A stretch of 64,000 nucleotides of DNA, taken from IMG/VR virus record IMGVR_UViG_3300032242_000723, positions 1-64,000 of that record, one strand, 5' to 3'. Below, one piece after another: positions 1 through 64,000 of the stretch (the stretch's first letter is position 1; every line of letters begins with the position of its first letter). The notes beneath the pieces were generated by a model that worked only from the letters and a program-made list of their open reading frames with translations, was not told where the DNA came from and made no database searches. Both the position numbers and the translations under genes were made by a program.

Positions 1-2
1 AC

Positions 3-3000
3 TTAGGAACTGCACAAGTTCTTGCGACAGCAAACATAACTGCTCCTCAACTGATCTCAAACATTGCGACTGGTACTGCACCATTCGTTGTTACCTCTAC
101 CACTCAAGTAGCAAATCTAAATGCCGCCACCGCTGGTTCTGCTGGTGCGGCAACTACAGCAGGCACTGTGACAACTAATGCACAACCGAACATCACAAGT
201 GTTGGTACATTAACTGGATTAGGCGTCAATGGTACGATAACAGCAGCTAATATCACTGCAAACACAGGCGTATTCACTGGTAATGGTAACGGATTAAGTT
301 CTATTGTCGGTGCAAATGTAACGGGTACTGTAGCAAGTGCAACGGCAGCCACAAATGCATCTGCTCTATTACAAAACACCTCAACTGCTACTACTGTGTA
401 TCCGACATTCAGTGCGTCGTCTGCAAATGGAAACTCAGCGGCAGTAATCAATACAGGCATTAGTGCTAACCTAGGTAACTCTTCTATTACAGCTACGACT
501 TTTGTAGGTGCGTTGAGTGGTGCTGCTACTTCTGCAACAACTGCAGGCACTGTAACAACTAATGCACAACCAAACATCACTTCAGTTGGTACTCTTACTT
601 CACTTGGTGTTAATGGTACTATTACTGCTGTTGCATTCACTGCAAACACAGGCGTATTTACAGGTAATGGTAATGGGTTAAGTTCACTAGTCGGTGCGAA
701 TGTTACTGGTACGGTAGCGAGTGCTACCGCAGCTACCAATGCATCTGCATTATTACAGAACACCTCAACTGCTACTACTGTGTATCCGATGTTCACTACA
801 TCAAGTGCAAATGGCAATTCATCTGCGGCAATCAATACAGGCATCAGTGCTAACCTAGCAAATAATTCGATAACCGCTACAACTTTTGTAGGTGCATTAA
901 GTGGTGCTGCAACTTCTGCAACAACAGCAGGCACTGTAACTACCAATGCACAACCGAATATTACCTCAGTTGGTACATTGTCTTCGCTTGGAGTTAACGG
1001 AACAATAACAGCAGTCAACATCACTGCGAATACAGGTGTATTCACTGGTAATGGTAATGGATTAAGTTCACTTGTTGGTGCTAATGTAACTGGTACAGTA
1101 CCAAATGCTACCGCAGCTACCAATGCATCTGCATTATTACAGAACACATCAACTGCAACTACAGTTTACCCGACATTCAGTGCTTCATCAGCAAATGGCA
1201 ACTCATCCGCAGTGATCAATACAGGCATCAGTGCTAACTTAGGTAATGCGTCAATCACTGCTACGACATTTGTCGGTGCGTTGAGTGGTGCTGCTACTTC
1301 TGCAACAACTGCAGGTACTGTAACTACCAATGCACAGCCGAATATCACAAGTGTTGGCACGTTATCATCTTTAGGTGTATCCGGTACAATAACAACAAGC
1401 ACATTAACATCGAACGTCGCAACTGGTACTGCTCCGTTTGTTGTCACTTCAACTACTCAGGTAGCAAATCTAAGTGTTGCCACTGCCGGTTCTGCTACTA
1501 CAGCAGGTAGTGCAACTACAGCAGGTACTGTGACAACTAATGCACAACCGAATATCACAAGTGTCGGTACATTAACTGGATTAGGTGTCAATGGTACATT
1601 ACAAGCGGTAAACATTACTGCAAATACAGGTGTATTCACCGGCAACGGTAACGGATTAAGCTCCATTGTTGGTGCAAATGTAACTGGAACTGTAGCAAGT
1701 GCTACTGCGGCAACCAACGCAAGTGCCCTATTACAAAACACGTCAACAGCGACTACAGTTTACCCGACATTTACTACTTCAAGTGCGAATGGTAACTCAT
1801 CTGCGGTAATCAATACAGGCATCAGTGCCAACCTAGCAAATAATTCGATCACTGCAACTACGTTTGTTGGTGCGTTGAGTGGTGCAGCTACTTCTGCAAC
1901 AACTGCAGGTACTGTGACAACTAATGCACAACCAAACATCACAAGTGTTGGTTCGTTATCTTCGTTGAATGTATCTGGAAATGCGAATATTGGCAACGTA
2001 GGAACAGCACAAGTTCTTGCTACTGCAAACATAACCGCTCCTCAACTAATCTCTAACATAGCAACTGGTACTGCACCATTCATTGTTACATCTACGACTC
2101 AAGTAGCAAATTTAAATGTTGCTAGTGCAGGTTCCGCCACTACAGCAGGTAGTGCAACTACAGCAGGTACAGTAACAACCGCTGCTCAAGGTAATATTAC
2201 AAGTGTTGGCACATTAACTGGTTTAGGCGTCAATGGAACTCTGCAAGCTGTAAACATCACTGCGAATACAGGTGTATTCACTGGTAATGGTAATGGACTA
2301 AGCTCAATCGTTGGTGCAAATGTCACGGGACAAGTAGGAAACTCTGCTATAGCTGGCACTGTTTACACTAATGCACAACCAAACATCACAAGTGTTGGTT
2401 CGTTATCTTCGTTGAATGTAACTGGAAATATCACATCAGGCAACTTAAGCGGTACATTAGTAACTGGTACAGTAACAACAAATGCTCAACCAAACATCAC
2501 ATCATTAGGCTCATTGTCTGCATTGACTGTCACTGGTAATCTTTCATCAGGTAATGCAAACTTAGGCAATCTTGCAAAGGCAAACTTCTTCCAGGGCGAC
2601 GGATATTTATTAACAAACGTTTCTGTCTCTACTGGCAATTCTATTGTAAACGGTAACTCAAATGTAAGCATACCATCAGCAAATGGCAACATCAACATCA
2701 GTGCAGTAGGCAATGCAAACATTGTTGTAGTGACAGGAACGGGAGCAAACATCACAGGTTATGCGAACGTATCTGGAAATGTCAATGCTGGTAATGTGAT
2801 CGCTACTCTACTAGGTGGAACTCTTACAACCGCAACACAACCGAACATCACGTCGTTGGGTACACTAACAGGCTTGAATGTTGCTGGTATTTCTAACTTA
2901 GGCCCAAACAGCAATCTCATCATCACAGGTGGTGTCAGTGGTGCATTCTTAAAGACAAACGGCAGTGGTGTATTAACTTGGGATACTGGTACACTTAACC

Positions 3001-6000
3001 CTGCTCAAGGCACAAACACGCAAGTCATCTTCAACGATGCAGGAGTCTATGCAGGTAACACAGGTTTACTATTTGACAAAACAACTGGCGTGTTTACTGT
3101 GTCTGGTAACGCAAGCGTAGGTAATATTGCCGCATCAATTGGTACATTTACGAATATAGCAGGTAGTCTAACAACTAATGCACAACCTAATATCACTTCA
3201 GTAGGTGCGTTGACTGGATTAATAGTGCAGGGAAATATCAATGCAGCTAATATTACAGTAGCAGCAGGTACTATCACTGCTAACTTTTTCTCAGGCAATG
3301 CAAATAGCTTGTCAAATATTCCAGGTGCCAATGTAGTTGGTGCTGTACCAAGTGCAACATCTGCAACCAACGCAAGTGCCCTATTACAAAACACATCAAC
3401 TGCTACTACCGTGTATCCGACGTTCACTACTTCAAGTGCAAATGGTAACTCGTCGGTTGTATTCAACACAGGTATTAATGCCAATTTAAGTAATTCATCT
3501 ATTACAGCTACGACTTTTGTTGGTGCATTATCCGGTACTGCTACTTCAGCAACAACAGCAGGTACGGTAACAACCAATGCACAACCAAATATCACAAGTG
3601 TTGGATCGTTGTCTTCACTAAATGTAACTGGTAATGCAAACGTTGGTAACTTAGGTACAGCACAAGTTATTGCAACAGGCAATGTTACTTCAAGTGCAAA
3701 CTTAATATCTGACAACATTCTCGGCAGAACAGGTGCATTGACTATTACTTCTGCTGGTACGAATACTAACATCAACTTGAAGCCAAATGGTACTGGTAAT
3801 ATTGATGCGAATAGCACATTTATTACCAATGTAAAAGAACCAGTAAACCCACAAGATGCAGCTACTAAGAACTATGTAGACACTGTTGCTCAAGGACTTC
3901 ATGTACACCAAGCAGCGTATGTAGCAACAACAAGTACATTGGCTGTTGCTACTGGTGGTACAGTTGTATATAACAACGGTGCGTCTGGTGTTGGTGCAAA
4001 TCTCGTAACTACTGGTACATATTTGTTGATAGACGGTGCAAATGTACAGACTGTTGGTACTCGTATTCTTGTCAAGAACGAAGCAAACCAAGCATGGAAC
4101 GGTGTTTACACTTACGCAAACACTACAACCATTGTTCGTGCTACTGACTTTGACCAACCAGTTGAAGTAGCGGGCGGCGACTTCTTGTTTGTTACTTCTG
4201 GTTCTGTAAACGCTGATACAAGTTGGGTACAAACTACTGATTCGCCTGTTACAATCGGTACAAGTCCAATTGTATTTGCTCAGTTCTCTGGCGCTGGTAC
4301 ATATAATGCTGGTACAGGCTTAACATTAACTGGTACTACATTTAGTATTACTAATACAACAGTAACTCCAGCAGCATATGGTGGTAGTGATACTGTTGCA
4401 ACATTTACTGTTAACCAACAGGGCCAACTAACAGCAGCCGCAAACGCAGTAATTCAAGCTAATGCTGGTAACTTATCAGGTACTGTTCTCAAGTCAACAG
4501 TAGTAACTTCTAGTTTAACTAGTGTAGGTACACTGTCTTCATTAAACGTGTCTGGAAACGCTAACGTAGGTAATTTAGGTACAGCACAAGTTCTTGCTAC
4601 AGCAAACATCACTGCTCCTCAACTGATCTCTAATATAGCAACTGGAACTGCTCCTTTTGTTGTTACTTCAACTACCCAAGTAGCAAATCTAAATGTTGCG
4701 ACTGCTGGAACAGCAGGCAGTGCAACTACTGCCGGCACTGTAACAACCGCTGCTCAAGGCAATATTACAAGTGTTGGCACGTTAACATCGCTTGGTGTCA
4801 ATGGAACTGTGACTGCTGTTGCATTTACTGCAAACACAGGTGTATTCACTGGTAATGGTAATGGACTAAGTTCACTCGTTGGTGCAAACGTAACTGGAAC
4901 TGTAACAAGTGCAACTAACGCAAGTGCTCTACTACAAAACACATCAACTGCAACTACTGTGTATCCAATATTTACCGCTTCAAGTGCAAATGGTAACTCA
5001 TCGGCTGTACTCAATACAAGTATCAGTGCTAACTTAAGTAATGCGTCGATCACCGCAACTACTTTTGTTGGTGCTCTATCTGGTGCTGCAACTTCTGCAA
5101 CAACAGCAGGCACAGTAACGACTAATGCACAGCCAAACATCAATTCGGTTGGTACACTGTCTTCATTAAATGTATCTGGCAATGCTAACGTAGGTAATTT
5201 AGGTACAGCACAAGTTCTTGCTACTGCTAATATCACTACTCCACAGGTGATTGCGAATATCGCACAAGGTACTGCACCGTTTTTGATTAATTCAAATACC
5301 GTAGTTGCAAATCTTAATGCCAGTTTGTTGCTCGGTGCAACAAGTGCAGTTGCAAATACCGCAAGTACTATTGCATTACGTGATGCAAATGGTAACGTAT
5401 CGGCCAACTATTTCACTGGTAATGGTAGTCAGTTAACTGGTATCATCACTTCAGTTTCAAATGTCAGTAACGGCACTTCTAACCTTAACATTGCAACATC
5501 TGGTGGTAACGTGACCACATCAGTCGGTGGAACTGCAAACGTATTGGTTATCACTGCAACAGGTGCAAACATTGCTGGTACATTGAATACTGGTACAGGT
5601 AACGCGAATATTGGTAACTTAGGTACAGCACAAGTTCTTGCTACAGCAAACATCACTGCTCCTCAACTGATCTCAAATATCGCAACTGGAACTGCTCCGT
5701 TCTTAGTTAACTCTAACACAGTAGTTGCTAACTTGAATGCTAGCCTATTGCTCGGTGCAACAAGTGCAGTTGCAAATACAGCGAGTACAATCGTCTTGCG
5801 TGATGCAAATGGTAACGTATCAGCTAACTATTTCACTGGTAACGGCAGTCAATTAACCGGTATCATCACTTCAGTTTCAAATATCAGCAATGGTACTTCT
5901 AACGTTAATATTCCAGCAATCAATGGTAATATCACATTCAGTAGTGCAGGCAATGCAAACGTTGTTGTCGTTACTGGTACTGGAATTGTTAGAAATTCAT

Positions 6001-6443
6001 TGAATATCCCTACGTTTGCATTTACATCAGCCACTCCACCTGCTTCTGCACTTGCCGGAGATCAATGGTATAATACTACAACAGGTGTATTGTTTGAATA
6101 TTTGAATGACGGTACATCAACGCAGTGGTTCGATATCGGAACAATTCCAGCTACAGTTGGCTTTGTTCCTACTCTAGCATACAGAACAACAACGGCTAAT
6201 ACTAGTATTACGAGTGCAGACGGACTAATATTAGCAAACGGAATACTTACAATTACACTTCCTAATGCTTCTGCCGTACCCGGAAGACAGTTTTATATTA
6301 AAAACATAAATACTAGTAATGCACTAGTGACTATCTCGCCGATCGGTACTGACTTGATTGACGGTAAAGCTAATGCATCGGTTGCATATTACAACACAAT
6401 GCTTGGTGTAATTTCAATCTCAACAGGGTGGGTACTATTCTAA
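3..6443 (+). CDS. Giant tail fibre / adhesin, 5' end outside the window
   Basis: The frame is open from base 3 (LGTAQVLATANIT...), so the ORF-track GTG at 168 is internal. T/A/N/G/S/V-rich repeats (TTNAQPNITSVGTL). Central phage fibre domain DAATKNYVD...RILVKNE...NGVY...RATDFD and a GDQWYNTTTGVLFEY C-terminal motif. Confidence 0.85.
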   Translation, partial: LGTAQVLATANITAPQLISNIATGTAPFVVTSTTQVANLNAATAGSAGAATTAGTVTTNAQPNITSVGTLTGLGVNGTITAANITANTGVFTGNGNGLSSIVGANVTGTVASATAATNASALLQNTSTATTVYPTFSASSANGNSAAVINTGISANLGNSSITATTFVGALSGAATSATTAGTVTTNAQPNITSVGTLTSLGVNGTITAVAFTANTGVFTGNGNGLSSLVGANVTGTVASATAATNASALLQNTSTATTVYPMFTTSSANGNSSAAINTGISANLANNSITATTFVGALSGAATSATTAGTVTTNAQPNITSVGTLSSLGVNGTITAVNITANTGVFTGNGNGLSSLVGANVTGTVPNATAATNASALLQNTSTATTVYPTFSASSANGNSSAVINTGISANLGNASITATTFVGALSGAATSATTAGTVTTNAQPNITSVGTLSSLGVSGTITTSTLTSNVATGTAPFVVTSTTQVANLSVATAGSATTAGSATTAGTVTTNAQPNITSVGTLTGLGVNGTLQAVNITANTGVFTGNGNGLSSIVGANVTGTVASATAATNASALLQNTSTATTVYPTFTTSSANGNSSAVINTGISANLANNSITATTFVGALSGAATSATTAGTVTTNAQPNITSVGSLSSLNVSGNANIGNVGTAQVLATANITAPQLISNIATGTAPFIVTSTTQVANLNVASAGSATTAGSATTAGTVTTAAQGNITSVGTLTGLGVNGTLQAVNITANTGVFTGNGNGLSSIVGANVTGQVGNSAIAGTVYTNAQPNITSVGSLSSLNVTGNITSGNLSGTLVTGTVTTNAQPNITSLGSLSALTVTGNLSSGNANLGNLAKANFFQGDGYLLTNVSVSTGNSIVNGNSNVSIPSANGNINISAVGNANIVVVTGTGANITGYANVSGNVNAGNVIATLLGGTLTTATQPNITSLGTLTGLNVAGISNLGPNSNLIITGGVSGAFLKTNGSGVLTWDTGTLNPAQGTNTQVIFNDAGVYAGNTGLLFDKTTGVFTVSGNASVGNIAASIGTFTNIAGSLTTNAQPNITSVGALTGLIVQGNINAANITVAAGTITANFFSGNANSLSNIPGANVVGAVPSATSATNASALLQNTSTATTVYPTFTTSSANGNSSVVFNTGINANLSNSSITATTFVGALSGTATSATTAGTVTTNAQPNITSVGSLSSLNVTGNANVGNLGTAQVIATGNVTSSANLISDNILGRTGALTITSAGTNTNINLKPNGTGNIDANSTFITNVKEPVNPQDAATKNYVDTVAQGLHVHQAAYVATTSTLAVATGGTVVYNNGASGVGANLVTTGTYLLIDGANVQTVGTRILVKNEANQAWNGVYTYANTTTIVRATDFDQPVEVAGGDFLFVTSGSVNADTSWVQTTDSPVTIGTSPIVFAQFSGAGTYNAGTGLTLTGTTFSITNTTVTPAAYGGSDTVATFTVNQQGQLTAAANAVIQANAGNLSGTVLKSTVVTSSLTSVGTLSSLNVSGNANVGNLGTAQVLATANITAPQLISNIATGTAPFVVTSTTQVANLNVATAGTAGSATTAGTVTTAAQGNITSVGTLTSLGVNGTVTAVAFTANTGVFTGNGNGLSSLVGANVTGTVTSATNASALLQNTSTATTVYPIFTASSANGNSSAVLNTSISANLSNASITATTFVGALSGAATSATTAGTVTTNAQPNINSVGTLSSLNVSGNANVGNLGTAQVLATANITTPQVIANIAQGTAPFLINSNTVVANLNASLLLGATSAVANTASTIALRDANGNVSANYFTGNGSQLTGIITSVSNVSNGTSNLNIATSGGNVTTSVGGTANVLVITATGANIAGTLNTGTGNANIGNLGTAQVLATANITAPQLISNIATGTAPFLVNSNTVVANLNASLLLGATSAVANTASTIVLRDANGNVSANYFTGNGSQLTGIITSVSNISNGTSNVNIPAINGNITFSSAGNANVVVVTGTGIVRNSLNIPTFAFTSATPPASALAGDQWYNTTTGVLFEYLNDGTSTQWFDIGTIPATVGFVPTLAYRTTTANTSITSADGLILANGILTITLPNASAVPGRQFYIKNINTSNALVTISPIGTDLIDGKANASVAYYNTMLGVISISTGWVLF
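171..1916 (+). repeat. 384-nt (128-aa) coding repeats in the tail fibre
   Basis: TTNAQPNITSVG units start at 171, 555, 939 and 1323 (384-nt period), and again at 1533 and 1917. Further partial copies lie downstream. A separate ~420-nt duplication occurs near 5181 and 5601. Confidence 0.85.
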
Positions 6444-6709
6444 TGGCATATGCAGAACAAATTCAGGTTATCGGTAGTGTAAGCGCAGGACAAAGCCCGC
6501 AATATTTACCTGCTGTTCCTACTGAAAACACTGATCAATTTGAAGGTTTATCTCAAATTGAAATTATGGGTCAAATTCTTCTGGAATTGAGAATATTGAA
6601 TCAACAAATTAACGAATTACCAAGACTACTAGTAAATGGTCTAGCTCCTCAAGATACTCCAGAATCTTACAGAGCGGATCCAACATTCAATAACTTAAAG
6701 GGAACATAA
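6443..6709 (+). CDS. Hypothetical protein
   Basis: ATG overlaps the upstream stop (TAATG); in-frame with ORF-track 6428..6709. Confidence 0.7.
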   Translation: MAYAEQIQVIGSVSAGQSPQYLPAVPTENTDQFEGLSQIEIMGQILLELRILNQQINELPRLLVNGLAPQDTPESYRADPTFNNLKGT

Positions 6710-6712
6710 AAT

Positions 6713-7354
6713 ATGATTATTCAAGGACAAGTCGGCCCGTTAGCTTCAAGTGCTTCACTTGCAGCAGGCACACAACCAGTAACTCGCTTAGGCAACATGG
6801 GCGATGCTGTCGTTTCAGAACTACACGGTCGTTATTACGAAGCAACATATCGTCGTACTATCTATTACGCTACTACATTAGCACAGACCACAACTGCTTT
6901 CACAACTGGTTCAACTACTGCTGTAGTTGGTCTAACTATCGCAAACCCAATCTCTTCACCAGTTAACTTGGTATTGAATAAGATTGGTCTTTCATATACT
7001 GTTGCTTTCGCAGGTGCAGCATCAATCGGTCTAGCAGTTGGTTACAACTCATCAACTAACGTAACTCACACAACTCCAGTAACTGTTCGTTCTGGGTATG
7101 TTGGTGTAGGTACTGCTGGTTTTGGTCTAGTTGACTCTTCCGCAACTGTTCCTACTGCACCGAACACAACTCACATCTTTGGTGCTGGTTTAACTGGTGC
7201 GATCACAACTATTCCATACATTGGTCCACAAATTGTTGATCTCGAAGGTTCAGTTATTCTTCCTCCTGGAGCTTATGCTACAATCGTAACATCAGCAGCA
7301 TCAGGTGCATCGGGCGCGTTCTATTCATGCTCATGGGAAGAAGTTCCACTTTAA
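6713..7354 (+). CDS. Putative virion structural protein
   Basis: 213 aa, S/T/G/A/V-rich beta-type composition, SD AAGGGA, located in the tail operon. Confidence 0.6.
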   Translation: MIIQGQVGPLASSASLAAGTQPVTRLGNMGDAVVSELHGRYYEATYRRTIYYATTLAQTTTAFTTGSTTAVVGLTIANPISSPVNLVLNKIGLSYTVAFAGAASIGLAVGYNSSTNVTHTTPVTVRSGYVGVGTAGFGLVDSSATVPTAPNTTHIFGAGLTGAITTIPYIGPQIVDLEGSVILPPGAYATIVTSAASGASGAFYSCSWEEVPL

Positions 7355-7378
7355 TAGTATAACATAGGTATTAGTTGA

Positions 7379-7879
7379 ATGTCAGTTTTATCGCCTATCC
7401 CTCAGGCATCATATCCCGCTACGATGGTGATTACTCGCACTGTCACTGTACAGGTGCAGCCAACAATCACGGCTTCATCTGCATATGTTGCTAACAACTG
7501 TGTGGGCGGTAAACTGACATTCAGTAATATATTAGGTCAACAGCAAAGTGGTGTTGTTCAAAACATCACTGTTGCTTGCAAGACTGCGCAAACTACTGGT
7601 TATAAATTGTATTTGTTTACAGCTAACCCATCTAATACTACTATAACTGATAAAGCTACCCCTACATTGAGTGTTCTTGATCTACCAAACTTAGTTGATG
7701 TGATCACACTAGGTGCATCGGATTCAACTCTTACTCCAACTTTAAACGTTGCAGACAACATTGGCCGTGCTGTAGTGTCATCTACTACTAATCTTTATGG
7801 CATTTTACTCGCAACTGGTACTCCTACCTATACTACCAATGATGCTATATTCGTGACGCTCACTGTATTACAGGACTAA
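7379..7879 (+). CDS. Putative virion structural protein
   Basis: 166 aa, T/V-rich, located in the tail operon. Confidence 0.55.
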   Translation: MSVLSPIPQASYPATMVITRTVTVQVQPTITASSAYVANNCVGGKLTFSNILGQQQSGVVQNITVACKTAQTTGYKLYLFTANPSNTTITDKATPTLSVLDLPNLVDVITLGASDSTLTPTLNVADNIGRAVVSSTTNLYGILLATGTPTYTTNDAIFVTLTVLQD

Positions 7880-7883
7880 ATTT

Positions 7884-8570
7884 ATGCCTAGTTATTTCGG
7901 CGCAAGAAGAGCATTAGTTAATATAGGTGGTGCAGGTCCCTCAGGTATTTTTAATATTGCACTCGCTTCGGGAGATTCTTCTGCAGGGCTTGCTACTAAC
8001 CTGCTATCCGCCGCCACTAATTATCCAAGATTGTTATTAAATATAACACAGTATACGAGCAGTACGTTGCCTGCTGTTACTGCTGGACAATTTGATGCTA
8101 TTTTATTCTGGTCAAATGGTACATTAACTTGGAACTCATCTTTTGATACGTTTAATAATGCAAACGGAGGTCTAGTTACTGGTCAATTTTACGGAAGTAC
8201 AGGAATAACTAGCATCACGAGCACGATCATGCCAACCGTAAGCGGTACTGGGGGTCAATCAGGCGGCGCTATCACTTGGCCAGTTGGACCCTATACTACT
8301 CCTATTGCAAACGGATACAATGGTACCACTCAACAAGTCAAGCCTTTTACTACATTTACCTATGCAGCTACGTCCCCTACATTAAATGCAGGAGCTACTA
8401 CTGTAGTGACCTCAACCGGAGGTGCAACTTTACCCTTCGTTATAGTTAAAGATAATACAGCACCCACCGGAAGAACAGTTTTTTTTAATGCTTACCCTCT
8501 TGATGGTAGTGATCCGAACTTCTCTTTATTGATGCTAAATTCACTGTTATGGGCTGCTAGAAAGATATAA
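7884..8570 (+). CDS. Putative virion structural protein
   Basis: 228 aa, T/G/S-rich, located in the tail operon. Confidence 0.55.
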   Translation: MPSYFGARRALVNIGGAGPSGIFNIALASGDSSAGLATNLLSAATNYPRLLLNITQYTSSTLPAVTAGQFDAILFWSNGTLTWNSSFDTFNNANGGLVTGQFYGSTGITSITSTIMPTVSGTGGQSGGAITWPVGPYTTPIANGYNGTTQQVKPFTTFTYAATSPTLNAGATTVVTSTGGATLPFVIVKDNTAPTGRTVFFNAYPLDGSDPNFSLLMLNSLLWAARKI

Positions 8571-8625
8571 CGGTACAATTTTCAAAAGATGCTAAATACT
8601 AAAGCAATAAAGGGCATCTAATAGT

Positions 8626-9135
8626 ATGGCATTGTTTCCAATATCACCAACTAATGGTCAACAAACAACCATTAACAATATTACGTATACCTACGATAGT
8701 ACTCAAACAGCATGGGTAAGAAGTTCTACAACTGGTAACGTAACTGCTGGTAACGGTACTTTTTCAGGTAACGTAACTGCTTCTAATATCATCATAACTA
8801 ACAATGTAATATACAGTGTTGCTAACGGTATCGCTGCGGCTGGAACAGTACAAGCGAATGCTCAAGCAATAACTAAAGACATCAACATTGTTAATACAGT
8901 CTTATTAGGCGCGGGTGTCTCGCTGCCAACTGCTATTGCTGGATATAGAATTACTATTATTAATACATCAGCAAATACATTGAACGTGTATCCACTTGGT
9001 AATGGTATTATCAACTCACAAACAGCAAACATTGCTTTTTCACATCCAGCTGGTGCAAGACTAGATTTTATCTGTACTGCGGCTGCAACTGCTCCCGGTG
9101 GACAGTGGTATACTCTAAACACTACATATGCTTAA
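8626..9135 (+). CDS. Tail-fibre-like protein
   Basis: N-terminal MALFPISPTNGQ...TYTYDSTQTAW motif typical of phage fibre proteins; late promoter TAAATA at 8593. Confidence 0.6.
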   Translation: MALFPISPTNGQQTTINNITYTYDSTQTAWVRSSTTGNVTAGNGTFSGNVTASNIIITNNVIYSVANGIAAAGTVQANAQAITKDINIVNTVLLGAGVSLPTAIAGYRITIINTSANTLNVYPLGNGIINSQTANIAFSHPAGARLDFICTAAATAPGGQWYTLNTTYA

Positions 9136-9152
9136 TAAGGAAGGAATCTATT

Positions 9153-9320
9153 ATGGCTAAAGTTAAAGGCGGCTCTAACGGAGCAGTAAAGATCAGTTTT
9201 TCTAATCAAGTAAAAGGTAGAACCACTATCGGTGGAACACCAAACGCAATCAAGTTCAGCACTATGAACAAGAGCAAGCGTAGAAGCTACAAGCCAAGTC
9301 GCGGCCAAGGTAAACCGTAA
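9153..9320 (+). CDS. Small basic protein
   Basis: 55 aa, K/R-rich, ending RGQGKP; SD AAGGAAGG before ATG 9153. Confidence 0.65.
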   Translation: MAKVKGGSNGAVKISFSNQVKGRTTIGGTPNAIKFSTMNKSKRRSYKPSRGQGKP

Positions 9321-9329
9321 ATATTCATC

Positions 9330-9959
9330 ATGTCTAAGATCACACTTGAACTATTAAAACAAATATGCCCTAGAACAAAGGCCACTGTACTCGCAAAGTA
9401 TGTTGAGCCATTGAATACGATTGGCGAACACTTTGACCTGTTTGAGAATCCAAAACGCATGGCTGCATTCTTAGCTCAAACATCACATGAGTCAGGTGGA
9501 TTCAACATCATCAAAGAGAATCTAAACTACTCAGCACTAGGTTTAACCAAAACGTTTAAGAAGTATTTCCCAACATTAGCAATAGCAACACCTTATGCTA
9601 AGAAGCCAGCAATGATCGCGAACAAAGTCTATGCAAATCGCATGGGCAACGGTACACCAGCATCAGGTGATGGATATAAGTACTGTGGTCGTGGCTTGAT
9701 TCAGTTAACTGGTAAGCAGAACTATACGAAGTTTGCAAAATCGATCAACAAGACACTTGCTGAAACGGTCGCATACTTAGAGACACCTGAAGGAGCAGTA
9801 GCATCAGCAGGATGGTTCTGGAATGCGAACAAGCTAAATATCTATGCAGACAAAGAAGACTTTACAGGACTCACTAGACGTATCAACGGCGGTACGATCG
9901 GTCTAGCAGATAGAAAACATCACTATGATATCGCTATCAAAGTGTTAGGTAAGGAATAA
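9330..9959 (+). CDS. Glycoside hydrolase family 19 endolysin
   Basis: Motifs AAFLAQTSHESGGF, ENLNYS, GRGLIQLTGK.NY, SAGWFW, TRRINGGTIGLADR. Confidence 0.92.
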   Translation: MSKITLELLKQICPRTKATVLAKYVEPLNTIGEHFDLFENPKRMAAFLAQTSHESGGFNIIKENLNYSALGLTKTFKKYFPTLAIATPYAKKPAMIANKVYANRMGNGTPASGDGYKYCGRGLIQLTGKQNYTKFAKSINKTLAETVAYLETPEGAVASAGWFWNANKLNIYADKEDFTGLTRRINGGTIGLADRKHHYDIAIKVLGKE

Positions 9960-9960
9960 A

Positions 9961-12561
9961 ATGGCACAGCCAATCTGGAGTACAGTATCAGGAACTATCG
10001 GAACATATCCGTCTGCTATTAGCATGTCTTATCAGCTAGTGGCTACTCCTGTGTTGCCAGCAGTATCATTGACATATGCAGTGATCAGCGGTAAACTTCC
10101 AACTGGCGTGTCAATGACTACATCTGGATTGGTTTTGGGTATTCCAGAAATAATCAGAATAGCAGCTACATATACCTTTGTTGTTAGAGCGACAGACAAC
10201 CTTCAGAATATTAGAGACAGAACATTTACTATAGGTATATCAGGTGCAGTTTCTCCTAAGTTCACAACTCCAACCGGAAGCGTGGCTACTACTTACGATA
10301 GCATCTGGAACGAGATTCCCATATCGTACTCTAATCCTGTAGCGAACAACCCAGTTGCTATTAGAATCATTCAAGGACAACTTCCACCTGGGTTTGAAAT
10401 CAATGAATCAGGATTAATTCGCGGATATGCAACTCCACCTCTTCTGAAGGTAAATTTAGGGGCAGTAAACACATCGGCTGTTGCGACAGCCAATAACAAT
10501 ATCACATGTTTGAGTACGACTGGTTTTTTGGTCGGTAGACCAATCGTGTTCAGTGGTTCTGTATTCGGCGGAGTCGCTGTAAATCAAACCTATTATGTCC
10601 AATCTATTATTGATGCAGTGACCTTTACTATTTCTACGACAGTCAACGGCCCGGTATATACACTAAGCAATGCGGTCGGATACATGAGCATATACTTACC
10701 AGACGTTACATATGGTCAACCTACTATACAAACCTATTCATTCTCTCTTAAATTAGAAAGTCTACTCGGATCTGACATACAAGCATACACTATAACGGTT
10801 ATAAATCAAAATACGTCAACGAGTTTGGGAGGACCTGGACTTCCACCAAACACTAGAATCCCTACGATCTATAACACAAGACCTAAAACCTATTTACTAG
10901 GTACAAATCCACAAGAGTACGGATATTATGTACTTCCAATTGATTCAATGGGTCATACTTATGCTCCCACTAGTCCTGCATTTATCGGAACAATTTCTAG
11001 TGACAACGTATTTGCATTTAAGATATTAGGACATGACTTTGATGGTAATAATCTAACTTATGTATACGCTAATTTACCCTTAGGATTAGTCGGCGACCCG
11101 ATAACGGGTTGGATTACTGGCACGCCCATTATCAGTGACAACAATATAGGTCAGTTTGGATTCAGTGTTTCGGCAAGGAAAACAGCTAATCCAAACATTG
11201 CTACTCCATTCTTTAACTTTGCCTTTAAGATCGCAAATGGCATCAACGGAAATATCACTTGGATTACTCCAACAAATTTAGGTCAAGTATTGAACGGAAC
11301 AATCTGTGTTAGTAGTGTCAAGGCTACATGTGATGTCGCACTTCAGTATAGAATAACAGATGGTAGCCTGCCACCTAACTTAACATTACTTAATGATGGT
11401 CAAATCTCAGGAGTAGTAGCATATCAGCCTAATAGTGCATTGATCGAGCAAGGCACATCTACTGACTTCACATTTACAGTTGAAGCTTACTCACCTCAAT
11501 TTCCAGTAATACAATCATCGCGTACATTTACTATGACAGTTTACCAAGAGTATAGTCAACCAACTGATACCCTGTATATCAAATGTGTACCTAGTATACC
11601 AGACAGAGAACTACTTGCATCTCTATTAGACAGTACAACGCTTATTCCTACTGAATATTTGTATAGAACAAATGATCCATATTTCGGTAAAGCATCTAGT
11701 GTAGTATACGAACATGCATATGGTATCAATGCTAGCAACCTAGATGAATATGTTGCTGCTGTTAACAAGAATCACTATTGGAGAAACATTACATTAGGTG
11801 AAATCAAGACTGCTATCGCTCGCAATGATGCAGGAGAGATTATCTATGAAGTTGTTTATAGTGAAATCATTGACAACTTGACAACTACGGAACAGATTGA
11901 AAGAACTTATGACTACAATACACAATCTACATTGATTGATCCCCAAGGACAGAGTATTTCTAAAGAAATCTACTGGCCTAGACCTATACCTTTGAATTTG
12001 GGTCCCTGGTATACGAGCGAGATTGATATCTATACTAGTTTCGTAGGCAATCTTGATGACGGTCAACCTGAATACTACACCAGTTTGACTCCAGGATACG
12101 CAAGAACATTATATCCTAACTCACTTCCAAACATGCGTCAACAAGTTAGTGATGTATTGGGTCAGCAGTATAACTATAGATTGCTTCCAACCTGGATGAC
12201 AAGTCAACAACTTAATGGTTCAACTCTTGGTTATACTCCGGCTTGGGTCATTGCATATTGCAAGCCAGGAACCACTACACTAAATGGTAGTACAGTTAGC
12301 TATGCAAAGTACATTCAATATCAGATTCAGAACAATTGGAAAAATCCAGTAGGGTATGTAAACACATTGAATACTATTAACTTTAGAATTGATAGATTCA
12401 CTGTAGATAAGGCTATCACATACAACTATGATAAGAACTTGAATCCACCAGCCTGGACAGGTCTACCAAGTGCTACTCCTACTCCGAACCCACTTGATTC
12501 AAAAGACTTCTATGTGCTGTACCCTAGGGAAACTATTTTACCCGATAAAACTCAATATTAA
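9961..12561 (+). CDS. Baseplate wedge-like protein with Ig-like repeats
   Basis: 866 aa; repeated G.LP.G..L...G.I.G Ig-like units; C-terminal HYWRNITLGEIKTA and LPTWMTSQQ...GYTPAWVIAYCKPG segments resembling myovirus wedge proteins. Confidence 0.65.
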   Translation: MAQPIWSTVSGTIGTYPSAISMSYQLVATPVLPAVSLTYAVISGKLPTGVSMTTSGLVLGIPEIIRIAATYTFVVRATDNLQNIRDRTFTIGISGAVSPKFTTPTGSVATTYDSIWNEIPISYSNPVANNPVAIRIIQGQLPPGFEINESGLIRGYATPPLLKVNLGAVNTSAVATANNNITCLSTTGFLVGRPIVFSGSVFGGVAVNQTYYVQSIIDAVTFTISTTVNGPVYTLSNAVGYMSIYLPDVTYGQPTIQTYSFSLKLESLLGSDIQAYTITVINQNTSTSLGGPGLPPNTRIPTIYNTRPKTYLLGTNPQEYGYYVLPIDSMGHTYAPTSPAFIGTISSDNVFAFKILGHDFDGNNLTYVYANLPLGLVGDPITGWITGTPIISDNNIGQFGFSVSARKTANPNIATPFFNFAFKIANGINGNITWITPTNLGQVLNGTICVSSVKATCDVALQYRITDGSLPPNLTLLNDGQISGVVAYQPNSALIEQGTSTDFTFTVEAYSPQFPVIQSSRTFTMTVYQEYSQPTDTLYIKCVPSIPDRELLASLLDSTTLIPTEYLYRTNDPYFGKASSVVYEHAYGINASNLDEYVAAVNKNHYWRNITLGEIKTAIARNDAGEIIYEVVYSEIIDNLTTTEQIERTYDYNTQSTLIDPQGQSISKEIYWPRPIPLNLGPWYTSEIDIYTSFVGNLDDGQPEYYTSLTPGYARTLYPNSLPNMRQQVSDVLGQQYNYRLLPTWMTSQQLNGSTLGYTPAWVIAYCKPGTTTLNGSTVSYAKYIQYQIQNNWKNPVGYVNTLNTINFRIDRFTVDKAITYNYDKNLNPPAWTGLPSATPTPNPLDSKDFYVLYPRETILPDKTQY

Positions 12562-13277
12562 CGTAGCTTCCATCCGAATACTGTTTTGTTATTTCCGTTC
12601 AATACCGCAGTAACATTACATCTATGACAACTTAGTTTAACTGCCATATCATACCGAGTGCAATCTATTTGTTCTTTCGTATTAATGTTTTCCCAGTTGT
12701 ATATTGTATGATCATATCCTGGATTATTTTTTCCCGCATATCTACCTGCGTATTCTGGTTTTTTGCTATAGTGATTATCTCCGGAATTATGTGGTACATA
12801 ATTTGGATCTTTCGGTTTTCCACAATTTTCACCATGATGTTTTGCGTAATTAGCACTATCCATGGTAATTCCGCAATGCGGGCATGTTTTTTTTATTTGT
12901 GATGCATGTAGCCCATCGTCTATTTGCTTTTTGACAATACTTTGCGATAGTGATGAACCATCTGGACGCTTTAACCAGGGATGAGTTCCCCTTTTTACTT
13001 GCTGCAATGAACTTTGTCTTACTATATTTGAAATCTCAGTAGGTGATAGTTTGAGAAGCGGATGAAGTTTCCAACATGCTCCCCAATCTTTTTGAGCCTT
13101 GTGAATTTGATAGTGTTCAGCAATAGATACTGCAACTAAGTTGACAGGATGATTATTTGTACGGTTGCCGTCAATATGATGAATATCGTAAGTTCTTCCA
13201 GATTCATCTTTTGGAATAGGTCCATTATGTTGTTCGTATATTTTACGATATTTGGTTGTGCCACAATAAATACACAT
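12558..13277 (-). CDS. Free-standing HNH homing endonuclease (HEG1)
   Basis: MCIYCGT...YDIHHIDGNRTNNHPVNL HNH motif, CPHC Zn finger, C-terminal DNA-binding tail. Its stop overlaps the baseplate gene stop (TTAA). Confidence 0.88.
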   Translation of the reverse strand: MCIYCGTTKYRKIYEQHNGPIPKDESGRTYDIHHIDGNRTNNHPVNLVAVSIAEHYQIHKAQKDWGACWKLHPLLKLSPTEISNIVRQSSLQQVKRGTHPWLKRPDGSSLSQSIVKKQIDDGLHASQIKKTCPHCGITMDSANYAKHHGENCGKPKDPNYVPHNSGDNHYSKKPEYAGRYAGKNNPGYDHTIYNWENINTKEQIDCTRYDMAVKLSCHRCNVTAVLNGNNKTVFGWKLR

Positions 13278-13343
13278 GCTGATTGCTCCTTATAGCATTA
13301 GAGTAGTTGGGTGTTCCACCACCGTGAACTACATCTTTATTTA
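13278..13343 (-). promoter_or_regulatory. Conserved HEG leader, copy 1 (late promoter + two hairpins + SD)
   Basis: TAAATA AAGAT GTAGTT CAC GGTG gtggaa CACC C AACTAC TCTAA TGCT ataagg AGCA ATCAGC ATG. Confidence 0.85.
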
Positions 13344-13397
13344 GTCTAATAAATAGGTTTGATAAATACATGTAATAACTTATGGAATTAACATATT

Positions 13398-15323
13398 ATG
13401 ACCAGTCAAATCAATACTAATGGAATCAACGTAAACTATCCAGTACCAGGCCAAAACAACTCGTCTCAGCCATTCCGTGACAACTTTGCTCAAATCAAAA
13501 CTCAAATTGATACGGGGGCAACAGAAATCACTGACCTACAAAGCAAAGTTATTCTAAAGGCAGCCCTTAACAATAGTACGCTCAACAACGATATGGGTAA
13601 CACTCAGATCAGTAACTTGTCAACTCGTGGTTTTAGAGCAACAACTTATAACTTAGGTAACTCACTTGCAGGTACAGTTTTAGTTGACGTGAATCGTGCA
13701 GATGTACATTATGGTTCATTAACAGGAAACGTTACATTACAGTTTGGTAACTGGGCTCCAACTAACACCGAAAGCAACGTAGTCGTAAGATTCAATGTTG
13801 CTAATGCAAACGCAGTAATCTCTTTCCCTAGCAGTGTCGTTTCTTCTAATAGCGACTATGGTGTCACACTTCTTGAAAATTATGCTATTATCGCCAACGT
13901 AGCAACAGTGACAGCACCAGCAAACGCTACTATCCTTGAGTATAGATTCTCTACTGTAGATTGTGGAAACACGATCACTGTTGAACCTACTAATAGACCA
14001 TATGTAGCAACACAAATTAAAGACGGTAGCCCAAGTCCAGTAGGTTTTCCCGGTGACACTCCTGGTACAGTATTAACAGATAGTAGCTATATCTATGTGT
14101 GTACTGCAAACTTTGCAGGAACAGTTAATAGTACAAAGACAGTAGCAAATACTTTTGCATCTGGAAATATTATTACACTTAGCAGTACTGCTGGCATAAA
14201 TGTAACTGATCCGATCATCTTCACTGGTAATGTATATGGTGGATTAGTCGCAAACTCAGTATATTATGTAAAGACTGTTAGCTCACCTAACATCACGGTC
14301 TCTACTACTGGATTTGATGGCGTAGTCGGCAATGCATTTGCATTAACAACTGCAAATGGTGCTGGCGTTAGTGCAACTAGCTATAATGGCACTTCAATAT
14401 GGAAAAGAATAGACTTAGCAGGTACAACCGGTAACGATATTGTTACTGGCAATCTTCAAGTAAACTATGCAGCAAACATCGGTACTACTCTTACTGTTGG
14501 TAGTAATATCACAACAACTGGTATCATTGGCATCGGTACATCTGCTCCAGACGCAGAACTTAACATTTTAGCAACGCCACAAACTGTAAGCTATCCAGTA
14601 ACTGGCAATAGCACGACTCTTGGAACAGATTTGCACATATCAGGTGCTGATGGTTCTAATACTCGCATCACACAAGATGCATTTGGCACAGGTAGTTATG
14701 TAGCATTTACTGGTCGTGCAAGTCGAGGTACCGCTGCTAGTCCAACTCAATCTCAATCGGGTGACACGTTAACTCAGTTCACTGCACGTGGATTCAGCAA
14801 CGGAACTTTGCAGTTTGGTAACGTATCAACTGGCCGTGTAGATTTAATAGCAGCAGAAAACTTTACCGATACAAGCCGAGCTACTAATGTAGCGATTTTT
14901 ACGACAGCAACTGGTAGTATTACCCCAACAGTAATGGCAACATTTTCTGGTACTGGTGTAAATATTGTGGGCAACACTCTTGTAACGGGTACAGGTGGAT
15001 TAGGTTACGGTACAGGTTCTGGTGGTGCCATCACTCAGTCTATCAGCAGAACTACAGGCGTTACACTTAACAAGACTAACGGTGCGATCACATTGTTTAC
15101 CGCTGCTGGATCAGCTACAGCTACAACATTCACTGTAACTAACTCAACTGTTGCTGCCACTGATGTCGTGCAAGTCTCAGTTAAATCTGCCACTAATACA
15201 TATCTAGCATTCGTTAGTGCGGTTGCAGCATCTAGCTTTAACATTACCTTCTATACAACAGGTGGTACCGCATCTGATGCTCCAGTATTCAACTTCGCTG
15301 TAATCAAGGCTGTAATCGCATAA
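13398..15323 (+). CDS. Baseplate/tail-fibre protein
   Basis: N-terminal INVNYPVPGQNNSSQPFRDNFAQIK typical of myovirus baseplate/fibre proteins; late promoter GATAAATA at 13361. Confidence 0.7.
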   Translation: MTSQINTNGINVNYPVPGQNNSSQPFRDNFAQIKTQIDTGATEITDLQSKVILKAALNNSTLNNDMGNTQISNLSTRGFRATTYNLGNSLAGTVLVDVNRADVHYGSLTGNVTLQFGNWAPTNTESNVVVRFNVANANAVISFPSSVVSSNSDYGVTLLENYAIIANVATVTAPANATILEYRFSTVDCGNTITVEPTNRPYVATQIKDGSPSPVGFPGDTPGTVLTDSSYIYVCTANFAGTVNSTKTVANTFASGNIITLSSTAGINVTDPIIFTGNVYGGLVANSVYYVKTVSSPNITVSTTGFDGVVGNAFALTTANGAGVSATSYNGTSIWKRIDLAGTTGNDIVTGNLQVNYAANIGTTLTVGSNITTTGIIGIGTSAPDAELNILATPQTVSYPVTGNSTTLGTDLHISGADGSNTRITQDAFGTGSYVAFTGRASRGTAASPTQSQSGDTLTQFTARGFSNGTLQFGNVSTGRVDLIAAENFTDTSRATNVAIFTTATGSITPTVMATFSGTGVNIVGNTLVTGTGGLGYGTGSGGAITQSISRTTGVTLNKTNGAITLFTAAGSATATTFTVTNSTVAATDVVQVSVKSATNTYLAFVSAVAASSFNITFYTTGGTASDAPVFNFAVIKAVIA

Positions 15324-15324
15324 T

Positions 15325-15564
15325 ATGGAACATCCCTTTATTAACGATTTAACAGACAAGACGCTAGAAGAACTTCAAGAAACTGTTGCAAGCTTGATGA
15401 ACAAGTTAACATTTGCATATCGTACTGGTAACGGTCCTCTTATTCAGCAACTGCACATGGTTCTTGAAAGTTACAAAACGCAACAGAGCAAGAAGTTGGA
15501 TGAAGTGTTTGCTAAGCAAAAGATGAAAAATACCATCAATATCAACTCTAACAAAGAAATGTAG
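15325..15564 (+). CDS. Hypothetical helical protein
   Basis: 79-aa ORF abutting the upstream gene. Confidence 0.65.
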   Translation: MEHPFINDLTDKTLEELQETVASLMNKLTFAYRTGNGPLIQQLHMVLESYKTQQSKKLDEVFAKQKMKNTININSNKEM

Positions 15565-15593
15565 TTGACATTCACAACGAAACGTGCTACAGT
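15565..15593 (+). promoter_or_regulatory. Sigma70-type promoter
   Basis: TTGACA-17nt-TACAGT. Confidence 0.7.
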
Positions 15594-15599
15594 CAATCT

Positions 15600-16109
15600 A
15601 TGATTAGGGATAAGTACGGTCAACAGATTTACACTGAGCAAGATATTTGCGATATGTACCTAACTGACCCAGACATAACACTAAAGAATGTGTTAACAAC
15701 GGTTCCTATCAAACTCGATGACAATCTACGATTAGATCATATGCCCCGCCTCGTCCATCACATTATAGACGAGTCAAAAACAATAGAAGAGTTTGATAAA
15801 GCATGTCAGGACAACTGGCATCTACCAGACTCATACAAGAACTTTGACATTGCTAAGTTCGCATTAGAACAATGTAGTACCGAAGAAGAACTACAACGAG
15901 CTGGTCAAGAACTATTACTATATCAAGAACGTGATATGTTCATATTATTGCGATATTTGAAATATCTTGTAGACACGATGCGTAGAAACAACATTGTTTG
16001 GGGCGTGGGGCGTGGCTCTAGCGTAAGTAGTTTTGTACTGTACTTGATCGGCATACACAGGATCAACTCATTATACTACGACTTGTCAATAGATGAATTT
16101 TTAAAGTAG
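15600..16109 (+). CDS. Stand-alone fragment similar to DNA polymerase III alpha (DnaE)
   Basis: YL...V..MR.N.IVWGVGRGSSVSSFVLYLIGIHRINSLYYDL...FL matches the DnaE GxGRGS...LGIT.IDP...L.FERFL segment; only 169 aa. Confidence 0.7.
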   Translation: MIRDKYGQQIYTEQDICDMYLTDPDITLKNVLTTVPIKLDDNLRLDHMPRLVHHIIDESKTIEEFDKACQDNWHLPDSYKNFDIAKFALEQCSTEEELQRAGQELLLYQERDMFILLRYLKYLVDTMRRNNIVWGVGRGSSVSSFVLYLIGIHRINSLYYDLSIDEFLK

Positions 16110-16146
16110 CAGTTAATGACAATAAATATATTAAAGGAGAATAATA

Positions 16147-16566
16147 ATGGCTATACATAGAACAGCATTAGGCAAGGGCCTTGACATGACGGCTCTAGCA
16201 GCAAAGAACGAACGGGTTCGTGCAGTAGGAAATATGAATGTTAATGCTAGAGGTGATATCATTGACGGCAAGGGAGACGTAGTTGTCCCGGTAACAAAGA
16301 GAGTCAGTGATAAGTATCAGCGTTCAGTTACCAATCGTGCTGCTAACGTGATTGACCGCAAGCAAGCACCTATTGAAGTTGACACTGCACCTGAAGAAAG
16401 CTTTGATCTAACAGCCGAAGAACTAGCACTAGAAGCAGAACTAGAAGACGAAGTAGATATCGAAGAACTTAAGGCAGCAGAAGCAGAAGTGGTTATTAAG
16501 CCAGCAAGCGAAGCTCCTGACTTCTTTGAACCGGAACCAACAACTAAAGCAAAGAAAACTAAATAA
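16147..16566 (+). CDS. Hypothetical late protein with acidic C-terminus
   Basis: SD AAAGGAG; TAAATA at 16123. Confidence 0.7.
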   Translation: MAIHRTALGKGLDMTALAAKNERVRAVGNMNVNARGDIIDGKGDVVVPVTKRVSDKYQRSVTNRAANVIDRKQAPIEVDTAPEESFDLTAEELALEAELEDEVDIEELKAAEAEVVIKPASEAPDFFEPEPTTKAKKTK

Positions 16567-16568
16567 CA

Positions 16569-16934
16569 ATGACTGAAAAAGTTAACGTAACTAGGACTAA
16601 AGTAGGAAAGCTCCTACCACTCAAGGATACTATTTTGGTATATGGTATGGAGTTCAGGGAACGCATTAGTCGTGGAGGACTAATCATTCTCAATGACGAC
16701 ATGAAGAGTGCGGGGATTCGTCCTCGCTGGGCCCAGGTATACGCTGTTGGACCAGAAGTACAAGACGTTAAAGCAGGCGATTATATTATGATAGCACACG
16801 GAAGATGGAGTCGTGGTCAAACCATTGAAGATGATGAAGGCGAGAAAGTAATCCGAAAAGTAGACCCCGCTGACATATTATTAATAAGTGAAGAATATGT
16901 CAATGATTATACAATGACCGATAAGGAGTACTAA
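16569..16934 (+). CDS. groES: GroES-like co-chaperonin
   Basis: LLPLKDTILV...SRGGLII...AQVYAVGP...VKAGDYI...DIL matches the Cpn10 pattern. Confidence 0.8.
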   Translation: MTEKVNVTRTKVGKLLPLKDTILVYGMEFRERISRGGLIILNDDMKSAGIRPRWAQVYAVGPEVQDVKAGDYIMIAHGRWSRGQTIEDDEGEKVIRKVDPADILLISEEYVNDYTMTDKEY

Positions 16935-16936
16935 AT

Positions 16937-17009
16937 GATAAATACATGTGCTGTAGTTCGCGGGACTCGTAATCCCCAACTACTCTAACGCTTACAAGGA
17001 GCAATCAGC
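16937..17009 (+). promoter_or_regulatory. Conserved HEG leader, copy 2
   Basis: GATAAATA CATGTGCT GTAGTT CGC GGGA ctcgtaa TCCC C AACTAC TCTAA CGCT tacaagg AGCA ATCAGC ATG. Confidence 0.85.
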
Positions 17010-17630
17010 ATGTGTATTTATTGTGGTACCACCAAGCATCGTAAAATCTATGAAAATCATTTCGGTGCAATACCAAAAGATGAAGATGGAAGAACTTATG
17101 AAGTTCATCATGTAGACGGCAATCATTCAAACAATGAATTAGATAATTTGAAAATAGTAAGTATAAAGGAGCATTATGACATACATTATGCTCAAGAAGA
17201 TTATAACGCTTGCTTAAAGATGGGTTATAGAATGAAATTGTCGCCCGAAGAAAAGTCTAGATTAGCAAGTTTAGAAAACTTGAGAAGAGTAGAAAACGGT
17301 ACTCACCCTTTTTTGAATAAAGAAAAAGGCAGAATAGAAAACTTGAGAAGAGTAGAAAACGGTACCCATCATTTCTTGAGCAGCGAGATATCAAAAAGAA
17401 ACAATCAACAAAGAGTAGAAAACGGTACCCATAATTTATTAAATAACAGTTATGCCAAAGAACGACTAAAAAATGGTACTCATAATTTTCAAAGACCTGA
17501 TGCGCCTTCTCAGTTTAAATGGAAATGTGAACACTGTAATAAGGAAGGTAAAAGTAAAGGACTTTTTACTAGATGGCATGGAAATAATTGCAAAAAAAAT
17601 ACGGTCTCCGGATCAGTATTCAACGTCTGA
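17010..17630 (+). CDS. Free-standing HNH homing endonuclease (HEG2)
   Basis: MCIYCGT...YEVHHVDGNHSNNELDNL; four RVENGTHxF repeats; C-terminal WKCEHC...WHGNNC. Confidence 0.88.
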   Translation: MCIYCGTTKHRKIYENHFGAIPKDEDGRTYEVHHVDGNHSNNELDNLKIVSIKEHYDIHYAQEDYNACLKMGYRMKLSPEEKSRLASLENLRRVENGTHPFLNKEKGRIENLRRVENGTHHFLSSEISKRNNQQRVENGTHNLLNNSYAKERLKNGTHNFQRPDAPSQFKWKCEHCNKEGKSKGLFTRWHGNNCKKNTVSGSVFNV

Positions 17631-17640
17631 GTACGATGCC

Positions 17641-17736
17641 GGCGAGAAAGTAATCCGTAAGGTTGATCCAAATGATATTTTATTAATAAGCGAAGAATAC
17701 GTCAACGATTATACGATGACCGATAAGGAATACTAG
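17641..17736 (+). pseudogene. Duplicated 3' end of groES (orphan remnant)
   Basis: Encodes GEKVIRKVDPNDILLISEEYVNDYTMTDKEY*, 30/31 aa identical to groES 16839-16934, with 15 nt differences in 96. Confidence 0.85.
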
Positions 17737-17858
17737 GAAGAACGATACTTGGTACACTGTAATAAATCCAAGCCCCTATAGAAGTCAGAGATGAGAAAGA
17801 TAAACCGCGTAATGATGGCGGCCATCTCTGACAATTCCTCACATTATACCCAATGTCT

Positions 17859-17887
17859 TTGACTTATCGTCACATAACAACTAATAT
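17859..17887 (+). promoter_or_regulatory. Sigma70-type promoter
   Basis: TTGACT-17nt-TAATAT. Confidence 0.6.
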
Positions 17888-17893
17888 GAAATC

Positions 17894-18043
17894 ATGAACA
17901 AGAAAATCGTACCGATCGCGGCAGTGTTGAGCATCGCAAGCTTAACTATCTATGCCATGTTGAAAGTCCATGCTATTGCAAAGAGCATCGACATCCCCGT
18001 ATACACCCCTACTCCTGAAGATGAGACAACAAATGAAGAATAA
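17894..18043 (+). CDS. Small single-TM protein (below the ORF-track cutoff)
   Basis: MNKKIVPIAAVLSIASLTIYAMLKVHAIAKSIDIPVYTPTPEDETTNEE; directly follows the promoter. Confidence 0.55.
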   Translation: MNKKIVPIAAVLSIASLTIYAMLKVHAIAKSIDIPVYTPTPEDETTNEE

Positions 18044-18959
18044 ACTTTGGGTTGAAAAATACAGGCCAAACTCAGTGAGCGATTACGTATTCGTTGATGA
18101 ACGACAGAAGAAGCAGGTAGAAGGTTGGATCGCAGAAGGTTCAATTCCACATCTACTTCTATCAGGTGAGCCTGGTACAGGCAAGACAACTCTCGCTAAG
18201 GTTCTTATCAAGGAACTCGGTGTTGAAGATTATGATGTATTAGAGATCAACGCATCACGCGAGAACGGCATTGACATGCTTCGTGAGAAGATCAATAGCT
18301 TTGTTCAAACGATGCCTTTTGGTAAGTTTAAGGTCGTATTGCTTGACGAGGCTGACTATCTAACTCATCAATCGCAGGCAGCATTGCGTGGTGATATGGA
18401 AACATATCACGAGACAGTGCGTTACATTCTAACATGTAACTACGAACACAAGATCCTCCCTGCATTGCGTGAAAGCCGATGCTACAAGATGTATATCGCA
18501 AAGCCAGACATGACTGAGTTTACAGTCCGTGCTGCTACGGTTCTTGTGACTGAAAACATTGATGTTGATATGGACGTACTTGATACTTATGTACGAGCGT
18601 CATATCCCGATCTTCGCAAGTGTCTCAATCAACTACAGAACAACTCTAAGTCTGGCGTGTTACTTCCTATTCACGATGAAGGCAACGGCGAAGATGAAAT
18701 CTTGATCAAGGCAACTGAGTTGTTTAAGGCAGGAAAGATTCTTGAAGGTCGTCAACAGTTGATGCAGTATATCTCTATTCACCCAACTCGCATTGAGGAT
18801 TGCTACAGATTCATGTATGATAATCTTGATCTATGGGGCACAACACAAGAGCGTAAAGACGCAAGCATCATCGTTATTCGTAACGGTCTCGCAAATCTAT
18901 CACTAGTTGGTATTCCAGAAATCTCACTAGCAGCAACATTAGTGGAGTTAACAGCATGA
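18033..18959 (+). CDS. Clamp loader AAA+ subunit (RFC small / gp44-like)
   Basis: LWVEKYRP, GEPGTGKTT, LEINAS, VVLLDEAD, RFILTCN-like; start reassigned to ATG 18033. Confidence 0.93.
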   Translation: MKNKLWVEKYRPNSVSDYVFVDERQKKQVEGWIAEGSIPHLLLSGEPGTGKTTLAKVLIKELGVEDYDVLEINASRENGIDMLREKINSFVQTMPFGKFKVVLLDEADYLTHQSQAALRGDMETYHETVRYILTCNYEHKILPALRESRCYKMYIAKPDMTEFTVRAATVLVTENIDVDMDVLDTYVRASYPDLRKCLNQLQNNSKSGVLLPIHDEGNGEDEILIKATELFKAGKILEGRQQLMQYISIHPTRIEDCYRFMYDNLDLWGTTQERKDASIIVIRNGLANLSLVGIPEISLAATLVELTA

Positions 18960-19261
18960 TTTATTTAGGATTTGAACTTAACTGGTCTTTCAAGCATATC
19001 AGTCAAAAAGATTATATTGAAAAGTATTGGAAAGTATCTAAGAACAAGACTTTAGAAGTGCGGTTGGGCCGAGGAGTAAACGCTCTTATCGGGTTCACCT
19101 TCAGATGGGATACTCACTGTGATCATGCAGGAGTATTACTTGATTTAAGCCTATTCAGACACTTCTTCATCATTCAGTTCTATGACAACCGTCATTGGAA
19201 TGATGAAAAAGGTCGCTATGTAAACTATGATAATCCAGAAGAAGTGGAGGAATATTTGTGA
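18956..19261 (+). CDS. Hypothetical protein
   Basis: 101 aa; ATGA overlap with the clamp loader gene. Confidence 0.6.
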   Translation: MIYLGFELNWSFKHISQKDYIEKYWKVSKNKTLEVRLGRGVNALIGFTFRWDTHCDHAGVLLDLSLFRHFFIIQFYDNRHWNDEKGRYVNYDNPEEVEEYL

Positions 19262-19548
19262 GATACCTACTTATAACCTTTACCCGCAAAGCAGGCGGAC
19301 AGATTGACGAAGCAGTTGCAATGAACAAGCGTGTTCGAAACTCCGACCTAACAAGTTGCAATGTCATTCTTGATTTCGCTGAAAGAAAGATTGTCAAGTG
19401 CATCATTGAAGGCAAAGAGCATGATGCAGATTTTGTCAAGATGCGTGACTATTATGATAGGGTTTATCCTAATCTGATCGCACAACTTGAGAAAGAAGCA
19501 TCTATGACTGCTACTCAAAACAAGCAAGAAGACAAGAAGTTGAAATAG
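19258..19548 (+). CDS. Hypothetical protein
   Basis: 96 aa; GTGA overlap with the upstream gene, SD GGAGG. Confidence 0.7.
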   Translation: MRYLLITFTRKAGGQIDEAVAMNKRVRNSDLTSCNVILDFAERKIVKCIIEGKEHDADFVKMRDYYDRVYPNLIAQLEKEASMTATQNKQEDKKLK

Positions 19549-19572
19549 TAAATGGGGCTTTCGCCCCATTTA
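19549..19572. terminator. Bidirectional hairpin terminator
   Basis: TAAATGGGGC-TTTC-GCCCCATTTA, a 10-bp stem between convergent genes. Confidence 0.8.
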
Positions 19573-19574
19573 CG

Positions 19575-20357
19575 TTAAGTATACATCGTTAAAATATGTT
19601 CGATGATTCTATGTCTTCTGATATCCTTTGTATCAAATTCACAAGCAATCATGCCTGGAACGGAATGTTTTTGGATCCTGTGCTTGAGGTCTAACAGCCC
19701 ATTATCGGGTGTTCTACGATCAGTTTGTTCTACATCTCCAGTAATGACTATCTTACTGCCCTCACCAATTCTAGTCATTAGCATTTTCATCTGGCTAGGT
19801 GTAGCGTTCTGTGCTTCATCTAAGATGATCCAACTGTCTTTGAAGTTACGGCCACGGCAGAAAGCGAGTGGTGCAATCTCAATGATTTGTTCTTCAACCA
19901 TACGTTCAAGTTCGTTTGTAGAATAGAACTCTCTTAGTACGTCGAATAGAGGCCTTACCCACGGTTCCATTTTTTCGTTGAGATCGCCAGGTAAGAACCC
20001 ATGCTTCTCATCGTCAACTGCAACTGCAGGTCTAGTTAGTAGTATTTTTTCACAGTCTCCTTGTCTCATAGCTTTTATTGCTGCTAGCATAGCAAGATAC
20101 GTTTTTCCAGTTCCAGCAGGTCCAGAAACCACTACGATATCTGTTTCAGGGTCGGTCAATGCGATGATGTATTTTTCCTGATTTATACTCTGTGGTATTA
20201 GATTGATTGGTTTTCTGTACTGTCTGGATTGTCCTTGGTTAAAGTCGATAGTCTTGGATTCTTTCCTGTAAAAAGTTTTACTTTCGGATTCTTCTGAATA
20301 TCTTCTCGTTGAACGTGTGTCTTTCTGTCTAAGGGCGCTAGTTTTGCGTTTAGTCAC
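19575..20357 (-). CDS. phoH: PhoH family ATPase
   Basis: GPAGTGKT, LTRPAV, GFLPGDLNEK, PLAFCRGRNF, ILDEAQN, TRIGEGSK, GDVEQTD. GTG start at 20357 after SD AGGAGA; TAAATA upstream. Confidence 0.95.
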   Translation of the reverse strand: MTKRKTSALRQKDTRSTRRYSEESESKTFYRKESKTIDFNQGQSRQYRKPINLIPQSINQEKYIIALTDPETDIVVVSGPAGTGKTYLAMLAAIKAMRQGDCEKILLTRPAVAVDDEKHGFLPGDLNEKMEPWVRPLFDVLREFYSTNELERMVEEQIIEIAPLAFCRGRNFKDSWIILDEAQNATPSQMKMLMTRIGEGSKIVITGDVEQTDRRTPDNGLLDLKHRIQKHSVPGMIACEFDTKDIRRHRIIEHILTMYT

Positions 20358-20479
20358 TAATGTTTCTCCTAATTTGATACACTGTTCGAAGACTAGTCTT
20401 GTCTTCACATGTATTTAAAACGATAGGTGTAAGTAAACTATTAGCATGTAGGAATTTGTTTCCTAGCATAAATATTAAT

Positions 20480-21247
20480 CTACGACATCGGGCACGACTT
20501 GCACTTGTTTCCGTGCCATCTCTTATAGTTAGATTTTCCTTTTCCTTCAATGTTGCAATGCTCACATTTCCAAACTGTTTGAGTAGGATGAGTTTCGGTG
20601 ACTGGTTTTAGAAAAGAATGAGTTCCATTATTGACGAGGCATTGTTGTGTGCGTTTCGATATCTCTCCACCTAAAAACGGATGAGTTCCGTCTTCTACCA
20701 TCTGTCTTTGTATATCGCCACTAAGAAAGTGATGGGTACCGTCTGCTATGCGTTTAGCATTAGATTTGCGTTGGACATCTCCGCCTAATAGATGGTGTGT
20801 TCCTGCAGCAACACGAGATAGTTGCACTTTTTTACTCAGTTCACTGCCTCTATCCCCGGAAAAAGGATGAGTTCCGGCAGCAACTCTTTTTATCGCCCTT
20901 GCAGATTGATTTTCTCGATCTAACCAGGGGTGTGTTCCGTCTTTTACCCTTTTGTTGTTGATTTTGGATGCTAGCTCGGATAATTCCGTAGTAGATTTAT
21001 TCATCCTTAATGCAATCGCATAGCAGGCTCCCCAATCAGATTGGTTGTGGTGTATGTCATAATGCTCTTGTATAGGAACGGCGATAAGATTTGTGATGGC
21101 ATCGTTGTGATGATCACCGTCGATATGATGAATATCATATGATCTACCTTCCCCGTCCTTAGGAATGCTACCATGGTGTTTTTTGTATATATTTCTAGCA
21201 AGGTGAGTTAATCTTTTGGGCTGTTTGGGCTTAGAATAAATAGTCAT
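20480..21247 (-). CDS. Free-standing HNH homing endonuclease (HEG3)
   Basis: YDIHHIDGDHHNDAITNL; six GTHxF/W/L repeats; WKCEHC...WHGNKC. Confidence 0.88.
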   Translation of the reverse strand: MTIYSKPKQPKRLTHLARNIYKKHHGSIPKDGEGRSYDIHHIDGDHHNDAITNLIAVPIQEHYDIHHNQSDWGACYAIALRMNKSTTELSELASKINNKRVKDGTHPWLDRENQSARAIKRVAAGTHPFSGDRGSELSKKVQLSRVAAGTHHLLGGDVQRKSNAKRIADGTHHFLSGDIQRQMVEDGTHPFLGGEISKRTQQCLVNNGTHSFLKPVTETHPTQTVWKCEHCNIEGKGKSNYKRWHGNKCKSCPMS

Positions 21248-21316
21248 AGCTGATACTCCTTTACAGTATTAGAGTAGTCGGAGAGGTTAGAGACTCGTGG
21301 ACTACATCTTTATTTA
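21248..21316 (-). promoter_or_regulatory. Conserved HEG leader, copy 3
   Basis: TAAATA AAGAT GTAGTC CAC GAG tctctaacct CTC C GACTAC TCTAA TACT gtaaagg AGTA TCAGCT ATG; compensatory changes in both stems. Confidence 0.85.
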
Positions 21317-21338
21317 GTCAAGAAAGATAAATACTTTT

Positions 21339-21932
21339 ATGAGTGATTTACCAGCAGATAAGTTTTGGAACGATGTGGACTTCGTTAGCATCGTTGACAC
21401 CATCAAAAACATATATATGAGCGATGGCTCCATGTCTACCCTATTGGACTTTGAACGAGTATTAGACGAAGCTGATCTCTATGCATTTAAGAATTGGATC
21501 TTTGGTGAGTTAGTTCAAGGGCCGACAATAGGTAGATATTCAGCAAAGTGTATCTTTATGTGGCCATATAAGATGATGCCTGATCCACGCGGAGCACTTA
21601 GATTGCTTAACGTGGGATGTAAAGTTACATTTGGTAAAGGTCAGCTTGAAGTCCCAGTACAAGTACAAGACTATGAAGACTTTGTACCAGGAACTCGCTA
21701 TCCTAAAATGAAAGAACGTAAAGTTTGGTTCGTTCAAATCCAGATTCCATTCGAGTTAATGGACGATATCAAGGAAGGTTCTATCGATCTTGCTGACTCG
21801 ACTATCGATCTGTCCGATATCGAAGATGCGTACAACGAAGATTTAGACGATTCGACTCAAACTGAAGATTCAGGGCCAGAAACTCAAGCTGATCAAGCTC
21901 AATCTATGGGCGGCATGCCGCCAGCATTGTGA
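21339..21932 (+). CDS. Conserved hypothetical late protein
   Basis: 197 aa with acidic tail; GATAAATA at 21326. Confidence 0.7.
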   Translation: MSDLPADKFWNDVDFVSIVDTIKNIYMSDGSMSTLLDFERVLDEADLYAFKNWIFGELVQGPTIGRYSAKCIFMWPYKMMPDPRGALRLLNVGCKVTFGKGQLEVPVQVQDYEDFVPGTRYPKMKERKVWFVQIQIPFELMDDIKEGSIDLADSTIDLSDIEDAYNEDLDDSTQTEDSGPETQADQAQSMGGMPPAL

Positions 21933-21940
21933 GATAACAT

Positions 21941-22543
21941 ATGAAAAGATTAATTGAAAGCCTAGATTATATGGATATGGAAGGTCAATTGGATGATGTC
22001 ATCACCGTTGACGAATATTCAGCTAAGATGGGTAAAGATAGTGACATTGTTACACTTACATTTATTATAAATTCTGAACAAGCTGCTAAAGACTTGACAA
22101 GCTGGTTCGAGCGTGGCTATGACTTTGTTCTTGATGCCAGCGTGAGTGACGGTGAATTGGAACCTGGTAAATATCTAGTCTTTGTTGAGATGAGACGTAG
22201 GTCAACTGTGCCTGATAAAATATGTCAGTTACTAGAAGATTTAGAAACACTAACTGGTATGAAGATGAAAGACTGGAAAGTCAGTATCGAAGACGAAGAA
22301 TACGATGCTGATCCTAAGGTACTCGCTGATCACATGATATTAAATCCAAATCAATACAAGATGGAAAAAGAAACCGAAGAAGATAAAGAAGACGAAAAAG
22401 AAGACAAAGAAGAAGAAACTGAAGAAACTGAGGACGAAGACAAACTCAACGAGTTTCGCATTCGTGCAGGGATTGAACCATCTAAAGTAGTATACGAGAA
22501 TGATGAATATATTATGAATCTAAAAGCTATGGCAGGCATGTAA
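21941..22543 (+). CDS. Putative head-associated protein
   Basis: MKRLIE|S N-terminus, E/D-rich linker, LNEFRIRAGI and LKAMAGM motifs. Confidence 0.6.
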   Translation: MKRLIESLDYMDMEGQLDDVITVDEYSAKMGKDSDIVTLTFIINSEQAAKDLTSWFERGYDFVLDASVSDGELEPGKYLVFVEMRRRSTVPDKICQLLEDLETLTGMKMKDWKVSIEDEEYDADPKVLADHMILNPNQYKMEKETEEDKEDEKEDKEEETEETEDEDKLNEFRIRAGIEPSKVVYENDEYIMNLKAMAGM

Positions 22544-22544
22544 T

Positions 22545-23033
22545 ATGATTATGATAATGCCTGCCAAAGAGGTCGGAGAAGAACTAGATATTATTGCTCG
22601 TAATGACGACCATTATGATTCAATGGTCAATGATGAGGGATTTATGGGACAAGTGCAACAGCGTAACGATCAAGCAAATCAGATGATGAATCTGAATAAT
22701 GCAGCATTAACTCAAGCAGGAAACAATGCTGCTCAAAACGCAGAAGTATTAGTCAAGAATGACAATGAAGACTGGATCAATAAGAAGTGGCGTCCAGCAA
22801 TGGGTTGGATGTACATGGCAGTATGTGTTGCCGACTTCATTATCTTTCCTGTAGCTTGGTCAGTATTACAAGTCGTAAGTAAAGGTAGTGTTACTACACC
22901 TTGGCAACCAATCACCCTTCAAGGTGCAGGACTATTCCATATCGCAATGGGTGCTGTTCTTGGTATTGCTGCATTTGGCCGTACTCAAGAAAAGATTCAG
23001 GGTGCTGCTAATATTGACACTGCGGTAAAATAA
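22545..23033 (+). CDS. Holin (3TM/GTA-type)
   Basis: WINKKWRPAMGWMYMAVCVADFIIFP...LFHIAMGAVLGIAAFGRTQEK. Confidence 0.75.
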   Translation: MIMIMPAKEVGEELDIIARNDDHYDSMVNDEGFMGQVQQRNDQANQMMNLNNAALTQAGNNAAQNAEVLVKNDNEDWINKKWRPAMGWMYMAVCVADFIIFPVAWSVLQVVSKGSVTTPWQPITLQGAGLFHIAMGAVLGIAAFGRTQEKIQGAANIDTAVK

Positions 23034-23036
23034 TAC

Positions 23037-23065
23037 TTGACATATTCTATTAAGTGTAGTATCAT
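23037..23065 (+). promoter_or_regulatory. Sigma70-type promoter
   Basis: TTGACA-17nt-TATCAT upstream of dnaJ-clpA. Confidence 0.75.
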
Positions 23066-23071
23066 CTAAAG

Positions 23072-23884
23072 ATGGATCATTATACAACATTGGGTGTAAG
23101 TCGTACTGCTACCCAAGACGAAATCAAAAAAGCATTTAGAACATTAGCAATGCAACATCACCCAGACAAGGGCGGCGATCTCGCTAAGTTCCAAGAAATC
23201 ACTAACGCATATGAAACACTAAGCGACCCTAATAAACGTGCCATTTACGACAACCCTGCCCCTCAAAATCCGTTTGGACAACATCCAGGTAATCCGTTTG
23301 GACAACATCCAGGAAATATATTTGATCAATTTGACCTTAACAGCATTTTCGAACATGCATTTGGTAGAGGAGGTGGATACGGTGCCCGGCAGCAAAAGCC
23401 AACATATCGTACTAGGGTAATGGTGTCTTTACTAGATGTGTTTAATGAAGCTGAACAGACTATGCAGTTAGATACGCCTCAAGGTAGAAAAGTTGTAAAC
23501 ATCAAGATTCCGCGTGGTATACATACAGGTAATCAGGTTCGATATGATAATCTAATCGATGACTCAGCGTTGATCATTGAATTTGTAATATTAGATGATC
23601 TTAGGTTCACCCGTCAAAGAGATGACCTTACTGCAACGGTGCCTATCTCAGTTTTGGATCTGATCGTAGGTAAAAAGATTCCGTTTACTACACTTGGAGG
23701 AGTCATGTTAGACGTTGATATTCCTCCCGGAACACAACCGACATATCAAATCCGGGTAGCAGGTCATGGGATGCCAACTGCTAACGGAGGTCGAGGCGAC
23801 CAAATACTATTGCTAAAACCATTCATTCCAGCTAATATAAGCTCTGATATTATTGACAGTATCAAGCGTAACCAAACTACTTAA
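23072..23884 (+). CDS. dnaJ: DnaJ/CbpA-like co-chaperone
   Basis: J domain (DHYTTLGV...IKKAFR.LA..HHPDKGG) plus C-terminal domain; no Zn finger. Confidence 0.92.
23267..23314 (+). repeat. 24-bp tandem duplication (NPFGQHPG x2) in the DnaJ G/F linker
   Basis: aatccgtttggacaacatccagg occurs twice in tandem; coordinates approximate. Confidence 0.75.
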
Positions 23885-23895
23885 AGGATTAAACA

Positions 23896-26163
23896 TTGCA
23901 ACCTTCACCAGAAATCGAAAACATCATTGAACGTGCCATTGAAGCAGCAAAGGAACGTAAGCATGAATATTGTACTACAGAACATTTGCTACTAGCACTT
24001 GTCTCTCATCCTCCCTTCAAGAAATGTTTGGCAAGTTTCCAAATTGAAATTGATTTGATGCTCAATGAGATTGATGCATATCTTAATGGTCTACATGCTA
24101 TTGAGTCAGCGAATCCTGATTTCAAACCAAAGCGTACCAACACACTTGAGCGAGTCATGAACCGCAGTGTTACGCAGGTTCTCTTCACCGGCCGCCGCCA
24201 AGTTCAAACGATTGATCTGTTTCTAAGCATTGCTCAAGAAGCTAACTCCCACGCTCACTATTTCTTATTGAAGTATGGTGTAGGCAAGGCGGACTTTCTT
24301 ACGCACTGGCAACAAACATACAAGGGCGGTGACTTTGCAGCAGTTACTGAAACTCAAGCTGACGAAATCCTTGAAGAGTATACTACTAATCTAACTCAAC
24401 TTGCACGACAAGAGAAGTTAGAACCAGTCATTGGTCGTTCTAAGGAAATCGATGACATCATTAACGTTCTTGCTAAGCGGTTCAAGAGTAACGTATTGAT
24501 GGTTGGTGATCCCGGTGTCGGTAAGACTGCTATTGCTGAAGGCATCGCAAACGCAATCGTCAACAACGAAGTCCCTGAGTTTTTGGAAGGTTACGAACTC
24601 TATTCGCTTGAAGTTGGTTCTTTGCTCGCAGGTTCTAAGTATCGTGGTGACTTTGAAGAAAAGGTCAAGAACATTCTTGAAGCACTTGCTGTTAAGAAGA
24701 AGTCTATCCTCTTTATTGATGAAGCACACACGATGAAGGGTGCAGGTAACTCAGGTAACAGCGGTTCAGTTGACTTTGCTAACATGATCAAGCCTGCTAT
24801 CACTAAGGGCACGATTAAGTTGATTGCCTCAACGACTTGGGAAGAGTTCTATGAGTCGTTTGAAAAGGATCGTGCTTTGATGCGTCGTTTCTATCGCGTC
24901 TCCATTGATGAACCTTCACATGACTCAACTGTTCGCATTCTTGCTGGTCTATCTACACGCTTGAACGACTTCCACAGTGTTAATATCACTCAAGAAGCAA
25001 TTGAAGCAGCGGTTGAAAGTGCTGATCGTTATATTCATGATCGTAAGAACCCTGACAAGTCTATTGACTTGCTAGATGCTGCATGTGCAAAGCAACGTGT
25101 TCTCATGAACAAGGATGCAATCATCACTAAGCAGTTGATCTTTGATCAAGTTGAGAAGTTCACTGGTGTCCCTGCTGACAAGTTGTCAGGTGATAACTTT
25201 GAGCTAATCACTAATCTAGAATCCAATGTTAAGGATAAGCTCTATGGTCAAGACGAGACTGTAGACAAGGTACTTGAACGGGTGTATGTGTCGTTTGCTG
25301 GTATCGGCAACGATAAGAAGCCCATCGCAAGTTTCTTGTTCTTGGGCCCAACTGGCACGGGTAAAACAGAATTGGCTAAGCTGCTGTCTAAGAACTTAGA
25401 TATGCCACTTCTCAAGTACGACATGTCGGAGTACAGCGAGAAGCATAGCGTAAGCGGCTTGATTGGTCCTCCCCCAGGCTATGTGGGCTTCAGCGATTCG
25501 CAGGTGCAGGGCGGACGTTTGATTTCAGACTTGAGCAAGAACCCTCATTCAATCATGCTATTTGACGAAGTTGAAAAGGCGCACCCCGATATCTTCAACA
25601 TCTTCTTGCAGATTTTGGATGAGGGACGCATTACTGGTTCTAATGGTAAGGAAGTCTCGTGTAAGAATACGATTATCATCATGACTTCAAACTTGGGGTC
25701 TGCTGATAGTGAGCGTAACAACATCGGCTTTGGTAAGCAAGAGAAAACCGGTGAAGACGAGAAGGCTCTTAAGGAGTTCTTTAAGCCTGAGTTCCGTAAT
25801 CGTCTTGACATGGTATGCAAGTTTACTAAGCTGGACATGCTTTCTATCAAGAAGATCGTTATCAAGTTCCTCGATGATGTCAAGAAGCCACTTCTTGAAA
25901 AGCACAACATCACGCTTAACCTAAGTGAACCAGTTGTCGAGTATCTTGCTGATAAGGGCTACGATAGCAAGATGGGAGCACGACCACTCTCTCGTAAGAT
26001 TGATGAGTTGATTAGGGTTCCTCTCTCAAAGAAGATTCTCTTTGAGCGTATCTCTAACTCAAACATCATTGCAGTATTGGAGAATGATGAGATCGTTTTC
26101 CAAATCACTCAAAAGCAAACTGCAAGGATCGGTGAAGATGGAGTTATTGAAGTTGAAGGTTGA
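23896..26163 (+). CDS. clpA: ClpA-type AAA+ unfoldase
   Basis: Clp N domain (HEYCTTEHLLLAL), GDPGVGKT, FIDEAH, GPTGTGKT, LFDEVEKAHP, IGF loop (NNIGFG), KPEFRNRLD, GARPL; TTG start. Confidence 0.93.
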   Translation: MQPSPEIENIIERAIEAAKERKHEYCTTEHLLLALVSHPPFKKCLASFQIEIDLMLNEIDAYLNGLHAIESANPDFKPKRTNTLERVMNRSVTQVLFTGRRQVQTIDLFLSIAQEANSHAHYFLLKYGVGKADFLTHWQQTYKGGDFAAVTETQADEILEEYTTNLTQLARQEKLEPVIGRSKEIDDIINVLAKRFKSNVLMVGDPGVGKTAIAEGIANAIVNNEVPEFLEGYELYSLEVGSLLAGSKYRGDFEEKVKNILEALAVKKKSILFIDEAHTMKGAGNSGNSGSVDFANMIKPAITKGTIKLIASTTWEEFYESFEKDRALMRRFYRVSIDEPSHDSTVRILAGLSTRLNDFHSVNITQEAIEAAVESADRYIHDRKNPDKSIDLLDAACAKQRVLMNKDAIITKQLIFDQVEKFTGVPADKLSGDNFELITNLESNVKDKLYGQDETVDKVLERVYVSFAGIGNDKKPIASFLFLGPTGTGKTELAKLLSKNLDMPLLKYDMSEYSEKHSVSGLIGPPPGYVGFSDSQVQGGRLISDLSKNPHSIMLFDEVEKAHPDIFNIFLQILDEGRITGSNGKEVSCKNTIIIMTSNLGSADSERNNIGFGKQEKTGEDEKALKEFFKPEFRNRLDMVCKFTKLDMLSIKKIVIKFLDDVKKPLLEKHNITLNLSEPVVEYLADKGYDSKMGARPLSRKIDELIRVPLSKKILFERISNSNIIAVLENDEIVFQITQKQTARIGEDGVIEVEG

Positions 26164-26746
26164 GATTCGTCCAAGCTTATATTACAAAAAATATAAGTAT
26201 AGAGCTTTGATAAAAATTCCAAATGCTCGAGGATTTCCTACACGTTATCATCGATCTCTATCAAACGATAAGGTAATGCTTACGACCATTAGAACCTTTA
26301 TCGGGGAAAATATTGAGGGTAACAGTCGTAGATACACTTATAGCGGAATTTCATTCTATAGTAATGATTTAGGTGCAGTCAATGAGTTCTATGCATTGAG
26401 TTCAACGCATTCTAAAGAAATCTTCGAGGCTGAGATAGGACCGCAAGGTATTAAGACATTCAAGAAGGACCCGCCTGCTAAGTACAGAGCCTATCTCAAA
26501 GACAAGAAGATAGAATCAACTGTTAGAGATGAGTTGTGTGAGTTCTTTGTTAACAATCCAAAACTGAAACCAAACAGGCCATTACATAGGTTCGTTCGAC
26601 CAGAAAATACATATAGCTTTAGCCATACATGGATTTATTCCGGGCAATACTTTGACTACGATGATCCAGCAATACTAACATATATGACCTTATTATTTCC
26701 TGGTATAATCGGTAAGACCTATAAATTAGAAAAGCAACAAAGTTAA
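26138..26746 (+). CDS. Hypothetical protein
   Basis: Within ORF-track 26042..26746; likely start is ATG 26138, overlapping the clpA end. Confidence 0.6.
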   Translation: MELLKLKVEIRPSLYYKKYKYRALIKIPNARGFPTRYHRSLSNDKVMLTTIRTFIGENIEGNSRRYTYSGISFYSNDLGAVNEFYALSSTHSKEIFEAEIGPQGIKTFKKDPPAKYRAYLKDKKIESTVRDELCEFFVNNPKLKPNRPLHRFVRPENTYSFSHTWIYSGQYFDYDDPAILTYMTLLFPGIIGKTYKLEKQQS

Positions 26747-26776
26747 GATAAATACTCTATAAAATGGAGTATTTTC

Positions 26777-26941
26777 ATGGCTAAAATGATCGAAGACGTT
26801 CTCGTAATCAAACTAAGCAAGCTCGTTAAAGACACTGATTCATCTGATGGTATCGTAACTGAAGATGTACAGTCTGCTCTTGAACAAGTTGCACAAGAAC
26901 TAGTAGGTGACGGGGTCTTAGTAGAGATTGTGAGAGCGTAA
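26777..26941 (+). CDS. Small late protein (54 aa, below the ORF-track cutoff)
   Basis: MAKMIEDVLVIKLSKLVKD...GVLVEIVRA; GATAAATA at 26746, SD GGAG, TAATG coupling to the next gene. Confidence 0.7.
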   Translation: MAKMIEDVLVIKLSKLVKDTDSSDGIVTEDVQSALEQVAQELVGDGVLVEIVRA

Positions 26942-27327
26942 TGTCTCAATCTACTACTCTGATCCTGTTCCCACAAACTGCCTATATCAATCCTGGCAAT
27001 GGTGCTCCTTACACTGTAACGAGTAACTCACAACCTGCGGCCGCATATTATCTAGGAAACAGAGACTTGCAAACTGTCAACATCAGTCTAACAAACTGCA
27101 CTGGCAACATCGTGATTGAGGCTACATTAGCAGCAGCACCAGGTGATATTGATTGGTTCAGAGTATTTGAACTTAACGCGAATGCTAATGCTGTAGCAAA
27201 CTCTGCTCCGCAAATCGCATCTAACGCTCGTATGTACACTAACATTGATGGCAACTTTGTTTATATGAGGGCAAAGGTCGAAGACTTCCAAGGTGGCGGC
27301 GTCAATTTTATTAAGTTGTCATATTAA
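26941..27327 (+). CDS. Putative virion protein
   Basis: 128 aa, beta-rich, in a late operon. Confidence 0.6.
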
Positions 27328-27916
27328 GCCTAGTCATTCCAGGATAATATCCGGGCGGGCACTCAATACAGAAAGTAATGGTTACGCCATTTGTAAACCA
27401 CTTCTTTCCCTCTCTAGATTTTCGGATATTATCAATATGTTCCGGTGAATGCGGAATGTTCTTCTTCCATGCACCTTTCTTAGCATTAGTCTCTGCACTT
27501 GCTGGTGGCCTTGCTAATGCTCGTGTACGCTGCTGTTCTTTGAATTCAGGACTACGCTTTCCGTTAGATTTTCCTAACTTGCGGAGGCGCTGTGCTTCTT
27601 TTTGTTCTTGAGATTGTTTCAGTCCGGCTATGCCATCGCCACCATCTGTGCGATTGCGTAATATCCCAGTACCAATATCTTTTCGGCCATACCACCTAAT
27701 CATTCTACGTTCAATCGCTTGGGCACCTATTTCTGATAGATTATGTTCTAGGATTATTATTCTTGACAAATCTTTTGGAGTTTGATATTGTTCATTCTTA
27801 GCATGTTTCCAACGTCTGTCTTTGCCCTTCCCTATATAATAAGGAGTGCCGTCAGTACGCAAATAGGCATACACATAAAACCCTACAGGGTGATTAGGAT
27901 AATGATAAATATTCAT
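27311..27916 (-). CDS. Free-standing GIY-YIG-like homing endonuclease (HEG4)
   Basis: [19 protein letters not shown]...R...H...A..IE..MI..YGR...G.L.N.TDGGDG plus basic C-terminal DNA-binding repeats. Confidence 0.78.
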
Positions 27917-27983
27917 TGCTGATGTTCCTTCTTAGCATTAGAGTAGTTGGGACTGCCATCCGCGAACTACATCTTTATTTATC
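27917..27983 (-). promoter_or_regulatory. Conserved HEG leader, copy 4
   Basis: GATAAATA AAGAT GTAGTT CGC GGAT ggca GTCC C AACTAC TCTAA TGCT aagaagg AACA TCAGCA ATG. Confidence 0.85.
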
Positions 27984-28021
27984 ATTAACTGATAAATATA
28001 TCTAAGAAAAGAGTTACCACA

Positions 28022-28783
28022 ATGGGCGGCAAAGCAATACCAGATTCCAATCCAGTAGACAAGAAAGATATTTCTGGAGTTCTTGCCACTGCGAAGAAAA
28101 TCATCCCTGCACAGTTACAAAAGCGTATGGCTGGCGACATTGGTTCTGCTGGTTGGAAGTTAGATCCAGCTGGGGACATTGATGTAATGATTGAAGCAGA
28201 TGATCTGGTTGATTTGTTTGATACGCGATCTAACCCAAAGGATCCTGTGTTAGCCGCAAAGAAAGAACTTGAAAAATACTTTATTGACAAAGGTATTCAA
28301 GCCAAAGTCAATGGACGCAATGTCAGCATCGGTGTCCCCTATTCAAATGGTCTCGCACAAGTAGATGTCATGGTCATACAAGATGTTAATCTCGTTGCAC
28401 CATATCATCAGCATGGACCTCGTGGTGCATACAACGATCCAAGTTTCAAGGGTCAACCAATCTTTTTACTTATGAACAGCCTAGGCAAAGCTTTAGGCTT
28501 GAAGTTTGATGCGTTCGGTGCTAAACTAATGAAACGCGATGACAATAGCGTTGTTGCCCGTGACAGAGATAGTGTTGCTAAAATATTGTTAAATCCTAAA
28601 GCAACTGGAGATGATCTAAACTCAGTGAAGAGCATCATGACCGCATTAGAGAATGACCCACAAAAAGATGCTAAGTTAGCACAGGCTCGCGATGACGAAG
28701 CAAAAGGATTGATTGAACTTACAGAATCATATACTGTAGGCAGCAACGAATGGTTTAGAAAACTATTGGATCGTATGCAATGA
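28022..28783 (+). CDS. Pol-beta-superfamily nucleotidyltransferase
   Basis: IGSAG...GDIDVMI (GS + DxD) and a downstream QVDVM third acidic residue. Confidence 0.7.
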   Translation: MGGKAIPDSNPVDKKDISGVLATAKKIIPAQLQKRMAGDIGSAGWKLDPAGDIDVMIEADDLVDLFDTRSNPKDPVLAAKKELEKYFIDKGIQAKVNGRNVSIGVPYSNGLAQVDVMVIQDVNLVAPYHQHGPRGAYNDPSFKGQPIFLLMNSLGKALGLKFDAFGAKLMKRDDNSVVARDRDSVAKILLNPKATGDDLNSVKSIMTALENDPQKDAKLAQARDDEAKGLIELTESYTVGSNEWFRKLLDRMQ

Positions 28784-29898
28784 AGATTCGTGAGATCATC
28801 ACTGAGAGTAAACGATTGAACGAAGGTGTCGGTCGTGAACTACAACATGTTGAAGACATCATATACATTGATGGCCCAGAAGCAGCATTGGAAGTCGTTA
28901 ATCGTTTAGCACAACTTGGTCAAGATTCCAAAACAATGACTATCAAGTGGGACGGAAGTCCTGCTGTGGTGTTTGGTCGTGATGATAGTGGTCAATTCCA
29001 CTTCGGTGATAAACACTCCAAAGAGATGATTACCTCACCCGATGCTATTGCTCAGCTTGTTATGAGCCGTGCTTACAAGGGCAAGGGTGACCCTCAAGTA
29101 GATGCCGATAGAAAGAAGTTCGCAGCATCACAATCACACATTTGGAAGTTATACGAAGCAGCAACACCAAAAGACTTTCGTGGATTTGTCACAGGTGATT
29201 TAATGTGGCAACAAACACCTGAGGTAGTCGGGAACGAGCTAGCTATAGCACCTAACACAGTTCAATACTTTGTTAATCGGTCTACTCCGCTTGGTCAAAA
29301 AATGGCTCGTAGTAAGTCAGGTGTAGCATTACACTTCTACTCTAAGGTCTTTGGTGGAGAAACACAGTCAATCACCCCAGATATTCTTAATCGTCTTGGC
29401 TCAAATGATGTAATCGTATTAGGTCCGAAATCTGTAGCAGAAGCACAAGCTAAGGTAAACACTAAAGAACTTGAAATGCTTGCCGCAACTATCAAGAAGT
29501 CAGCAAAGATAGTCAATGATTATCTGGCACCAATACCTGGTTTGTCTAATATAGCTAATGATATTTACACCTATACTAACTCTAATGCTGACGTGTTAGA
29601 TTCAAAGCACTTCATGGAATGGGCATCTACTAAGTTTACAAGTAAGAAGATGGCTAACTTAGAAGCTAAGGGAACACAGGGACTTGATGCAATATTCAAC
29701 ATCATGCGTCAGTTCATGAAAGTCAAAGTAGATATCATTAATCAGTTAGAAGGTCCTGGTCTAGGTGGAATGGGTATTCGTGCTGTATTGAAGAAGACTG
29801 GTGACAAGGGTGGAGAAGGTTTAGTTGATACCGGATCAGATCAGCCATTGAAGTTTGTTAACCGTGCGACCTTCTCTAAAGCAAACAGGATGCGATAA
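28780..29898 (+). CDS. Ligase/nucleotidyltransferase-like protein with a capsid-targeting-like N-terminus
   Basis: MKIREIITE|S; motif I-like TIKWDGSPA; GDLMW; GEGLV...KFVNR. Confidence 0.6.
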   Translation: MKIREIITESKRLNEGVGRELQHVEDIIYIDGPEAALEVVNRLAQLGQDSKTMTIKWDGSPAVVFGRDDSGQFHFGDKHSKEMITSPDAIAQLVMSRAYKGKGDPQVDADRKKFAASQSHIWKLYEAATPKDFRGFVTGDLMWQQTPEVVGNELAIAPNTVQYFVNRSTPLGQKMARSKSGVALHFYSKVFGGETQSITPDILNRLGSNDVIVLGPKSVAEAQAKVNTKELEMLAATIKKSAKIVNDYLAPIPGLSNIANDIYTYTNSNADVLDSKHFMEWASTKFTSKKMANLEAKGTQGLDAIFNIMRQFMKVKVDIINQLEGPGLGGMGIRAVLKKTGDKGGEGLVDTGSDQPLKFVNRATFSKANRMR

Positions 29899-29905
29899 AT
29901 AAGAC

Positions 29906-31609
29906 ATGAACGTTATAGCAGTATATCCAGGAAGATTTCACCCTTTTCACAAGGGCCATGCAGCTAGCTTTAAGCAGTTGGCAGAGAAGTTTGGCTTGAA
30001 GAATACATATCTTGCTATCTCATCTAAACAAGACCAACCAAAGAGTCCATTCTCAGCACAAGATCGTGCTAAAATGGCAACAGCCTTAGGTATTCCTCCA
30101 AAGAACATTATAGCAGTTAGTAATCCATACTCTGCAAATGAATATATCGCAAAGGTTGAAAATGACGGCGGCGATGTTAACAATACCGCATTGGTCTTTG
30201 GGGTAAGTAAGAAAGACATGGAGGGCGATCCTGCAATGGGAATCGCACCCGATCCTAGATTCTCATTCAAAAATAAAAAAGATGGTTCTGCTTCCTATAT
30301 GCAACCATACTCACAAAAAGCGATGCAAACACCTGCTCCTATGACAAAACATGGATACATAATGTCAACCGATGTTGCAGAGTTTCCTATTGCGGGCCAA
30401 ACTATGCGTGATGCAAGCGCGATTCGTCAGGCATATGCAGGTGCTGACATTAAGAAAAAGATGAAAATTCTTACTGACCTATATGGAGATAAAGCAGAAA
30501 CTATGAAACCTACATTTGATAATAACTTACAAATCACCGAGAATGTTCGCAGACTCGTTGCTGCTATCAAGCCAATGATCAGTGAAGCAACCCCTGCTCA
30601 AAAGGCAAAGTTCGTTCAACTGTTAAGCGAAGCTAAGCAGCGTCTTGATCCCGCATGCTGGTCAGGCAAGCATAAAGAAGGCACAAAGATGAAGGGAGGT
30701 CGTCGGGTCAACAACTGTGTATCTAATGAGAGCATTGAAGAATCTAATCCAAATCTACATCGTCGCTTTGATTCAAAAACACTAGACACTCTTTATCAAG
30801 CACAAGCATATGGCAGAGAAGTAGCTGATTTAAATAAGGCTAAAAAAGCAGAACGAGCTAAAGAGCGTGGGACCACAAACGCTCCGTCCATAGAGATAGC
30901 ATCAACTACGGTACCTGAAGCAGTTATCGATGGTTATATCAAAAATAGAAAAATAGGAACTGATTTCCTTCTTAGAAGGTTTGCAGGCAAGCAGACGGTA
31001 GAATTCCAAACTGAACTGGCTAATGACCCTGAATTCCAAGAATTAGTCGCTAATTTTTTCAACGTAGCAGCATCTAAAAAAGACAATGAGGTGTTTTCTA
31101 CCCGCTACTCAAACAAAGCATACCGAAGACACGCTACCGCAGATGAAAAATTAAATGAATTTGATGCAGTTGATAAGTTAGCAAAATTTGTTTTGAAGTA
31201 TATGAAAAAGTACGGTGTTGACAGAACAGGGCGTAGAGTACCTCTGAATTTTAAGTACAGCTTAGGTGAGGACCTAGAAAGCCGGACCTCAAATAATCCT
31301 CAAGGTATTCCTGAAAGCACAAAAAAGCCAACTCACAAGAATCGCAGAGATATGACTATCGTCCGTGATTTAGGCGACAACTATTATCTATCAAGAGATG
31401 AGCAAGAAGACGACGATAAGTCCTATGTTGATTACGCAGTTTGGACTAAGGTTCCAGATGCCGATGAGATGTACACTTTGGTTAACTTTGTCAATGTAAG
31501 ACCTCGTGCAACTCGTGAAATGTTTTATGACACAATCGATAAGATTATTGCAGCCGATAAAGCTGAAAATAATGTATCTGAAAGTAACGATTATCTACCA
31601 GAAAAATAA
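29906..31609 (+). CDS. HxGH (cytidylyl/adenylyl) transferase fused to xxE-bounded modules
   Basis: VYPGRFHPFHKGH N-terminus; then QITE|, MISE|, LLSE|, a CWSG...NNCV module and a C-terminal ESNDYLPEK. Confidence 0.75.
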   Translation: MNVIAVYPGRFHPFHKGHAASFKQLAEKFGLKNTYLAISSKQDQPKSPFSAQDRAKMATALGIPPKNIIAVSNPYSANEYIAKVENDGGDVNNTALVFGVSKKDMEGDPAMGIAPDPRFSFKNKKDGSASYMQPYSQKAMQTPAPMTKHGYIMSTDVAEFPIAGQTMRDASAIRQAYAGADIKKKMKILTDLYGDKAETMKPTFDNNLQITENVRRLVAAIKPMISEATPAQKAKFVQLLSEAKQRLDPACWSGKHKEGTKMKGGRRVNNCVSNESIEESNPNLHRRFDSKTLDTLYQAQAYGREVADLNKAKKAERAKERGTTNAPSIEIASTTVPEAVIDGYIKNRKIGTDFLLRRFAGKQTVEFQTELANDPEFQELVANFFNVAASKKDNEVFSTRYSNKAYRRHATADEKLNEFDAVDKLAKFVLKYMKKYGVDRTGRRVPLNFKYSLGEDLESRTSNNPQGIPESTKKPTHKNRRDMTIVRDLGDNYYLSRDEQEDDDKSYVDYAVWTKVPDADEMYTLVNFVNVRPRATREMFYDTIDKIIAADKAENNVSESNDYLPEK

Positions 31610-31617
31610 TTTCACCC

Positions 31618-31662
31618 CCTCTTCCTGATGTAAATATCTTTATAGCTTTACATCAGAAGAGG
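31618..31662 (+). promoter_or_regulatory. RBS-sequestering hairpin containing a late promoter
   Basis: CCTCTTCCTGATGTAAA / TTTACATCAGAAGAGG (16 bp, one bulge) covers the SD of 31668; TAAATA at 31631. Confidence 0.7.
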
Positions 31663-31667
31663 ACTTC

Positions 31668-32573
31668 ATGGCTAAGAAACCAAAGATTACAACTGCACCA
31701 AGTGGCGAAGAGCGTACTGTTCCCGTCGAAAAGATTCAAGAGATTGCTGATCAAGCAGCAGCAGAACAAAAACCACAAGAAGGTCAAATCCAAGTCAACG
31801 TTGACTTTCTAAAGACAACTAAGGTTCACATCGCAATGCCCTGCTATGGTGGCATGTTGACTGAATCTACATTCATGTCGTTCATCAAGTGGGCTAACAC
31901 TGCCCGTCAGTTAGGTATTGACTGGACGCTTGAAACCATGACCAATGAGAGCTTGATTAGCCGGGCACGTAATACGCTTACTGCGAAGTTTTTGGCAATG
32001 CCAGAAGCAACTCACTTGTTCTTCGTTGATGCCGATATCGGGTGGGAACCTTGGCACTTGCTCGTTCTACTAAATCGCGACGTTGATGTCATCGGTGGTC
32101 TTTATCCAATGAAGACAATGCCAATCAAGTGGGTCGTTAACGGATTTGAAGGTGCTGAAGAAGGCCCTGATGGTCTGCAAGAAGTGTCAAAAACTGGAAC
32201 TGGATTCTTGTTAATGAAGAAGCATGTTTTTGCAAAGCTCAACTCTCATCCGGCAGTTAAGCAATACAAGAACGATATCGGCTTAGACCCGATGTATGAT
32301 CAATACTTGAAGACATACTTTGATACAGCAGTACGTCAGAATCGTTATTACTCCGAGGATTGGACTTTTTGCGAAAACCATAGAGATTTAGGCGGCAAGA
32401 TTTATGTTGACAAGCGTGTTCTTCTACGTCACTCAGGTTCATATGTGTTCTGTCAGGAAAATCAACAACATCTCATGGACACGATTGGTCCAATGTATGT
32501 TGAGGCTGTTGCTGCCAAAGGTGCAGCAGATGCAGCCGCAGCAACAGCGGCAGAAACTCCCACTGCTGAATAA
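31668..32573 (+). CDS. GT-A fold glycosyltransferase-like protein
   Basis: VHIAMPCYGG, ESLISRARN, FFVDADIGW (DxD), GTGFLLM, SEDWTFC. Confidence 0.75.
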   Translation: MAKKPKITTAPSGEERTVPVEKIQEIADQAAAEQKPQEGQIQVNVDFLKTTKVHIAMPCYGGMLTESTFMSFIKWANTARQLGIDWTLETMTNESLISRARNTLTAKFLAMPEATHLFFVDADIGWEPWHLLVLLNRDVDVIGGLYPMKTMPIKWVVNGFEGAEEGPDGLQEVSKTGTGFLLMKKHVFAKLNSHPAVKQYKNDIGLDPMYDQYLKTYFDTAVRQNRYYSEDWTFCENHRDLGGKIYVDKRVLLRHSGSYVFCQENQQHLMDTIGPMYVEAVAAKGAADAAAATAAETPTAE

Positions 32574-32598
32574 TATACTAAGTTAATGAGTATGAGTC

Positions 32599-32625
32599 AA
32601 GCCCCGTAACTGGGGCTTTTCTTTT
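32599..32625 (+). terminator. Rho-independent terminator
   Basis: AAGCCCC-gtaact-GGGGCTT followed by TTCTTTT. Confidence 0.85.
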
Positions 32626-32675
32626 GTCCAAAAACCTCTATAGAGATAAATACACTATAACAATGGATTCCATCG

Positions 32676-34286
32676 ATGAAAATCAATGACATTTGCGAAA
32701 GCACTACATCAGGTTCAGTTGCAACAGTAGCACAACCAATGACCGGTGGACCACAAAGACGGTCTAATATCGGAACTGGTATCTATCCTGCTAAGCAAGG
32801 CGAAAACTTGTTGATTGGCAAAAAAACTAGTAAGAAGTATGCCAACTCAGTACGAGAAGCATTCGACCTTAAATTTCATGTAGTGCAACTGGCTAAAGAA
32901 CAACTTAATGAGTATTCAGTAAAGTTATTTGACCATTACAATATTAACAAGCATAACCAACGATTTAAACATTTATTGTTACAAATGCACAAGAATCATC
33001 CTATGTTAGAATCGACAGAAAGCGATGAAATTGAACACTTTGTTCAAACTATTGTGAGTTTAAATTCCAAAAAAACAGTTAAAGTTGGTGATATGTTTTC
33101 AGTATTGTCATTTATAATTAATCCAGTTTGGAAAGAAATTGAAGTTATCGGGTTTACGTCTCCTAAAGAAGTTAAAGAAATAAAATCACATTCAGATGGC
33201 TCGATAAATTATATTAGGTTTGCGGACAATGATCGATATCCACGCGTTCCTGTTGCGGCAGTAGGAAAGCACCCGACTCAGCATCCTGCATACTTCATTA
33301 ATGAAAAAGCCGCTGAACAAGCACTATTACGATTGAAATTAATATTACCTGAAACATGGGACATGGATATTAGTTCAGTTAACGATTCAAATTATAGATC
33401 AGGATTAGATGAGGATAACATGAAAATCAACGATATCTACGAAAGTAAGAGAATAAAAGAAGCACACCTAGACGAAGAAGAGTTGATCATTGTACCAGGT
33501 CAAGGTCATAACAAAAAGTCAGGCTTCATCCCGCATAAGGAAGATCGTCGCGATCATGAAGTTTCAATGGCTCGTAGTGATTTGTTCCAGGCAGCAAAGA
33601 ATGCGAAACAGACCTTTGAAATGCTTGAAGGTGTATCTGAAGATGAAGGCATCGAAGGCTGGGTCCAAGCCAAGATCACTAAAGCAGCAGACTATCTAGC
33701 CACTGTTCGTGAATATCTTGAGGGTAAACAAGTTCAAGGTATGGCAGAAGCAGGATCTAGGTCTTTCGGAGGCATTTCAACTGCAACATCAAGAGCGAAA
33801 CAAGCATCTATGTTTGTTCATGACCCAGATCGTGCAGCGACTAATTATAAAGCTAACAAGTATGATCCAGAAACTGGGCTAGGAGGATATGTTGCTCCAC
33901 ATGTTTACAATAAATCACAGGAATCAAACATTATGATTCAGTTAAATAAAAATCTTAATCCTAATAAAGCGTCACCACTGACCTTTAAGGACGAAAGTAC
34001 ACTAAGAATTACACCCAGGGTTGCACAAGAAGTATTAGATAAACTTAACGCAATGAAGCCTGTAGAAAAGCACGAAACAGTTAAAAATCTTATGATGTCA
34101 AAAGATAACTTTATCAACTTTGCAAAGGTAAAAACTGAAGGTGCTAAAGTTGATCGTATGGTCAAACATGTTGAGAAGTCTGAAGAAAAATCTGGCAAGT
34201 CAAAGAAAGAAGCTGAAAACATTGCATGGGCAACCTTGAATAAAAGAGGTTATCTAGACAATGCAAACCGCAAGAACAAAAAATAA
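32676..34286 (+). CDS. Modular putative capsid-internal polyprotein
   Basis: MKINDICE|S start, a second MKINDIYE|S at 33420, many xxE-bounded modules; GATAAATA at 32645. Confidence 0.7.
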   Translation: MKINDICESTTSGSVATVAQPMTGGPQRRSNIGTGIYPAKQGENLLIGKKTSKKYANSVREAFDLKFHVVQLAKEQLNEYSVKLFDHYNINKHNQRFKHLLLQMHKNHPMLESTESDEIEHFVQTIVSLNSKKTVKVGDMFSVLSFIINPVWKEIEVIGFTSPKEVKEIKSHSDGSINYIRFADNDRYPRVPVAAVGKHPTQHPAYFINEKAAEQALLRLKLILPETWDMDISSVNDSNYRSGLDEDNMKINDIYESKRIKEAHLDEEELIIVPGQGHNKKSGFIPHKEDRRDHEVSMARSDLFQAAKNAKQTFEMLEGVSEDEGIEGWVQAKITKAADYLATVREYLEGKQVQGMAEAGSRSFGGISTATSRAKQASMFVHDPDRAATNYKANKYDPETGLGGYVAPHVYNKSQESNIMIQLNKNLNPNKASPLTFKDESTLRITPRVAQEVLDKLNAMKPVEKHETVKNLMMSKDNFINFAKVKTEGAKVDRMVKHVEKSEEKSGKSKKEAENIAWATLNKRGYLDNANRKNKK

Positions 34287-34287
34287 G

Positions 34288-34911
34288 TTAAACTTTGTTT
34301 TTTCTAGCTTTACAGTTTGAACCATGCCATCTATGATATGATGCTAAGTTTTTTCCTTCTTTATCGCAAGTTTCGCATTTCCACAGTTGCATAAAGTTAT
34401 GTGTACCCTTCTCTATGCGGTCATTGTTAATAGTTGGTCCTAAAAAATGGTGTGACCCGTTTTCTACTCTTTTTTTGTTAATATCCGGACCGATGAAGTT
34501 GTGGGTCCCCTCAGAAATACGCTTTGCATTTGCTTTGCGTTGTATTTCGCCACTTAGTAAATGATGTTTGCCTTCAGCTACTAATCTTCTTTGTATTTCT
34601 CCACCTAATAAATGGTGTGTCCCGTTAGTTACTCTTTCTGTTTGGCTTTGTTTGGCCAGTTCTGATATTTCAGCAGGTGATAATGCCATTCTAGATGACA
34701 TTCTAAGACAAGCAGCATAGTCCCCGCGAGAATAGTGGATATCATAGTGTTCTTGAATAGTTACACACTTCAAGTTCATCGGATCATTATTTGAATGGTT
34801 ACCGTCTATATGATGGATTTCGTAACTACGATTATTGTCGTCTTTTGGAATAGGTCCATTGTGTTGTTCGTATATTCTACGATACTTGGTAGTGCCACAA
34901 TAAATACACAT
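34288..34911 (-). CDS. Free-standing HNH homing endonuclease (HEG5)
   Basis: True start MCIYCGT at 34911; YEIHHIDGNHSNNDPMNL; five G(T/K/S)HxF/L repeats; WKCETC...WHGSNC. Confidence 0.88.
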   Translation of the reverse strand: MCIYCGTTKYRRIYEQHNGPIPKDDNNRSYEIHHIDGNHSNNDPMNLKCVTIQEHYDIHYSRGDYAACLRMSSRMALSPAEISELAKQSQTERVTNGTHHLLGGEIQRRLVAEGKHHLLSGEIQRKANAKRISEGTHNFIGPDINKKRVENGSHHFLGPTINNDRIEKGTHNFMQLWKCETCDKEGKNLASYHRWHGSNCKARKNKV

Positions 34912-34977
34912 GCTGATTGCTCCTTTAAGCATTAGAGTAGTTGGGACGGCCATCCGCGAACTACATCTTTATTTATC
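34912..34977 (-). promoter_or_regulatory. Conserved HEG leader, copy 5
   Basis: GATAAATA AAGAT GTAGTT CGC GGAT ggcc GTCC C AACTAC TCTAA TGCT taaagg AGCA ATCAGC ATG. Confidence 0.85.
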
Positions 34978-35028
34978 ACCGTGACGATAAATACAGACAC
35001 AATAAGAATCATGTAAAGGGTAAGTAAT

Positions 35029-36861
35029 ATGAGTTCTATCCTCAGAGGAATACTACAAGAGAATAGCAAACGCACTGTAAAGAGTGTTGCCGATGAGATC
35101 GCAAGTTACATCGGAGATAGTCCTAGTGATTCTGCTATCGTTGATGCCGTTGAACATGAAGCAAAGATACATGGGTTCGATCCTTCAAAACTCTTTGATG
35201 CAGTATATGATCACTTTAGACATCACATTGATGAGAATCTTCATAAGTGGTTCAAAGAAAAATGGGTAAGATTTGGTCCTGATGGCAAGATTCGCGGTGA
35301 CTGTGCAAGAGGCAGTAGTAGCGAAGGTAAGCCTAAATGTTTGCCACAAGCAAAAGCACATTCTATCGGCAAAAAAGGTCGTAAGTATGCAGGTGCTAAA
35401 AAGCGTAGAGAAGATCCAAATCCAGATCGTTCGGGCCCTGCGAAGAATGTAGCCACTAAAAAGAAAACAAACGAAGATAAAAAGCCAGAGTTCATGAAGT
35501 CAGGCAACATGAAACCATTAACTGCGTCTGGTAAAGAAGTACCAGGTAGTGTTGCTAAACTAGAAAAACTACTGTTGAAGGCAAAAGAAAAAGGTATCAA
35601 GTTAGACGATTATGATACTATAAACGAGATTATGGAATTTGTTAGCAAAAAGCATCATATAACCGGAGATGAACTGCATAACCAATTTGTTGCTAAACAT
35701 CATATGATTCCAGACAAGTGGATAGCAAAACAAAAATTAGATGAAAAGTGGAGTGCGAAATACAAGAGTAGCATCAATTGCTCGCATCCAAAAGGCTTCA
35801 GTCAAAAGGCTCATTGTGCTGGCAAAAAGAAACACAATGAAAGCATAGAGATGGAGATGGTATGCGAAGATTGTGGTATGTGCGAAACTCACGGGGACCA
35901 TACTCGCGATACATTGGACGAGGCCTGCTGGAAAGGCTATCACAAAAAGGGTATGAAGACAATGTTTGGTAAGAAATATCCTAACTGTGTAAAGAATACT
36001 AACGAAGAGCAAGATGTAACAGAAGAAAAATGTCCAGAGTGCGGTGGTCCAATGTATCATGAATCAATGATCAATGAAAAGCAAGATGCTTGCTATCGTA
36101 AAGTGAAGTCACGCTATAAAGTCTGGCCAAGTGCTTATGCATCTGGTGCATTAGTTCAGTGCCGTAAAAAGGGTGCAGCAAACTGGGGCAACGGTGGAAA
36201 AAAAAATGAGAGTTCCATCATGAAGGGTCTTGTTGACGAAGCCGCGAATCCCGCTCAACAGGCTGCTATTGCTATCAATATGAAAAAGCACGGTAAGAAG
36301 CCAACGGATGTTGATGAGGCTAGACAAGAACAAGGCCAGCGTAGATATAAAGCAAAGCCTGCTGGTCAGCTTGACGAAGCCAGCATGTATGATGTCGTTG
36401 GTCCGTTGATTCGCGAGTTCAATCTTGAGCACGGTGGAAGTGAAAGATGGTCGCACATAGTGCCTCTTCATTCTGTGGCAAGCACAAAGCGTTGGAGACG
36501 AGGCGATGGTAGTTATTATACTGATCCAAACTCTATTGAGGCATTTGATCAAAGTAATCCTGAACAAAGACAACTACAAAGCGAGTTCTATGATTGGTTG
36601 ATTCAAAAGCCAGGAGTTAAAAACATTGGTGAGGTTAGTGGTGAGTTTAGGACAGATCGTTACGCAGAGGCTGCAAAATACAAGGGTGTGATCTTTGTAA
36701 AGCGTGGTTACGCTACACAATATTTCACTCCTAGCAAACTGCGTAACTCAAATGTTTGGGACAAAAAGAATGATAACAGTCTGAAAAAAGCTCCTAAACA
36801 ACAAAATACTACCTGGGAACCACTTAGTGATAGTTCTATCATGAAGGGCCTATCTAGATAA
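35029..36861 (+). CDS. Multi-module putative capsid-internal polyprotein
   Basis: About 12 xxE sites delimit short basic, Cys/His-containing modules; SSI(M/L)(K/R)G(L/I) motif occurs three times; GATAAATA at 34986. Confidence 0.7.
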   Translation: MSSILRGILQENSKRTVKSVADEIASYIGDSPSDSAIVDAVEHEAKIHGFDPSKLFDAVYDHFRHHIDENLHKWFKEKWVRFGPDGKIRGDCARGSSSEGKPKCLPQAKAHSIGKKGRKYAGAKKRREDPNPDRSGPAKNVATKKKTNEDKKPEFMKSGNMKPLTASGKEVPGSVAKLEKLLLKAKEKGIKLDDYDTINEIMEFVSKKHHITGDELHNQFVAKHHMIPDKWIAKQKLDEKWSAKYKSSINCSHPKGFSQKAHCAGKKKHNESIEMEMVCEDCGMCETHGDHTRDTLDEACWKGYHKKGMKTMFGKKYPNCVKNTNEEQDVTEEKCPECGGPMYHESMINEKQDACYRKVKSRYKVWPSAYASGALVQCRKKGAANWGNGGKKNESSIMKGLVDEAANPAQQAAIAINMKKHGKKPTDVDEARQEQGQRRYKAKPAGQLDEASMYDVVGPLIREFNLEHGGSERWSHIVPLHSVASTKRWRRGDGSYYTDPNSIEAFDQSNPEQRQLQSEFYDWLIQKPGVKNIGEVSGEFRTDRYAEAAKYKGVIFVKRGYATQYFTPSKLRNSNVWDKKNDNSLKKAPKQQNTTWEPLSDSSIMKGLSR

Positions 36862-38129
36862 TGAGATTCCGTGAGTTCCTGATAGAGTATAGTAGAGCCA
36901 AAACCGCTGAAATGGTTGGGGATAAACTCATCTTGGCCTTAGGTAATGAACGGCGTCCTCCTGTGAATCTAACAAGTATACGAGATTCAATAAAAATGGG
37001 CCCTAGCTGGTGGAACGCTGATCCTGATAGGATGAAGATTTGGACTGATGCTATTCTCGGTGCCATTGAAGATAAAGACCCAACCCCTAACAAGGCATAT
37101 ACTCCCTGGTTAGCAAGAATGTATGCCAAAGGTGGCCTCAAGCTGGAAGACATCAATCGCAATGACTTACTTGGTCTATATGACATTGCCAAAAAGCGTA
37201 GAATGCTTAAGCCAGAACACAATGACATCAACAGTTTCAAAACCTATAAAGATTTTGAAGATATGTTGCTAATCGGTGGTCATTATAACCTTGATGATAT
37301 CCAAAACAGTAATAAAAAAGAAGAAAAAGGCCAGGCATCTAAAGTATATGAAGACAGTGATGTAGTTGTTATTGTACCACAAGACGAAGCAGCCGCATGT
37401 CGTTATGGCCGTGGTACTCGTTGGTGTACTGCTTCTACAAGAGGTCAAAACTATTTTGACCATTATAATCGTCAGGGTAGAATGTATATCTTGCTCCCGA
37501 AAAACCCAGAACACGAAGGTGAGAAGTATCAACTTCACTTCCAATCACAACAGTATATGAACGAGGATGATGACCAGGTTAACTTAGTAAATCTAATCAG
37601 TAAGCGTTTTCCAAATCTTCTTGAGTTCTTTTTGGCTATACCAAACTCTGGTCTCAAAGGTGATCTTAGATTTACTGACCCAGAAGTTATCCAGGATGTA
37701 TTAGATAAGATAAGAGAAGTTGGCAATGACTGGATAAGTGAAAAGGTTAATGACGCGGAAGCCGATGATTACGACTATTACCACGAAATGGCTGAACGAT
37801 ACCCTGATCCTGATGAAGAAGGTAGTGTTGATTGGGATGCTGTTCATAAAGCAGGAGATGATTACCTGCAATATAATGATTATTTGAAAGAACTAGTAGA
37901 CGGGTTAACTACTGTATTAGAGACATCCGTAGATGATATAAAAGAATATGTCAATGACGAGCCCTTTGCCGGTCTTGACAGTTTTGAAATCAGAAATATC
38001 CCGAATATTATAGAAGAGATAGCATTATATAGTCACTATGGTTATAAGAAAAATACAATGTTCACTGAGTTCTTTAAACATCTTGATGTTGTTCGCAAAG
38101 GCGACGAATGGCAGGCAAGAGCAATATGA
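36861..38129 (+). CDS. PcfJ-like-domain protein with a capsid-targeting-like N-terminus
   Basis: MRFREFLIE|Y; YTPWLARMY; VIVPQDEAAACRYGRGTRWCTAS...YFDHY...KYQLHF. Confidence 0.6.
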   Translation: MRFREFLIEYSRAKTAEMVGDKLILALGNERRPPVNLTSIRDSIKMGPSWWNADPDRMKIWTDAILGAIEDKDPTPNKAYTPWLARMYAKGGLKLEDINRNDLLGLYDIAKKRRMLKPEHNDINSFKTYKDFEDMLLIGGHYNLDDIQNSNKKEEKGQASKVYEDSDVVVIVPQDEAAACRYGRGTRWCTASTRGQNYFDHYNRQGRMYILLPKNPEHEGEKYQLHFQSQQYMNEDDDQVNLVNLISKRFPNLLEFFLAIPNSGLKGDLRFTDPEVIQDVLDKIREVGNDWISEKVNDAEADDYDYYHEMAERYPDPDEEGSVDWDAVHKAGDDYLQYNDYLKELVDGLTTVLETSVDDIKEYVNDEPFAGLDSFEIRNIPNIIEEIALYSHYGYKKNTMFTEFFKHLDVVRKGDEWQARAI

Positions 38130-38968
38130 GAGCAAACGAGTTCATAACCGAGTCCACACCAACAAGACTTAAAGACCTATGCACAGTGAAGACTAACTTT
38201 CCGGATGCTGACTTCTGGCTACAACGCAATGGTAATGAGACTACAGTTGGTACACCAGTCAAGACATTCTCTCCAGACAACATTGGAATCAAAGTCACAG
38301 CCACCGAAGTATTAGATCCAAAATATCTATACTATATGATGATGCATATTCAAAACACAGGTTACTGGAAAGCAAGAGCAAAGGGGGCATTAAGCCTTGT
38401 TCATATCAAAGCAAGTGATGTTGCTAATATGTTAGTTGGTAGTAACTCAGTAGAAGAAAGCAGTGGTCTGCCTTCACCAGGTACATATGAACAAGAGTAT
38501 GGTCGTTTCCAGAGTAAAGGACCCAAGCGTCTTACTGCGATGACAAACGAGGCATTGGATTCTAAGCCATATGAGTACACTACTCAAATATCTGACGATT
38601 ACCATATGTATAAGTTCAATACTGATAATAACCTAAAATATGACACTTGCATATCTATAATAGGCGGCGAACGACAATCCGGAATTGAAGTTGAGTTCAA
38701 CCTGTTGATGGATGGCGACAGATATATTGGTATTCAAAACACGGGTGATGCTCGTAGAGTACTTGCTACTGTCATTGATATCATCAAGAAGTATGCTATT
38801 GAAAATAAGCCAAGATGGATTGCATTCACCGCTAGGGAGCGTAGTAGGATCCAACTATATGATGCATTGGTCAAGAGATTAGACAGAGAACTACCCGACT
38901 ATGAGTTAAAGTCAGATGTGATGCGATGGTCTGGTAAAAAATATATACTGAAACTGAAGGAAAAATAA
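38126..38968 (+). CDS. Modular putative capsid cargo; N-terminal module resembles a Type I HsdS TRD fragment
   Basis: MRANEFITE|S; LKDLCTVKT...VLDPKYLYYMM...G...LVHIK..DV; C-terminal TGDARRVLATV...IAFTA..RSRIQLY module. Confidence 0.55.
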   Translation: MRANEFITESTPTRLKDLCTVKTNFPDADFWLQRNGNETTVGTPVKTFSPDNIGIKVTATEVLDPKYLYYMMMHIQNTGYWKARAKGALSLVHIKASDVANMLVGSNSVEESSGLPSPGTYEQEYGRFQSKGPKRLTAMTNEALDSKPYEYTTQISDDYHMYKFNTDNNLKYDTCISIIGGERQSGIEVEFNLLMDGDRYIGIQNTGDARRVLATVIDIIKKYAIENKPRWIAFTARERSRIQLYDALVKRLDRELPDYELKSDVMRWSGKKYILKLKEK

Positions 38969-38970
38969 AA

Positions 38971-39204
38971 ATGAATCCATGGGTAGAAAAAGTTATGATA
39001 GCAATCATCCCGTTATTACTATCGGGAATCGTATACCTGTTTAGTACAGTTACATCACTTAAGTCTGATGTACAGTTGATACAATCTCAGTCAGCATTAG
39101 CAAGACTACAAATGAAGGTAGATTTAAGCAACGAAATAGCAACCAATAGAGAGCGTATCATAAGTTTAGAGGAACAGGTAAAAGAGCTACAATCTAAGCA
39201 ATGA
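38971..39204 (+). CDS. Small membrane-anchored coiled-coil protein
   Basis: N-terminal TM segment followed by a heptad-rich tail. Confidence 0.6.
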   Translation: MNPWVEKVMIAIIPLLLSGIVYLFSTVTSLKSDVQLIQSQSALARLQMKVDLSNEIATNRERIISLEEQVKELQSKQ

Positions 39205-39796
39205 CCCAGTCATTGACCATACTTATGCGTTTCTTAAAAAGTCCTCTTACTTTTTGTATATTGATGTTATATTGTGTAGCAAAGTTAAGAGGGGTACAGT
39301 TGACCTCTTCACCAGTAACAGTATTCTTAAAATGATACTCAGTTCTGTTGTACCGAGAATTGTTTGACCCTGATTGATCTCTCTTGTTGAAGCTGGCCGC
39401 ATGTTCTGGAGGAAAGAACCGTCCCTTTCTCCACCCAATTGGTATTTCATCGTCCTGTTGTATCTTTTTGTTAGAGATGTCGTTAGTTATCCAAATCGTG
39501 CCATACATCGGATTTCTTTCACCTGTATTAGACAACTTAGCCAACCGCGACTTTTCTTCTGGTGAAATTTGCATCCGCCCCGCCATTATGAGGCATGCTT
39601 TATGATCGCCCTGTTCAAAATGAATGGCATAATGTTCTTTGATTGTTACACAGATTAGATTAGACAACTCGTTGTTGTTATGATTCCCATCTACATGATG
39701 GATTTCGTATGAGCGGCCTTCCTCGTCTTTAGGAATAGGTCCGAAATGATTCTCATATATTAAACGATGGTACTGGGTGCCGCAATAAATACACAT
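39194..39796 (-). CDS. Free-standing HNH homing endonuclease (HEG6)
   Basis: True start MCIYCGT at 39796; YEIHHVDGNHNNNELSNL; NPMYG..WITN...GWRKGR tail. Confidence 0.88.
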   Translation of the reverse strand: MCIYCGTQYHRLIYENHFGPIPKDEEGRSYEIHHVDGNHNNNELSNLICVTIKEHYAIHFEQGDHKACLIMAGRMQISPEEKSRLAKLSNTGERNPMYGTIWITNDISNKKIQQDDEIPIGWRKGRFFPPEHAASFNKRDQSGSNNSRYNRTEYHFKNTVTGEEVNCTPLNFATQYNINIQKVRGLFKKRISMVNDWVIA

Positions 39797-39864
39797 GCTG
39801 ATTGCTCCTTTAAGCATTAGAGTAGTTGGAGATTACCGTCTCGCGAACTACATCTGTATTTATC
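39797..39864 (-). promoter_or_regulatory. Conserved HEG leader, copy 6
   Basis: GATAAATA CAGAT GTAGTT CGC GAGA cggtaa TCTC C AACTAC TCTAA TGCT taaagg AGCA ATCAGC ATG. Confidence 0.85.
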
Positions 39865-39901
39865 TCTAAGAGATAAATACACTATACAAGGATACACATC
39901 T

Positions 39902-40342
39902 ATGCTCGCAGACAACTTGAAAGTACTACTGGGATCCACTTTCGCACTTTATACTAAAGTTCATGGTTTTCACTTCAATATAGAGGGAAGCGATTTCCCG
40001 CAATATCATGCGTTTTTCGGGGACTTCTATTCTGAAGTGTACGAAACTATTGATGAGATAGGTGAATATATCAGGTCATTAGATTCTTACTCACCAGGAA
40101 GTTTAGCACGGATGTTAGAGTTGAGCATCGTTGAAGAACAGTATAAGATTCCAAGAGCCGAACTTATGTTAGCAGAGTTGTTAGAAGATGTTGGCAAGAT
40201 GACCTCTCTTGTTACTGACATATTTGATGTTGCCACAAATGAGAGGGCACAAGGAATAGCCAACTACCTAGCAGAGTTACAGGATTTATATACTAAAAAA
40301 GCGTGGATGCTACGCAGCATCTTAAAATCACAAAGAGCGTAA
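39902..40342 (+). CDS. dps: Dps/ferritin-like protein
   Basis: KVHGFHFNIEGSDFPQYHAFFGDFY...DEIGEYIR...K.AWML; GATAAATA at 39872. Confidence 0.88.
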   Translation: MLADNLKVLLGSTFALYTKVHGFHFNIEGSDFPQYHAFFGDFYSEVYETIDEIGEYIRSLDSYSPGSLARMLELSIVEEQYKIPRAELMLAELLEDVGKMTSLVTDIFDVATNERAQGIANYLAELQDLYTKKAWMLRSILKSQRA

Positions 40343-40346
40343 TATA

Positions 40347-41396
40347 ATGAGAGCAACAGAGTTAAAAAAAGGGTTAAAGTTACCTAGAGTTCGCGTACCA
40401 GAGTTCGCACCAGAACCCGAACCAACTGTACTGCATAAGATGATGTCAGAGATGTTTAGATCAGTACTTGACGAAGATTCAGAAGCAATGGTAGCAGTTC
40501 GTGGTAGCCCATATGCAGACCAGCTTATCCAACGCATTCACAAAAATATGAACCTGTCTCACAAGTTAAAGTTCCAAGAAAAAGAAAGGATTCAATGGAA
40601 AGAGATCAAAGAAGTTGAACCTAACTTTGTTCTCATCGCAGGAACTACTGGTACTGCTGCGGTTAACTGGAACGGTGACAAATATACGGTAATCATGGCA
40701 AACGCTGAGGGCGTGACTAGAGGTAGTAACCCAAGTATCAATACATTAATGAATGACATCAAAGAAGGTATTGGTAAGCCAAAGAAGTTCTGGGAACCAG
40801 TAATGGTCAAAGACCCAAGTGAATATGACAACTACGAAAGACGCTTTGGTAAAGATGTTACACTGCCAACAACTGTTCGCCGATCCCGAACTGCTGCCCG
40901 AACACTTGACCCTAAGAAATCAACAGGTCTTGATCAAACTGGATTGTCTGGTGGCGATAATCTAGCAAAGTTGTTCACAAAGTTAAAACCATTAATGCTA
41001 AAATATCTAACCACAGCATTAGCAGATGTTAAGGGTGCAGCTGGAATCGCGATGAAAAATGATTCGTATCAAACTGCGAAAAAGAAACTTGATATTGCTG
41101 CAAAACTATCCGTTATGATAGAGCATTTATCTGATCCCGATATGTCTGATGGTTATGCTCGTAATAGCCAAGACGATTTGCTTAAGAACAAGATCCAACA
41201 TGCAGTCGTTATGGCGGCAAGTTATTATTATCCCGACGAAACTGGTGATGTCGAAGTTGGGTATAGCGGATCACTTAGACCACAGAGAAACTCCGGACCC
41301 AATCATGTAATAAATGATATCGCAAGTGGTGATAGCAAAAAGTTAGCAACTGTTATGGCATATCTAAAACAAGCATTCTTATACTCAAATAGGTAA
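40347..41396 (+). CDS. Hypothetical late protein (possible capsid cargo)
   Basis: MRATEL N-terminus; VLDE|D site after a short leader. Confidence 0.6.
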   Translation: MRATELKKGLKLPRVRVPEFAPEPEPTVLHKMMSEMFRSVLDEDSEAMVAVRGSPYADQLIQRIHKNMNLSHKLKFQEKERIQWKEIKEVEPNFVLIAGTTGTAAVNWNGDKYTVIMANAEGVTRGSNPSINTLMNDIKEGIGKPKKFWEPVMVKDPSEYDNYERRFGKDVTLPTTVRRSRTAARTLDPKKSTGLDQTGLSGGDNLAKLFTKLKPLMLKYLTTALADVKGAAGIAMKNDSYQTAKKKLDIAAKLSVMIEHLSDPDMSDGYARNSQDDLLKNKIQHAVVMAASYYYPDETGDVEVGYSGSLRPQRNSGPNHVINDIASGDSKKLATVMAYLKQAFLYSNR

Positions 41397-41400
41397 AAAC

Positions 41401-42975
41401 ATGAAACTTCGTAGAAAAATCACAGAAGCAAATATTGCTCCCAAAATACTAGCCGATCCTAGACAAACGAAAATGCTGGCTCTGGCAATGAGACATGATG
41501 AGACTATACCAAGACATAAAATCGCAAGATTAGGTCCCAGGGCAACAGACGCGGAATATGTTCAACTATGGAGTGAGATGCTAGATCAATCACTAGCAGA
41601 CACTAAGTATGGTGACTTGTCAAGAGACAATAAGTTTGATGCATGGTTAACACGATTATATCTAAATCATACTGCTAACTACGAAGATGTTAACGGTGAA
41701 GCTGGTGACGCATTAGGAGCGTGGAAGGCACTTAGCATTCGTGATTTATTAGAACCAAATGACCAAGACTTTAATAGGTTCACATCTCTTAATCAAATCC
41801 AGAAAATGGTTCGCAAACCTAAATATGCTAGAGAACTAAAAAGAATAGCAGATCAGGAAGTAATAGAAAAAGCCAAAAGAGATTCTAAACAGATTACTCT
41901 CATTGATGATGACCGTTTCAAAGTAGATGTTCCTCTTAATACTGGTTCATGCTATGTGTTTAACACTGCTGAAGGTGTAGACGCAACATATTGTACTGGT
42001 GCTAGCAGCCGTGAAACCTACTTCCCACAGTATTCTAGAAATGGACCAATCGTTCAAATCCTTGACAAGAAGAATATGAATGATGTAAAGGGCAAGTGGC
42101 AGATGCACACTGCTTCTAGCCAGCTTAAGCAAGCAGACCAAAGAAATCCTCAGGGGTCCGCAGCAGATAAAGAGTTTGCTGAGTTATTTCCTGGATTGAT
42201 GAAGAGAATCGCCAAAGAGTTAAACAGTAAGTCCGAAGAGTTAAAGACAAAATCTAGCGATATGGATATCGCTCGTGGTGGATGGAACATCGCGGAAGAA
42301 GTTTCACGCATCAAGTCAAAATACCCAGCTGCATATAATAGCAAGGCTGAGGGTGAAGAAGACGATGATGATGACATCTCACCAGGTCGTGCTTGGAAGA
42401 TATTACGATCGGGTAACTATACTGGCGAGACAGTTCGGGCCCCTGATCAGTCTGCTGCAATGCAAAAAGTGATTCGTAAGGTGCAGGCAAAACTTCCTAA
42501 TAATAGTGTTGGAGCTATCAACGCAATATACAGTGTAGAACCGTTACATGCCGATAGTGAATGGGCTATCGTAATCAATGGAACTACCAAAGAAGACGAG
42601 ATTATACGGGCCGGTACTGAATCAGAGGCTACCGAGTTGATGGTTCGTAGAGTTAAACAACTGTTTCCAAATGCTGATGAACAAACCATCAGAGAGCGAT
42701 GCGGTGTTTACCTTCGTGATGCTGGTCCGGCGAGACCAGCTGCTGCACAACAGGTTGCCGCACAGGATCGGGCACCTATACCTGCCGAAGATGAACCAGA
42801 GCAACAAGGTGACCAAAATCGTCAGTGGGAAGTAACTGACACCAGAACTGGTCGTAGGTTGGGAATAATATACAATGCACCGACCGCTATGTCGGCATTT
42901 GCTCAAATGCTTCAGGATCGTCGAATCGATTATGATCCTGAAAGATTTACAATGGTTCCGTACGAACCAAGATAA
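41401..42975 (+). CDS. Second PcfJ-like protein with extra modules
   Basis: MKLRRKITE|A; FDAWLTRLY; VDVPLNTGSC...YCTGAS...YFPQY...KWQMH; paralogous to 36861. Confidence 0.55.
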   Translation: MKLRRKITEANIAPKILADPRQTKMLALAMRHDETIPRHKIARLGPRATDAEYVQLWSEMLDQSLADTKYGDLSRDNKFDAWLTRLYLNHTANYEDVNGEAGDALGAWKALSIRDLLEPNDQDFNRFTSLNQIQKMVRKPKYARELKRIADQEVIEKAKRDSKQITLIDDDRFKVDVPLNTGSCYVFNTAEGVDATYCTGASSRETYFPQYSRNGPIVQILDKKNMNDVKGKWQMHTASSQLKQADQRNPQGSAADKEFAELFPGLMKRIAKELNSKSEELKTKSSDMDIARGGWNIAEEVSRIKSKYPAAYNSKAEGEEDDDDDISPGRAWKILRSGNYTGETVRAPDQSAAMQKVIRKVQAKLPNNSVGAINAIYSVEPLHADSEWAIVINGTTKEDEIIRAGTESEATELMVRRVKQLFPNADEQTIRERCGVYLRDAGPARPAAAQQVAAQDRAPIPAEDEPEQQGDQNRQWEVTDTRTGRRLGIIYNAPTAMSAFAQMLQDRRIDYDPERFTMVPYEPR

Positions 42976-43145
42976 TGGATATATCTGAACTCAAAAGACT
43001 TGCTGGTATAACAGATCACCGTGGTATGAGTACTGTCTCAGAACCCGTTAACCATGTCATATCTCGTCCTGGTACTGAAGAATGGTTCAAGCGTCCAGTG
43101 AATGACATGCAGATGCCAGCAGGTTTCAGAGGCCGCAAGAAATGA
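42975..43145 (+). CDS. Small peptide (56 aa, below the ORF-track cutoff)
   Basis: MDISELKRLAGITD...PGTEEWFKRP...GFRGRKK; coupled at both ends (TAATG, ATGA). Confidence 0.7.
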   Translation: MDISELKRLAGITDHRGMSTVSEPVNHVISRPGTEEWFKRPVNDMQMPAGFRGRKK

Positions 43146-44440
43146 GAGCGAATGAGTTCATAGTTGAAACTGATCTAGGCTTGTTAGAAGGCAAGAAGTT
43201 TCACAAGCTAAACTTAGAATCAATAGAAAAAAGATTCGGTGAAATTCATCTCGGCGGCGGAACCACATTAAAAAATCAAAAACTAATCAATTTCCTACAC
43301 AAAGCAAATCAACCGGAAAAAGTTTATGAATATATTTTGGTACAAAAGTTAGCCAAATTAAATGGTTCTACTTTGAACGAAAGCATTGATAGTACTGACG
43401 AAAATCTAAATCATTTGTTTGACAGATTTAACTCTTGCTCTTCTGGAAACAAGGTTAAAGTAGGTGATGATATTGCTGTACTTGAACTAGAAGCCATGCA
43501 TATTGGAAACGCATACAGTATAGAGTTGAGTGGATTTCTAAATCCTAAGGAAGTTATCGCTGCTGACAACAGATACATAAAAGTTATATCTGGCGAAACT
43601 TATCCTAGAATTAAAATAGAACAACTAAGTATGTGGAGGCAAGTAATCTTCTTTGATAGTAAAGAAAATGCTGAAAAATGCCTAACTTACATGAGTTTAT
43701 TATCTGGTAAATTGGGGGATTGGGATTTGTCTATTAATGTCCAACAAGATGCTACGGAAGGATTAGATGAAGGCTGGAAAGAAAAGGCCAAAGGTCTTGC
43801 AGCCGCCGGTGCTATCGCTTTCGCTGGTCAGGCCATCATGCCAAAAACTATTGAACCATCTCCTTACTCTGCTAGTGATTATCAACTGCCAAGAGTTACT
43901 CAAGAGATATTACAAAAAGTTAATGCTGCTATCCATACTCCACTTGCACTTGCACTAAGAAGAGAAGCATTTGTTGCAGGCATTGAAGGTGCAGAGTTAG
44001 CACAACTTATTGCACAATGCGCCCACGAGACTCAGAACTTTATGTCACTTGTTGAACACGGTGGAAGTCTTGACTTTAGACAATATGACATACGATACAA
44101 TCCACAGAAAGCCAAAATATTAGGCAACACTCAGCCAGGTGACGGTGCTCGGTATCATGGTCGCGGCTTCATTCAGTTGACTGGTCGTTATAACTACAAG
44201 AAAGCCGGAGAAGCCTTAGGTCTTCCACTTGAATCTCGTCCTGAACTATTAGAACGTCCTGATGTCGCGGCTAAGGTCGCAGTATGGTATTGGCAGAATA
44301 GAGTAGCACCTAAGGTTGATAACTTCAAAGACACTCGTGCTGTTACTAAGCCGATCAACTCTGGCCTCAGTGGGTTAAAAGATAGAGAAGACAAGTTCAA
44401 CGCTATTATGCAGATATTAAGCACACCGGTGACAAGATAA
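43142..44440 (+). CDS. Putative virion-borne GH19 muramidase polyprotein
   Basis: MRANEFIVE|T; after GLDE| a TM/signal-like AAAGAIAFAG segment; then AQCAHETQNF, RYHGRGFIQLTGRYNY, TKPINSG. Confidence 0.8.
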   Translation: MRANEFIVETDLGLLEGKKFHKLNLESIEKRFGEIHLGGGTTLKNQKLINFLHKANQPEKVYEYILVQKLAKLNGSTLNESIDSTDENLNHLFDRFNSCSSGNKVKVGDDIAVLELEAMHIGNAYSIELSGFLNPKEVIAADNRYIKVISGETYPRIKIEQLSMWRQVIFFDSKENAEKCLTYMSLLSGKLGDWDLSINVQQDATEGLDEGWKEKAKGLAAAGAIAFAGQAIMPKTIEPSPYSASDYQLPRVTQEILQKVNAAIHTPLALALRREAFVAGIEGAELAQLIAQCAHETQNFMSLVEHGGSLDFRQYDIRYNPQKAKILGNTQPGDGARYHGRGFIQLTGRYNYKKAGEALGLPLESRPELLERPDVAAKVAVWYWQNRVAPKVDNFKDTRAVTKPINSGLSGLKDREDKFNAIMQILSTPVTR

Positions 44441-44463
44441 TTACGATTTAGGTAAAATAACTA

Positions 44464-44492
44464 TTGACATCGGAAACGATGTTTGCTATAGT
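44464..44492 (+). promoter_or_regulatory. Sigma70-type promoter
   Basis: TTGACA-17nt-TATAGT (preceded by TGC); a late-type GATAAATA follows at 44522. Confidence 0.7.
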
Positions 44493-44546
44493 GAATCAAC
44501 AAGAGCATTTCGCTTCACTTTGATAAATAAAACAAAGGAATACAAC

Positions 44547-44849
44547 ATGAAGATCAACGAATTGCTAAACGAGTCGGCTCACGACGATTGGAACGATGAA
44601 GCAGAAGAAGTCATCGACCCTGATATGGACAAGATTCCACATATCGTGATGCAGTTTAAGAAGGCTCTTGATCTCGGTGGCCGTCATCCTATCGTCTTCC
44701 AAGACGGCAACAAGACTCTTATTCCTGCTAACCTTATCCGTCAGTTCATGAGCAAGTATGCTTCACTAAAGCCTTATCAGCGTGAAGAGTTGCAAGACAT
44801 CGTGTCTAAGAGCAAAGAAGCGTTCATGAATGTGCTCGGTCAAAACTAA
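44547..44849 (+). CDS. Small protein with a capsid-targeting-like N-terminus
   Basis: MKINELLNE|S at ATG 44547, SD AAAGGA. Confidence 0.7.
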   Translation: MKINELLNESAHDDWNDEAEEVIDPDMDKIPHIVMQFKKALDLGGRHPIVFQDGNKTLIPANLIRQFMSKYASLKPYQREELQDIVSKSKEAFMNVLGQN

Positions 44850-44917
44850 ACTATTTGTTGAATGAAATGGCGGCGAGTATTTCGTCGCCATTTCCATATC
44901 CAGTGATAAATACACTT

Positions 44918-45496
44918 ATGCTCGGTGATGAAATCATATTAGAATCCGCTGTATCGGACCTCGCAAAGAAGTTACCTTCTTTAGATAAGCACGATTATGA
45001 CACCATTGACACCTTAATGCGTAAGATTGCTTCAAAGCATCATATCACTGGTAAAGCATTACACGACTTGTTTATCAAGAAGTTTGACAGAACTCCTGAT
45101 GAATGGATCAAGGATAAACTTGACGAAGATAACGGTTCTGATCTTGACTTACAGAGTGAAGTAGACAAGTTTGTGGACTGGTCAGTGAAGAGATTACATA
45201 TCAAGAATAAGCCTGCTGTAGAACTCAGCATGGATACCGAAGAAGCACAAAATAATCATCACACAGGCGGACATGTTGACGGGGAAGACAGCATTTGGGT
45301 CTATGCTAAGAATCGTAATCTTGTGGACATACTCCGCACCGTATTTCACGAACTCGTACATGTGAGACAAGGTGAGCTTAATATGATTAAGCCAGGTTCC
45401 AGCTATCCAGGCAGTCCGATTGAAGTAATGGCAGATGCCTTAGCTGGCAAGTATATCAAGATATTTGGCGAGAAGAATCACCATATCTTCCAATAG
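44918..45496 (+). CDS. Zincin-like metallopeptidase with an N-terminal shared module
   Basis: MLGDEIILE|S; LRTVFHELVHVRQ (HExxH) with downstream E..ADA.A; GATAAATA at 44905. Confidence 0.72.
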   Translation: MLGDEIILESAVSDLAKKLPSLDKHDYDTIDTLMRKIASKHHITGKALHDLFIKKFDRTPDEWIKDKLDEDNGSDLDLQSEVDKFVDWSVKRLHIKNKPAVELSMDTEEAQNNHHTGGHVDGEDSIWVYAKNRNLVDILRTVFHELVHVRQGELNMIKPGSSYPGSPIEVMADALAGKYIKIFGEKNHHIFQ

Positions 45497-45514
45497 CTTT
45501 GGGTATACTTAGTG

Positions 45515-45543
45515 TTGACTTTAGGTATCATTGACATTATAGT
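45515..45543 (+). promoter_or_regulatory. Sigma70-type promoter
   Basis: TTGACT-17nt-TATAGT. Confidence 0.7.
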
Positions 45544-45572
45544 CAAAAGATAACTCATAAAGGATCAACACT

Positions 45573-45737
45573 ATGACTATTGAACAACTTCAAGAACAGT
45601 TGGACGCCGCTAAGGCTAAGTTATCGGCCATTCACAAGATTGCTGAAGATGCCCGCAATGGAGTTCATCCTGCTGATTGGCGTAAAGACTGGCAACGCAA
45701 TGAATGGACTAAGGTCCGCGATTTGGCTAATGTCTAA
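45573..45737 (+). CDS. Small hypothetical protein (54 aa)
   Basis: MTIEQLQEQLDAAKAKL...; SD AAAGGA, downstream of the promoter. Confidence 0.55.
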   Translation: MTIEQLQEQLDAAKAKLSAIHKIAEDARNGVHPADWRKDWQRNEWTKVRDLANV

Positions 45738-45767
45738 TATGTTTGGGAATACTACCCAAACAAAACC

Positions 45768-45796
45768 TTGACTCATCACTATACATACTATATACT
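45768..45796 (+). promoter_or_regulatory. Sigma70-type promoter for the replication operon
   Basis: TTGACT-17nt-TATACT. Confidence 0.75.
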
Positions 45797-45818
45797 ACAC
45801 AGACTAGAAGGAGTAAAC

Positions 45819-46076
45819 ATGTCTAGAGTATTTAATTCCGAAGCTAAGCTCAAGTTGGTACAAATCATCAATGAAGGCATGGGCGTTCTACAAGAGATTG
45901 AGACATTAAACGAAGGTCTTAACGACACTGTTAAGGCAATCGCAGAAGAACTTGAGATCAAGCCAAGCATTCTCAAGAAGGCGATCAAGGTTGCCCACAA
46001 GTCCCGCTTAAATGAGACCAACGACGAAAACGCTGAACTCAATAATATCTTGGAGACTGTTGGTCGTACTGATTAA
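45819..46076 (+). CDS. dsDNA-binding protein (T4 DsbA / GapR-like)
   Basis: 85 aa helical; I..L.E...D..K.IAEELEIKPSILKKAIK pattern; SD AAGGAG. Confidence 0.55.
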   Translation: MSRVFNSEAKLKLVQIINEGMGVLQEIETLNEGLNDTVKAIAEELEIKPSILKKAIKVAHKSRLNETNDENAELNNILETVGRTD

Positions 46077-48790
46077 TGTATATTGACGCGATATTAGATA
46101 GCAATGCTGATCGCATTCATGTAGTTGAGCGTACTCCTGAGGGCAAAAGAGCATATAAAGAATATCCTACAAACTATGTTCTTTATTATGCCGATCCCAA
46201 AGGCAAACATCGCTCTATCTATAACGATCCAATCACTCGTTTCTCATCACGCAAACGCGGTGAGTTCGAGAAAGAGCGTAGGATTCACTCTAACAAGAAA
46301 CTGTTCGAGAGTGATGTCCCTGTAATCTTTAGATGTTTGTCTGAGAACTATCTCAACATTGATCCCCCAAAGCTTCATACATGCTTCTTCGATATTGAAG
46401 TGGACTTTGATCCTGAAAAGGGTTTCAGTCCAACTTCAGATCCATTCAATCCGGTAACAGCGATCAGCTTATATTTGGATTGGCAGGATCAACTTATCAC
46501 TTTGGTTACGCCACCAAAGCACATGTCGGACGAGACTGCACAAGAACTCACTAAGGATTTTCCTAACTGTTTCTTGTTCCGCAGTGAGATTGAGATGTTT
46601 GAGACATTCTTTGATCTTATTGATGACGCGGATGTGTTGACTGGTTGGAACTCTGAAGGATACGATATTCCCTATATGGTAAATCGTGTTACTCGCGTGA
46701 TGTCTAAGAATGACACTCGCAGGTTCTGTCTGTTGGGTCAACTTCCTAAACCACGCACATATGTACGCTTCGGCAACGAAGAGCAAACTTATGATCTTGT
46801 TGGTCGTATACATATGGACTATCTTCAGATGTATAAGAAGTACAACTATGAGTCTCGCCACAGCTATTCACTTGACGCTATTGGCGAATATGAACTAGGT
46901 GAACGCAAGACTCAGTATGAAGGTACGCTTGATCAACTATACAATAGAGACTTTAAGACTTTCGTAGAGTACAATAGACAAGATACTATGCTTGTGGCTA
47001 AGATCCACAACAAGTTGAAGTTTCTTGAACTCGCAAATGCCCTGGCGCATGAAAATACTGTACTGCTACCAACTGTTATGGGTTCGGTGGCTATGATTGA
47101 AATGGCGATTTATAATGAAGCACATGAACGGGGTTTCGTTGTCCCTGATAAAAAGCGTAGGGATTCGTCTAGTGGAGAGCAACAACAAGCAGCAGGTGCA
47201 TATGTTGCTGTACCGAAGAAGGGGATACACGAATACGTCGGAGCAGTTGACATCAACTCTCTATACCCCTCAGCGATCAGAGCACTTAACATGGCTCCAG
47301 AAACTATTATCGGTCAGGTCCGTCAAACACTTACTGACCAGTATATGCAGGAAAAAGGTGCTCGTCTGGGTGTTGAAAAGAAACGCAAAAAAGGCAGCGT
47401 TAATGAAGACGAAGCAGTAACTGGTTCTATTCTCTGGGAAAATCTCTTTGGTTCACTAGAATATACAGCTATTATGAACCAAGAGCGTGGTACAATGCTC
47501 ACACTTGACTATGAAAATGGTCATTCAAAAGAGATGTCTGCTGCTGAAATCTGGAAGATGATCTTTGACAGTCATAATCCATATATGATATCAGCGAACG
47601 GTACCATCTTTACATATGAGCGAGAGGGTATCATTCCTGGTCTATTATCACGCTGGTACTCAGAGCGTAAAGTACTTCAAAAGCAAGCTAAAGAAGCATA
47701 TGGTACTGATATGTTTGAGTATTATGATAAGCGTCAGCTTGTTCGTAAGATTCTACTCAACTCAGCATATGGCGCACTATTGAATGAGCATTGTCGTTTC
47801 TATGATAAGCGTATCGGACAATCAACTACATTGTCTGGTCGTCAGATCGTAAAGCATATGATGAGCCAGATCAATGAGACTATCGAAGGCAAGTATCAAC
47901 ATGACGGTGACTCAATCGTTTATGGTGACACTGACTCATGCTACTTTACAGCATATCCCGCTCTTAAGTCACAGATTGATGTTGGCGAACTTGAGTGGAA
48001 TAAGGAAAACTGCATAGAACTTTATGATAGTATCGCTGATATCGCAAACGAAAGCTTCCCTGCTTTCATGGAAAAGGCATTTCACTGTCCCCGTAAGAAT
48101 GGCGAGATCATCAAAGCTGGTCGAGAGTTGATCGGTGATCGTGCTCTATTCATTACTAAAAAGCGTTATGCGATCAATATCTTTGATAAAGAAAATAAGC
48201 GTAAGGACACTAACGGTAAGTTGGGTGAGATCAAAGCAATGGGTCTTGACTTGAAACGTGCTGATACTCCTAAGTATGTACAAGAGTTTCTAATGGAAGT
48301 ATTGTGCATGGTCATTCAAGATGGTAAGCCTCGTGATGAAGTCGTTACTAAGATCAGAGAGTTTAAAGACTGGTTATCAGAACAAGATAGCTGGACTAAA
48401 GGTTCTCCTAAATCAGTCAATAATCTAACTAAGCATACGATCAAGTATGAGAAAACTGGTAAGTGTAGTGTTGGTCATGCACTAGCGGCTATTAACTACA
48501 ACTACTTGCGTAGAATGAATGGCGATCAGTATAGTCAAAAGATCGTAGATGGCATGAAAGTCGTTGTATGTACTGTTAGAAACAATCCACTTGGAATTAC
48601 TTCTATAGCGTATCCAACTGATGAACGAAGACTGCCACAATGGTTCCTTGATCTACCGTTTGATGACAAAGAAATGGAACGTAAGCTTGTTGATGAAAAG
48701 ATTGAAAATCTTATCGGTGTTCTTAACTGGAATACTAGAACTGATACCAACACTAATAGTACAGTTGGTTCATTATTCAGTTTCGGTTAA
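46076..48790 (+). CDS. polB: Family B DNA polymerase
   Basis: Exonuclease motifs FFDIEVD, GWNSEGYDIPY, YNRQDT; polymerase motifs VDINSLYPS, KILLNSAYG, YGDTDS, KKRYA. Confidence 0.97.
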   Translation: MYIDAILDSNADRIHVVERTPEGKRAYKEYPTNYVLYYADPKGKHRSIYNDPITRFSSRKRGEFEKERRIHSNKKLFESDVPVIFRCLSENYLNIDPPKLHTCFFDIEVDFDPEKGFSPTSDPFNPVTAISLYLDWQDQLITLVTPPKHMSDETAQELTKDFPNCFLFRSEIEMFETFFDLIDDADVLTGWNSEGYDIPYMVNRVTRVMSKNDTRRFCLLGQLPKPRTYVRFGNEEQTYDLVGRIHMDYLQMYKKYNYESRHSYSLDAIGEYELGERKTQYEGTLDQLYNRDFKTFVEYNRQDTMLVAKIHNKLKFLELANALAHENTVLLPTVMGSVAMIEMAIYNEAHERGFVVPDKKRRDSSSGEQQQAAGAYVAVPKKGIHEYVGAVDINSLYPSAIRALNMAPETIIGQVRQTLTDQYMQEKGARLGVEKKRKKGSVNEDEAVTGSILWENLFGSLEYTAIMNQERGTMLTLDYENGHSKEMSAAEIWKMIFDSHNPYMISANGTIFTYEREGIIPGLLSRWYSERKVLQKQAKEAYGTDMFEYYDKRQLVRKILLNSAYGALLNEHCRFYDKRIGQSTTLSGRQIVKHMMSQINETIEGKYQHDGDSIVYGDTDSCYFTAYPALKSQIDVGELEWNKENCIELYDSIADIANESFPAFMEKAFHCPRKNGEIIKAGRELIGDRALFITKKRYAINIFDKENKRKDTNGKLGEIKAMGLDLKRADTPKYVQEFLMEVLCMVIQDGKPRDEVVTKIREFKDWLSEQDSWTKGSPKSVNNLTKHTIKYEKTGKCSVGHALAAINYNYLRRMNGDQYSQKIVDGMKVVVCTVRNNPLGITSIAYPTDERRLPQWFLDLPFDDKEMERKLVDEKIENLIGVLNWNTRTDTNTNSTVGSLFSFG

Positions 48791-48798
48791 CAACAACA

Positions 48799-48827
48799 TT
48801 GACAATCTCAATAACTTCCTATATTAT
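48799..48827 (+). promoter_or_regulatory. Sigma70-type promoter
   Basis: TTGACA-17nt-TATTAT. Confidence 0.7.
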
Positions 48828-48865
48828 ACACACTATAGCAACCTAAATACTACAAAGGAAAAGAA

Positions 48866-49597
48866 ATGAAAGATTATCTACAAGACTTGATTCAACACAC
48901 ATATGGTCTTGGTGTTGTTGAACTCGTAAAGATTGACGGAACTGAAACTGAAACTACTGTTTCTGCACTATCCGAAGACAAGACCGTTATCGTAACTGGT
49001 ACGTTCAAGACTCCGATTGCTGACTTTATCGGTACATTCGGTATGCCTAACTTGTCAAAGCTCAAGACGATTTTGTCGTTTGATGACTATGACGATACGT
49101 CAACGATCAATGTTGGTCGTGGTACTAAGGAAGACCCAGATGCTCCTGCTCGTATTCACTTTGAGACGAAGGCAGGTGACTTTGTTAACGACTATCGTTT
49201 AATGGCTAAGTCCATCGTAGAAGACAAGATCAAGAAGGTCACATTCAATGGTGCTTCTTGGGATGTTAAGTTTGAGCCTACTGTTGCAGGCGTTATGCGT
49301 CTTAAGAAGCAGGCGTCTGTTCATAGCGAAGACATGAACTTTAAGACTAAGACTGACAATGGCAATCTAGTTGTCTATTTTGGTGACGTGTCTTCACACT
49401 CTGGTAACTTCGTATTGCAAGCAGGTGTGACTGGCAATCTTACTCGTTCTTGGAACTGGCCTGTAAAGGTGTTTCTTGCGATCATGGATCTTCCAGGTGA
49501 CAAGACGGTTAGCATCTCTGATCAGGGCGTTGCATTGATCGTTGTTGAAAACACGATCTCAACTTATCACTATTATCTGCCGGCACAGTCAAAATAA
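48866..49597 (+). CDS. Probable sliding clamp (gp45/PCNA-like)
   Basis: 243 aa, directly after the polymerase; FG...LSKL..IL and alternating beta pattern; a clamp loader is present in the window. Confidence 0.6.
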   Translation: MKDYLQDLIQHTYGLGVVELVKIDGTETETTVSALSEDKTVIVTGTFKTPIADFIGTFGMPNLSKLKTILSFDDYDDTSTINVGRGTKEDPDAPARIHFETKAGDFVNDYRLMAKSIVEDKIKKVTFNGASWDVKFEPTVAGVMRLKKQASVHSEDMNFKTKTDNGNLVVYFGDVSSHSGNFVLQAGVTGNLTRSWNWPVKVFLAIMDLPGDKTVSISDQGVALIVVENTISTYHYYLPAQSK

Positions 49598-49971
49598 TGA
49601 TCGGGTCTGTCAATGCTACGGGAAAGTATGTTAATACCACTAGCACCCCTGGCTATACCCATATTACTATTAATGCGAACCTTCGGGGTGCAGGCGATGT
49701 TCGATACCATTACTCAGGCTACTTAGAGGTATATGATGGTTACTCTTGGCATAGGGCTAGCGGTTCAACCATTGGGGTTGGATTAAACCCAGAAGCTGAA
49801 TCATTGCTTGATTGGGCTAAGAAAAAGCGTGATGAAGAACTAGCCCTTGAGCGTTTGGCAGAGTCTAGTGTTACTATTGCTGGATTGCTTCATGAAAAGA
49901 AAGACCTAGAAGACAAGATTAAGATGGTACAAATCTTACTAAAGGAAGAAGTACAACTTGGAACAAGTTAA
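49597..49971 (+). CDS. Hypothetical protein
   Basis: 124 aa, coupled to both neighbours. Confidence 0.6.
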   Translation: MIGSVNATGKYVNTTSTPGYTHITINANLRGAGDVRYHYSGYLEVYDGYSWHRASGSTIGVGLNPEAESLLDWAKKKRDEELALERLAESSVTIAGLLHEKKDLEDKIKMVQILLKEEVQLGTS

Positions 49972-51502
49972 TCTATCAACATCACATGATCCCAACTGGG
50001 CATTGTTTCTACCAGCAGTCTCGTCATTCTTTATTGCGGGACTAGGTAAGCAGCGTGAAGGTGAAAACTACTTTGACGCAGCGAGGATTCCTGCTCAGTT
50101 CAATGGTGATGTTGAGAAGTTAAACTTTCTTAACGAGAAAGAAGGCCTCTACACATATAAGTGGGGCTTGTATTCTGCTGGTCACGCGAACTTAGACATT
50201 ACGAAAGAAGACCACAATGAGTCTATCATTCGTAAGCGTGATCGCCAGAATACATTCTTGTTAGGTGACTCAGGTGGATTCCAGATATTGAAGTGTCAAT
50301 GGCCTGCTGACTGGAAGGACCCTAACTGTCCTCGTGCTATGAAAAAGCGTATTGAAGTTCTTAAGTGGATGGACGAATACATGGACTATGGCATGTGTCT
50401 GGATATCCCATCTCAGTCACTGACAACTTATCATATCAAGGATAAGAAGACTGGTACCTCAGCACATGGTATCAGCACGATTGAAGAAGCGATTACTGCC
50501 ACCCACATCAACAATGAGTATTTCATCAACAATCGTGATGGTCGTTGTAAGTTTCTAAATGTATTGCAGGGTCGTAATCATACACAGTCGGATGTCTGGT
50601 ATGAAGAGATGAAGAAGTATTGCGATACCAATGTCTATGGTGATCGTGCTTTCAATGGTTGGGCATTTGGTGGTCAAAACAAGATTGACATTCACTTGAT
50701 GCTTAAGCGTCTTGTTGGTATCATTCACGATGGTTATCTTGAAGAAGGCAAGCAGGATCTTATTCACTGTCTTGGTACTTCTATCATGGAGTATGCTGTA
50801 CTGTTTTCGGATATTCAAAAAGCCATTCGCAAGCATCACAATCCAAAGTTACAGATTACTTTTGACTGTGCTAGTCCATTCTTTGCTGCTGCTAAAGGTC
50901 TTGCTTACAACAACAACTCGTTTGAGCATAACAAGAAGTGGAGTTATTCTATGGAAAAAACTGCCGAGGATAAGAAGTACGCAACTGACAATCGTAAGTT
51001 CAGTGATGCGGTATTAACTGATAATATTCATAAGTTGTTCACTGATAGTCCAGTAACTGATCTATTGACTGTAAAAGACTTGTGCTATCGTGGCCAAGGT
51101 TTCTTAGGTCAACATGGTAAAGAAACAAAAACAAGCTGGGATACATTAAGCTATACCTTGCTCCAGGCTCACAATGTCTATCAACATATGACTGCCGTTC
51201 AAGAAGCAAATCGTAGATACGAACAGGGTACTAAGCCTAAAATGGTTATCGACCAGTTTGATACTAATGATTTTGGTGAGATCGTTGACGAGATTTTCTC
51301 GTTGAAAGATCGTCAAAAGAGTCTTGACATGATTGATAAGTATGACAAGTTTTGGCAGCAGATGAAAGCTGGTCAAGGGTTCTCAGGTAAGAAGACAGTT
51401 AACGCATCTACGATGTTCAATCAGTTGTTCACGGTTGAGGAATACGAAGTCGAGGAAGAGATTGAAGATAGTGACGATGCGATTTCGGAAGTATTAGATT
51501 GA
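49958..51502 (+). CDS. dpdA: TGT/DpdA-family guanine transglycosylase-like protein
   Basis: LLGDSGGFQI, MCLDIP, LNVLQG, GWAFGG, HCLGT, TFDCAS TGT-barrel motifs; next to deazaguanine synthesis genes; TTG start. Confidence 0.72.
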   Translation: MEQVNLSTSHDPNWALFLPAVSSFFIAGLGKQREGENYFDAARIPAQFNGDVEKLNFLNEKEGLYTYKWGLYSAGHANLDITKEDHNESIIRKRDRQNTFLLGDSGGFQILKCQWPADWKDPNCPRAMKKRIEVLKWMDEYMDYGMCLDIPSQSLTTYHIKDKKTGTSAHGISTIEEAITATHINNEYFINNRDGRCKFLNVLQGRNHTQSDVWYEEMKKYCDTNVYGDRAFNGWAFGGQNKIDIHLMLKRLVGIIHDGYLEEGKQDLIHCLGTSIMEYAVLFSDIQKAIRKHHNPKLQITFDCASPFFAAAKGLAYNNNSFEHNKKWSYSMEKTAEDKKYATDNRKFSDAVLTDNIHKLFTDSPVTDLLTVKDLCYRGQGFLGQHGKETKTSWDTLSYTLLQAHNVYQHMTAVQEANRRYEQGTKPKMVIDQFDTNDFGEIVDEIFSLKDRQKSLDMIDKYDKFWQQMKAGQGFSGKKTVNASTMFNQLFTVEEYEVEEEIEDSDDAISEVLD

Positions 51503-51511
51503 CCGAAACAC

Positions 51512-51540
51512 TTGCAACACATATAGCACAGTGCTATATT
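51512..51540 (+). promoter_or_regulatory. Sigma70-type promoter
   Basis: TTGCAA-17nt-TATATT. Confidence 0.6.
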
Positions 51541-51565
51541 GTAAAAACGATAACAAGAGATTATA

Positions 51566-52027
51566 ATGACACAAAGTCCTGAACAAGCACAAGCCCTTGC
51601 CGAAAAGCGAGAGCGTATTAAGAGTAATGCAAGACGTATGATATTTGTGAAATTCCAGCGTGAGGGCATTCACAAGTATCCTGGTGCAGACACTGACCCT
51701 GCACTAGCAACGGGAGACTGGGATGACGTAAGTTTTCTAGGTTTCCCGCACAGACATATTTTCCACTTCACTGTGGGAATACAAGTATTTCACAATGATC
51801 GGGACATTGAGTTCATCCAGTTCAAGCGTTGGCTCGAAAAGAGTTTCAACGAAGGAACATTGCAACTTGATCATCGCTCATGTGAAATGGTTAGCGATGA
51901 GATGTATGAAATGATCTCTACTCGCTATCCTGGACGAGACATCAATATCACTGTCGCTGAAGATGGTGAGAATGGTGCAACTATTGAATACAATACATTA
52001 ATCCCCCTTCAACAAATGAAACTCTAA
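51566..52027 (+). CDS. Second T-fold QueD paralogue (DpdL-like)
   Basis: FLGFPHRHIFHF fits the LxxxHRHxF signature; SCEM...; a canonical QueD is encoded separately. Confidence 0.62.
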   Translation: MTQSPEQAQALAEKRERIKSNARRMIFVKFQREGIHKYPGADTDPALATGDWDDVSFLGFPHRHIFHFTVGIQVFHNDRDIEFIQFKRWLEKSFNEGTLQLDHRSCEMVSDEMYEMISTRYPGRDINITVAEDGENGATIEYNTLIPLQQMKL

Positions 52028-52037
52028 GGAATACAAA

Positions 52038-52280
52038 ATGGCTAAGGCCCAAGTTAAGTCTAATCTTTCCCGCACTCGTCAGGTGTTTGACGATCTTGAC
52101 TCTTATCGCGACTTCTGTCGGGATCATGGTTATAGGTTCGATGAGCGTGACCTGTATAGTTCTAAGAGCTATGTCTATCGGCAATTTCAAAAGTTTGTCG
52201 CAGGCAAGCCCGTTAAAAATCAATGGGAAATTGATTTAGCAAGATTTAAGGAACAAGGCACTAATATTCGCCGTATCTAA
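52038..52280 (+). CDS. Hypothetical protein
   Basis: 80 aa, SD AAGGA. Confidence 0.65.
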   Translation: MAKAQVKSNLSRTRQVFDDLDSYRDFCRDHGYRFDERDLYSSKSYVYRQFQKFVAGKPVKNQWEIDLARFKEQGTNIRRI

Positions 52281-52339
52281 TAAAGTGTTCACGGGGGATG
52301 CAAATCTCCCGTGAACCATCTATAATGAAAGAAAAACAT

Positions 52340-53527
52340 ATGCGTAAACTATTCTACCTGGGCTTGGAGTCTTATAAGGCTCGTTATACATTACAGTTAC
52401 AAGACTGGAACAGTCGCGTGTTCAAGGATCGTAAACTTAAGGTAACTTATGTTCCAGGTCAAACACTTGATAACAGTCAAAAGATCGTAGTGGGTCAAGT
52501 TCTCGATGCACATGGTCGTAGTTATTTCGCGATGAGTCAAATGATGAACCTAGTTGCTATGATGCAAAAGGGTGAAGTCACTAATAAAGACGTAGTTTAT
52601 TTTGAAGACATGTTTCAGCCCGGCTTTGAAAGTCTCGGCTACATTCTCAATCAAGTCGAAGCAGAACAACGTCCTCGTATCTTTGTTCGTTGTCTAGCAC
52701 AAACGATTGATCCAGATGACTTTGTTCATGTATGGGGAATGAGTAAGTGGATGGGCAACTACGAACATATGGTCAATGATATCGTCAAGTTCTCGAATGG
52801 TGCGGTACTTGCAACCAGCGAAGAGATGGTCATGAACATGAAGATCGCAGGATGGACTGCTGACATCTACAATATCTCAGGGCTTGCGTTTGGTAAGTAT
52901 GAAGTCATTGGTCGAGTTGGTAGTTTAAAGCCGTTTACTGATCGTCGTATGCGAGTGGTATTCTCCGCTCGTTGGGATCAGGAGAAACAGCCAGACTTCT
53001 ATATGGACTTGATTGAGCGATGGAACGAACGCTTCCCGAGCAAGGATGTTGAGTTCGTAGTCTGTAGTGGTGGTAAGCTTAACAGCAACAATCAAAGCTA
53101 CATGGCTCGTACCAAGAAGATGGTTGAAAACGGCAAGCTAACAGTTTACGAAGACTTAGAGAAGGATCGTTATTACGAAATCCTCAATGATAGTCGTGTC
53201 GTATTCAACTGTGCTCTTCAAGATTGGGTGTCAAACACAGTAAGCGAAGCAGACGCATTGGGATGCAATGTGCTTTATCCAGCATATCGTTCATTTCCCG
53301 AAACGTTTGCAAACGATCATGAGCGTCTATATACTCCATGGTCACTTGATGATGCTATCAATAAGTTGGATCCTCTACTTAGGAAGGCTCATATTAACAT
53401 GGGCAAGATCAGTGATTGGAACGACGGTACTATTGGGCGTATCATCGACATCATGGAAGGCAACGGAGAACAGTGGTCGCGTATGACTACTGATTATCGT
53501 AAACATTCTCGCAAAGAGAAATACTAA
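52340..53527 (+). CDS. GT-B glycosyltransferase
   Basis: VVFSARWDQEKQPDF...YYEILNDSRVVFNCALQDWVSNTVSEADALGCNVLYP; start reassigned to ATG 52340. Confidence 0.78.
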   Translation: MRKLFYLGLESYKARYTLQLQDWNSRVFKDRKLKVTYVPGQTLDNSQKIVVGQVLDAHGRSYFAMSQMMNLVAMMQKGEVTNKDVVYFEDMFQPGFESLGYILNQVEAEQRPRIFVRCLAQTIDPDDFVHVWGMSKWMGNYEHMVNDIVKFSNGAVLATSEEMVMNMKIAGWTADIYNISGLAFGKYEVIGRVGSLKPFTDRRMRVVFSARWDQEKQPDFYMDLIERWNERFPSKDVEFVVCSGGKLNSNNQSYMARTKKMVENGKLTVYEDLEKDRYYEILNDSRVVFNCALQDWVSNTVSEADALGCNVLYPAYRSFPETFANDHERLYTPWSLDDAINKLDPLLRKAHINMGKISDWNDGTIGRIIDIMEGNGEQWSRMTTDYRKHSRKEKY

Positions 53528-53562
53528 AACTAAGCGAACAATTATATTTAAGGAGTAAAATA

Positions 53563-53760
53563 ATGAACGCACATCAAGATATCGAAACACAAGTGGCCGC
53601 ATATCAGGCCGAGTCTGCTAAGTTTGAAGCAGGCAACGCTGCTGCTGGCACTCGTGCTCGCAAGGCATTAGCTGAACTTGCTAAGGCAGTCAAGGCACGT
53701 CGCAATGAAATCACTGAGACGAAGAATGCCCGTGCTGAAGCAAAATCTACAGCCGCATAA
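53563..53760 (+). CDS. Histone H1-like (Hc1-family) small protein
   Basis: KFEAGNAAAGTRARKALAELAK motif; SD AAGGAG. Confidence 0.65.
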   Translation: MNAHQDIETQVAAYQAESAKFEAGNAAAGTRARKALAELAKAVKARRNEITETKNARAEAKSTAA

Positions 53761-53838
53761 CTTATACTAAATAGAATGTAGGCTGCACAAAGGTGGTCTA
53801 CATTCTTCTACTACAACCATCACAAAGGAAGGTTAACT

Positions 53839-54519
53839 ATGAGCTTTAACAAACAAAAAACTGATCCCGATTTGGGTCGCAGAGTTCACGAACATCTTGT
53901 TCACGTTGGAGTTGAGACTCCTACTGTAGAAAACAATCTTAGTCGTACTGACAAGATCGAGATTATTGAACGGCATTTCAAGTCTATCATGGAAACAATG
54001 GGACTCGATCTAACTGATGACAGTTTGATTGATACGCCAAAGCGTGTTGCCAAAATGTATATCGGCGAAATCTTTTGGGGCCTCGACTATGAAGCATTCC
54101 CCAAGTGTACCGCAGTTAATAACAAGATGAAATATAATGAGATGGTCGTTGAGCGTAATGTAAACGTTCAATCTAACTGTGAGCATCACTTTGTCATCAT
54201 CGATGGCCTAGCAACAGTCGCATATGTTCCTAACGAAAAGGTACTTGGTCTATCAAAGATCAATCGTATCGTAGAATACTTCAGCAAGCGTCCACAAATC
54301 CAAGAACGTTTGACCGAACAGATTTTTCACACTCTACAATTTATCCTTGAAACAAATGATGTTGCCGTTATGATTGACGCACAACACTATTGCGTAAAAT
54401 CGCGTGGTGTGGAAGATACTGGTTCCTCAACGGTAACGGTTCGTCTTGGTGGCGGATTTAAGAACGATCCTGCTGCTCGTGCTGAGTTTCTTAGCATTGC
54501 ACGTATGGGCAAGTGCTAA
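53839..54519 (+). CDS. folE: GTP cyclohydrolase I
   Basis: DTPKRVAKMY, SNCEHHF, GLSKINRIV, RPQIQERLT, HYCVKSRGV. Confidence 0.96.
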   Translation: MSFNKQKTDPDLGRRVHEHLVHVGVETPTVENNLSRTDKIEIIERHFKSIMETMGLDLTDDSLIDTPKRVAKMYIGEIFWGLDYEAFPKCTAVNNKMKYNEMVVERNVNVQSNCEHHFVIIDGLATVAYVPNEKVLGLSKINRIVEYFSKRPQIQERLTEQIFHTLQFILETNDVAVMIDAQHYCVKSRGVEDTGSSTVTVRLGGGFKNDPAARAEFLSIARMGKC

Positions 54520-54543
54520 CAACTAATCGCCCGATTTTAATGC

Positions 54544-54572
54544 TTGACAATATAGCATGATTCGTCTATGAT
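54544..54572 (+). promoter_or_regulatory. Sigma70-type promoter
   Basis: TTGACA-17nt-TATGAT. Confidence 0.75.
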
Positions 54573-54634
54573 AGTGAAATCGGTCTATGCGTCATCCCGA
54601 TTAAGAAACTCTGCCGCATTACAAAGGATATAAG

Positions 54635-55126
54635 ATGACACAATATATGTATACAAGCACAAAAGAATACCACGATGCGTTTCCTTGTGCATATCGTCAA
54701 TGGCGGGCCGACAGTCACTGTAATAAGATTCATGGCTATTCATTTACTATCAAGGTTTACTTTGGTGCCAACACACTTGATGCACGTAATTGGTGTGCGG
54801 ATTATGGTGGGCTGAAGGACTTGAAGGCAATTCTTGAAGATCAATTTGATCACACACTTCTTGTTGCAGAAGATGATCCTGATATGGATATGTTCAAGAT
54901 GTTGCAAGAGCGTGGTATGGCAAAGCTTACTATCATCCCTGCAACTGGATGTGAAGCACTCGCTGACATGATTTATAAGTTCATCAACAGTGTCTATATT
55001 CCCGATCATTGGGGACAAGGTGAAGCAGAGCGTCTTTGGTGCTATCGTGTTGAAGTTCGCGAAACTCAGAGCAACATGGCTTTTCGTGAAGGTCATCGTG
55101 AATGGAATGAGAATCTGTTAGGATAA
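54635..55126 (+). CDS. queD: 6-carboxytetrahydropterin synthase
   Basis: SHCNKIHGYSF, DYGGLK..K..L...FDHTLL, TGCEALA, VEVRET. Confidence 0.85.
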   Translation: MTQYMYTSTKEYHDAFPCAYRQWRADSHCNKIHGYSFTIKVYFGANTLDARNWCADYGGLKDLKAILEDQFDHTLLVAEDDPDMDMFKMLQERGMAKLTIIPATGCEALADMIYKFINSVYIPDHWGQGEAERLWCYRVEVRETQSNMAFREGHREWNENLLG

Positions 55127-55668
55127 TGAAGCAGATTTATTATTCAAACGAACAGGTCAATGGGTTTGTTCATGAAATCATCAGACAGATGGTGCAAGAG
55201 AATTACAAGCCTGACTATATTGTAGGTATCACTAGGGGAGGTCTTGATTTGGCATTGAAACTAAGTCATTACTTAGATGTCCCCGTGCAAACCCTTAATG
55301 TAAGTTTGCGTGATAGTGAGCATTTTGAATCTAACTGTAGTATGGCAGAAGATGCGTTTGGTTATGTTGACGAAGAAGATCGCAAACAGGTTGGTAGTCG
55401 TTGGGATACGATGAAGCGTAAGAATATTCTTATCGTAGACGATATCAATGACACTGGCGCTACACTTGCATGGATCAAGCAAGATTGGCAAAGTTGTTGC
55501 CTGCCCAATGAACCAAGTTGGGAAACTGTTTGGGGAAACAATGTGAAGTTTGCAGTGTTGGTAGACAACATGGATAGCAAAGAAGAAGTTGACTACAAGG
55601 GTACCGAAATCAATAAGTTTGAGGAGCCTTCTTGGGTTATCTTTCCTTGGGAAAAATGGTGGAAGTAA
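55126..55668 (+). CDS. Type I phosphoribosyltransferase (xanthine/guanine PRT-like)
   Basis: IVGITRGG, ILIVDDINDTGATL (PRPP-binding motif), WVIFPWE. Confidence 0.9.
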   Translation: MKQIYYSNEQVNGFVHEIIRQMVQENYKPDYIVGITRGGLDLALKLSHYLDVPVQTLNVSLRDSEHFESNCSMAEDAFGYVDEEDRKQVGSRWDTMKRKNILIVDDINDTGATLAWIKQDWQSCCLPNEPSWETVWGNNVKFAVLVDNMDSKEEVDYKGTEINKFEEPSWVIFPWEKWWK

Positions 55669-56078
55669 TGGCCACACCAATGCGTGATGATCTAATGGTT
55701 CAGCAACAGATTACCTCTGAGTGGCAACACATGGTGGGCGTAATCATGCTGAACCAAACCCATAGGCAATCGGTAAAAAGAGTCCTACCAGAGTTTCTAT
55801 CATATTGGGACACATGCGAGAAGTTCATAAATAGTACTCCTGAAGAAGTTTACACAGTCATCAGACCATTGGGTTTAGTTGCCGTTCGGGAAAAGAGAAT
55901 CCGAATGATGTCCAACCAATACTTGACTTGGGACAAGAATGATGCTAAAGTGCTTTATGGTATAGGAAAGTACGGTAGTGATAGCTACGAGATTTTCTTT
56001 AAACAGAACTACACAGTGCAACCTACTGACAAAGAGTTGCTCCGTTACTTAGAGGAAGATGTCAATGCAATCACTTAA
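55668..56078 (+). CDS. MBD4-like HhH-GPD DNA glycosylase
   Basis: W...V.VIMLNQT, IRPLGL...R...I, LYGIGKYGSDSYEIF closely follow the MBD4 catalytic domain pattern. Confidence 0.8.
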   Translation: MATPMRDDLMVQQQITSEWQHMVGVIMLNQTHRQSVKRVLPEFLSYWDTCEKFINSTPEEVYTVIRPLGLVAVREKRIRMMSNQYLTWDKNDAKVLYGIGKYGSDSYEIFFKQNYTVQPTDKELLRYLEEDVNAIT

Positions 56079-56919
56079 GATAAGCGAACTATTCTATTCT
56101 ATTCAGGGCGAAGGAAGATATCAGGGTGTCCCGAGTATCTTCCTTAGGACGTTTGGATGTAACTTCACATGTGGCGGCTTTGGCATGCCTAAGGGAGAAA
56201 TGTCTGCTGAGCGTTTAGCGATTGATCCTAAAGAATATAAAGAATATGATGATCTTCCATTGGTCACTACAGGATGTGACTCGTATGCATCATGGGATCC
56301 TCGCTTTAAGAAGTTGTCCCCAGTGATGACGATTGATGCGATTGTTGATCGTATCATGGAACTATTGCCCCACGGTGAATGGCGTGATGAGCATCTTGTG
56401 ATCACAGGAGGTGAACCATTGCTCGGTTGGCAGAAAGTCTTTCCTGCACTGTTGAGTCATCCTAAAATGGCTAATCTTAAAGAGATTACATTTGAGACTA
56501 ACGGTACACAACCGCTTACTCAGGAGTTTGCAAACTATCTTGAAGATTGGACTTGGCCTCTGGAATATCCAGGATTTGAGCGTGAAGTCACTTTCTCTGT
56601 TAGTCCTAAGTTAAGTTGCAGCGGTGAACTTCGTGAAGAAGCGATCAAGCCTAAGGTCGTCAGTGATTACTATCAAGTAGGACATGTTTATCTCAAGTTT
56701 GTTATCGCAACTGAAGAAGATGCTGAAGAAGCATTGGAAGTCACCAAGTTGTATAATGAAGCTGGGTTTAGAGGTTCGGTATATTTCATGCCAGTTGGTG
56801 GTGTTGAAAGTGTCTATCATCTAAACAATCGCAATGTTGCTGATCTTGCCATGAAACATGGTATTCGTTATAGTGATAGATTACATATCCCTTTGTTCGG
56901 AAACAGTTGGGGAACATAG
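56059..56919 (+). CDS. queE: 7-carboxy-7-deazaguanine synthase (radical SAM)
   Basis: ISELFYSIQGEG, FLRTFGCNFTC...GCDSYASWD, ITGGEPL, FETNGT, SVSPKL, RLHI.LFG. Confidence 0.9.
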   Translation: MSMQSLKISELFYSIQGEGRYQGVPSIFLRTFGCNFTCGGFGMPKGEMSAERLAIDPKEYKEYDDLPLVTTGCDSYASWDPRFKKLSPVMTIDAIVDRIMELLPHGEWRDEHLVITGGEPLLGWQKVFPALLSHPKMANLKEITFETNGTQPLTQEFANYLEDWTWPLEYPGFEREVTFSVSPKLSCSGELREEAIKPKVVSDYYQVGHVYLKFVIATEEDAEEALEVTKLYNEAGFRGSVYFMPVGGVESVYHLNNRNVADLAMKHGIRYSDRLHIPLFGNSWGT

Positions 56920-57173
56920 TGTACCATCCAGATAAAGACTATCTTATGTTATCAGTGGCTACTCGAAAGTTCGCATGGCTACCAAAACGATGTGCGTACA
57001 CCAAAAAGATTCTTTGGCTAACTTGGGCATATTGTCTTGAATATGAGTTTCGTCAAGATTTCAGTACGCATTGGACTTATTCACCTGTTAAAATGGTTCC
57101 GATCCCATACCATTCTCCATATTGGTGTAGCAGCAAAGCATATGTATTCGCAAAACTTAAAGGTGAATTTTGA
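56907..57173 (+). CDS. Hypothetical protein
   Basis: 88 aa, overlapping both neighbours. Confidence 0.45.
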   Translation: MGNIVYHPDKDYLMLSVATRKFAWLPKRCAYTKKILWLTWAYCLEYEFRQDFSTHWTYSPVKMVPIPYHSPYWCSSKAYVFAKLKGEF

Positions 57174-58510
57174 AAACCTACAATAAGCGTATTGGATTTC
57201 TTGTTAGCTCACAAACCTTGATTCCTCACGGTGGTATCGGACAGTTCGCTAAGAGTTTTTGCGAGTTGATGGAATCACATGATATCAAGGTAGATATTAT
57301 TACTGACAAGGCTCCTCAAGGTCTTAGCACAGAGTTTCTTGAATCATTCAATGCTACTGTTATCTATCCAGACGAACCACTTAAGTACACGGATCATAGT
57401 GCAATCTTTATGTATGAGGATAGTTATTGCTATGAGAGAATGGCTAACTTCCGTAGTGCGATCATCAAGGCATTCTCTACTAACATATATGAAACATTAG
57501 TGTGTAATACATATGAAACTGTACAGGTTGCAAGTACATTAGGACTTGAGGAGTGTGTGCAGATTATTGCCTATACTCATCTTGAGAGTCAAATATTCAA
57601 AGACACAAAGAATCCATTCACGAGTAGTGTCAACGAAATGATGCGACTACAGTTATTGATGAATAACATCACGATTGGTACACAGAGTAAGTTCAATAGA
57701 CTTCAGTTTGAAGATGCGGTTCATCTTCCTATTCCAATCACTGAACGTGGACTACTTGAACAACATATCAAGCCTAGAGAAGGCGTACTGTTCATCGGAC
57801 GTTGGGAAGAGGGAAAGAATCCTGAGTTGTTCATCGACTTGATCGAACAGACAAAGTTACCGGCTAAGGTAATGACAAGCACTACTGGTGCTAAGAAGTT
57901 TGAAGAACGATTGAAAAAGATCGGTGCTACTTACGAGATCAAGATCGGCATCATTGGACAAGAAAAGGTAGACTTCATCACGAGTGCGAGGGTAGCATTT
58001 AATCCTAGTACGGTAGAAAGCTATGGTATGGCATTCTATGAGCAAACGATTCAGCTACCTACATTCTGTTTAGATAATCAACGCTGGACACAGAACTTCT
58101 CCAGTCAGTTTTTCTTTACAACAGATAAGAGAAATATGGCTGAGGCCGTTAAAGGTGCATATGAGATGTTTGATACTGCTGAATCTTGGTACGGTAAAGG
58201 ATGGTTAGAGAACAGGATCGCAACAGAAGATCAAGTGTTTCATAAGTGGAACTCATGCTTCTCTGAGTTTGAACCTAAGAAATCAAATAACAATACTGCT
58301 AAGATTTGCAACGAAACTACGACTAAGTATGCTGACTTTGTAGATTCACTGAAGCGTAGGGTTCTGTGTATTGATGACATCAAGTCTGTTTTAACGAACA
58401 AATATAAGTTTAGATTGATCTATACTGATACTGACACATATTTGACTAAGGATCCTCACTTCGAACCTACTGAAGAAGTATCTGGTTTAAGTTTGTTTGC
58501 TGGATTATGA
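57170..58510 (+). CDS. GT-B glycosyltransferase
   Basis: PHGGIGQF, VLFIGRWEEGKNPELF, AFNPSTVESYGMAFYE. Confidence 0.8.
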   Translation: MKTYNKRIGFLVSSQTLIPHGGIGQFAKSFCELMESHDIKVDIITDKAPQGLSTEFLESFNATVIYPDEPLKYTDHSAIFMYEDSYCYERMANFRSAIIKAFSTNIYETLVCNTYETVQVASTLGLEECVQIIAYTHLESQIFKDTKNPFTSSVNEMMRLQLLMNNITIGTQSKFNRLQFEDAVHLPIPITERGLLEQHIKPREGVLFIGRWEEGKNPELFIDLIEQTKLPAKVMTSTTGAKKFEERLKKIGATYEIKIGIIGQEKVDFITSARVAFNPSTVESYGMAFYEQTIQLPTFCLDNQRWTQNFSSQFFFTTDKRNMAEAVKGAYEMFDTAESWYGKGWLENRIATEDQVFHKWNSCFSEFEPKKSNNNTAKICNETTTKYADFVDSLKRRVLCIDDIKSVLTNKYKFRLIYTDTDTYLTKDPHFEPTEEVSGLSLFAGL

Positions 58511-58524
58511 TGTCACCATTATGG

Positions 58525-58553
58525 TTGACATTCTGCCTATTGTCGTATATGAT
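58525..58553 (+). promoter_or_regulatory. Sigma70-type promoter
   Basis: TTGACA-17nt-TATGAT. Confidence 0.75.
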
Positions 58554-58603
58554 GTTTAATATGTTGCGAGTATTCTCTTGCTACCTTATGGAATTATATA
58601 TCT

Positions 58604-59638
58604 ATGACTGATAATATCAAGCGTATTGGTTTTGCGTGTAAGTTTGCAGAAATCAACAAAAAGGGCGAGATCGCTAGTGTCGAGGGTCTTAACACTGGTG
58701 GTACCACGCTAGCCTGGGCAAAGCGTCAATCAAATGCTCGCATCGTTGAAGAAAAGATTATGGATGTCGCAAAACGCAACATCGTAAATACTCACGCACT
58801 TGTCAAAAAGGTAGCAACTCTTCCTGTTGAACTGCGTATGTTACGCATTACCAGTGATATGCTAAGTTTCTATACGCATCCTGACTATCATTATTTTTGG
58901 TCGCGTCAAGATGTTCAGGACAGCCTAGCACGTTGGATGGCTCCTATCGGCGATACTGCTCGCAAACATAATGTTCGCCTATCATTTCATCCTGATCAGT
59001 TTGTAGTTCTTGCTAGTGATCGCGAAGAAGTCGTAGACAACAGTATCCGCGAGTTTGAATATCACGTTGATATGGCACGTTGGATGGGCTATGGCAAGAC
59101 TTTTCAGGATATGAAGATCAATGTTCATATTAGTGGTAGGCAAGGTCCCGATGGTATCAAGAAGGTAATGTCGCGTCTTAGCCCTGAGGCTCGTAACTGT
59201 ATCACTATCGAGAATGACGAGATTACATGGGGCATTGATAGCAGCTTAGAGCTTGCTGATACCTGTGCACTGGTACTCGATATACATCATCACTGGGTCA
59301 TGTCTGGCGAGTATATCGAACCAACTGATGATCGTATTAAGCGTATCGTTGATAGCTGGCGTGGGGTGCGTCCTGTCATTCACTACAGCGTAAGTCGTGA
59401 AGATGTACTGCCTGGTCATTGCAAGGTAACTCGTCCTGAACTAACTACATTACTAGAAAGTGGTCACAATAAACAAAAGCTACGTGCTCATAGTGAATAC
59501 TATTGGAATAGTTCTGTCAACGAGTGGGCAATGGAACACTATGATTGGGCCGATGTGATGTGCGAGAGTAAAGCAAAAAATCTTGCGAGCTTTGCATTAT
59601 ACAATACATACATTAAGAAAAAGGTAACTAATGTTTAA
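58604..59638 (+). CDS. uvsE: UV damage endonuclease
   Basis: RIGFACK, RLSFHPDQF, NVHISG, ITIENDE, VLDIHHHW, HYSVSR, KLRAHS, MCESKAKNLA. Confidence 0.92.
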   Translation: MTDNIKRIGFACKFAEINKKGEIASVEGLNTGGTTLAWAKRQSNARIVEEKIMDVAKRNIVNTHALVKKVATLPVELRMLRITSDMLSFYTHPDYHYFWSRQDVQDSLARWMAPIGDTARKHNVRLSFHPDQFVVLASDREEVVDNSIREFEYHVDMARWMGYGKTFQDMKINVHISGRQGPDGIKKVMSRLSPEARNCITIENDEITWGIDSSLELADTCALVLDIHHHWVMSGEYIEPTDDRIKRIVDSWRGVRPVIHYSVSREDVLPGHCKVTRPELTTLLESGHNKQKLRAHSEYYWNSSVNEWAMEHYDWADVMCESKAKNLASFALYNTYIKKKVTNV

Positions 59639-60092
59639 AGCAATCAAAGACTGGATCAGTCCTCCACCCCCACCCCCTCCCCCGCCACCTCCACCTCCCC
59701 CACCGCCGCCGAAGCCAAAGAAGCCACGTGCTATTCGTAAGCCTAAACCAGTTCCTCCTAAGATAGAACTTACAGCTAAGGAGAAGGCAACGGCTGCAGG
59801 TGAACCATATGTTGCTATTCTACGAGTTGATTTAGATCCTGGTGACATCAATAACGGTTCGTTTGAGTTAGATTGGAACGATAAGTTCTTATTGAATCTG
59901 ATCAAGCAAGGATATAAATTCGCACAAAAAGACACTGATGCTGAGATTGTTGACCGTTGGTTCCAAACAGTATGTCGCAACATCGCAATGGAAGTATATG
60001 AGCAAGAGATTGCTGATCCTGAAAAGCGCGAAAGTGAACTACGCATCATTAGGTCAAAAGATTTAGGCGACGGATTTACTGAGGTTAGTTAA
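59631..60092 (+). CDS. Conserved hypothetical protein with an N-terminal polyproline tract
   Basis: 17 consecutive Pro codons at 59661-59711, then FELDWNDKF...VDRWF. Confidence 0.7.
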   Translation: MFKAIKDWISPPPPPPPPPPPPPPPPPKPKKPRAIRKPKPVPPKIELTAKEKATAAGEPYVAILRVDLDPGDINNGSFELDWNDKFLLNLIKQGYKFAQKDTDAEIVDRWFQTVCRNIAMEVYEQEIADPEKRESELRIIRSKDLGDGFTEVS

Positions 60093-60110
60093 ATTTCGGT
60101 CAAAAGATGC

Positions 60111-60139
60111 TTGACATTTATACCCGATCTTGCTATATT
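60111..60139 (+). promoter_or_regulatory. Sigma70-type promoter
   Basis: TTGACA-17nt-TATATT. Confidence 0.75.
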
Positions 60140-60175
60140 GCATCATAGTCACTCCAACGGGTAAGGAAGAAATCA

Positions 60176-61573
60176 ATGATCTTTAAGCCAAGAAAGTACC
60201 AAAAACGTATTATTACTGCTCAGGATTCGTTCATCGAGGATGTGACCGCTAAGCGGGCCACTATTCTTGCTGCAACTGGTTCCGGAAAGACTGAGTGTTT
60301 CAATGATTTGCTTACTAAGCAATTTCTGACACAAGGCGAAAAGCCTAAGCGTATCCTTATCGCACATCCTCGTATCGCACTTAGCCAAGATCAACAAAAG
60401 CGTCTTGCTAATCGTTTGACAGGAACTGGCGTGGAGTTTACTAGCTTTCACAGTGGTCAGCAAAAGTACCACACTCTTTCTGATCGTAAGAACGTTTCTA
60501 CTACAAATCGTGTTGATTTGCAAAAGATCATGGATGAGGCAAAGGGCCCTCATATCACATTCTCTAGTTATAAGAGTCTTAGTAAGATCGCAAATATGGA
60601 TTTCGATCTTATCATCTGTGATGAGGCTCACAATCTGGTTCAATCAGACCTTCGCGAGTGTTTGCATCTATTCACCAGTAAGACTGTCTTCTACACTGCT
60701 ACGCCTGTTCAGGTTGCTGCACAAGAAGAAAGCATGGACAATATCAGCTTGTTCGGCAACGTAATTGCTACTGTTCCTCCTAGTGAACTTATTCCACTTG
60801 GATATGTTGTTCCTCCTCGGGTACGTACAATTGACGTAAAGAATAAGGTCAACGGCAATACTCCCGACTATGCTACTTGTATCGCAGAGACGTTCAAAGA
60901 TCAACGTAGTCTTGCACACAAGAAGTTTGTGTATAAGATGCTAGTAGCAATGCCATCTACTCTAGTGTTCAACGACATCATGAGTGATCTAGCTGGTATT
61001 CGCAAGATCATCGGTGACTTCAGTGTTGATATCTATTATATCACTGCTGACAACGCGGTTAAAAACGGCCGTATGCTAGTAGACCGTGAAGCTGCATTGG
61101 TAGACTTTGATAAAAATACTAATCCTAGTATCATCATTCACTGTGACACGCTTGCAGAAGGCATTGACGTTTCTGGTATCGGAGGCGTACTCGTCATGCG
61201 TGGTTTGGGTATGGCAAAGGCTATTCAAACGATTGGCCGTGCTGCACGTCCTGCAATTGAAGATGTTCTTCCGAGTGGTAAGATTCGTAAGAACCGCATC
61301 AAGACTGAATGTATCGTTACGATTGCTCGTATCAATGGCGAATGGTGCGGTGACGTTAAGATTGATTGGTGGGTTCAATTGTTCCGTGTTGCTGGATACG
61401 GTGACCTCTGGGACTATTGCGAGCCTAAGACTGTTGAACGCGGTGAAGGTGGCGAGTTGACGGAAGCTGACGATCCTCTCTACGATGAAATTGAGTCTAT
61501 TCGTCACCTTGAAGGTCTCGGTGAATTGCATGACATGCTATTTGGAAGTGATGACAATGCACAGTTGGTTTAA
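60176..61573 (+). CDS. SF2 helicase/ATPase (restriction-associated type)
   Basis: AATGSGKT, ICDEAH, YTATP, LAEGIDV, QTIGRAAR. Confidence 0.88.
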   Translation: MIFKPRKYQKRIITAQDSFIEDVTAKRATILAATGSGKTECFNDLLTKQFLTQGEKPKRILIAHPRIALSQDQQKRLANRLTGTGVEFTSFHSGQQKYHTLSDRKNVSTTNRVDLQKIMDEAKGPHITFSSYKSLSKIANMDFDLIICDEAHNLVQSDLRECLHLFTSKTVFYTATPVQVAAQEESMDNISLFGNVIATVPPSELIPLGYVVPPRVRTIDVKNKVNGNTPDYATCIAETFKDQRSLAHKKFVYKMLVAMPSTLVFNDIMSDLAGIRKIIGDFSVDIYYITADNAVKNGRMLVDREAALVDFDKNTNPSIIIHCDTLAEGIDVSGIGGVLVMRGLGMAKAIQTIGRAARPAIEDVLPSGKIRKNRIKTECIVTIARINGEWCGDVKIDWWVQLFRVAGYGDLWDYCEPKTVERGEGGELTEADDPLYDEIESIRHLEGLGELHDMLFGSDDNAQLV

Positions 61574-62303
61574 ATATTGCACTGATCCTGCTGCATTTGC
61601 GAAGGTTACTACACTACGCAAGTTCATTGAGACTATGCGTAAGCAAGCCAACACCGATGTTGCACTAGTTCCTTATCGCGAAACGGTACGGTTAGAAGAT
61701 TATGATGATATCGAATTTACCGGCGCGTTAAAGGCTCCTCGGTATTTCGGTGCCGGGGTCGAAGCGTTAGCTGAAACATTCTTTGAGGTGTTTGGCAGTG
61801 AGTATAACGTTCAAGGATACAGTAGCCAGGACTCAGTAGAAGTTGACGTAGAAGATACTGGTTATGACGCAGTTGCATATACGTCAAAGCAAAAGAATTA
61901 TGGTAAGCAAATTAGAAAGATTTGCCAACCAGGTAATCATGTATATGTTCAGGTCAAAGGTACCTTGAATCCTACAAAGGAATTCATGACCAATGACGGG
62001 AGTCGTATCATGAATTTCTATGCGAATGCCCAAGGACGTTCTAGGATGATGGGTGAAGCTTACAAGGCAAGGTTCATGCTGTTCACTACTGGCAAAGGGC
62101 TGCACTACAAGCTAGAAGCTAATACCTTTGATGAAATTGAGGTCATCAACTTTAGTATGATCGACAAGAAAATTAACGGCAATCCTTTCTTTTGGAATGC
62201 GTTCTTTATCAAAATGGGCTTGCCTGCAATTCCTATCGAATTTGTTAAGGACCCAGAATATTTGAGTTTAGAAGCTGAACTTGAATTAACCATTGACAAT
62301 TGA
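61551..62303 (+). CDS. Putative Mrr-like PD-(D/E)xK endonuclease
   Basis: GAGVE.LAE.FF...DTGYDA...YVQVK (E...DxGxD...QxK pattern). Confidence 0.6.
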   Translation: MTMHSWFKYCTDPAAFAKVTTLRKFIETMRKQANTDVALVPYRETVRLEDYDDIEFTGALKAPRYFGAGVEALAETFFEVFGSEYNVQGYSSQDSVEVDVEDTGYDAVAYTSKQKNYGKQIRKICQPGNHVYVQVKGTLNPTKEFMTNDGSRIMNFYANAQGRSRMMGEAYKARFMLFTTGKGLHYKLEANTFDEIEVINFSMIDKKINGNPFFWNAFFIKMGLPAIPIEFVKDPEYLSLEAELELTIDN

Positions 62304-62321
62304 TCAGTCTTCGTATATAGT
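62293..62321 (+). promoter_or_regulatory. Sigma70-type promoter for the MTase genes
   Basis: TTGACA-17nt-TATAGT at the end of the nuclease gene. Confidence 0.75.
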
Positions 62322-62357
62322 ACGAAGATAGTAACATCTTACACACAGAGAAAATTT

Positions 62358-63497
62358 ATGGATCTGGTAAAAATCAACGAAGTTATTAGCTATGTGAGGA
62401 CTGGGTTTAAAGGTAAACGCTTTACTAATAACCCGTCTCCATTCACTCCTGCTCCTCTATCGAAAGAGATTCTAAACAAGATTCCTGACGTGTCGGGAAA
62501 AATTGCCGTTTTCTTTACAGTTGAGTTTGCAGTTGAATTGCGGGTACGCGGCGCGGATGATGTGACGATCATTACTGAGCAACATTGCCCTGAAACAAAG
62601 ATCATAGCTGACTATCTTGGTTATAAGTACATGTTGCTACAAGATGTAGAGGGAAACGATATGAAATTCGATGTGGTAGTTGGTAATCCGCCTTATCAAG
62701 GTACAGCAGAAACACACCAAAAATTCTTCAACATGGCAGTTGAACTGACTAAGGACGGTGGTATAGTATCTTTCATACAACCTGCTACTCCGTACTTTAA
62801 TAAAAAAGAAAAGGTCGGCAATCACACTACGGAAATGATCTCAAACATCAAAAAATATCGGTGTGAGGTAAAAATTGTTAGCGGATCAGTATTTGCGGCG
62901 GCAAACATCAATACAGCCTTGGCTATTACGTTATTGACTAAGCTACCAAACACTGCAGGAAATTTAGTAAAATATGAGAGTGAATTGGGCAGGCAATATC
63001 AAAATATCAGTATTGACGCCATTAACATGTTAGATATGGATCCGATATTATACCAATCATTGGTAAATAAGGTATTTAACGTTGTTAATAAAAACGGTTC
63101 AATACAAGAGTTAATTACTACCGATCTATGCGAAAAAAAATTAGACATGAAGCAAATACGGGGAAATGCAGGGCGGCAAGATTTCTATACGTTGATTTCT
63201 CGTGATGCTACAAATTGGAAGGTAGATACTAAGTTTGAATACGGATTATCAGTCAGCGGAATAGCTGACGTTTCCTTTCTAACTAATTATCTAACTTCCT
63301 ACATCGCTAGGTTTTGTTTGTCTATATATAAATTTAATGCAAACAACCATCGAGGAGAACTGCGTAGTGTTCCTCAAGTCCCGTTTAATGTAGACTGGGA
63401 TGACAAAAAGCTTTGCACTTATTTTGGTATCACTGATATTGAGTATGCAGAGATCATTAGGTGTATTCCAGACTATCACGGAAAAAATGTGTCGTAA
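62358..63497 (+). CDS. Adenine MTase catalytic half plus TRD (Eco57I-like)
   Basis: KFDVVVGNPPYQ, FF..A..L.KDGG.VSFIQP; no intact DPxxGxG SAM-binding motif. Confidence 0.8.
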   Translation: MDLVKINEVISYVRTGFKGKRFTNNPSPFTPAPLSKEILNKIPDVSGKIAVFFTVEFAVELRVRGADDVTIITEQHCPETKIIADYLGYKYMLLQDVEGNDMKFDVVVGNPPYQGTAETHQKFFNMAVELTKDGGIVSFIQPATPYFNKKEKVGNHTTEMISNIKKYRCEVKIVSGSVFAAANINTALAITLLTKLPNTAGNLVKYESELGRQYQNISIDAINMLDMDPILYQSLVNKVFNVVNKNGSIQELITTDLCEKKLDMKQIRGNAGRQDFYTLISRDATNWKVDTKFEYGLSVSGIADVSFLTNYLTSYIARFCLSIYKFNANNHRGELRSVPQVPFNVDWDDKKLCTYFGITDIEYAEIIRCIPDYHGKNVS

Positions 63498-63500
63498 ACT

Positions 63501-63947
63501 ATGCAAGTATCTAAGATAGTCGATCACATCCGCAACCGCTCGTACATGAGCGGAGTTGAACGAAGCAACCTAAGAGTGAAGGCTACCGGTGAAGTCTTCA
63601 CTCCAACTCCACTTGTTCAAGAGATACTAGATAAGTTGGATCCTATTCTGTTCACGGATCCAACTAAGACCTTTATCGACCCTAGTTGTGGCGATGGGCA
63701 ATTCTTAGGTGAAGTTCTTATCCGCAAGATAGAGAACGGTAGCACGTTTGAACAGGCATTAGGTACTATATATGGTGTCGATCTGATGCAAGACAACGTT
63801 GATCTATGTCGTGATAGATTACTATGCGGAAGAGAAGACCTCAGACACATTGTCGAAAAGAACATTGTGTGCCATGATGGACTTACGTATGACTATTCGT
63901 TCGGCGAGACCGTAGCGTTTGGCAATGGTTTCTTTAGCTTCACATAA
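63501..63947 (+). CDS. Adenine MTase SAM-binding half
   Basis: TGEVFTP.PLV.EIL, FIDPSCGDGQFL, IYGVDL; no NPPY motif. Confidence 0.82.
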   Translation: MQVSKIVDHIRNRSYMSGVERSNLRVKATGEVFTPTPLVQEILDKLDPILFTDPTKTFIDPSCGDGQFLGEVLIRKIENGSTFEQALGTIYGVDLMQDNVDLCRDRLLCGREDLRHIVEKNIVCHDGLTYDYSFGETVAFGNGFFSFT

Positions 63948-63950
63948 GGC

Positions 63951-63979
63951 TTGACATCTATCCATTAAGTGCGTATATT
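63951..63979 (+). promoter_or_regulatory. Sigma70-type promoter for the next gene
   Basis: TTGACA-17nt-TATATT. Confidence 0.7.
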
Positions 63980-64000
63980 AAATGATCGAACGTTAACATG

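What the first reader, a model, noticed from the sequence alone, without database searches (positions are those of the whole stretch)
13278..39864. Six-copy covarying structured RNA leader shared by HNH and GIY-YIG endonuclease genes
Seen: every free-standing endonuclease gene (13278-13343 -, 16937-17009 +, 21248-21316 -, 27917-27983 -, 34912-34977 -, 39797-39864 -) is preceded by TAAATA-N5-8-GTAGTY-CRC-[stem]-loop-[stem']-C-RACTAC-TCTAA-YRCT-(N)AAGG-ARYA-(A)TCAGC-(N)-ATG. P1 covaries (GTAGTT/AACTAC to GTAGTC/GACTAC) and in five copies extends by AGA/TCT around a bulged U. The inner stem changes freely while keeping its pairing (GGTG/CACC, GGGA/TCCC, GAG/CTC, GGAT/GTCC twice, GAGA/TCTC). The SD-containing hairpin also covaries (TGCT/AGCA to TACT/AGTA). 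The asymmetric CRC/C internal loop is invariant apart from one purine. Established: T4-type HEGs use an RBS-sequestering hairpin that the late promoter bypasses, and those hairpins are gene-specific. Here the promoter lies upstream of the whole structure, and one motif spans two unrelated nuclease folds. Inference: a cis-regulatory ncRNA (protein-binding operator or switch), or a portable expression cassette onto which nuclease ORFs are swapped. I do not recognise it as a catalogued motif.
Basis: partly seen in the sequence, partly recalled or inferred. Interest (0 to 1): 0.85.

Follow-up and report, generated by a model that had tools for sequence, protein, structure and literature searches.

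The report
Portable two-strand RNA control module of homing endonucleases
Every homing-endonuclease gene in this jumbo-phage window starts with the same ~85-bp module, common in uncultured phages and swapped between unrelated nucleases, whose folding pattern points to a small antisense RNA that would hold the nuclease in check.

Summary
There are six copies at the stated coordinates and no others in the window. Five precede HNH genes and one precedes a GIY-YIG gene. The motif is not private to this genome. It occurs in about 200 or more IMG/VR contigs, in four MAG contigs and in one cultured phage (Rhizobium phage RHph_I1_18). It always sits in front of free-standing nucleases: two HNH types, several GIY-YIG groups and a TnsA/Vsr-like family. 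P1 covaries massively, with all four Watson-Crick types and more than 98% of cells paired. Identical P1 alleles sit on unrelated nucleases, so the module is portable. Rfam has no match.

(1) TATTTA, the inverted late-promoter hexamer, is conserved about 5 nt after UCAGC in three different reading frames. (2) The invariant UCUAA and UCAGC blocks pair with each other only on the strand opposite the gene: 807/810 cells pair there, against 251 A·C mismatches on the mRNA strand.

Best model (confidence about 0.5): convergent late promoters produce the nuclease mRNA leader plus a ~65-75-nt cis-antisense RNA. This is like IS10 RNA-OUT or IS200 art200. No transcript has been observed. A 2009 metagenome paper probably glimpsed the hairpin.

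The parts
13262..13345 (-). Module copy c1. TAAATA 13343-13338; P1 13332-13303; UCUAA 13302-13298; UCAGC 13282-13278; ATG 13277-13275; inverted TATTTA 13272-13267.
   Evidence: (105 bits)
16937..17025 (+). Module copy c2, the only one on the + strand, with an 8-nt promoter-P1 spacer. TAAATA 16939-16944; P1 16953-16983; UCUAA 16984-16988; UCAGC 17005-17009; ATG 17010-17012; TATTTA 17015-17020.
   Evidence: (90 bits)
21232..21318 (-). Module copy c3, with the GTAGTC/GACTAC P1 variant. TAAATA 21316-21311; P1 21305-21274; UCUAA 21273-21269; UCAGC 21253-21249; ATG 21247-21245; TATTTA 21242-21237.
   Evidence: (84 bits)
27901..27983 (-). Module copy c4, in front of the GIY-YIG gene. TAAATA 27981-27976; P1 27970-27943; UCUAA 27942-27938; UCAGC 27922-27918; ATG 27916-27914; TATTTA 27911-27906.
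   Evidence: (83 bits)
34896..34977 (-). Module copy c5. TAAATA 34975-34970; P1 34964-34937; UCUAA 34936-34932; SD/inner helix 34931-34918; UCAGC 34916-34912; ATG 34911-34909; TATTTA 34906-34901. Promoter plus P1 differ from c4 by one loop base.
   Evidence: (99 bits)
39781..39864 (-). Module copy c6. TAAATA 39862-39857; P1 39851-39822; UCUAA 39821-39817; UCAGC 39801-39797; ATG 39796-39794; TATTTA 39791-39786.
   Evidence: (106 bits)
12558..13277 (-). HNH_3 homing endonuclease gene (239 aa) served by c1.
   Evidence: (E 1.5e-12)
17010..17630 (+). HNH_3 homing endonuclease gene (206 aa) served by c2.
   Evidence: (E 1.2e-10)
20480..21247 (-). HNH_3 homing endonuclease gene (255 aa) served by c3. 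It is followed on the same strand by PhoH (19575-20408).
   Evidence: E 5.4e-8; PhoH E 1.9e-70
27311..27916 (-). GIY-YIG homing endonuclease gene (201 aa) served by c4.
34288..34911 (-). HNH_3 homing endonuclease gene (207 aa) served by c5. The true start is 34911; the ORF lister starts it at an in-frame ATG inside the P1 loop.
   Evidence: E 7.8e-13
39194..39796 (-). HNH_3 homing endonuclease gene (200 aa) served by c6. The true start is 39796.
   Evidence: E 5.3e-13
34912..34975 (+). Predicted cis-antisense RNA of c5. It would start at the G opposite the C of UCAGC, 5 nt after the inverted TAAATA. It has a 5' hairpin (CUGAU.GCU / AGC.AUUAG) whose loop carries CUCCUU, then the P1 complement, then a U-rich tail. 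Equivalent spans: 13278-13343(+), 21249-21316(+), 27918-27981(+), 39797-39862(+), 17009-16939(-).
   Evidence: Inference only: no transcript data.
34986..34993 (+). GATAAATA promoter-like site of the neighbouring + strand gene, back-to-back with the HEG promoter (8-nt gap). The same arrangement occurs at 13361-13368, 21326-21333, 27991-27998 and 39872-39879.

Best explanation
The six elements are copies of a portable ~85-bp expression-and-restraint module that travels with free-standing homing endonuclease genes (HEGs) in phages using T4-type late promoters. On the gene strand it supplies three things: a late promoter (TAAATA); a hairpin P1 that begins at the predicted transcription start; and a Shine-Dalgarno sequence, start codon and short helix. 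On the opposite strand, an inverted copy of the same promoter hexamer lies in codons 2-4 of the nuclease gene. It would start a ~65-75-nt RNA that folds into two hairpins. The first is formed by the invariant UCAGC and UCUAA blocks, with the anti-SD-like CUCCUU in its loop. The second is the complement of P1, followed by a U-rich tail (the complement of the sense promoter and its A-rich spacer) that acts as terminator. This antisense RNA is fully complementary to the SD and start region of the nuclease mRNA. It would hold translation of a potentially toxic nuclease down, as RNA-OUT does for IS10 transposase and art200 for IS200.

Shown: the structure, its covariation, its strand bias, the promoter-like hexamers and their spacing, and the modular exchange between nuclease families.

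Inferred: that both promoters fire, that the P1 complement terminates transcription, and that pairing represses translation.
For: (1) Real and widespread. A pattern with P1 left free hits 103. There are 4 MAG contigs and one cultured phage copy (R2 43 bits).

(2) Features the search pattern did not require are still conserved. TAAATA lies exactly 5 nt before P1 in 102/119 copies. TATTTA lies 4-6 nt after YCAGY in 112/116, at offsets 3, 4 and 5 from the start codon depending on nuclease family. It persists where the ATG lies upstream of UCAGC. So it is a nucleotide-level signal, not a protein-level one.

(3) P1 covariation. In the diverse set 98.5-99.6% of cells are paired, with all four Watson-Crick types at the middle pairs, and 0/500 shuffles reach the score. 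A MAFFT + RNAalifold alignment that was not fitted to a model confirms it.

(4) Strand. In the UCUAA(Y)/(R)YCAGC helix 807/810 cells pair on the antisense strand (G.U 159, 17 and 75 at pairs 3, 4 and 5). On the sense strand 251 of those cells are A.C mismatches. Double compensatory changes occur at pairs 1, 4 and 5; the cultured-phage copy (sequence) also reads G-C at pair 4. All 5 pairs form in 150/151 copies on the antisense strand, against 3-4 of 5 on the sense strand. The unfitted antisense alignment has 99.3% of cells paired over 14 pairs. Mean MFE is -16.3 kcal/mol antisense against -12.6 sense. For the UCUAA..UCAGC part it is -6.9 against -2.5, and the antisense fold is more stable in 152/152 copies. 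Non-Watson-Crick cells in P1 are 7 A.C against 1 G.U on the sense strand.

(5) A U-rich tail follows the P1 complement: 6.3 U of 10 nt, and 5.4 of 10 where the promoter is not adjacent, against a background of about 3.

(6) The first P1 base is a purine (G-C 51, A-U 5), while the other pairs vary freely. This fits a transcription start there.

(7) These HEGs need their own promoter. Both neighbours point the other way in 43/93 loci and the same way in 13/93.

(8) Portability. Identical P1 alleles sit on different nuclease groups in 17/18 cases.

(9) The phage's own genes use GATAAATA with short unstructured leaders. Rak2-like relatives (DNA polymerase 41-48% identity) have a predicted ATAAATA late promoter and a gp55-like sigma factor (PMC5259590).
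Against: No transcript, 5' end or terminator has been observed for either strand.

The simple terminator scan does not flag the P1 complement, because its stem is interrupted by the internal loop and the base of the stem is only moderately G+C rich.

The U-rich tail is confounded with the sense promoter, which is itself A/T-only.

Most outer-helix positions are invariant. The strand call therefore rests mainly on C/U transitions at two positions, a handful of double changes, and thermodynamics. The sequences are related, so p-values are inflated.

A short sense-strand helix that pairs part of the SD with U.G pairs can also be drawn, so the mRNA fold may matter as well.

TATTTA could have another role.

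The conserved 3x1 internal loop (CRC/Y) is not explained specifically by this model.
Confidence: 0.5

Rival explanations
1. Sense-only leader. The late transcript starts at P1, whose 5'-terminal hairpin protects the mRNA from 5'-end-dependent decay. A small hairpin partly masks the SD to keep translation low. The inverted TATTTA and the antisense-biased pairing are by-products.
For: The 5-nt promoter-P1 spacing. Purine-only first P1 base. An inner helix that can pair GGAG with CUUU. HEGs mostly lack read-through transcription from neighbours. The principle of 5' stabiliser hairpins (E. coli ompA) is established knowledge.
Against: It does not explain why TATTTA is kept in three reading frames. 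It does not explain why UCUAA and UCAGC are invariant and mutually complementary only with G.U on the other strand. It does not explain why G.U is nearly absent from P1. In one subgroup P1 is 16-21 nt from TAAATA, so it is not at the 5' end there.
Confidence: 0.25
2. Protein-binding operator. A common trans-acting factor, phage or host, recognises the conserved internal loop (U-CRC-G / C-Y-A) and the UCUAA of the mRNA and regulates all HEGs together.
For: The internal loop and flanking pairs stay constant while both stems change completely. One motif serves many nuclease families, so a shared factor is conceivable.
Against: No candidate protein was identified. The strand bias of the UCUAA/UCAGC helix points away from the mRNA. 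Bulges and internal loops are also typical of antisense RNA stems. Mutual information gives no evidence of alternative conformers or a pseudoknot.
Confidence: 0.1
3. Host-strand element. Most of these HEGs are inverted relative to their neighbours, so the 'antisense' structure lies on the phage's own coding strand. It would serve as insulator or terminator plus an outward-facing promoter that keeps the downstream phage gene expressed. This would favour retention of the HEG, as embedded promoters do in T4 segG.
For: Both neighbours are opposite in 43/93 loci. In 37/56 loci the divergent neighbour has no TATTTA of its own in the gap. T4 HEGs embed promoters for downstream genes (PMC2988022).
Against: A terminator between the outward promoter and the gene it should drive is self-defeating. 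In the window all five inverted copies have a separate neighbour promoter. The module is unchanged in co-oriented HEGs (c2; 13/93 loci).
Confidence: 0.1
4. T4-type bypass. In read-through RNA the promoter AUAAAUA pairs with UAUUUAU after the start codon and closes a three-way junction that blocks initiation. Late transcripts lack the 5' arm and are translated.
For: The two hexamers are exact complements at both ends of the leader. The logic is established for I-TevI, segB and Aeh1 mobE (PMC2988022).
Against: Predicted pairing probability is only 0.41 on average. Predicted SD and AUG accessibility is the same in read-through and late RNA. Variants of TATTTA (TACTTA, TATTTG) show no compensating promoter change. 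Most copies are inverted relative to upstream genes, so read-through RNA of that strand should be rare.
Confidence: 0.04
5. No function: the leaders are similar only because the genes are paralogues that duplicated with their 5' ends.
For: The five HNH genes of the window are paralogues with a shared N-terminus MCIYCG.
Against: The same leader precedes unrelated folds: GIY-YIG, two HNH types and TnsA-like. The stems change with full compensation. The leader is far better conserved than the 35-49% identical proteins. Identical P1 alleles sit on different nuclease groups.
Confidence: 0.01

Closest known systems
T4-type translational control of homing endonuclease genes (I-TevI, I-TevII, I-TevIII, segB, Aeh1 mobE)
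   Same: A late promoter of the TATAAATA type and an RNA structure at the 5' end of a phage HEG that touches the ribosome binding site. The purpose is late, low expression (PMC2988022).
   Different: In T4 each hairpin is gene-specific, and the late promoter lies inside it so that late RNA escapes. Most of those HEGs ride on upstream transcripts. Here one covarying motif serves many nuclease families. The sense promoter lies 5 nt upstream of the structure. Most HEGs are inverted relative to their neighbours. The best-formed structure is on the opposite strand.
Conserved hairpins upstream of free-standing HEGs in 'fractured genes' of metagenomes (Dassa et al. 2009, PMC2677866)
   Same: Hairpins in 15/16 5' UTRs of GIY-YIG and Vsr-like HEGs; TATAAATA in ten of them; two conserved motifs that pair in the stem; freshwater and marine phage-like loci. 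My set also contains a HEG that splits a large terminase gene (L066) and TnsA/Vsr-like nucleases.
   Different: That paper gives no sequence in its text, and its figures and supplements are not held, so identity could not be checked. It interpreted the hairpin as an Aeh1-like RBS trap. It made no covariation, strand, antisense-promoter or modular-exchange analysis, and no Rfam family resulted.
Cis-antisense control of mobile-element genes: IS10 RNA-IN/RNA-OUT, IS200 tnpA/art200, hok/sok, CopA/CopT (from my own knowledge, not retrieved here)
   Same: A convergent promoter inside the 5' end of the gene. A ~70-nt structured antisense RNA covers the SD and start codon. Complementary hairpin loops are suited to a kissing contact. 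Stems are interrupted by bulges. The regulated product is a DNA-cutting or toxic protein of a selfish element.
   Different: Those are bacterial IS or plasmid systems using sigma-70 promoters. Here both promoters would be phage late promoters, and the terminator tail of the antisense RNA is the complement of the sense promoter. The module is shared by many unrelated genes. No experiment exists.
PeSL promoter/stem-loop cassettes of T4-type phages (PMC2839356, PMC4122927)
   Same: Short conserved promoter-plus-hairpin units that flank variable genes and mediate modular shuffling.
   Different: PeSLs combine a terminator with an early sigma-70-type promoter. They are not specific to HEGs and have no reported compensatory covariation or internal-loop signature.

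Membership tests
T4-type HEG regulatory hairpin with late-promoter bypass | The hairpin sequesters the Shine-Dalgarno sequence. | tested here: inconclusive
   A 3-6-bp inner helix can pair part of GGAG with CUUU by U.G pairs. It is weak: mean -2.5 kcal/mol for the whole UCUAA..UCAGC stretch on the sense strand.
T4-type HEG regulatory hairpin with late-promoter bypass | The late promoter lies within or after the 5' arm, so late transcripts cannot form the hairpin. | tested here: not met
   TAAATA lies 5 nt upstream of P1 in 102/119 copies. Both hairpins would be present in late RNA. The only helix the promoter could bypass (AUAAAUA/UAUUUAU) is poorly supported.
T4-type HEG regulatory hairpin with late-promoter bypass | The HEG is embedded in early or middle polycistronic transcripts of the same strand. 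| tested here: not met
   Both neighbours are on the opposite strand in 43/93 loci and on the same strand in 13/93. In the window 5 of 6 copies are inverted.
Cis-antisense RNA control (IS10 RNA-OUT / IS200 art200 / hok-sok type) | A convergent promoter inside the 5' part of the regulated gene. | tested here: met
   This holds at sequence level only. The inverted TAAATA is present in 112/116 copies, independent of frame, and lies 5 nt from a G in 86/116 copies, the same spacing as the sense promoter. Promoter activity is not testable here.
Cis-antisense RNA control (IS10 RNA-OUT / IS200 art200 / hok-sok type) | The antisense transcript has its own conserved secondary structure, with evidence for that strand. 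| tested here: met
   807/810 outer-helix cells pair on the antisense strand, against 251 A.C mismatches on the sense strand. 99.3% of cells pair on the unfitted alignment. The antisense fold is more stable in 134/152 copies overall and in 152/152 for the 5' hairpin.
Cis-antisense RNA control (IS10 RNA-OUT / IS200 art200 / hok-sok type) | A defined 3' end (intrinsic terminator). | tested here: inconclusive
   The P1 complement is followed by a tail with 6.3 U in 10 nt, but the consensus terminator scan does not flag it.
Cis-antisense RNA control (IS10 RNA-OUT / IS200 art200 / hok-sok type) | The antisense RNA exists and represses the target in vivo. | not testable with these tools
   No transcriptome or reporter data are available.
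Any Rfam 15 family | A score at or above the family's gathering threshold. | tested here: not met
   No hits in the window or in six diverse loci. At E<10 on the leader, the only hit is a 14-bit chance match to TLS-PK5.
PeSL cassettes | An early (sigma-70-type) promoter joined to a terminator stem-loop. | tested here: not met
   The promoter here is the late-type TAAATA. Sigma-70-like sites in a 14-kb stretch covering three of the copies are not enriched: 34 found against 37.5 expected.
PeSL cassettes | It mediates exchange of unrelated genes. | tested here: met
   In 17/18 recurrent P1 alleles the same allele is attached to different nuclease groups.
Dassa 2009 HEG hairpin motif | The same sequence motifs (their motifs 1 and 2). 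| not testable with these tools
   The motif sequences appear only in figures and supplements that are not held. The context matches.

The most novel reading that the evidence does not exclude
The conserved loop and helix make the antisense RNA a shared, trans-acting currency. The RNA made by any one homing endonuclease module would repress every nuclease mRNA carrying the module, in the same genome or in a co-infecting phage. This would amount to multicopy inhibition, or even competition between selfish elements. The variable P1 stems and loops would set specificity classes, as in plasmid incompatibility groups.
Probability: 0.15. Interest if true: 0.85.

Novelty: new variant of a known kind. 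Interest (0 to 1): 0.7.

Why it matters
Homing endonucleases are the commonest selfish genes of large phages. How they are kept harmless is known only for a few T4 and Aeh1 genes, each with its own hairpin. Here a single, strongly covarying ~85-bp module is shared by about 200 or more uncultured phage contigs and at least four nuclease families, and is visibly exchanged between them. If the antisense reading is right, it would be the first RNA-antisense control described for phage homing endonucleases, as far as my searches show. It would also be a compact example of two promoters, two RNAs and a terminator packed into one palindromic unit. The motif is a ready candidate for a new RNA family. 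It can serve as a marker for annotating unrecognised HEGs: the copy in Rhizobium phage RHph_I1_18 precedes a gene annotated as a 'hypothetical protein'. It is experimentally tractable, because that phage and its host are cultured.

Tried and rejected
- Megablast of 8.5 kb of the window against 50,697 phage records found no match. Blastn with three different leaders found only chance hits, apart from RHph_I1_18. BLAST is insensitive to this motif, so its absence from other isolates is not established.
- Rfam found nothing.
- A mutual-information scan for pseudoknots or loop contacts found only the nested helices.
- The AUAAAUA/UAUUUAU 'P0' helix has mean pairing probability 0.41 and makes no difference to SD or AUG accessibility. 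I set it aside.
- I first read the 98 U.G pairs in the inner helix as proof of a sense-strand structure. I withdrew this once the outer helix showed the opposite bias. Those U.G pairs are optional extensions between loop U's and SD G's.
- The terminator consensus scan does not flag the P1 complement.
- A Bacteroidota host was hinted at by 4/4 MAG bins, but the one cultured copy is in a Rhizobium phage, so host range stays open.
- A text search for the motif strings returned only unrelated primers.
- There are no further copies in the first 50 kb of RHph_I1_18, although a Seg-like HEG lies there. The module is therefore not universal to HEGs. The remaining two-thirds of that genome beyond the copy's own 5-kb locus were not scanned.
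- No intein signal was found around the split terminase of L066.
- I looked for a gene interrupted by a stop among the six HEGs. All are intact.
- The metagenome-contig scan was not used, because the viral collection gave enough.

Full report
**1. The observation**

Each copy has TAAATA, a short spacer, a hairpin P1, and then UCUAA. P1 has a six-pair lower stem, an asymmetric CRC/C internal loop and a variable upper stem. After UCUAA come a short helix around AAGGAG, UCAGC and ATG.

- The exact 11-mer RACTACTCTAA occurs six times in the window and only there.
- Two covariance models, one from the six copies and one from 96 diverse relatives, were run over the whole window with filters off. They find the six copies at 70-106 bits and nothing else above 17 bits.
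- Five downstream genes are HNH_3 nucleases and are paralogues at 35-49% identity.
- The sixth gene has no Pfam hit. It carries the GIY-YIG residue pattern. Its best PDB profile match is a GIY-YIG protein. Its predicted N-domain (pLDDT 82-94) matches only GIY-YIG domains among the ten best structures.
- Profile and BLAST searches of all six-frame ORFs found no further HEG in the window. All six genes are intact.

**2. The genome**

The window has about 41% G+C. It encodes a family-B DNA polymerase, a clamp loader, PhoH and a Clp-like protease. The polymerase is 41-48% identical to those of the Rak2/Atu_ph07-like jumbo phages. Nothing similar exists at DNA level among isolates.

GATAAATA is four-fold enriched: 15 sites against 3.5 expected. 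It precedes the phage's own + strand genes, which have short unstructured leaders. For this phage group, ATAAATA has been predicted as the late promoter, and a gp55-like sigma factor is encoded (PMC5259590). The structured leader is therefore specific to the HEGs, not to late genes in general.

**3. The motif is widespread and modular**

It also hit four MAG contigs.
- In 119 distinct copies, features the pattern did not demand were nevertheless there. TAAATA lies exactly 5 nt upstream of P1 in 102 copies. YCAGY follows 14-17 nt after UCUAA. TATTTA lies 4-6 nt further on in 112 of 116.
- A second pattern left P1 free and hit 103 contigs. It showed that the lower P1 stem can be any sequence as long as it pairs. 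Examples are GTTGGT/ACCAAC, GTCCTT/AAGGAC and ATCAGC/GCTGAT. The internal loop U-CRC-G / C-Y-A and the UCUAA stay constant.
- On the model-fitted alignments, 98.5-99.7% of lower-stem cells and 97-99.6% of upper-stem cells pair. All four Watson-Crick types occur at the middle positions. No shuffle out of 500 reaches the covariation score.
- An independent MAFFT + RNAalifold run predicts the same helix.
- The downstream genes fall into HNH_3-type HNH, classical HNH with NUMOD3, at least three GIY-YIG-like groups and a DUF7487/TnsA-like family.
- In 17 of 18 P1 alleles seen more than once, the identical 33-37-nt sequence is attached to different nuclease groups. In the window, the GIY-YIG copy c4 and the HNH copy c5 share promoter and P1 except for one loop base.
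- One cultured phage carries a copy: Rhizobium phage RHph_I1_18. The copy lies upstream of a gene annotated as a hypothetical protein, whose N-terminus MTIYQPYTYLIGW looks like the GIY-YIG-like group (Pfam gives no hit). That phage encodes a late sigma factor.

**4.

(a) TATTTA just inside the ORF is the exact inverse of the promoter hexamer. It lies at offset 5 from the ATG in HNH_3 and GIY-YIG genes (M-x-I-Y). It lies at offsets 3 or 4 in classical HNH genes (M-Y-L, M-I-F-I). It persists where the start codon lies upstream of UCAGC. It is therefore kept at nucleotide level. Its distance to the C of UCAGC is 5 nt in 86/116 copies, the same as the distance from the sense TAAATA to the first G of P1.

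(b) Folding the opposite strand showed that CUGAU (the complement of AUCAG) pairs with AUUAG (the complement of CUAAU). I counted all 162 distinct copies.
- On the antisense strand the five pairs are: C-G 160 / U-A 2; U-A 161; G.U 159 / A-U 3; A-U 143 / G.U 17 / U-A 2; and U-A 62 / U.G 75 / C-G 17 / G-C 2 / A-U 4.
- That is 807 of 810 cells paired on the antisense strand. On the mRNA strand 251 of the same cells are A.C mismatches.
- Pair 5 walks from U-A through U.G to C-G. That path is legal only on the antisense strand.
- G at the 3' partner occurs only with C opposite (16/16).
- Rare variants show double changes at pairs 1 and 4. The RHph_I1_18 copy has G-C at pair 4.
- A MAFFT alignment of the antisense strand, not fitted to any model, gives 99.3% paired cells over 14 pairs.
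- The antisense fold is more stable in 134 of 152 copies (-16.3 against -12.6 kcal/mol). For the UCUAA..UCAGC part it is more stable in 152 of 152 (-6.9 against -2.5).
- In P1 itself almost every pair is Watson-Crick. The few exceptions lean the same way: 7 A.C against 1 G.U on the sense strand.
- After the P1 complement, the antisense strand carries a U-rich tail. It has 6.3 U in 10 nt, and 5.4 in 10 even where the sense promoter is further away.

**5. The model**

The simplest reading of all this is a palindromically organised unit: TAAATA-N5-[G...C]-N5-TATTTA. It contains two convergent late promoters about 75 bp apart.

The gene-strand transcript begins at P1. The first P1 base is G in 51 and A in 5 of 57 diverse copies, while the other pairs vary freely. 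This transcript carries the SD and the start codon.

The opposite transcript would be a 65-75-nt RNA. Its 5' hairpin loop holds CUCCUU, the complement of the SD. Its 3' hairpin plus U tail would terminate it. It is fully complementary to the translation initiation region of the nuclease mRNA.

Both RNAs present complementary hairpin loops, and their stems are interrupted by an internal loop. This is the classical layout of antisense control (IS10 RNA-OUT, IS200 art200, hok/sok, CopA/CopT; from my own knowledge). The biological rationale is the same as for the T4 HEG hairpins: keep a DNA-cutting selfish gene late and low.

These HEGs mostly sit inverted relative to their neighbours: 43/93 loci have both neighbours opposite, and 13/93 have both the same. 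They therefore cannot use the T4 solution of riding on, and hiding in, upstream transcripts (PMC2988022).

I rate this model at about 0.5. Every step beyond sequence and structure statistics is inference. The terminator scan does not flag the P1 complement, and the U tail is confounded with the A/T-only promoter.

**6. Rivals**

- A sense-only stabiliser-plus-SD-mask leader (0.25) explains spacing and orientation. It does not explain TATTTA, the strand bias or the invariance of UCUAA and UCAGC.
- A protein operator (0.1) would explain the constant internal loop, but it has no candidate protein and no strand support.
- A host-strand insulator with an outward promoter (0.1) fits the inverted orientation and the T4 precedent of embedded promoters. 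However, it places a terminator in front of the gene to be driven.
- The T4-like bypass through an AUAAAUA/UAUUUAU helix is thermodynamically weak and changes nothing at the SD.
- Mere paralogy is excluded.

**7. Comparison with what is known**

No Rfam family matches. The motif strings do not occur in searchable literature.

The closest published observation is Dassa et al. 2009 (PMC2677866). They found hairpins with two mutually complementary conserved motifs and TATAAATA upstream of GIY-YIG and Vsr-like free-standing HEGs in ocean and lake metagenomes, and read them as an Aeh1-like RBS trap. My set contains the same kinds of loci: a terminase split by a leader-bearing HEG and TnsA/Vsr-like nucleases. 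It is likely, but unverifiable here, that they saw P1.

PeSL cassettes are a conceptual relative for the shuffling aspect.

I therefore class the finding as a new variant of a known kind. HEG 5' regulatory RNA is known, and antisense control of selfish genes is known. A family-wide, portable, two-strand module for phage HEGs is not.

**8. Verdict**

Interest is 0.7.

Noticed in passing
window 13361-13368, 21326-21333, 27991-27998, 34986-34993, 39872-39879 (+): Each inverted HEG promoter sits back-to-back with the GATAAATA of the neighbouring + strand gene, only 7-17 nt away (TATTTATC-N-GATAAATA). The same divergent pair is seen in 22/119 related loci.
   Followed up: partly
window 21326-21341 (+): GATAAATA lies only 5 nt before the ATG of gene 21339-21932. 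If transcription starts about 6 nt after the hexamer, as in T4, this mRNA would be leaderless. A similar site at 29894 overlaps the stop codon of the upstream gene and may be fortuitous.
   Followed up: no
window 19575-20408 (-): PhoH is the only non-HEG gene on the minus strand in this region. It lies directly downstream of HEG c3, with a 71-nt gap and no TAAATA of its own on that strand, so it may be transcribed from the HEG module's promoter.
   Followed up: no
window 12558-12561, 27311-27327, 39194-39204, 34286-34288: The 3' ends of the inverted HEGs abut or overlap the 3' ends of the convergent phage genes (overlaps of 4, 17 and 11 nt; one 1-nt gap). The insertions are extremely tight.
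   Followed up: no
L066:3694-6385: A leader-bearing GIY-YIG-like HEG splits a large terminase into a Terminase_6N ORF and a Terminase_6C ORF and overlaps the latter by 23 nt. No intein signal was found. This is a 'fractured gene' like Aeh1 nrdA/mobE.
   Followed up: partly
L223:2501-3196 (MN988519.1 80289-80984): The cultured Rhizobium phage RHph_I1_18 has one module copy upstream of EVB91_137. That gene is annotated 'hypothetical protein', starts with TTG, and looks like an unrecognised GIY-YIG-type HEG inverted relative to its neighbours. There are no further copies in the first 50 kb of that genome, although a Seg-like HEG lies there.
   Followed up: partly
L121-L124 (genome contigs): All four MAG contigs carrying the motif are binned with Bacteroidota (Mucilaginibacter, Bacteroides, Bacteroidetes, Haliscomenobacter). 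This is a possible host hint for part of the family. It contrasts with the Rhizobium isolate and with the proteobacterial hosts of the nearest polymerase relatives.
   Followed up: no
L128, L142, L156, L162, L191, L192, L211, L213, L216 (coordinates): In one subgroup TAAATA is 16-21 nt from P1, and a conserved (G)TCAA(T/C)AAAAAT run abuts P1 instead. This is either a variant promoter or a pure A-tract, which would be a U-tract on the other strand.
   Followed up: partly
L006:716-795, L111: These are module copies with an intact promoter and P1 but a degenerate downstream part and no nuclease ORF. They are probable relics of lost HEGs.
   Followed up: no
window 34951-34953 and 39815-39817 (-): The leaders of c5 and c6 are open in the nuclease frame from an upstream ATG (in the P1 loop in c5, in the UCUAAUGCU stretch after P1 in c6). 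Mechanical ORF calling therefore extends these genes by 14 and 7 codons. Annotators would probably mis-start such genes.
   Followed up: yes

What the first reader, a model, noticed from the sequence alone, without database searches (positions are those of the whole stretch)
28780..45496. Large repertoire of capsid-targeted, protease-segmented cargo polyproteins
Seen: at least nine late ORFs start with a shared signal ending in E at residue 8-11: MKIREIITE, MKINDICE, MKINDIYE (internal), MSSILRGILQE, MRFREFLIE, MRANEFITE, MKLRRKITE, MRANEFIVE, MKINELLNE and MLGDEIILE; MKRLIE at 21941 is similar. Internally, recognisable domains begin immediately after LDE, LNE, ITE, TNE, VDE, INE or VEE. Established: T4 internal proteins use the capsid-targeting sequence MKTYQEFIAE, and the prohead protease cuts after (I/L)xE. 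Inference: about 17 kb encodes a plug-in delivery platform in which unrelated effectors (ligase-like, HxGH transferase, PcfJ-like, TRD-like, muramidase, metallopeptidase, short basic peptides) are strung together, packaged, cut apart and injected. It would be a modular phage effector-delivery system much larger than T4's three internal proteins.
Basis: partly seen in the sequence, partly recalled or inferred. Interest (0 to 1): 0.8.

Follow-up and report, generated by a model that had tools for sequence, protein, structure and literature searches.

The report
T4-type capsid-targeting leaders on modular cargo
An uncultivated 333-kb freshwater jumbo phage puts the same short T4-like head-targeting, protease-cut tag on about ten unrelated late proteins, and joins many of their modules with the same cut-site motif. 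This suggests that proteins packed into the capsid can be predicted from sequence alone, though no virion data exist yet.

Summary
Ten leaders of the form M-[KR]-x-x-[ED]-[FIL]-[IL]-x-E, or close variants, sit at the stated ORF starts. Three ORF starts needed correcting.

- **Enrichment.** In the window plus 79 related IMG/VR loci, 76 of 515 ORFs upstream of PolB carry the strict leader. None of 641 downstream ORFs do.
- **T4 likeness.** The leader matches T4 propeptides read from the T4 genome: IPII/IPIII MKTYQEFIAE, gp24 MAKINELLRE, gp22 MLKEQLIAE.
- **Protein-level selection.** Synonymous codons vary freely within the leader.
- **Timing.** Leader genes lie behind a GATAAATA motif, a variant of the T4 late promoter.
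- **Protease.** Related freshwater jumbo contigs encode a conserved gp21-type prohead protease within a T4-order head module.
- **Junctions.** Modules that follow a leader in one protein are preceded by [ILVMF]xE in 15 of 33 internal contexts, against a 2% background.
- **Second element.** SSI[LM]xG[IL] follows either the start Met or an E in 19 of 21 contexts.

Not all 17 kb is cargo. The protease was not found in the source genome itself. Packaging, cleavage and injection are inferred. I rate it a new variant of the T4 CTS/gp21 system combined with polyvalent-protein architecture.

The parts
27991..27998 (+). GATAAATA late-promoter-like motif upstream of the 28022-28780-29906 unit
   Evidence: 15 copies in the window against 3.5 expected, nearly all intergenic and just upstream of genes, including the tail-fibre-like gene at 13398. 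T4 late promoter is TATAAATA (established knowledge). Relatives use T/G/A-ATAAATA upstream of head genes.
28780..29898 (+). Leader MKIREIITE (28780-28806) plus a second LNE site, then a DUF6267 ligase-like nucleotidyltransferase
   Evidence: Pfam DUF6267, 3e-25. AF2 model pLDDT 92 with residues 1-17 disordered. Top fold hits are DNA/RNA ligases, but weak. KxDG is invariant. Most metagenomic homologues start with MRAFEFLTE-type leaders.
29906..31609 (+). No leader. HxGH cytidylyl/adenylyltransferase-like N-domain, then small modules separated by xxE; own GATAAATA at 29894
   Evidence: Pfam CTP_transf_like 4e-10 and NCBIfam TIGR00125. The Cys module at residues 245-275 is shared with 35029 and many relatives. 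DUF6267 and CTP_transf are fused in other phages. The Melnitz-2 homologue starts MKKFSEIIE.
32676..34286 (+). Fusion of two leader-cargo units: leader MKINDICE (32676-32699) and internal leader MKINDIYE (33420-33443); GATAAATA at 32645
   Evidence: Orthologous N-modules start MKINQIILE or MRFNQIVE. The N-module ends at VRE-62. The C-terminal 50 residues occur as stand-alone small ORFs elsewhere.
35029..36861 (+). Best polyprotein candidate: type-2 leader MSSILRGILQE (35029-35061), then about 12 small basic or Cys-rich modules each ending x[DN]E. SSIMKGL elements lie at 36211-36231 (internal) and 36832-36852 (C-terminal). GATAAATA at 34986
   Evidence: Site list. The module at residues 70-149 is always preceded by xDE/xSE, and is followed by xNE/xDE/xSE only when it is internal. 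Modules match several separate PHROGs, including an 81-residue stand-alone family. [ILVM]xE z = 3.3.
36861..38129 (+). Leader MRFREFLIE (36861-36887) plus a 410-residue cargo of unknown function; paralogue of 41401
   Evidence: The core (residues 62-241) is 31% identical to Pseudomonas phage PA5oct gp205, annotated as a structural protein by ESI-MS/MS, whose N-terminus is MKLFEVFTLYE. PcfJ similarity is only a weak lead.
38126..38968 (+). Leader MRANEFITE (38126-38152), an N-module, a junction at VEE-111, then DUF6934
   Evidence: Pfam DUF6934 2.3e-8. The N-module is internal in L015, where it is preceded by RIDE. The module boundary is at about residues 111-117.
41401..42975 (+). Degenerate leader MKLRRKITE (41401-41427) plus cargo related to 36861
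   Evidence: The orthologue in L023 starts MIIKDIINE followed by AN, as the window protein does. Paralogy with 36861 is shown.
42975..43145 (+). 56-residue ORF starting MDISELKRLAGI, which resembles the conserved C-terminus of the scaffold protein
   Evidence: Scaffold C-terminus NILDIRKLAGLK is seen 102 times at C-termini in protease loci. Three N-terminal copies are this ORF family. PA5oct virion protein gp203 starts MFNINDILRLAGV. Its role is speculative.
43142..44440 (+). Leader MRANEFIVE (43142-43168), an N-module shared with 32676, a junction at LDE-210, a hydrophobic stretch, then a GH19 lysozyme-like domain
   Evidence: Pfam Glyco_hydro_19 3.5e-11, PHROG endolysin 5.7e-41. A second, leaderless GH19 gene lies at 9330-9959.
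44547..44849 (+). Leader MKINELLNE (44547-44573) plus a 91-residue acidic protein conserved at this position; GATAAATA at 44522
   Evidence: The leader is nearly identical to the T4 gp24 N-terminus MAKINELLRE.
44918..45496 (+). Degenerate leader MLGDEIILE (44918-44944), a helical module ending KLDE, then a minimal zinc metallopeptidase (HELVH); GATAAATA at 44905
   Evidence: Alignment A2: orthologues carry MRATEFITE. Some have a basic/Gly-Tyr module inserted between ITE and a second [IVM]xE. H144, E145 and H148 are invariant. The fold matches abylysin, selecase and Wss1 (probability 0.95-0.99).
39872..39879 (+). GATAAATA upstream of the operon 39902 (Dps/ferritin), 40347, 41401, 42975, 43142
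   Evidence: The Dps gene is conserved immediately upstream of leader genes in about 20 relatives.

Best explanation
The window is the first 64 kb of an uncultivated 333-kb jumbo myovirus of the T4 superfamily. Between about 28.8 and 45.5 kb lie late operons in which about ten proteins begin with a 9-11-residue leader, consensus M-R/K-A/I-x-E/D-F-I/L-T/N-E. This leader is the counterpart of the T4 capsid-targeting sequence and propeptide.

Proposed mechanism:
1. The leader binds the scaffolding core, so the protein is built into the prohead.
2. The gp21-type prohead serine protease cuts after the (I/L/V/M)-x-E. This frees the cargo inside the head.
3. The cargo then leaves with the DNA at infection.

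Some products, most clearly that of 35029, are strings of small basic or Cys-rich modules and enzyme domains joined by the same x-x-E motif. Some junctions also carry a second excisable element, SSI[LM]xG[IL]. These products would be cut into many pieces.

Shown here: the motif, its enrichment, its T4 likeness, its selection at the peptide level, the junction pattern, the late-promoter context, and the protease in the lineage. Inferred: core binding, cleavage, packaging, ejection, and what the cargo does in the host.
For: - **Leaders.** Present and restricted to this region.
- **Logo.** Conserved at E5, F6, I/L7 and E9, then random. These positions correspond to T4 CTS positions 6, 7, 8 and 10. 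Positions 7, 8 and 10 matter for targeting or processing in T4 (PMC9026906).
- **T4 sequences read directly.** IPII/IPIII MKTYQEFIAE, gp24 MAKINELLRE, gp22 MLKEQLIAE, Alt MELITELFDE. T4 gp21 removes these propeptides (PMC5694885).
- **Codons.** Synonymous codon diversity in the leader.
- **Promoter.** GATAAATA is enriched 4-fold and placed upstream of leader operons and of a tail-fibre-like gene. NATAAATA lies upstream of head genes in a relative.
- **Protease and head module.** A gp21-type protease sits in a portal, gp67-like, acidic core, protease, scaffold, MCP module in related freshwater jumbo contigs. Leader-bearing genes lie within that module.
- **Junction test.** 15 of 33 junctions against a 2.1% background, peaking at offset 0.
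- **Junction-specific xxE.** Present when a module is internal and absent when it is C-terminal.
- **SSIL element.** Preceded by Met or E in 19 of 21 contexts.
- **Inserted module.** Flanked by ITE and [IVM]xE in alignment A2.
- **Virion evidence in a cultured phage.** The PA5oct homologue of the 36861 cargo is a virion protein by mass spectrometry.
- **Leader tracks promoter type.** The leaderless DUF6267 of cyanophage S-RSM4 lies in an early replication operon. The leader-bearing Melnitz-2 operon has TATAAATA.
Against: - No virion proteomics or cleavage data exist for this lineage.
- The protease, MCP and late sigma factor were not recovered from the source contig itself. Only relatives were.
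- Linkage of the protease loci to the PolB loci rests on shared motifs, samples and genome size, not on a shared contig.
- Bulk [ILVM]xE enrichment is modest, and the Dps gene also scores high.
- Many putative internal sites have T, H or K at P3. This departs from the T4 rule.
- Several ORFs in the region have no leader.
- T4 gp24 and gp22 show that the tag also marks structural and scaffold proteins, so a tag does not prove that a protein is ejected.
- Cultured Rak2-like head modules and the syntenic region of Sinorhizobium phage Phosso lack such a repertoire.
Confidence: 0.62

Rival explanations
1. The leader is a T4-type propeptide, but only the N-terminal cut happens. The multi-domain proteins stay intact as polyvalent proteins, and the internal xxE motifs are linker or recombination scars rather than cleavage sites.
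For: - Bulk [ILVM]xE enrichment is modest.
- Many internal sites have a non-hydrophobic P3 residue.
- Polyvalent phage proteins are usually thought to act as single chains or to self-process (PMC5512222).
- A cyanophage protein strings the same small modules together without obvious xxE boundaries.
Against: - The junction motif sits exactly at offset 0 in 15 of 33 independent junctions.
- xxE is added only when a module is internal.
- The SSIL spacer is bounded by E on its N-side in 14 of 16 non-N-terminal contexts.
- T4 gp21 does cut gp22, gp67 and gp68 at many sites.
Confidence: 0.2
2. The tagged proteins are prohead core or scaffold accessories or shell components, like T4 gp22, gp67, gp68 and gp24. 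They are degraded, expelled or kept as structure, and are not delivered effectors.
For: - T4 gp24 and gp22 carry near-identical leaders.
- A leader-bearing gene lies within the head module of relatives.
- 21339 and 21941 match PHROGs annotated as virion structural proteins.
Against: Much of the cargo consists of enzyme-like domains (ligase-like, GH19, zinc peptidase) or small basic modules like the T4 internal proteins. The repertoire is highly variable between close relatives. That is typical of accessory or conflict genes rather than core structure.
Confidence: 0.1
3. The shared N-terminus has nothing to do with the capsid. It could be a translation-initiation or mRNA feature, or a homology patch that drives cassette shuffling between genes.
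For: The two leader copies in 32676 flank an inserted module, and leaders mark recombination joints. Mobile regulatory cassettes are known in T4-type phages (PMC2839356, listed).
Against: - Synonymous sites vary freely while the peptide is conserved.
- Upstream DNA differs between genes: some have a promoter, others are translationally coupled.
- The peptide matches experimentally defined T4 propeptides.
- No leader is found in 641 ORFs downstream of PolB.
Confidence: 0.05

Closest known systems
T4 capsid-targeting sequence / gp21 propeptides (IPI-III, Alt, gp24, gp22)
   Same: A short N-terminal leader with acidic, aromatic and aliphatic residues, ending in (I/L)-x-E. It is shared by otherwise unrelated late proteins. 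A gp21-type protease is present in the lineage. The late promoter is of the NATAAATA type. Small basic cargo resembles the internal proteins.
   Different: - The leader is 9 residues rather than 10-19.
- About ten tagged genes occur in 17 kb of one genome, and the tag is spread over at least 11 cargo clusters in relatives.
- Cargo includes multi-module chains with internal junction sites and a second SSILxGL element.
- The host genome is a 333-kb jumbo phage.
- Nothing has been shown experimentally.
Polyvalent proteins of phages and conjugative elements (Iyer et al. 2017, PMC5512222)
   Same: Several unrelated effector-type domains in one phage polypeptide, presumed to be packaged and delivered with the DNA. 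These include lysozyme and small zinc metallopeptidase domains, with rampant domain shuffling.
   Different: Here the modules are delimited by a motif that matches the prohead protease, and they carry a CTS-type leader. No MuF, ArdC or other anchor domains typical of that class were detected.
Processed ejection and inner-body proteins of phiKZ and SPN3US
   Same: Jumbo phages that pack many proteins in the head and process them after Glu with a gp21-related protease. Propeptides have multiple sites, and paralogues share N-termini (PMC13282480).
   Different: Those use S/A/G-x-E and long (over 100 residue) propeptides. They belong to an unrelated lineage (Chimalliviridae and relatives). Here P3 is I/L/V/M and the leader has 9-11 residues.
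Phage P1 Dar system (DarA, DarB, Hdf, Ddr)
   Same: A set of anti-restriction and other proteins built into the head and injected. Some are proteolytically processed.
   Different: Incorporation in P1 depends on an ordered protein-protein hierarchy, not on a shared short leader. There is no sequence relation.

Membership tests
T4 CTS / gp21-processed head proteins | Short N-terminal propeptide ending in (L/I)-x-E and shared by unrelated proteins | tested here: met
   Ten leaders in the window; logo from 76 relatives; direct comparison with T4 IPII, IPIII, gp24, gp22 and Alt.
T4 CTS / gp21-processed head proteins | A gp21-type prohead protease encoded by the same genome | tested here: inconclusive
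   Found in Rak2-like cultured relatives and in many freshwater jumbo contigs, some from the same sample, within a T4-order head module. The source contig was not among the loci returned, and the window holds no head genes.
T4 CTS / gp21-processed head proteins | Late expression together with head genes | tested here: met
   GATAAATA occurs 15 times against 3.5 expected, upstream of leader operons and a tail-fibre-like gene. Sigma-70-like promoters lie upstream of DnaJ, PolB-proximal and replication genes. This is by sequence only; the promoter's function was not tested.
T4 CTS / gp21-processed head proteins | Physical incorporation into proheads, removal of the leader, and ejection with the DNA | not testable with these tools
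   The only indirect support is that the PA5oct homologue of one cargo is a virion protein by ESI-MS/MS.
Polyvalent proteins (Iyer et al. 2017) | Two to 15 distinct effector-type domains in one phage polypeptide, with mosaic architectures | tested here: met
   The 35029, 32676, 29906, 43142 and 44918 families show shuffled modules across relatives.
Polyvalent proteins (Iyer et al. 2017) | Signature anchor or head-association domains (MuF, ArdC-N, etc.) or the T4SS context | tested here: not met
   Pfam, PHROG and NCBIfam scans of all region proteins gave no such domain.
phiKZ/SPN3US processed ejection proteins | Cleavage motif S/A/G-x-E and long propeptides | tested here: not met
   P3 is I/L/V/M at leaders and at 15 of 33 junctions. 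Leaders have 9-11 residues.

The most novel reading that the evidence does not exclude
A cosmopolitan lineage of freshwater jumbo phages, and more distantly many marine T4-like phages that carry DUF6267, uses a two-element peptide grammar. One element is an N-terminal CTS. The other is an excisable SSILxGL spacer bounded by protease sites. Together they let almost any domain be plugged in, packed into the head as a polyprotein, cut apart and delivered. If so, the injected proteome of uncultivated phages can be read directly from sequence. Enzymes that other phages make early, such as the ligase-like DUF6267 and its nucleotidyltransferase partner, would here be pre-loaded.
Probability: 0.35. 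Interest if true: 0.8.

Novelty: new variant of a known kind. Interest (0 to 1): 0.66.

Why it matters
T4 research established that a ten-residue tag is enough to load foreign proteins into a capsid and deliver them. T4 workers have suggested that the tag is an evolutionary way to pack varied proteins (PMC9026906). This locus suggests that nature uses the idea at a much larger scale in abundant uncultivated jumbo phages, and extends it to chains of modules with a recognisable cut-site grammar.

If confirmed, it would provide:
- a sequence-only predictor of packaged, probably injected proteins in metagenomes;
- a shortlist of candidate first-minute effectors: ligase-like, nucleotidyltransferase, peptidoglycan hydrolase, zinc peptidase, and small basic DNA-associated peptides;
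- new tags and linkers for phage-based protein delivery in laboratory systems.

In the literature searched, I found no description of this repertoire or of DUF6267.

Tried and rejected
- **Canonical T4 late promoter.** TATAAATA has 0 copies in the window. The G-variant took its place.
- **Nearest phage records.** Megablast of the region against phage records gave only an 89-bp hit to a cyanophage.
- **Source contig's protease.** Two IMG/VR scans returned hundreds of relatives but not that contig.
- **Synteny link.** tblastn of window proteins against the protease loci gave only a few hits, in one distant 607-kb contig.
- **Cultured relatives.** The leader motif is essentially absent from cultured Rak2-like/CBB-like head modules and from PA5oct flanks. 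The syntenic Phosso region holds tail-fibre-like genes and one possible leader, MKTTKDIIFE.
- **Weak cargo labels.** Pfam gave no PcfJ hit for 36861 or 41401, and the ESM Atlas gave only a rank-28 lead.
- **Uninformative searches.** PDB sequence searches with profiles A2 and A3 found nothing significant. The cluster look-up gave no names.
- **Bulk site enrichment.** I downgraded [ILVM]xE enrichment as the main argument because it is modest and a helical Dps protein also scores high.
- **RNA-level explanation.** I rejected this because of the synonymous variation in the leader.
- **MCP cleavage site.** The alignment of a relative's MCP to T4 gp23 begins after the cleavage region. The LAE|A site is therefore an analogy, not an aligned match.
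Full report
**What the window is.** The PolB gene at 46076-48790 is 100% identical to IMGVR_UViG_3300032242_000723 (333,115 bp), and the coordinates show that the window is the first 64 kb of that contig. The closest cultured phages by PolB, at 41-48% identity, are Sinorhizobium phage Phosso, Agrobacterium phage Atu_ph07, XaC1, GAP32, CBB and 121Q/G17. These are jumbo myoviruses of the wider T4 superfamily.

The window holds these features in order:
- tail-fibre-like genes (168-15323);
- scattered HNH and GIY-YIG homing endonucleases;
- two ORFs matching PHROGs annotated as virion structural proteins (21339, 21941);
- a holin-like gene, DnaJ, and a ClpB-like ATPase;
- the region of the finding;
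- PolB and 7-deazaguanine genes.

**The observation.**
- Five ORFs start with the strict pattern M[KR]xx[DE][FILVM]xxE: 28780, 36861, 38126, 43142 and 44547.
- For three ORFs the real start is an internal Met of the longest ORF (38126, 44547, 44918). An independent gene caller chose the same starts.
- Orthologues validate the looser cases. The N-module of 32676 starts MKINQIILE, MKITQIISE or MRFNQIVE elsewhere. The 41401 orthologue starts MIIKDIINE followed by the same AN. The 44918 family usually starts MRATEFITE.
- The 32676 ORF contains a second in-frame leader at residue 249, nt 33420. It is therefore a fusion of two leader-cargo units.

**Is it more than chance?**
- In the window, 5 of 19 ORFs in the region carry the strict leader and 0 of 53 outside it do.
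- In the window plus 79 related PolB loci, 76 of 515 ORFs in the 10 kb upstream of PolB carry the strict leader. None of 641 downstream ORFs do. The loci are related, so the p-value of about 1e-28 overstates independence. The contrast is still absolute.
- Only 17 internal matches occur in 254,270 residues.
- All matches followed by an ORF of at least 50 residues are on the coding strand.
- The logo is M, R/K, A/I, x, E/D, F, I/L, T/N, E. Conservation stops after the E.
- Synonymous codons vary freely at every conserved position, and the upstream DNA differs between genes. Selection therefore acts on the peptide.

**What the leader resembles.** I read the T4 sequences from NC_000866 rather than rely on memory.
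- IPII and IPIII begin MKTYQEFIAE.
- gp24 begins MAKINELLRE, followed by S.
- gp22 begins MLKEQLIAE, followed by A.
- Alt begins MELITELFDE.
- gp23 contains FLTE followed by AEIGG.

The window's MKINELLNE-S and MRANEFITE-S are of the same type. In T4, gp21 removes these 10-19-residue propeptides. The first ten residues of IPIII are sufficient for head targeting. Residues 4 and 7 matter for targeting, and residues 8 and 10 for processing (PMC9026906; PMC5694885; PMC3012670). The conserved F, I/L and E of the present logo correspond to T4 positions 7, 8 and 10.

**Late expression.** The canonical T4 late promoter TATAAATA is absent from the window. GATAAATA occurs 15 times against 3.5 expected. 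Nearly all copies are intergenic and lie 10-50 nt upstream of a start:
- on the plus strand, before 13398 (tail-fibre-like), 17010, 21339, 28022, 29906, 32676, 35029, 39902, 44547 and 44918;
- on the minus strand, before three homing endonuclease genes.

Many leader genes in relatives have the same motif. In a relative's head module, T/G/A-ATAAATA precedes head genes and a leader gene. Genes for DnaJ, the PolB-proximal small ORFs and replication functions instead have TTGACA-N17-TATAxT promoters. The region thus consists of about six late transcription units. A clear terminator lies at 32599-32618.

**The protease and head module.** T4 gp21 has homologues in the Rak2-like jumbo phages K64-1, pEa_SNUABM_47 and SD-15_S21 (alignment A1). 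A profile scan of IMG/VR found a very conserved gp21-type protease in hundreds of freshwater contigs. Several are 320-335 kb long, and some come from the same or sister samples as the source.

In L131 the gene order is T4-like: portal, a gp67-like small protein, an acidic core protein, the protease, the scaffold, and the major capsid protein. The capsid protein has an LAE|A site just before the conserved region, analogous to T4 LTE|A. The BLAST alignment starts downstream of it, so this is an analogy only. The head module itself contains leader-bearing genes, for example MRINELIFE on a 67-residue Cys-rich protein next to the capsid gene and MKLSDVFSE on a 237-residue protein. I could not retrieve the protease from the source contig itself. 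This is the main gap.

**Modularity and the junction grammar.** Cargo behind the leader falls into at least 11 clusters, and the largest is a mosaic of shuffled modules. I ran three comparative tests of the claim that domains begin right after xxE.
1. I took modules that directly follow the leader in one protein and found where the same module is internal in another protein. Of 33 non-redundant internal junctions, 15 have [ILVMF]-x-E exactly at P3-P1. The background is 2.1% per position, and other offsets score 0-5.
2. The module at residues 70-149 of the 35029 product is always preceded by xDE or xSE. It is followed by xNE, xDE or xSE only when another module follows. When it is C-terminal the protein simply ends in TKKKD.
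3. In the 44918 family, a basic Gly/Tyr-rich module is inserted between the leader ITE and a second [IVM]xE. A 90-residue module is inserted directly after KLDE.

A second element, S-[SA]-I-[LM]-x-G-[IL], occurs in 21 distinct contexts. It follows the initiator Met in 5 and an E in 14. It is usually followed by another E within five residues. It also occurs as a C-terminal tail after an E. In the window it is the N-terminus of 35029 and appears twice more in that protein. It looks like an excisable spacer or a second targeting element.

Bulk enrichment is weaker. [ILVM]xE occurs 105 times against 78.7 expected in the region (z = 3.5), compared with z = 2.2 elsewhere. [ILVMT][DNT]E occurs 35 times against 16.3, compared with 38 against 33 elsewhere.

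**The cargo.**
- **28780** is DUF6267. A 40-sequence alignment has invariant KxDG and EG motifs. The AF2 model has pLDDT 92, with the first 17 residues disordered. Its top PDB fold hits are almost all DNA or RNA ligases, but with weak scores. I therefore call it ligase-like with moderate confidence.
- **29906**, its neighbour, has an HxGH nucleotidyltransferase domain. The two domains are fused in other phages.
- **DUF6267 homologues** from very diverse metagenomic phages mostly begin MRAFEFLTE, MRYSDFKLVE or similar. Some have a small Cys module inserted between the leader and the domain. In cyanophage S-RSM4 the homologue has no leader and sits in an early replication operon. In Methylophilales phage Melnitz-2 the operon has leader-like starts and a TATAAATA.
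- **43142** ends in a GH19 lysozyme-like domain.
- **44918** ends in a minimal zinc metallopeptidase. HExxH is invariant, and the fold matches abylysin, selecase and Wss1 with probability 0.95-0.99.
- **36861 and 41401** are paralogues of unknown function. The 36861 core is 31% identical to PA5oct gp205, a virion protein by ESI-MS/MS. 'PcfJ-like' is only a weak lead.
- **35029** consists of small basic or Cys-rich modules. These also occur strung together in a structural-region protein of cyanophage S-RS29 and as stand-alone PHROG families.

The 17 kb is not uniformly cargo. It includes two HNH genes on the minus strand (34288-34953 and 39194-39817), a Dps/ferritin gene (39902), a probable glycosyltransferase-like gene (31668), a small membrane protein (38971), and leaderless ORFs (28022, 29906, 40347). 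Clear multi-site architecture is limited to a few products. The T4 tag also marks structural and scaffold proteins, so it does not by itself prove ejection.

**Comparison with what is known.** The system works like the T4 CTS/gp21 system and meets its sequence-level criteria. It also has the architecture of polyvalent proteins (PMC5512222) but lacks their anchor domains. It differs from phiKZ and SPN3US, which use S/A/G-x-E and long propeptides. Literature searches found no description of such a repertoire in T4-superfamily jumbo phages, and no paper mentioning DUF6267.

**Verdict.** The mechanism is unproven, and the case is a new variant of a known kind.

Noticed in passing
window 27940-28000, 34955-34995, 39820-39880, 21250-21335: A conserved repeat of about 45 bp lies between each minus-strand homing endonuclease gene and the next plus-strand operon. 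It carries two divergent GATAAATA motifs, one for each direction. It looks like a mobile promoter cassette that travels with the HNH/GIY-YIG genes.
   Followed up: partly
window 12558-13277(-), 17010-17630(+), 34288-34953(-), 39194-39817(-): Four HNH_3 homing endonuclease paralogues have nearly identical N-termini (MCIYCGT..YR.IYE.H.GPIPKD). Two of them interrupt the cargo region. Likely GIY-YIG genes lie at 27311-27916(-) and 20480-21247(-).
   Followed up: no
window 42975-43145; L131:10639-11733; L219:5735-7231: The scaffold protein of the lineage ends in a very conserved NILDIRKLAGLK, seen 102 times at C-termini. The window's 56-residue ORF starts with ISELKRLAGI, and PA5oct virion protein gp203 starts with NDILRLAGV. 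This may be a shared capsid- or portal-binding peptide.
   Followed up: partly
window 1-64000: TATAAATA is completely absent (0 against 4.3 expected) while GATAAATA is enriched 4-fold. This suggests a shifted late-promoter consensus in this phage.
   Followed up: partly
window 39902-40342: A Dps/ferritin-like gene (a PHROG annotated as DNA-binding protein) heads a late operon. In about 20 relatives it is conserved immediately upstream of leader-bearing genes. It has no leader but an unusually high [ILVM]xE count (z = 3.6).
   Followed up: no
window 9330-9959 and 43142-44440: There are two GH19 lysozyme-like genes. One is leaderless and sits among the tail-fibre genes. The other has a leader and a long N-terminal extension. 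This may be a division between an endolysin and a virion-borne enzyme.
   Followed up: no
window 53839-56919: GTP cyclohydrolase I, QueD-like and QueE-like genes lie downstream of PolB, in synteny with Phosso. This suggests 7-deazaguanine modification of the DNA.
   Followed up: no
window 23072-26163: The phage encodes a DnaJ and a 755-residue ClpB/ClpA-like ATPase behind a sigma-70-like promoter. A Clp-family ATPase sits at the same relative position in Phosso.
   Followed up: no
window 59631-60092: This ORF has a run of about 17 prolines near its N-terminus (MFKAIKDWIS, then poly-P).
   Followed up: no
L152:8162-8788, L131:9995-10624: The lineage protease itself starts M-K-x-S-Y-L-R-E. That gives an LRE site at residue 8, parallel to the LIE-9 site noted near the N-terminus of T4 gp21. 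It suggests the protease trims its own N-terminus.
   Followed up: no

What the first reader, a model, noticed from the sequence alone, without database searches (positions are those of the whole stretch)
49958..56919. 7-deazaguanine DNA-modification pathway without QueC, with a DpdL-like T-fold protein
Seen: TGT-like, second T-fold (LxxxHRHxF), FolE, QueD and QueE genes lie directly downstream of the polymerase and clamp, with no queC, queF or gat in the cluster. Established: FolE, QueD and QueE make CDG; phage DpdA proteins put deazaguanines into DNA; from memory, a QueD paralogue with this motif (DpdL) decarboxylates CDG to 7-deazaguanine. Inference: the genome carries dDG or dCDG or a new derivative. 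The 514-aa TGT-like protein is long and may be a distinct subfamily.
Basis: partly seen in the sequence, partly recalled or inferred. Interest (0 to 1): 0.68.

Follow-up and report, generated by a model that had tools for sequence, protein, structure and literature searches.

The report
Clamp-tethered 7-deazaguanine DNA modification module
A freshwater giant phage carries the known QueC-less (DpdL-type) pathway for swapping guanine in its DNA for 7-deazaguanine, but with an undescribed transglycosylase family and a sugar transferase that both copy the DNA polymerase's clamp-binding tail, so the final base may be more elaborate than the known one.

Summary
On the + strand, after polB and a PCNA/gp45-fold clamp, lie a 514-aa TGT-fold protein, a DpdL-type T-fold protein (motif LGFPHRHIF), FolE, QueD and QueE. 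No QueC, QueF or Gat was found in the 333-kb record. The pathway kind is already published (Cui/Hutinet 2023: DpdL, dDG in phage phiST), so the core finding is a new member of a known kind.

A second GT4-like gene lies just downstream.

New points:
- The 514-aa protein belongs to a large unannotated family (832 clusters at 50% identity, no Pfam hit). It keeps the TGT catalytic motifs and is nearest DpdA2, not DpdA3.
- A GT4-like protein sits in the cluster, near DpdL or DpdA, in seven unrelated DpdL phage lineages. It is absent from six other DpdL lineages and from a QueC-type relative.
- The DpdA-type enzyme, and in two lineages a second glycosyltransferase, ends in a copy of that phage's own polymerase C-terminal tail. 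I infer replisome-coupled modification.

Whether the final base is plain dDG or a glycosylated derivative is open and needs mass spectrometry.

The parts
46076..48790 (+). Family B DNA polymerase (context). Its last residues, GSLFSFG, form a T4-type C-terminal clamp-binding-like tail.
   Evidence: PF00136 and PF03104. 48% identical to the Phosso polymerase. Tail read.
48866..49597 (+). Sliding clamp with a PCNA/gp45-like two-domain monomer.
   Evidence: phrog_12062. AF2 pLDDT 93. Foldseek matches PCNA at E about 5e-11, TM about 0.68. The pol-clamp-TGT-like gene order is conserved in PA5oct, Vibrio phage 2.275.O and metagenomic contigs.
49597..49971 (+). 124-aa ORF of unknown function between the clamp and the transglycosylase.
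   Evidence: No family hit. A homologue is present in 45 of 80 related IMG/VR loci.
49958..51502 (+). DpdA-like DNA-guanine transglycosylase candidate: TGT-fold TIM barrel, a C-terminal helical region and a disordered acidic tail.
   Evidence: AF2 pLDDT 91. Top PDB folds are all TGT. Family-invariant residues S73, D104, S105, G107, D149, P151, H270, G273 and D303 fall in DSGGFQ / LD-IP / HxLG / FDC, and these motifs align with validated nt-1 DpdA2. hhalign against a DpdA2-type set gives 98%.
51413..51430 (+). MFNQLF motif (residues 486-491) in the disordered tail of the transglycosylase. It is a polymerase-tail mimic and putative clamp-binding peptide, followed by an acidic tail.
   Evidence: Tails compared. 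66 of 69 close orthologues and 32 of 60 diverse family members carry h-x-x-[LMF]-F in the last 60 residues, against 5% of internal windows.
51566..52027 (+). DpdL-type T-fold protein, the proposed 7-carboxy-7-deazaguanine decarboxylase. The signature LGFPHRHIF lies at 51737-51763.
   Evidence: phrog_17812 at 2.9e-33. tblastn hits to PA5oct, Phosso, ACP17 and phiST DpdL. Alignments A3 and A4. Motif definition taken from PMC10516641.
52038..52280 (+). Conserved 80-aa ORF of unknown function between DpdL and the glycosyltransferase.
   Evidence: No family hit. Present in 76 of 80 related IMG/VR loci.
52298..53527 (+). GT4-like (GT-B) glycosyltransferase, 'GT409'. The likely true start is at 52340.
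   Evidence: Weak Pfam hits to Glyco_trans_1_2 and Glyco_trans_1_4. Atlas neighbours are viral GT1/GT4 clusters. R..K and (D/E)x7E motifs seen in alignment A5. Orthologues lie in the cluster, near DpdL or DpdA, in PA5oct, Phosso, BUCT-ZZ01, BCSR5, X1 and ACP17.
53563..53760 (+). 65-aa ORF of unknown function.
   Evidence: No family hit. Present in 30 of 80 related loci.
53839..54519 (+). GTP cyclohydrolase I (FolE).
   Evidence: PF01227 at 1.5e-61. NF006824 at 322 bits, above its cut-off.
54635..55126 (+). QueD (6-carboxytetrahydropterin synthase), with a CxxxHGY variant of the active-site motif, as in the phiST and ACP17 QueD.
   Evidence: PF01242 at 1.4e-18. phrog_2389 at 5.4e-38. Alignment A3.
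55126..55668 (+). Type I purine phosphoribosyltransferase.
   Evidence: PF00156 at 1.6e-16. The nearest solved proteins are archaeal purine PRTases 1vdm and 4z1o. Orthologues lie in the BUCT-ZZ01 and PA5oct clusters but are absent from Phosso, ACP17, X1 and BCSR5.
55632..56078 (+). MBD4-like HhH-GPD DNA glycosylase domain protein.
   Evidence: PF00730 at 6.8e-07. phmmer to the MBD4 glycosylase domain gives 8.7e-15 over residues 15-139, with the catalytic Asp position aligned (PTDKELLRY against PEDHKLNKY).
56059..56919 (+). QueE (7-carboxy-7-deazaguanine synthase, radical SAM).
   Evidence: phrog_2076 at 6.7e-58. PF04055. Several QueE TIGRFAMs hit below their cut-offs.
56907..57173 (+). 88-aa ORF of unknown function.
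   Evidence: No family hit. Present in 13 of 80 related loci; many of those loci end before this point.
57170..58510 (+). Second GT4-like glycosyltransferase, 'GT446', with a C-terminal extension ending GLSLFAGL (polymerase-tail-like).
   Evidence: Weak PF00534 hit. Same family as GT409 by jackhmmer and by search with alignment A5. An orthologue in BUCT-ZZ01 ends SLEDFFND. All full-length orthologues in IMG/VR loci end xLFxx.
58604..59638 (+). UvdE-type UV-damage endonuclease. This is neighbouring repair-gene context and is not shown to be part of the module.
   Evidence: PF03851 at 3.3e-41. phrog_8420.

Best explanation
The cluster is a QueC-less, DpdL-type 7-deazaguanine DNA-modification module in a freshwater jumbo phage.

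Steps inferred from family membership:
- FolE, QueD and QueE convert GTP to 7-carboxy-7-deazaguanine (CDG).
- The DpdL-type T-fold protein converts CDG to 7-deazaguanine, as proposed for phage phiST, whose DNA has dDG in place of dG.
- The 514-aa TGT-fold protein exchanges guanine in double-stranded phage DNA for this base. It belongs to an undescribed DpdA-like clade nearest DpdA2.

Steps inferred from sequence patterns found here:
- The transglycosylase is recruited to the phage sliding clamp through a C-terminal peptide that copies the polymerase's own clamp-binding tail, so base exchange follows the replication fork.
- The second glycosyltransferase (GT446) has the same tail, so it also works on clamp-loaded DNA.
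- The purine PRTase most simply recycles the released guanine to GMP, and so back to GTP as the pathway's input.
- The two GT4-like enzymes are conserved partners of DpdL. They probably decorate the deazaguanine, or the DNA that carries it, so the final base may be a glycosylated derivative rather than plain dDG.

No enzymatic step has been shown. All are inferred.
For: Family assignments:
- FolE, QueD and QueE are assigned.
- DpdL: signature motif plus 34-62% identity to DpdL of phiST, ACP17, PA5oct and Phosso. The published link from DpdL to dDG is in PMC10516641.

Transglycosylase:
- TGT fold at high confidence.
- Catalytic motifs are invariant across 60 diverse family members and align with validated nt-1 DpdA2. 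hhalign to a DpdA2-type set gives 98%.
- Family members sit beside deazaguanine genes in PA5oct (DpdL, QueE), in Vibrio phage 2.275.O (QueF, YhhQ, QueC, Gat, FolE, QueE) and in a metagenomic contig (QueC).
- PA5oct DNA resists G-containing restriction enzymes (PMC12191111).

Absences in the 333-kb record: no QueC, QueF or Gat.

Clamp tether:
- The neighbouring gene has a PCNA/gp45 fold.
- In seven phages the DpdA-type tail matches that phage's polymerase tail. The clearest test was BUCT-ZZ01: an 'FF' variant was predicted from its DpdA2 and GT tails and then found in its polymerase.
- Permuting the pairing gives p about 0.001.
- Motif enrichment at the C-terminus is shown.

Glycosyltransferase link:
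- The GT409 family lies in the cluster, near DpdL or DpdA, in seven lineages.
- It is absent from the whole records of six other DpdL phages and of the QueC-type Vibrio phage 2.275.O, with positive controls.
- The only two members in this genome are both in the cluster.
- There is no hydroxymethyl-pyrimidine route: ThyA is canonical and no Tet/JBP was found.
- GT446 orthologues end in the polymerase-like tail.
Against: - No chemistry was measured.
- DpdL's decarboxylase activity is itself unproven. Cui et al. could not reconstitute dDG from DpdL plus DpdA of phiST or ACP17.
- The tail motif is short. As a bare pattern at the extreme C-terminus it occurs at chance frequency in this genome (8 ORFs against 8.9 expected). 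Validated nt-1 DpdA2 lacks it. In the window's own protein it is followed by 23 acidic residues rather than being terminal.
- The binding prediction could not be run.
- phiST reaches full dDG replacement without any glycosyltransferase, so the GTs are not needed for dDG. They could serve another substrate.
- 7-deazaguanine has no hydroxyl group to glycosylate.
- The PRTase is present in only three of the seven GT+DpdL lineages.
- The record is about 92% complete, so a missing QueC cannot be strictly excluded.
Confidence: 0.55

Rival explanations
1. Plain dDG as in phiST. The module ends at 7-deazaguanine in DNA. The two glycosyltransferases act on something other than DNA, such as host envelope, phage proteins or small molecules, and the PRTase is ordinary purine salvage.
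For: phiST DNA carries dDG in place of dG with DpdL and no glycosyltransferase. Six DpdL lineages lack the GT family. 7-deazaguanine offers no hydroxyl acceptor. The GT Pfam hits are weak and generic.
Against: The GT lies in the cluster, near DpdL or DpdA, in seven unrelated lineages, and is absent from the QueC-type relative. GT446 and its BUCT-ZZ01 orthologue end in the same peptide as the polymerase and DpdA of their own phage, which is hard to explain for a non-DNA enzyme. ACP17 DpdL plus DpdA without the adjacent GT gave no dDG in E. coli.
Confidence: 0.3
2. Pre-replicative route. The PRTase converts 7-deazaguanine or CDG base to the ribonucleotide, as TubE and ToyH do in tubercidin and toyocamycin biosynthesis. 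Host or phage kinases and ribonucleotide reductase then make the dNTP, and the polymerase incorporates it. The TGT-like protein has another role.
For: A purine-type PRTase is embedded between QueD and QueE here, and also lies in the BUCT-ZZ01 and PA5oct clusters. There is precedent for PRTases acting on CDG or preQ0 in Streptomyces nucleoside antibiotics (from memory).
Against: The PRTase is absent from Phosso, ACP17, X1 and BCSR5, which keep DpdL, DpdA and the GT. A TGT-fold enzyme with intact catalytic motifs is always present. No dedicated dGTP-clearing enzyme or kinase was seen in the cluster. All deazaguanine phages studied so far are argued to modify DNA after replication.
Confidence: 0.1
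3. The inserted base is CDG, or an amide (ADG) or other carboxyl derivative. DpdL would have a different activity, and the distant AsnB-like PP-loop ATPase (G000 68861-69844) would amidate CDG.
For: DpdL activity is unproven. DpdA2 of VH7D can insert CDG at low efficiency. A PP-loop ATPase with a sub-threshold QueC N-terminal match exists 12 kb downstream. A carboxyl group would give a handle for further decoration.
Against: The PP-loop ORF resembles stand-alone asparagine-synthase domains that are widespread in phages. It lacks a QueC-like C-terminal cysteine cluster and is not linked to the cluster. The only chemical datum for a DpdL phage is dDG.
Confidence: 0.08
4. The TGT-like enzyme modifies tRNA (host or phage), not DNA.
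For: The closest solved folds are tRNA-guanine transglycosylases.
Against: No Pfam TGT match. No CxCxxC..H zinc motif is visible in the sequence or in the family consensus. The nearest characterised relatives are DNA-acting DpdA2. Synteny with polymerase and clamp is conserved, and the tail is polymerase-like. PA5oct DNA is restriction-resistant at G-containing sites.
Confidence: 0.03

Closest known systems
Cellulophaga phage phiST dDG system (DpdA3 + DpdL + FolE/QueD/QueE; Cui, Hutinet et al., NAR 2023, PMC10516641)
   Same: The same CDG-making trio is present, along with the same DpdL family carrying the LxxxHRHxF signature. There is no QueC. A TGT-superfamily enzyme lies next to replication genes.
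   Different: phiST uses a 259-aa DpdA3, while the window has a 514-aa protein of another clade (hhalign only 77% over 82 columns; BFVD rank 25). phiST has MazG and a P-loop kinase in its cluster and no glycosyltransferase, PRTase or glycosylase.
DpdA2 transglycosylases of T4-like phages (Vibrio phages nt-1 and VH7D, validated for preQ0/preQ1; ACP17, X1 and BUCT-ZZ01 by homology)
   Same: The TGT fold and the catalytic DSGG[FL]Q, [LF]D(E)IP, HxLG and [FY]D[CS] motifs are shared. hhalign gives 98%. In ACP17, X1 and BUCT-ZZ01 the context is also DpdL plus a GT, and the tail is also polymerase-like.
   Different: There is no BLAST-level similarity. The window's family has its own LYSAGHA motif and a GWAFGG loop, is longer, and has its own C-terminal region. 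It forms a separate set of 832 clusters at 50% identity.
Pseudomonas jumbo phage PA5oct (Wroclawvirus) cluster
   Same: The gene order is pol - clamp - small ORF - TGT-like (33% identical) - GT - DpdL (62% identical) - ... - PRTase - QueE. Its DNA resists G-containing restriction enzymes and is sensed by END nucleases (PMC12191111).
   Different: PA5oct has one GT rather than two, and a short epimerase-like ORF. No MBD4-like glycosylase, QueD or FolE was found in the 17-kb stretch examined. The modification chemistry is unknown there as well.
T4/RB69 replisome: the gp43 polymerase C-terminal tail binding the gp45 clamp, a motif shared by gp33 and gp55 (from memory: Berdis 1996; Shamoo and Steitz 1999)
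   Same: A short hydrophobic C-terminal peptide of the (S/T)LDxLF type sits on the polymerase and is reused by other proteins of the same phage. The clamp is a PCNA-like trimer-type monomer.
   Different: Here the clients would be DNA-modifying enzymes (a transglycosylase and a glycosyltransferase), which to my knowledge has not been described. Binding is not shown.
T4 alpha- and beta-glucosyltransferases acting on 5-hydroxymethylcytosine in DNA
   Same: They are GT-B fold enzymes that decorate an already non-canonical base in phage DNA after replication.
   Different: They belong to different GT families. The acceptor here cannot be hydroxymethyl-pyrimidine, because ThyA is canonical and there is no Tet/JBP. 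A DNA acceptor for the window's GTs is only inferred.

Membership tests
DpdL (proposed CDG decarboxylase, QueD paralogue) | Signature LxxxHRHxF replacing QueD's CxxxHGH | tested here: met
   LGFPHRHIF at residues 58-66. L58, H62, H64 and F66 are invariant in 11 DpdL sequences.
DpdL (proposed CDG decarboxylase, QueD paralogue) | Sequence homology to phiST CGPG_00067 and ACP17 DpdL, with the short architecture that lacks QueD's roughly 40-residue insert | tested here: met
   tblastn: ACP17 54% (9e-38), phiST 32% (3e-7). jackhmmer recovers phiST at 2e-36. The deletion relative to QueD is visible in alignment A3.
DpdL (proposed CDG decarboxylase, QueD paralogue) | Genomic context: FolE, QueD, QueE and a DpdA, with no QueC | tested here: met
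   None of 80 related IMG/VR loci has QueC.
DpdL (proposed CDG decarboxylase, QueD paralogue) | Decarboxylation of CDG to 7-deazaguanine | not testable with these tools
   The activity is also unproven in the literature.
DpdA / TGT superfamily (DNA-guanine transglycosylase) | TGT TIM-barrel fold | tested here: met
   AF2 pLDDT 91 and pTM 0.90. All 50 listed PDB matches are TGT, prob 1.00, TM about 0.5 by target.
DpdA / TGT superfamily (DNA-guanine transglycosylase) | Catalytic aspartates (the Z. mobilis D102 and D280 equivalents) and the substrate-binding Asp | tested here: met
   D104 (DSGGFQ), D149 (LD-IP) and D303 (FDC) are invariant in 60 family members and align with the same motifs of nt-1 DpdA2. 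The equivalence to Z. mobilis residue numbers is from memory.
DpdA / TGT superfamily (DNA-guanine transglycosylase) | Match to Pfam PF01702 (TGT) | tested here: not met
   No hit for the protein or anywhere in the genome at E<=10. The DpdA2-type proteins of X1, ACP17 and BUCT-ZZ01 also fail this test.
DpdA / TGT superfamily (DNA-guanine transglycosylase) | Base exchange on DNA rather than tRNA | not testable with these tools
   Only indirect evidence: replisome synteny, a polymerase-like tail, and restriction resistance of PA5oct DNA.
DpdA2 subfamily | Sequence clustering with nt-1 and VH7D DpdA2 | tested here: inconclusive
   Profile-level homology: 98% to the ACP17/X1/BUCT/BCSR5 set and 94.8% to nt-1. 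There is no BLAST hit, and the family-specific motifs differ. No tree was built. The paper's supplementary lists are not held.
DpdA3 subfamily | Sequence or profile similarity to phiST CGPG_00065 | tested here: not met
   hhalign 77% over 82 columns only. Foldseek BFVD E 7e-3, rank 25.
GT4 / GT-B glycosyltransferases | Family profile match and the Ex7E-type motif with the R/K phosphate-binding motif | tested here: inconclusive
   Pfam hits fall below the gathering cut-offs (22.3, 18.5 and 21.8 bits). Atlas neighbours carry PF00534, PF13692 and PF20706. R211, K216 and two Glu are invariant in A5. The first Ex7E position is Asp in the window's GT409. No structure was predicted.
Type I purine phosphoribosyltransferase | PF00156 above its cut-off, and nearest solved relatives being purine PRTases | tested here: met
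   60.4 bits against a cut-off of 26.3. 1vdm at 9.4e-10 and 4z1o at 5.1e-06. Substrate not tested.
MBD4-type HhH-GPD glycosylase | Homology to the MBD4 glycosylase domain with the catalytic Asp retained | tested here: met
   8.7e-15 over residues 15-139. The Asp in PTDKELLRY aligns with the Asp in PEDHKLNKY.
Sliding clamp (PCNA/gp45 type) | Two-domain clamp fold | tested here: met
   AF2 pLDDT 93. Foldseek matches PCNA at E about 5e-11, TM 0.65-0.70.

The most novel reading that the evidence does not exclude
In this clade, and in PA5oct, Phosso, ACP17, X1, BCSR5 and BUCT-ZZ01, guanine is replaced by a glycosylated 7-deazaguanine. Candidates are a sugar on the nucleophilic C7 freed by DpdL, or on N2. 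This would be a purine counterpart of T4's glucosyl-hydroxymethylcytosine. It would be installed directly behind the replication fork, because the transglycosylase and one glycosyltransferase ride on the sliding clamp through tails copied from the DNA polymerase.
Probability: 0.25. Interest if true: 0.88.

Novelty: new variant of a known kind. Interest (0 to 1): 0.62.

Why it matters
The bare pathway (DpdL, no QueC) is already in the literature. Three things seen here are not, within the library I could search.

1. A very large, unannotated DpdA-like family. It has 832 clusters at 50% identity and thousands of metagenomic members, and standard profiles miss it. Deazaguanine DNA in jumbo phages is therefore probably under-counted.

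2. A glycosyltransferase that accompanies DpdL in seven unrelated phage lineages, including the therapy-relevant PA5oct group. This could explain why dDG could not be reconstituted from the ACP17 pair, where the adjacent GT was left out. It also points to an unknown, possibly sugar-bearing, purine modification.

3. Polymerase-tail mimicry on the modifying enzymes. This gives a concrete, testable mechanism for how some phages could reach near-complete replacement of a base after replication.

All three can be tested directly in cultured phages: PA5oct, ACP17, X1 and BUCT-ZZ01.

Tried and rejected
- Megablast of the cluster against the phage collection found nothing.
- Sequence and profile searches of the 514-aa protein and its family against PDB sequences gave only noise.
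- The search for related loci with the 60-member alignment failed because it had no stretch conserved enough. It worked with the DpdL alignment, but the 80 best loci were all close relatives, so they add little independent support.
- The supplementary tables of Cui et al. are not held. I could not see whether PA5oct-type proteins had already been assigned to a DpdA subfamily.
Clamp binding was therefore not tested.
- Read laying was not used. All runs holding the locus are kept as contigs, which cannot show base modification.
- The idea that the GTs serve a hydroxymethyl-pyrimidine pathway was rejected. ThyA has the canonical PFN/PPCH residues and a 355-bit match, and there is no Tet/JBP.
- The PP-loop ORF at G000 68861-69844 was considered as a hidden QueC and rejected. 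It looks like an asparagine-synthase-type domain.
- The second GT of phage X1, 40 kb from its cluster, has no terminal polymerase-like tail, so it gives no extra support.
- The bare C-terminal [LM]F pattern is at chance level genome-wide. The argument rests on conservation and on within-phage matching, not on the pattern itself.
- Promoter and terminator scans were at chance level.
- No specificity-determining residues separating DpdL-context from QueC-context family members were evident.

Full report
**Setting**

The window is the first 64 kb of a 333,115-bp virus record (CheckV 92% complete). Its family B polymerase is closest (41-48% identity) to jumbo phages of the Phosso, Atu_ph07, XaC1, Vibrio 2.275.O and GAP32/121Q group. 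Near-identical DNA occurs mainly in freshwater and aquatic metagenomes. Homologues of the cluster's proteins are very abundant: more than 6,700 and more than 7,900 hits for two of them.

**Checking the observation**

On the + strand the gene order is as follows:

| Coordinates | Gene |
|---|---|
| 46076-48790 | polB |
| 48866-49597 | 243-aa protein (clamp) |
| 49597-49971 | 124-aa ORF |
| 49958-51502 | 514-aa protein |
| 51566-52027 | 153-aa T-fold protein |
| 52038-52280 | 80-aa ORF |
| 52298-53527 | 409-aa GT-like protein |
| 53563-53760 | 65-aa ORF |
| 53839-54519 | FolE |
| 54635-55126 | QueD |
| 55126-55668 | 180-aa phosphoribosyltransferase |
| 55632-56078 | 148-aa HhH-GPD protein |
| 56059-56919 | QueE |
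| 56907-57173 | 88-aa ORF |
| 57170-58510 | 446-aa GT-like protein |
| 58604-59638 | UvdE |

- FolE, QueD and QueE are solid family matches.
- The 243-aa protein folds as a PCNA/gp45-type clamp (pLDDT 93; Foldseek E about 5e-11).

**QueC**

- The Pfam QueC model gives only a sub-threshold hit (20.9 bits against a cut-off of 22) to the PP-loop of a 327-aa ORF at G000 68861-69844.
- That ORF has no PDB relative by sequence.
- Its Atlas neighbours are viral stand-alone asparagine-synthase-type domains.
- phmmer and tblastn with phage QueC, QueF, Gat and YhhQ from Vibrio phage 2.275.O find nothing in the genome.
- None of 80 related IMG/VR loci carries QueC.
- 'No QueC' therefore stands, with the caveat that about 8% of the genome may be missing.

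**The T-fold protein is DpdL**

- It has the published signature LxxxHRHxF, here LGFPHRHIF.
- It lacks QueD's roughly 40-residue insert.
- It is 34-62% identical to DpdL of phiST, ACP17, PA5oct and Phosso.
- Cui, Hutinet et al. (PMC10516641) defined DpdL in phiST, whose DNA has dDG at 302,000 per 10^6 nucleotides. They noted that DpdL occurs in phages with DpdA, FolE, QueD and QueE but no QueC.
DpdL's activity remains unproven, since reconstitution failed.

**The 514-aa protein**

- No profile library recognises it.
- An exhaustive search finds 832 clusters at 50% identity.
- A 60-member alignment has invariant S73, D104, S105, G107, D149, P151, H270, G273 and D303. These lie in DSGGFQ, LD-IP, HxLG and FDC.
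- The AF2 model (pLDDT 91) has tRNA-guanine transglycosylases as all 50 listed PDB matches.
- Among viral models the ranking is: the Vibrio 2.275.O homologue (4e-26), nt-1 DpdA2 (1.8e-9), and far below, phiST DpdA3 (7e-3).
- Profile comparison gives 98% (E 1e-13) to the DpdA2-type proteins of X1, ACP17, BUCT-ZZ01 and BCSR5. It gives 94.8% to validated nt-1 DpdA2 and 77% to DpdA3. ACP17's enzyme is DpdA2-like by BLAST.
- The catalytic motifs align column for column. The family also has its own LYSAGHA and GWAFGG motifs and no BLAST link to DpdA2.
- I treat it as a DpdA-like clade nearest DpdA2. Its subfamily rank is not settled, because no tree was built and the paper's supplementary lists were unavailable.
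- Its genomic company supports a deazaguanine role:
  - PA5oct has DpdL, a PRTase and QueE nearby.
  - Vibrio 2.275.O has QueF, YhhQ, QueC, Gat, FolE and QueE.
  - One metagenomic contig has QueC.
- In other contigs the synthesis genes lie elsewhere, as in Phosso.
- PA5oct DNA resists G-containing restriction enzymes. The chemistry is unknown (PMC12191111).

**Glycosyltransferases as partners of DpdL**

- Iterative searches over the DpdL neighbourhoods of cultured phages recover the 409-aa protein's family in PA5oct, Phosso, BUCT-ZZ01 (62% identical), BCSR5 and X1.
- ACP17's adjacent 342-aa ORF is also GT1/GT4-like.
- In every one of these phages the gene lies in the cluster, near DpdL or the DpdA.
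- Whole-record searches with the family alignment, with positive controls, find it in none of the following:
  - DpdL phages phiST, MA9V-3, RHph_I1_18, Bakedbeans, Ahp1 and D479.
  - The QueC/QueF-type Vibrio phage 2.275.O, which has the TGT-like protein but no DpdL.
- The alignment keeps an R..K motif and a (D/E)x7E motif typical of GT4 enzymes.
- This genome has only two family members, both in the cluster.
- There is no hydroxymethyl-pyrimidine route for the GTs to act on: ThyA is canonical and there is no Tet/JBP.
- The GT is thus an optional but recurrent extension of the DpdL branch. It was not discussed in the papers I could search.
- The PRTase is of purine type. It recurs only in BUCT-ZZ01 and PA5oct.

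**Polymerase-tail mimicry**

The window's polymerase ends in GSLFSFG. This resembles the T4/RB69 gp43 clamp-binding tail (that function is from memory). The 514-aa protein carries MFNQLF in its disordered tail, followed by an acidic stretch.

Within each phage, the DpdA-type tail resembles that phage's polymerase tail:

| Phage | Polymerase tail | DpdA-type tail |
|---|---|---|
| ACP17 | SLDDLFE | TLDELFE |
| X1 | SLESLFG | SLEELFG |
| Vibrio 2.275.O | NTDLFDW | NNDLFGW |
| PA5oct | FDSLFGW | FNSLFDV |
| Phosso | FNDLFTF | VEGLF |

- BUCT-ZZ01 served as a test. Its DpdA2 ends SLDSFFD and its second GT ends SLEDFFND, so I predicted an 'FF' polymerase tail. The polymerase ends TLDDFFS.
- Permuting the pairings over seven lineages gives p about 0.001.
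- The motif is present in the last 60 residues as follows:
  - 66 of 69 close orthologues.
  - 32 of 60 diverse family members.
  - 5% of internal windows, for comparison.
- The window's GT446 ends GLSLFAGL, and all full-length orthologues end xLFxx.

Caveats:
- As a bare pattern the motif is at chance frequency in the genome.
- nt-1 DpdA2 lacks it.
- X1's distant second GT lacks a terminal copy.
- The binding prediction could not be run.

I infer, but have not shown, that the transglycosylase and GT446 are clients of the sliding clamp encoded immediately upstream.

**Mechanism proposed**

The proposed route is: GTP to CDG by FolE, QueD and QueE; CDG to 7-deazaguanine by DpdL; then exchange for guanine in newly replicated DNA by the clamp-tethered DpdA-like enzyme.

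- The PRTase may recycle the released guanine into the GTP pool.
- The GTs add a further decoration of unknown chemistry.
- Alternatively, the GTs act elsewhere and the product is plain dDG.
- All catalytic steps are inferred from homology and context.

**Other neighbours**

The HhH-GPD protein is an MBD4-type glycosylase domain with the catalytic Asp retained. Together with UvdE it may simply be repair equipment. Phosso has a different, unrelated 'glycosylase' ORF at the equivalent position.

**Verdict**

The pathway assignment is right and already known. The end product is less certain than stated, because of the overlooked glycosyltransferases.
- Novelty lies in the undescribed DpdA-like family, the DpdL-GT association and the polymerase-tail mimicry.
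- Mass spectrometry of DNA from cultured relatives and clamp-peptide binding assays are decisive.

Noticed in passing
G000:C1:68861-69844 (outside the window; L001:1327-2310): A 327-aa PP-loop ATPase (SGGMDS motif) with a sub-threshold QueC N-terminal hit. Atlas neighbours are viral stand-alone asparagine-synthase-type domains. It could in principle amidate a carboxylate such as CDG, but nothing links it to the cluster.
   Followed up: partly
window 55632-56078: A phage-encoded homologue of the MBD4 glycosylase domain (E 8.7e-15, catalytic Asp aligned) sits between the PRTase and QueE. MBD4 removes T or U opposite G. Its role in a genome whose G may be replaced is unclear.
   Followed up: partly
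L014 (Synechococcus phage BUCT-ZZ01, ON615601.1) 4608-11542: A T4-like freshwater cyanophage has nearly the same accessory set as the window: QueE, PRTase, QueD, FolE, a GT446-type GT, DpdA2, DpdL and a GT409-type GT that is 62% identical. This suggests the module moves between unrelated freshwater phages.
   Followed up: partly
L009:9275-10426 (Vibrio phage Bakedbeans gp176) and L015:9473-10354 (Chryseobacterium phage MA9V-3): DpdL is the C-terminal part of longer proteins (383 and 293 aa). Their N-terminal parts have no Pfam hit, so these may be fusions with an unknown partner domain.
   Followed up: no
window 46076-48790; L002:1605-6831; contigs: The window's polB is one intact 904-aa ORF with a weak NUMOD4 hit at residues 491-540. 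The orthologue is split by a homing endonuclease in PA5oct. In related metagenomic contigs it is split or carries intein-splicing hits.
   Followed up: no
window 43142-44440: A 432-aa protein with a glycoside hydrolase family 19 (chitinase class I) domain, probably a lysin or virion-associated muralytic enzyme.
   Followed up: no
G000:C1:270428-271252 (L019): A canonical thymidylate synthase (355 bits, PPCH and PFN residues). Thymine is presumably made normally, and there is no sign of hydroxymethyl-pyrimidines.
   Followed up: yes
G000:C1:63998-64426 and 140291-140839: Two further ORFs (142 and 182 aa) end in polymerase-like tails (GSGLFCDA and DTDSLFAE). They may be additional clamp clients, or chance matches.
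   Followed up: no
L003:10615-11727 (Vibrio phage 2.275.O): In the QueC/QueF-type relative, the gene after the TGT-like protein is not a GT. It is a 370-aa protein with a weak amidoligase (PF12224) hit, so the slot after the transglycosylase may hold lineage-specific tailoring enzymes.
   Followed up: no
contigs (L017:13616-14971): Cas12f1-like TnpB ORFs lie a few kb downstream of the TGT-like gene in two related metagenomic jumbo-phage contigs.
   Followed up: no
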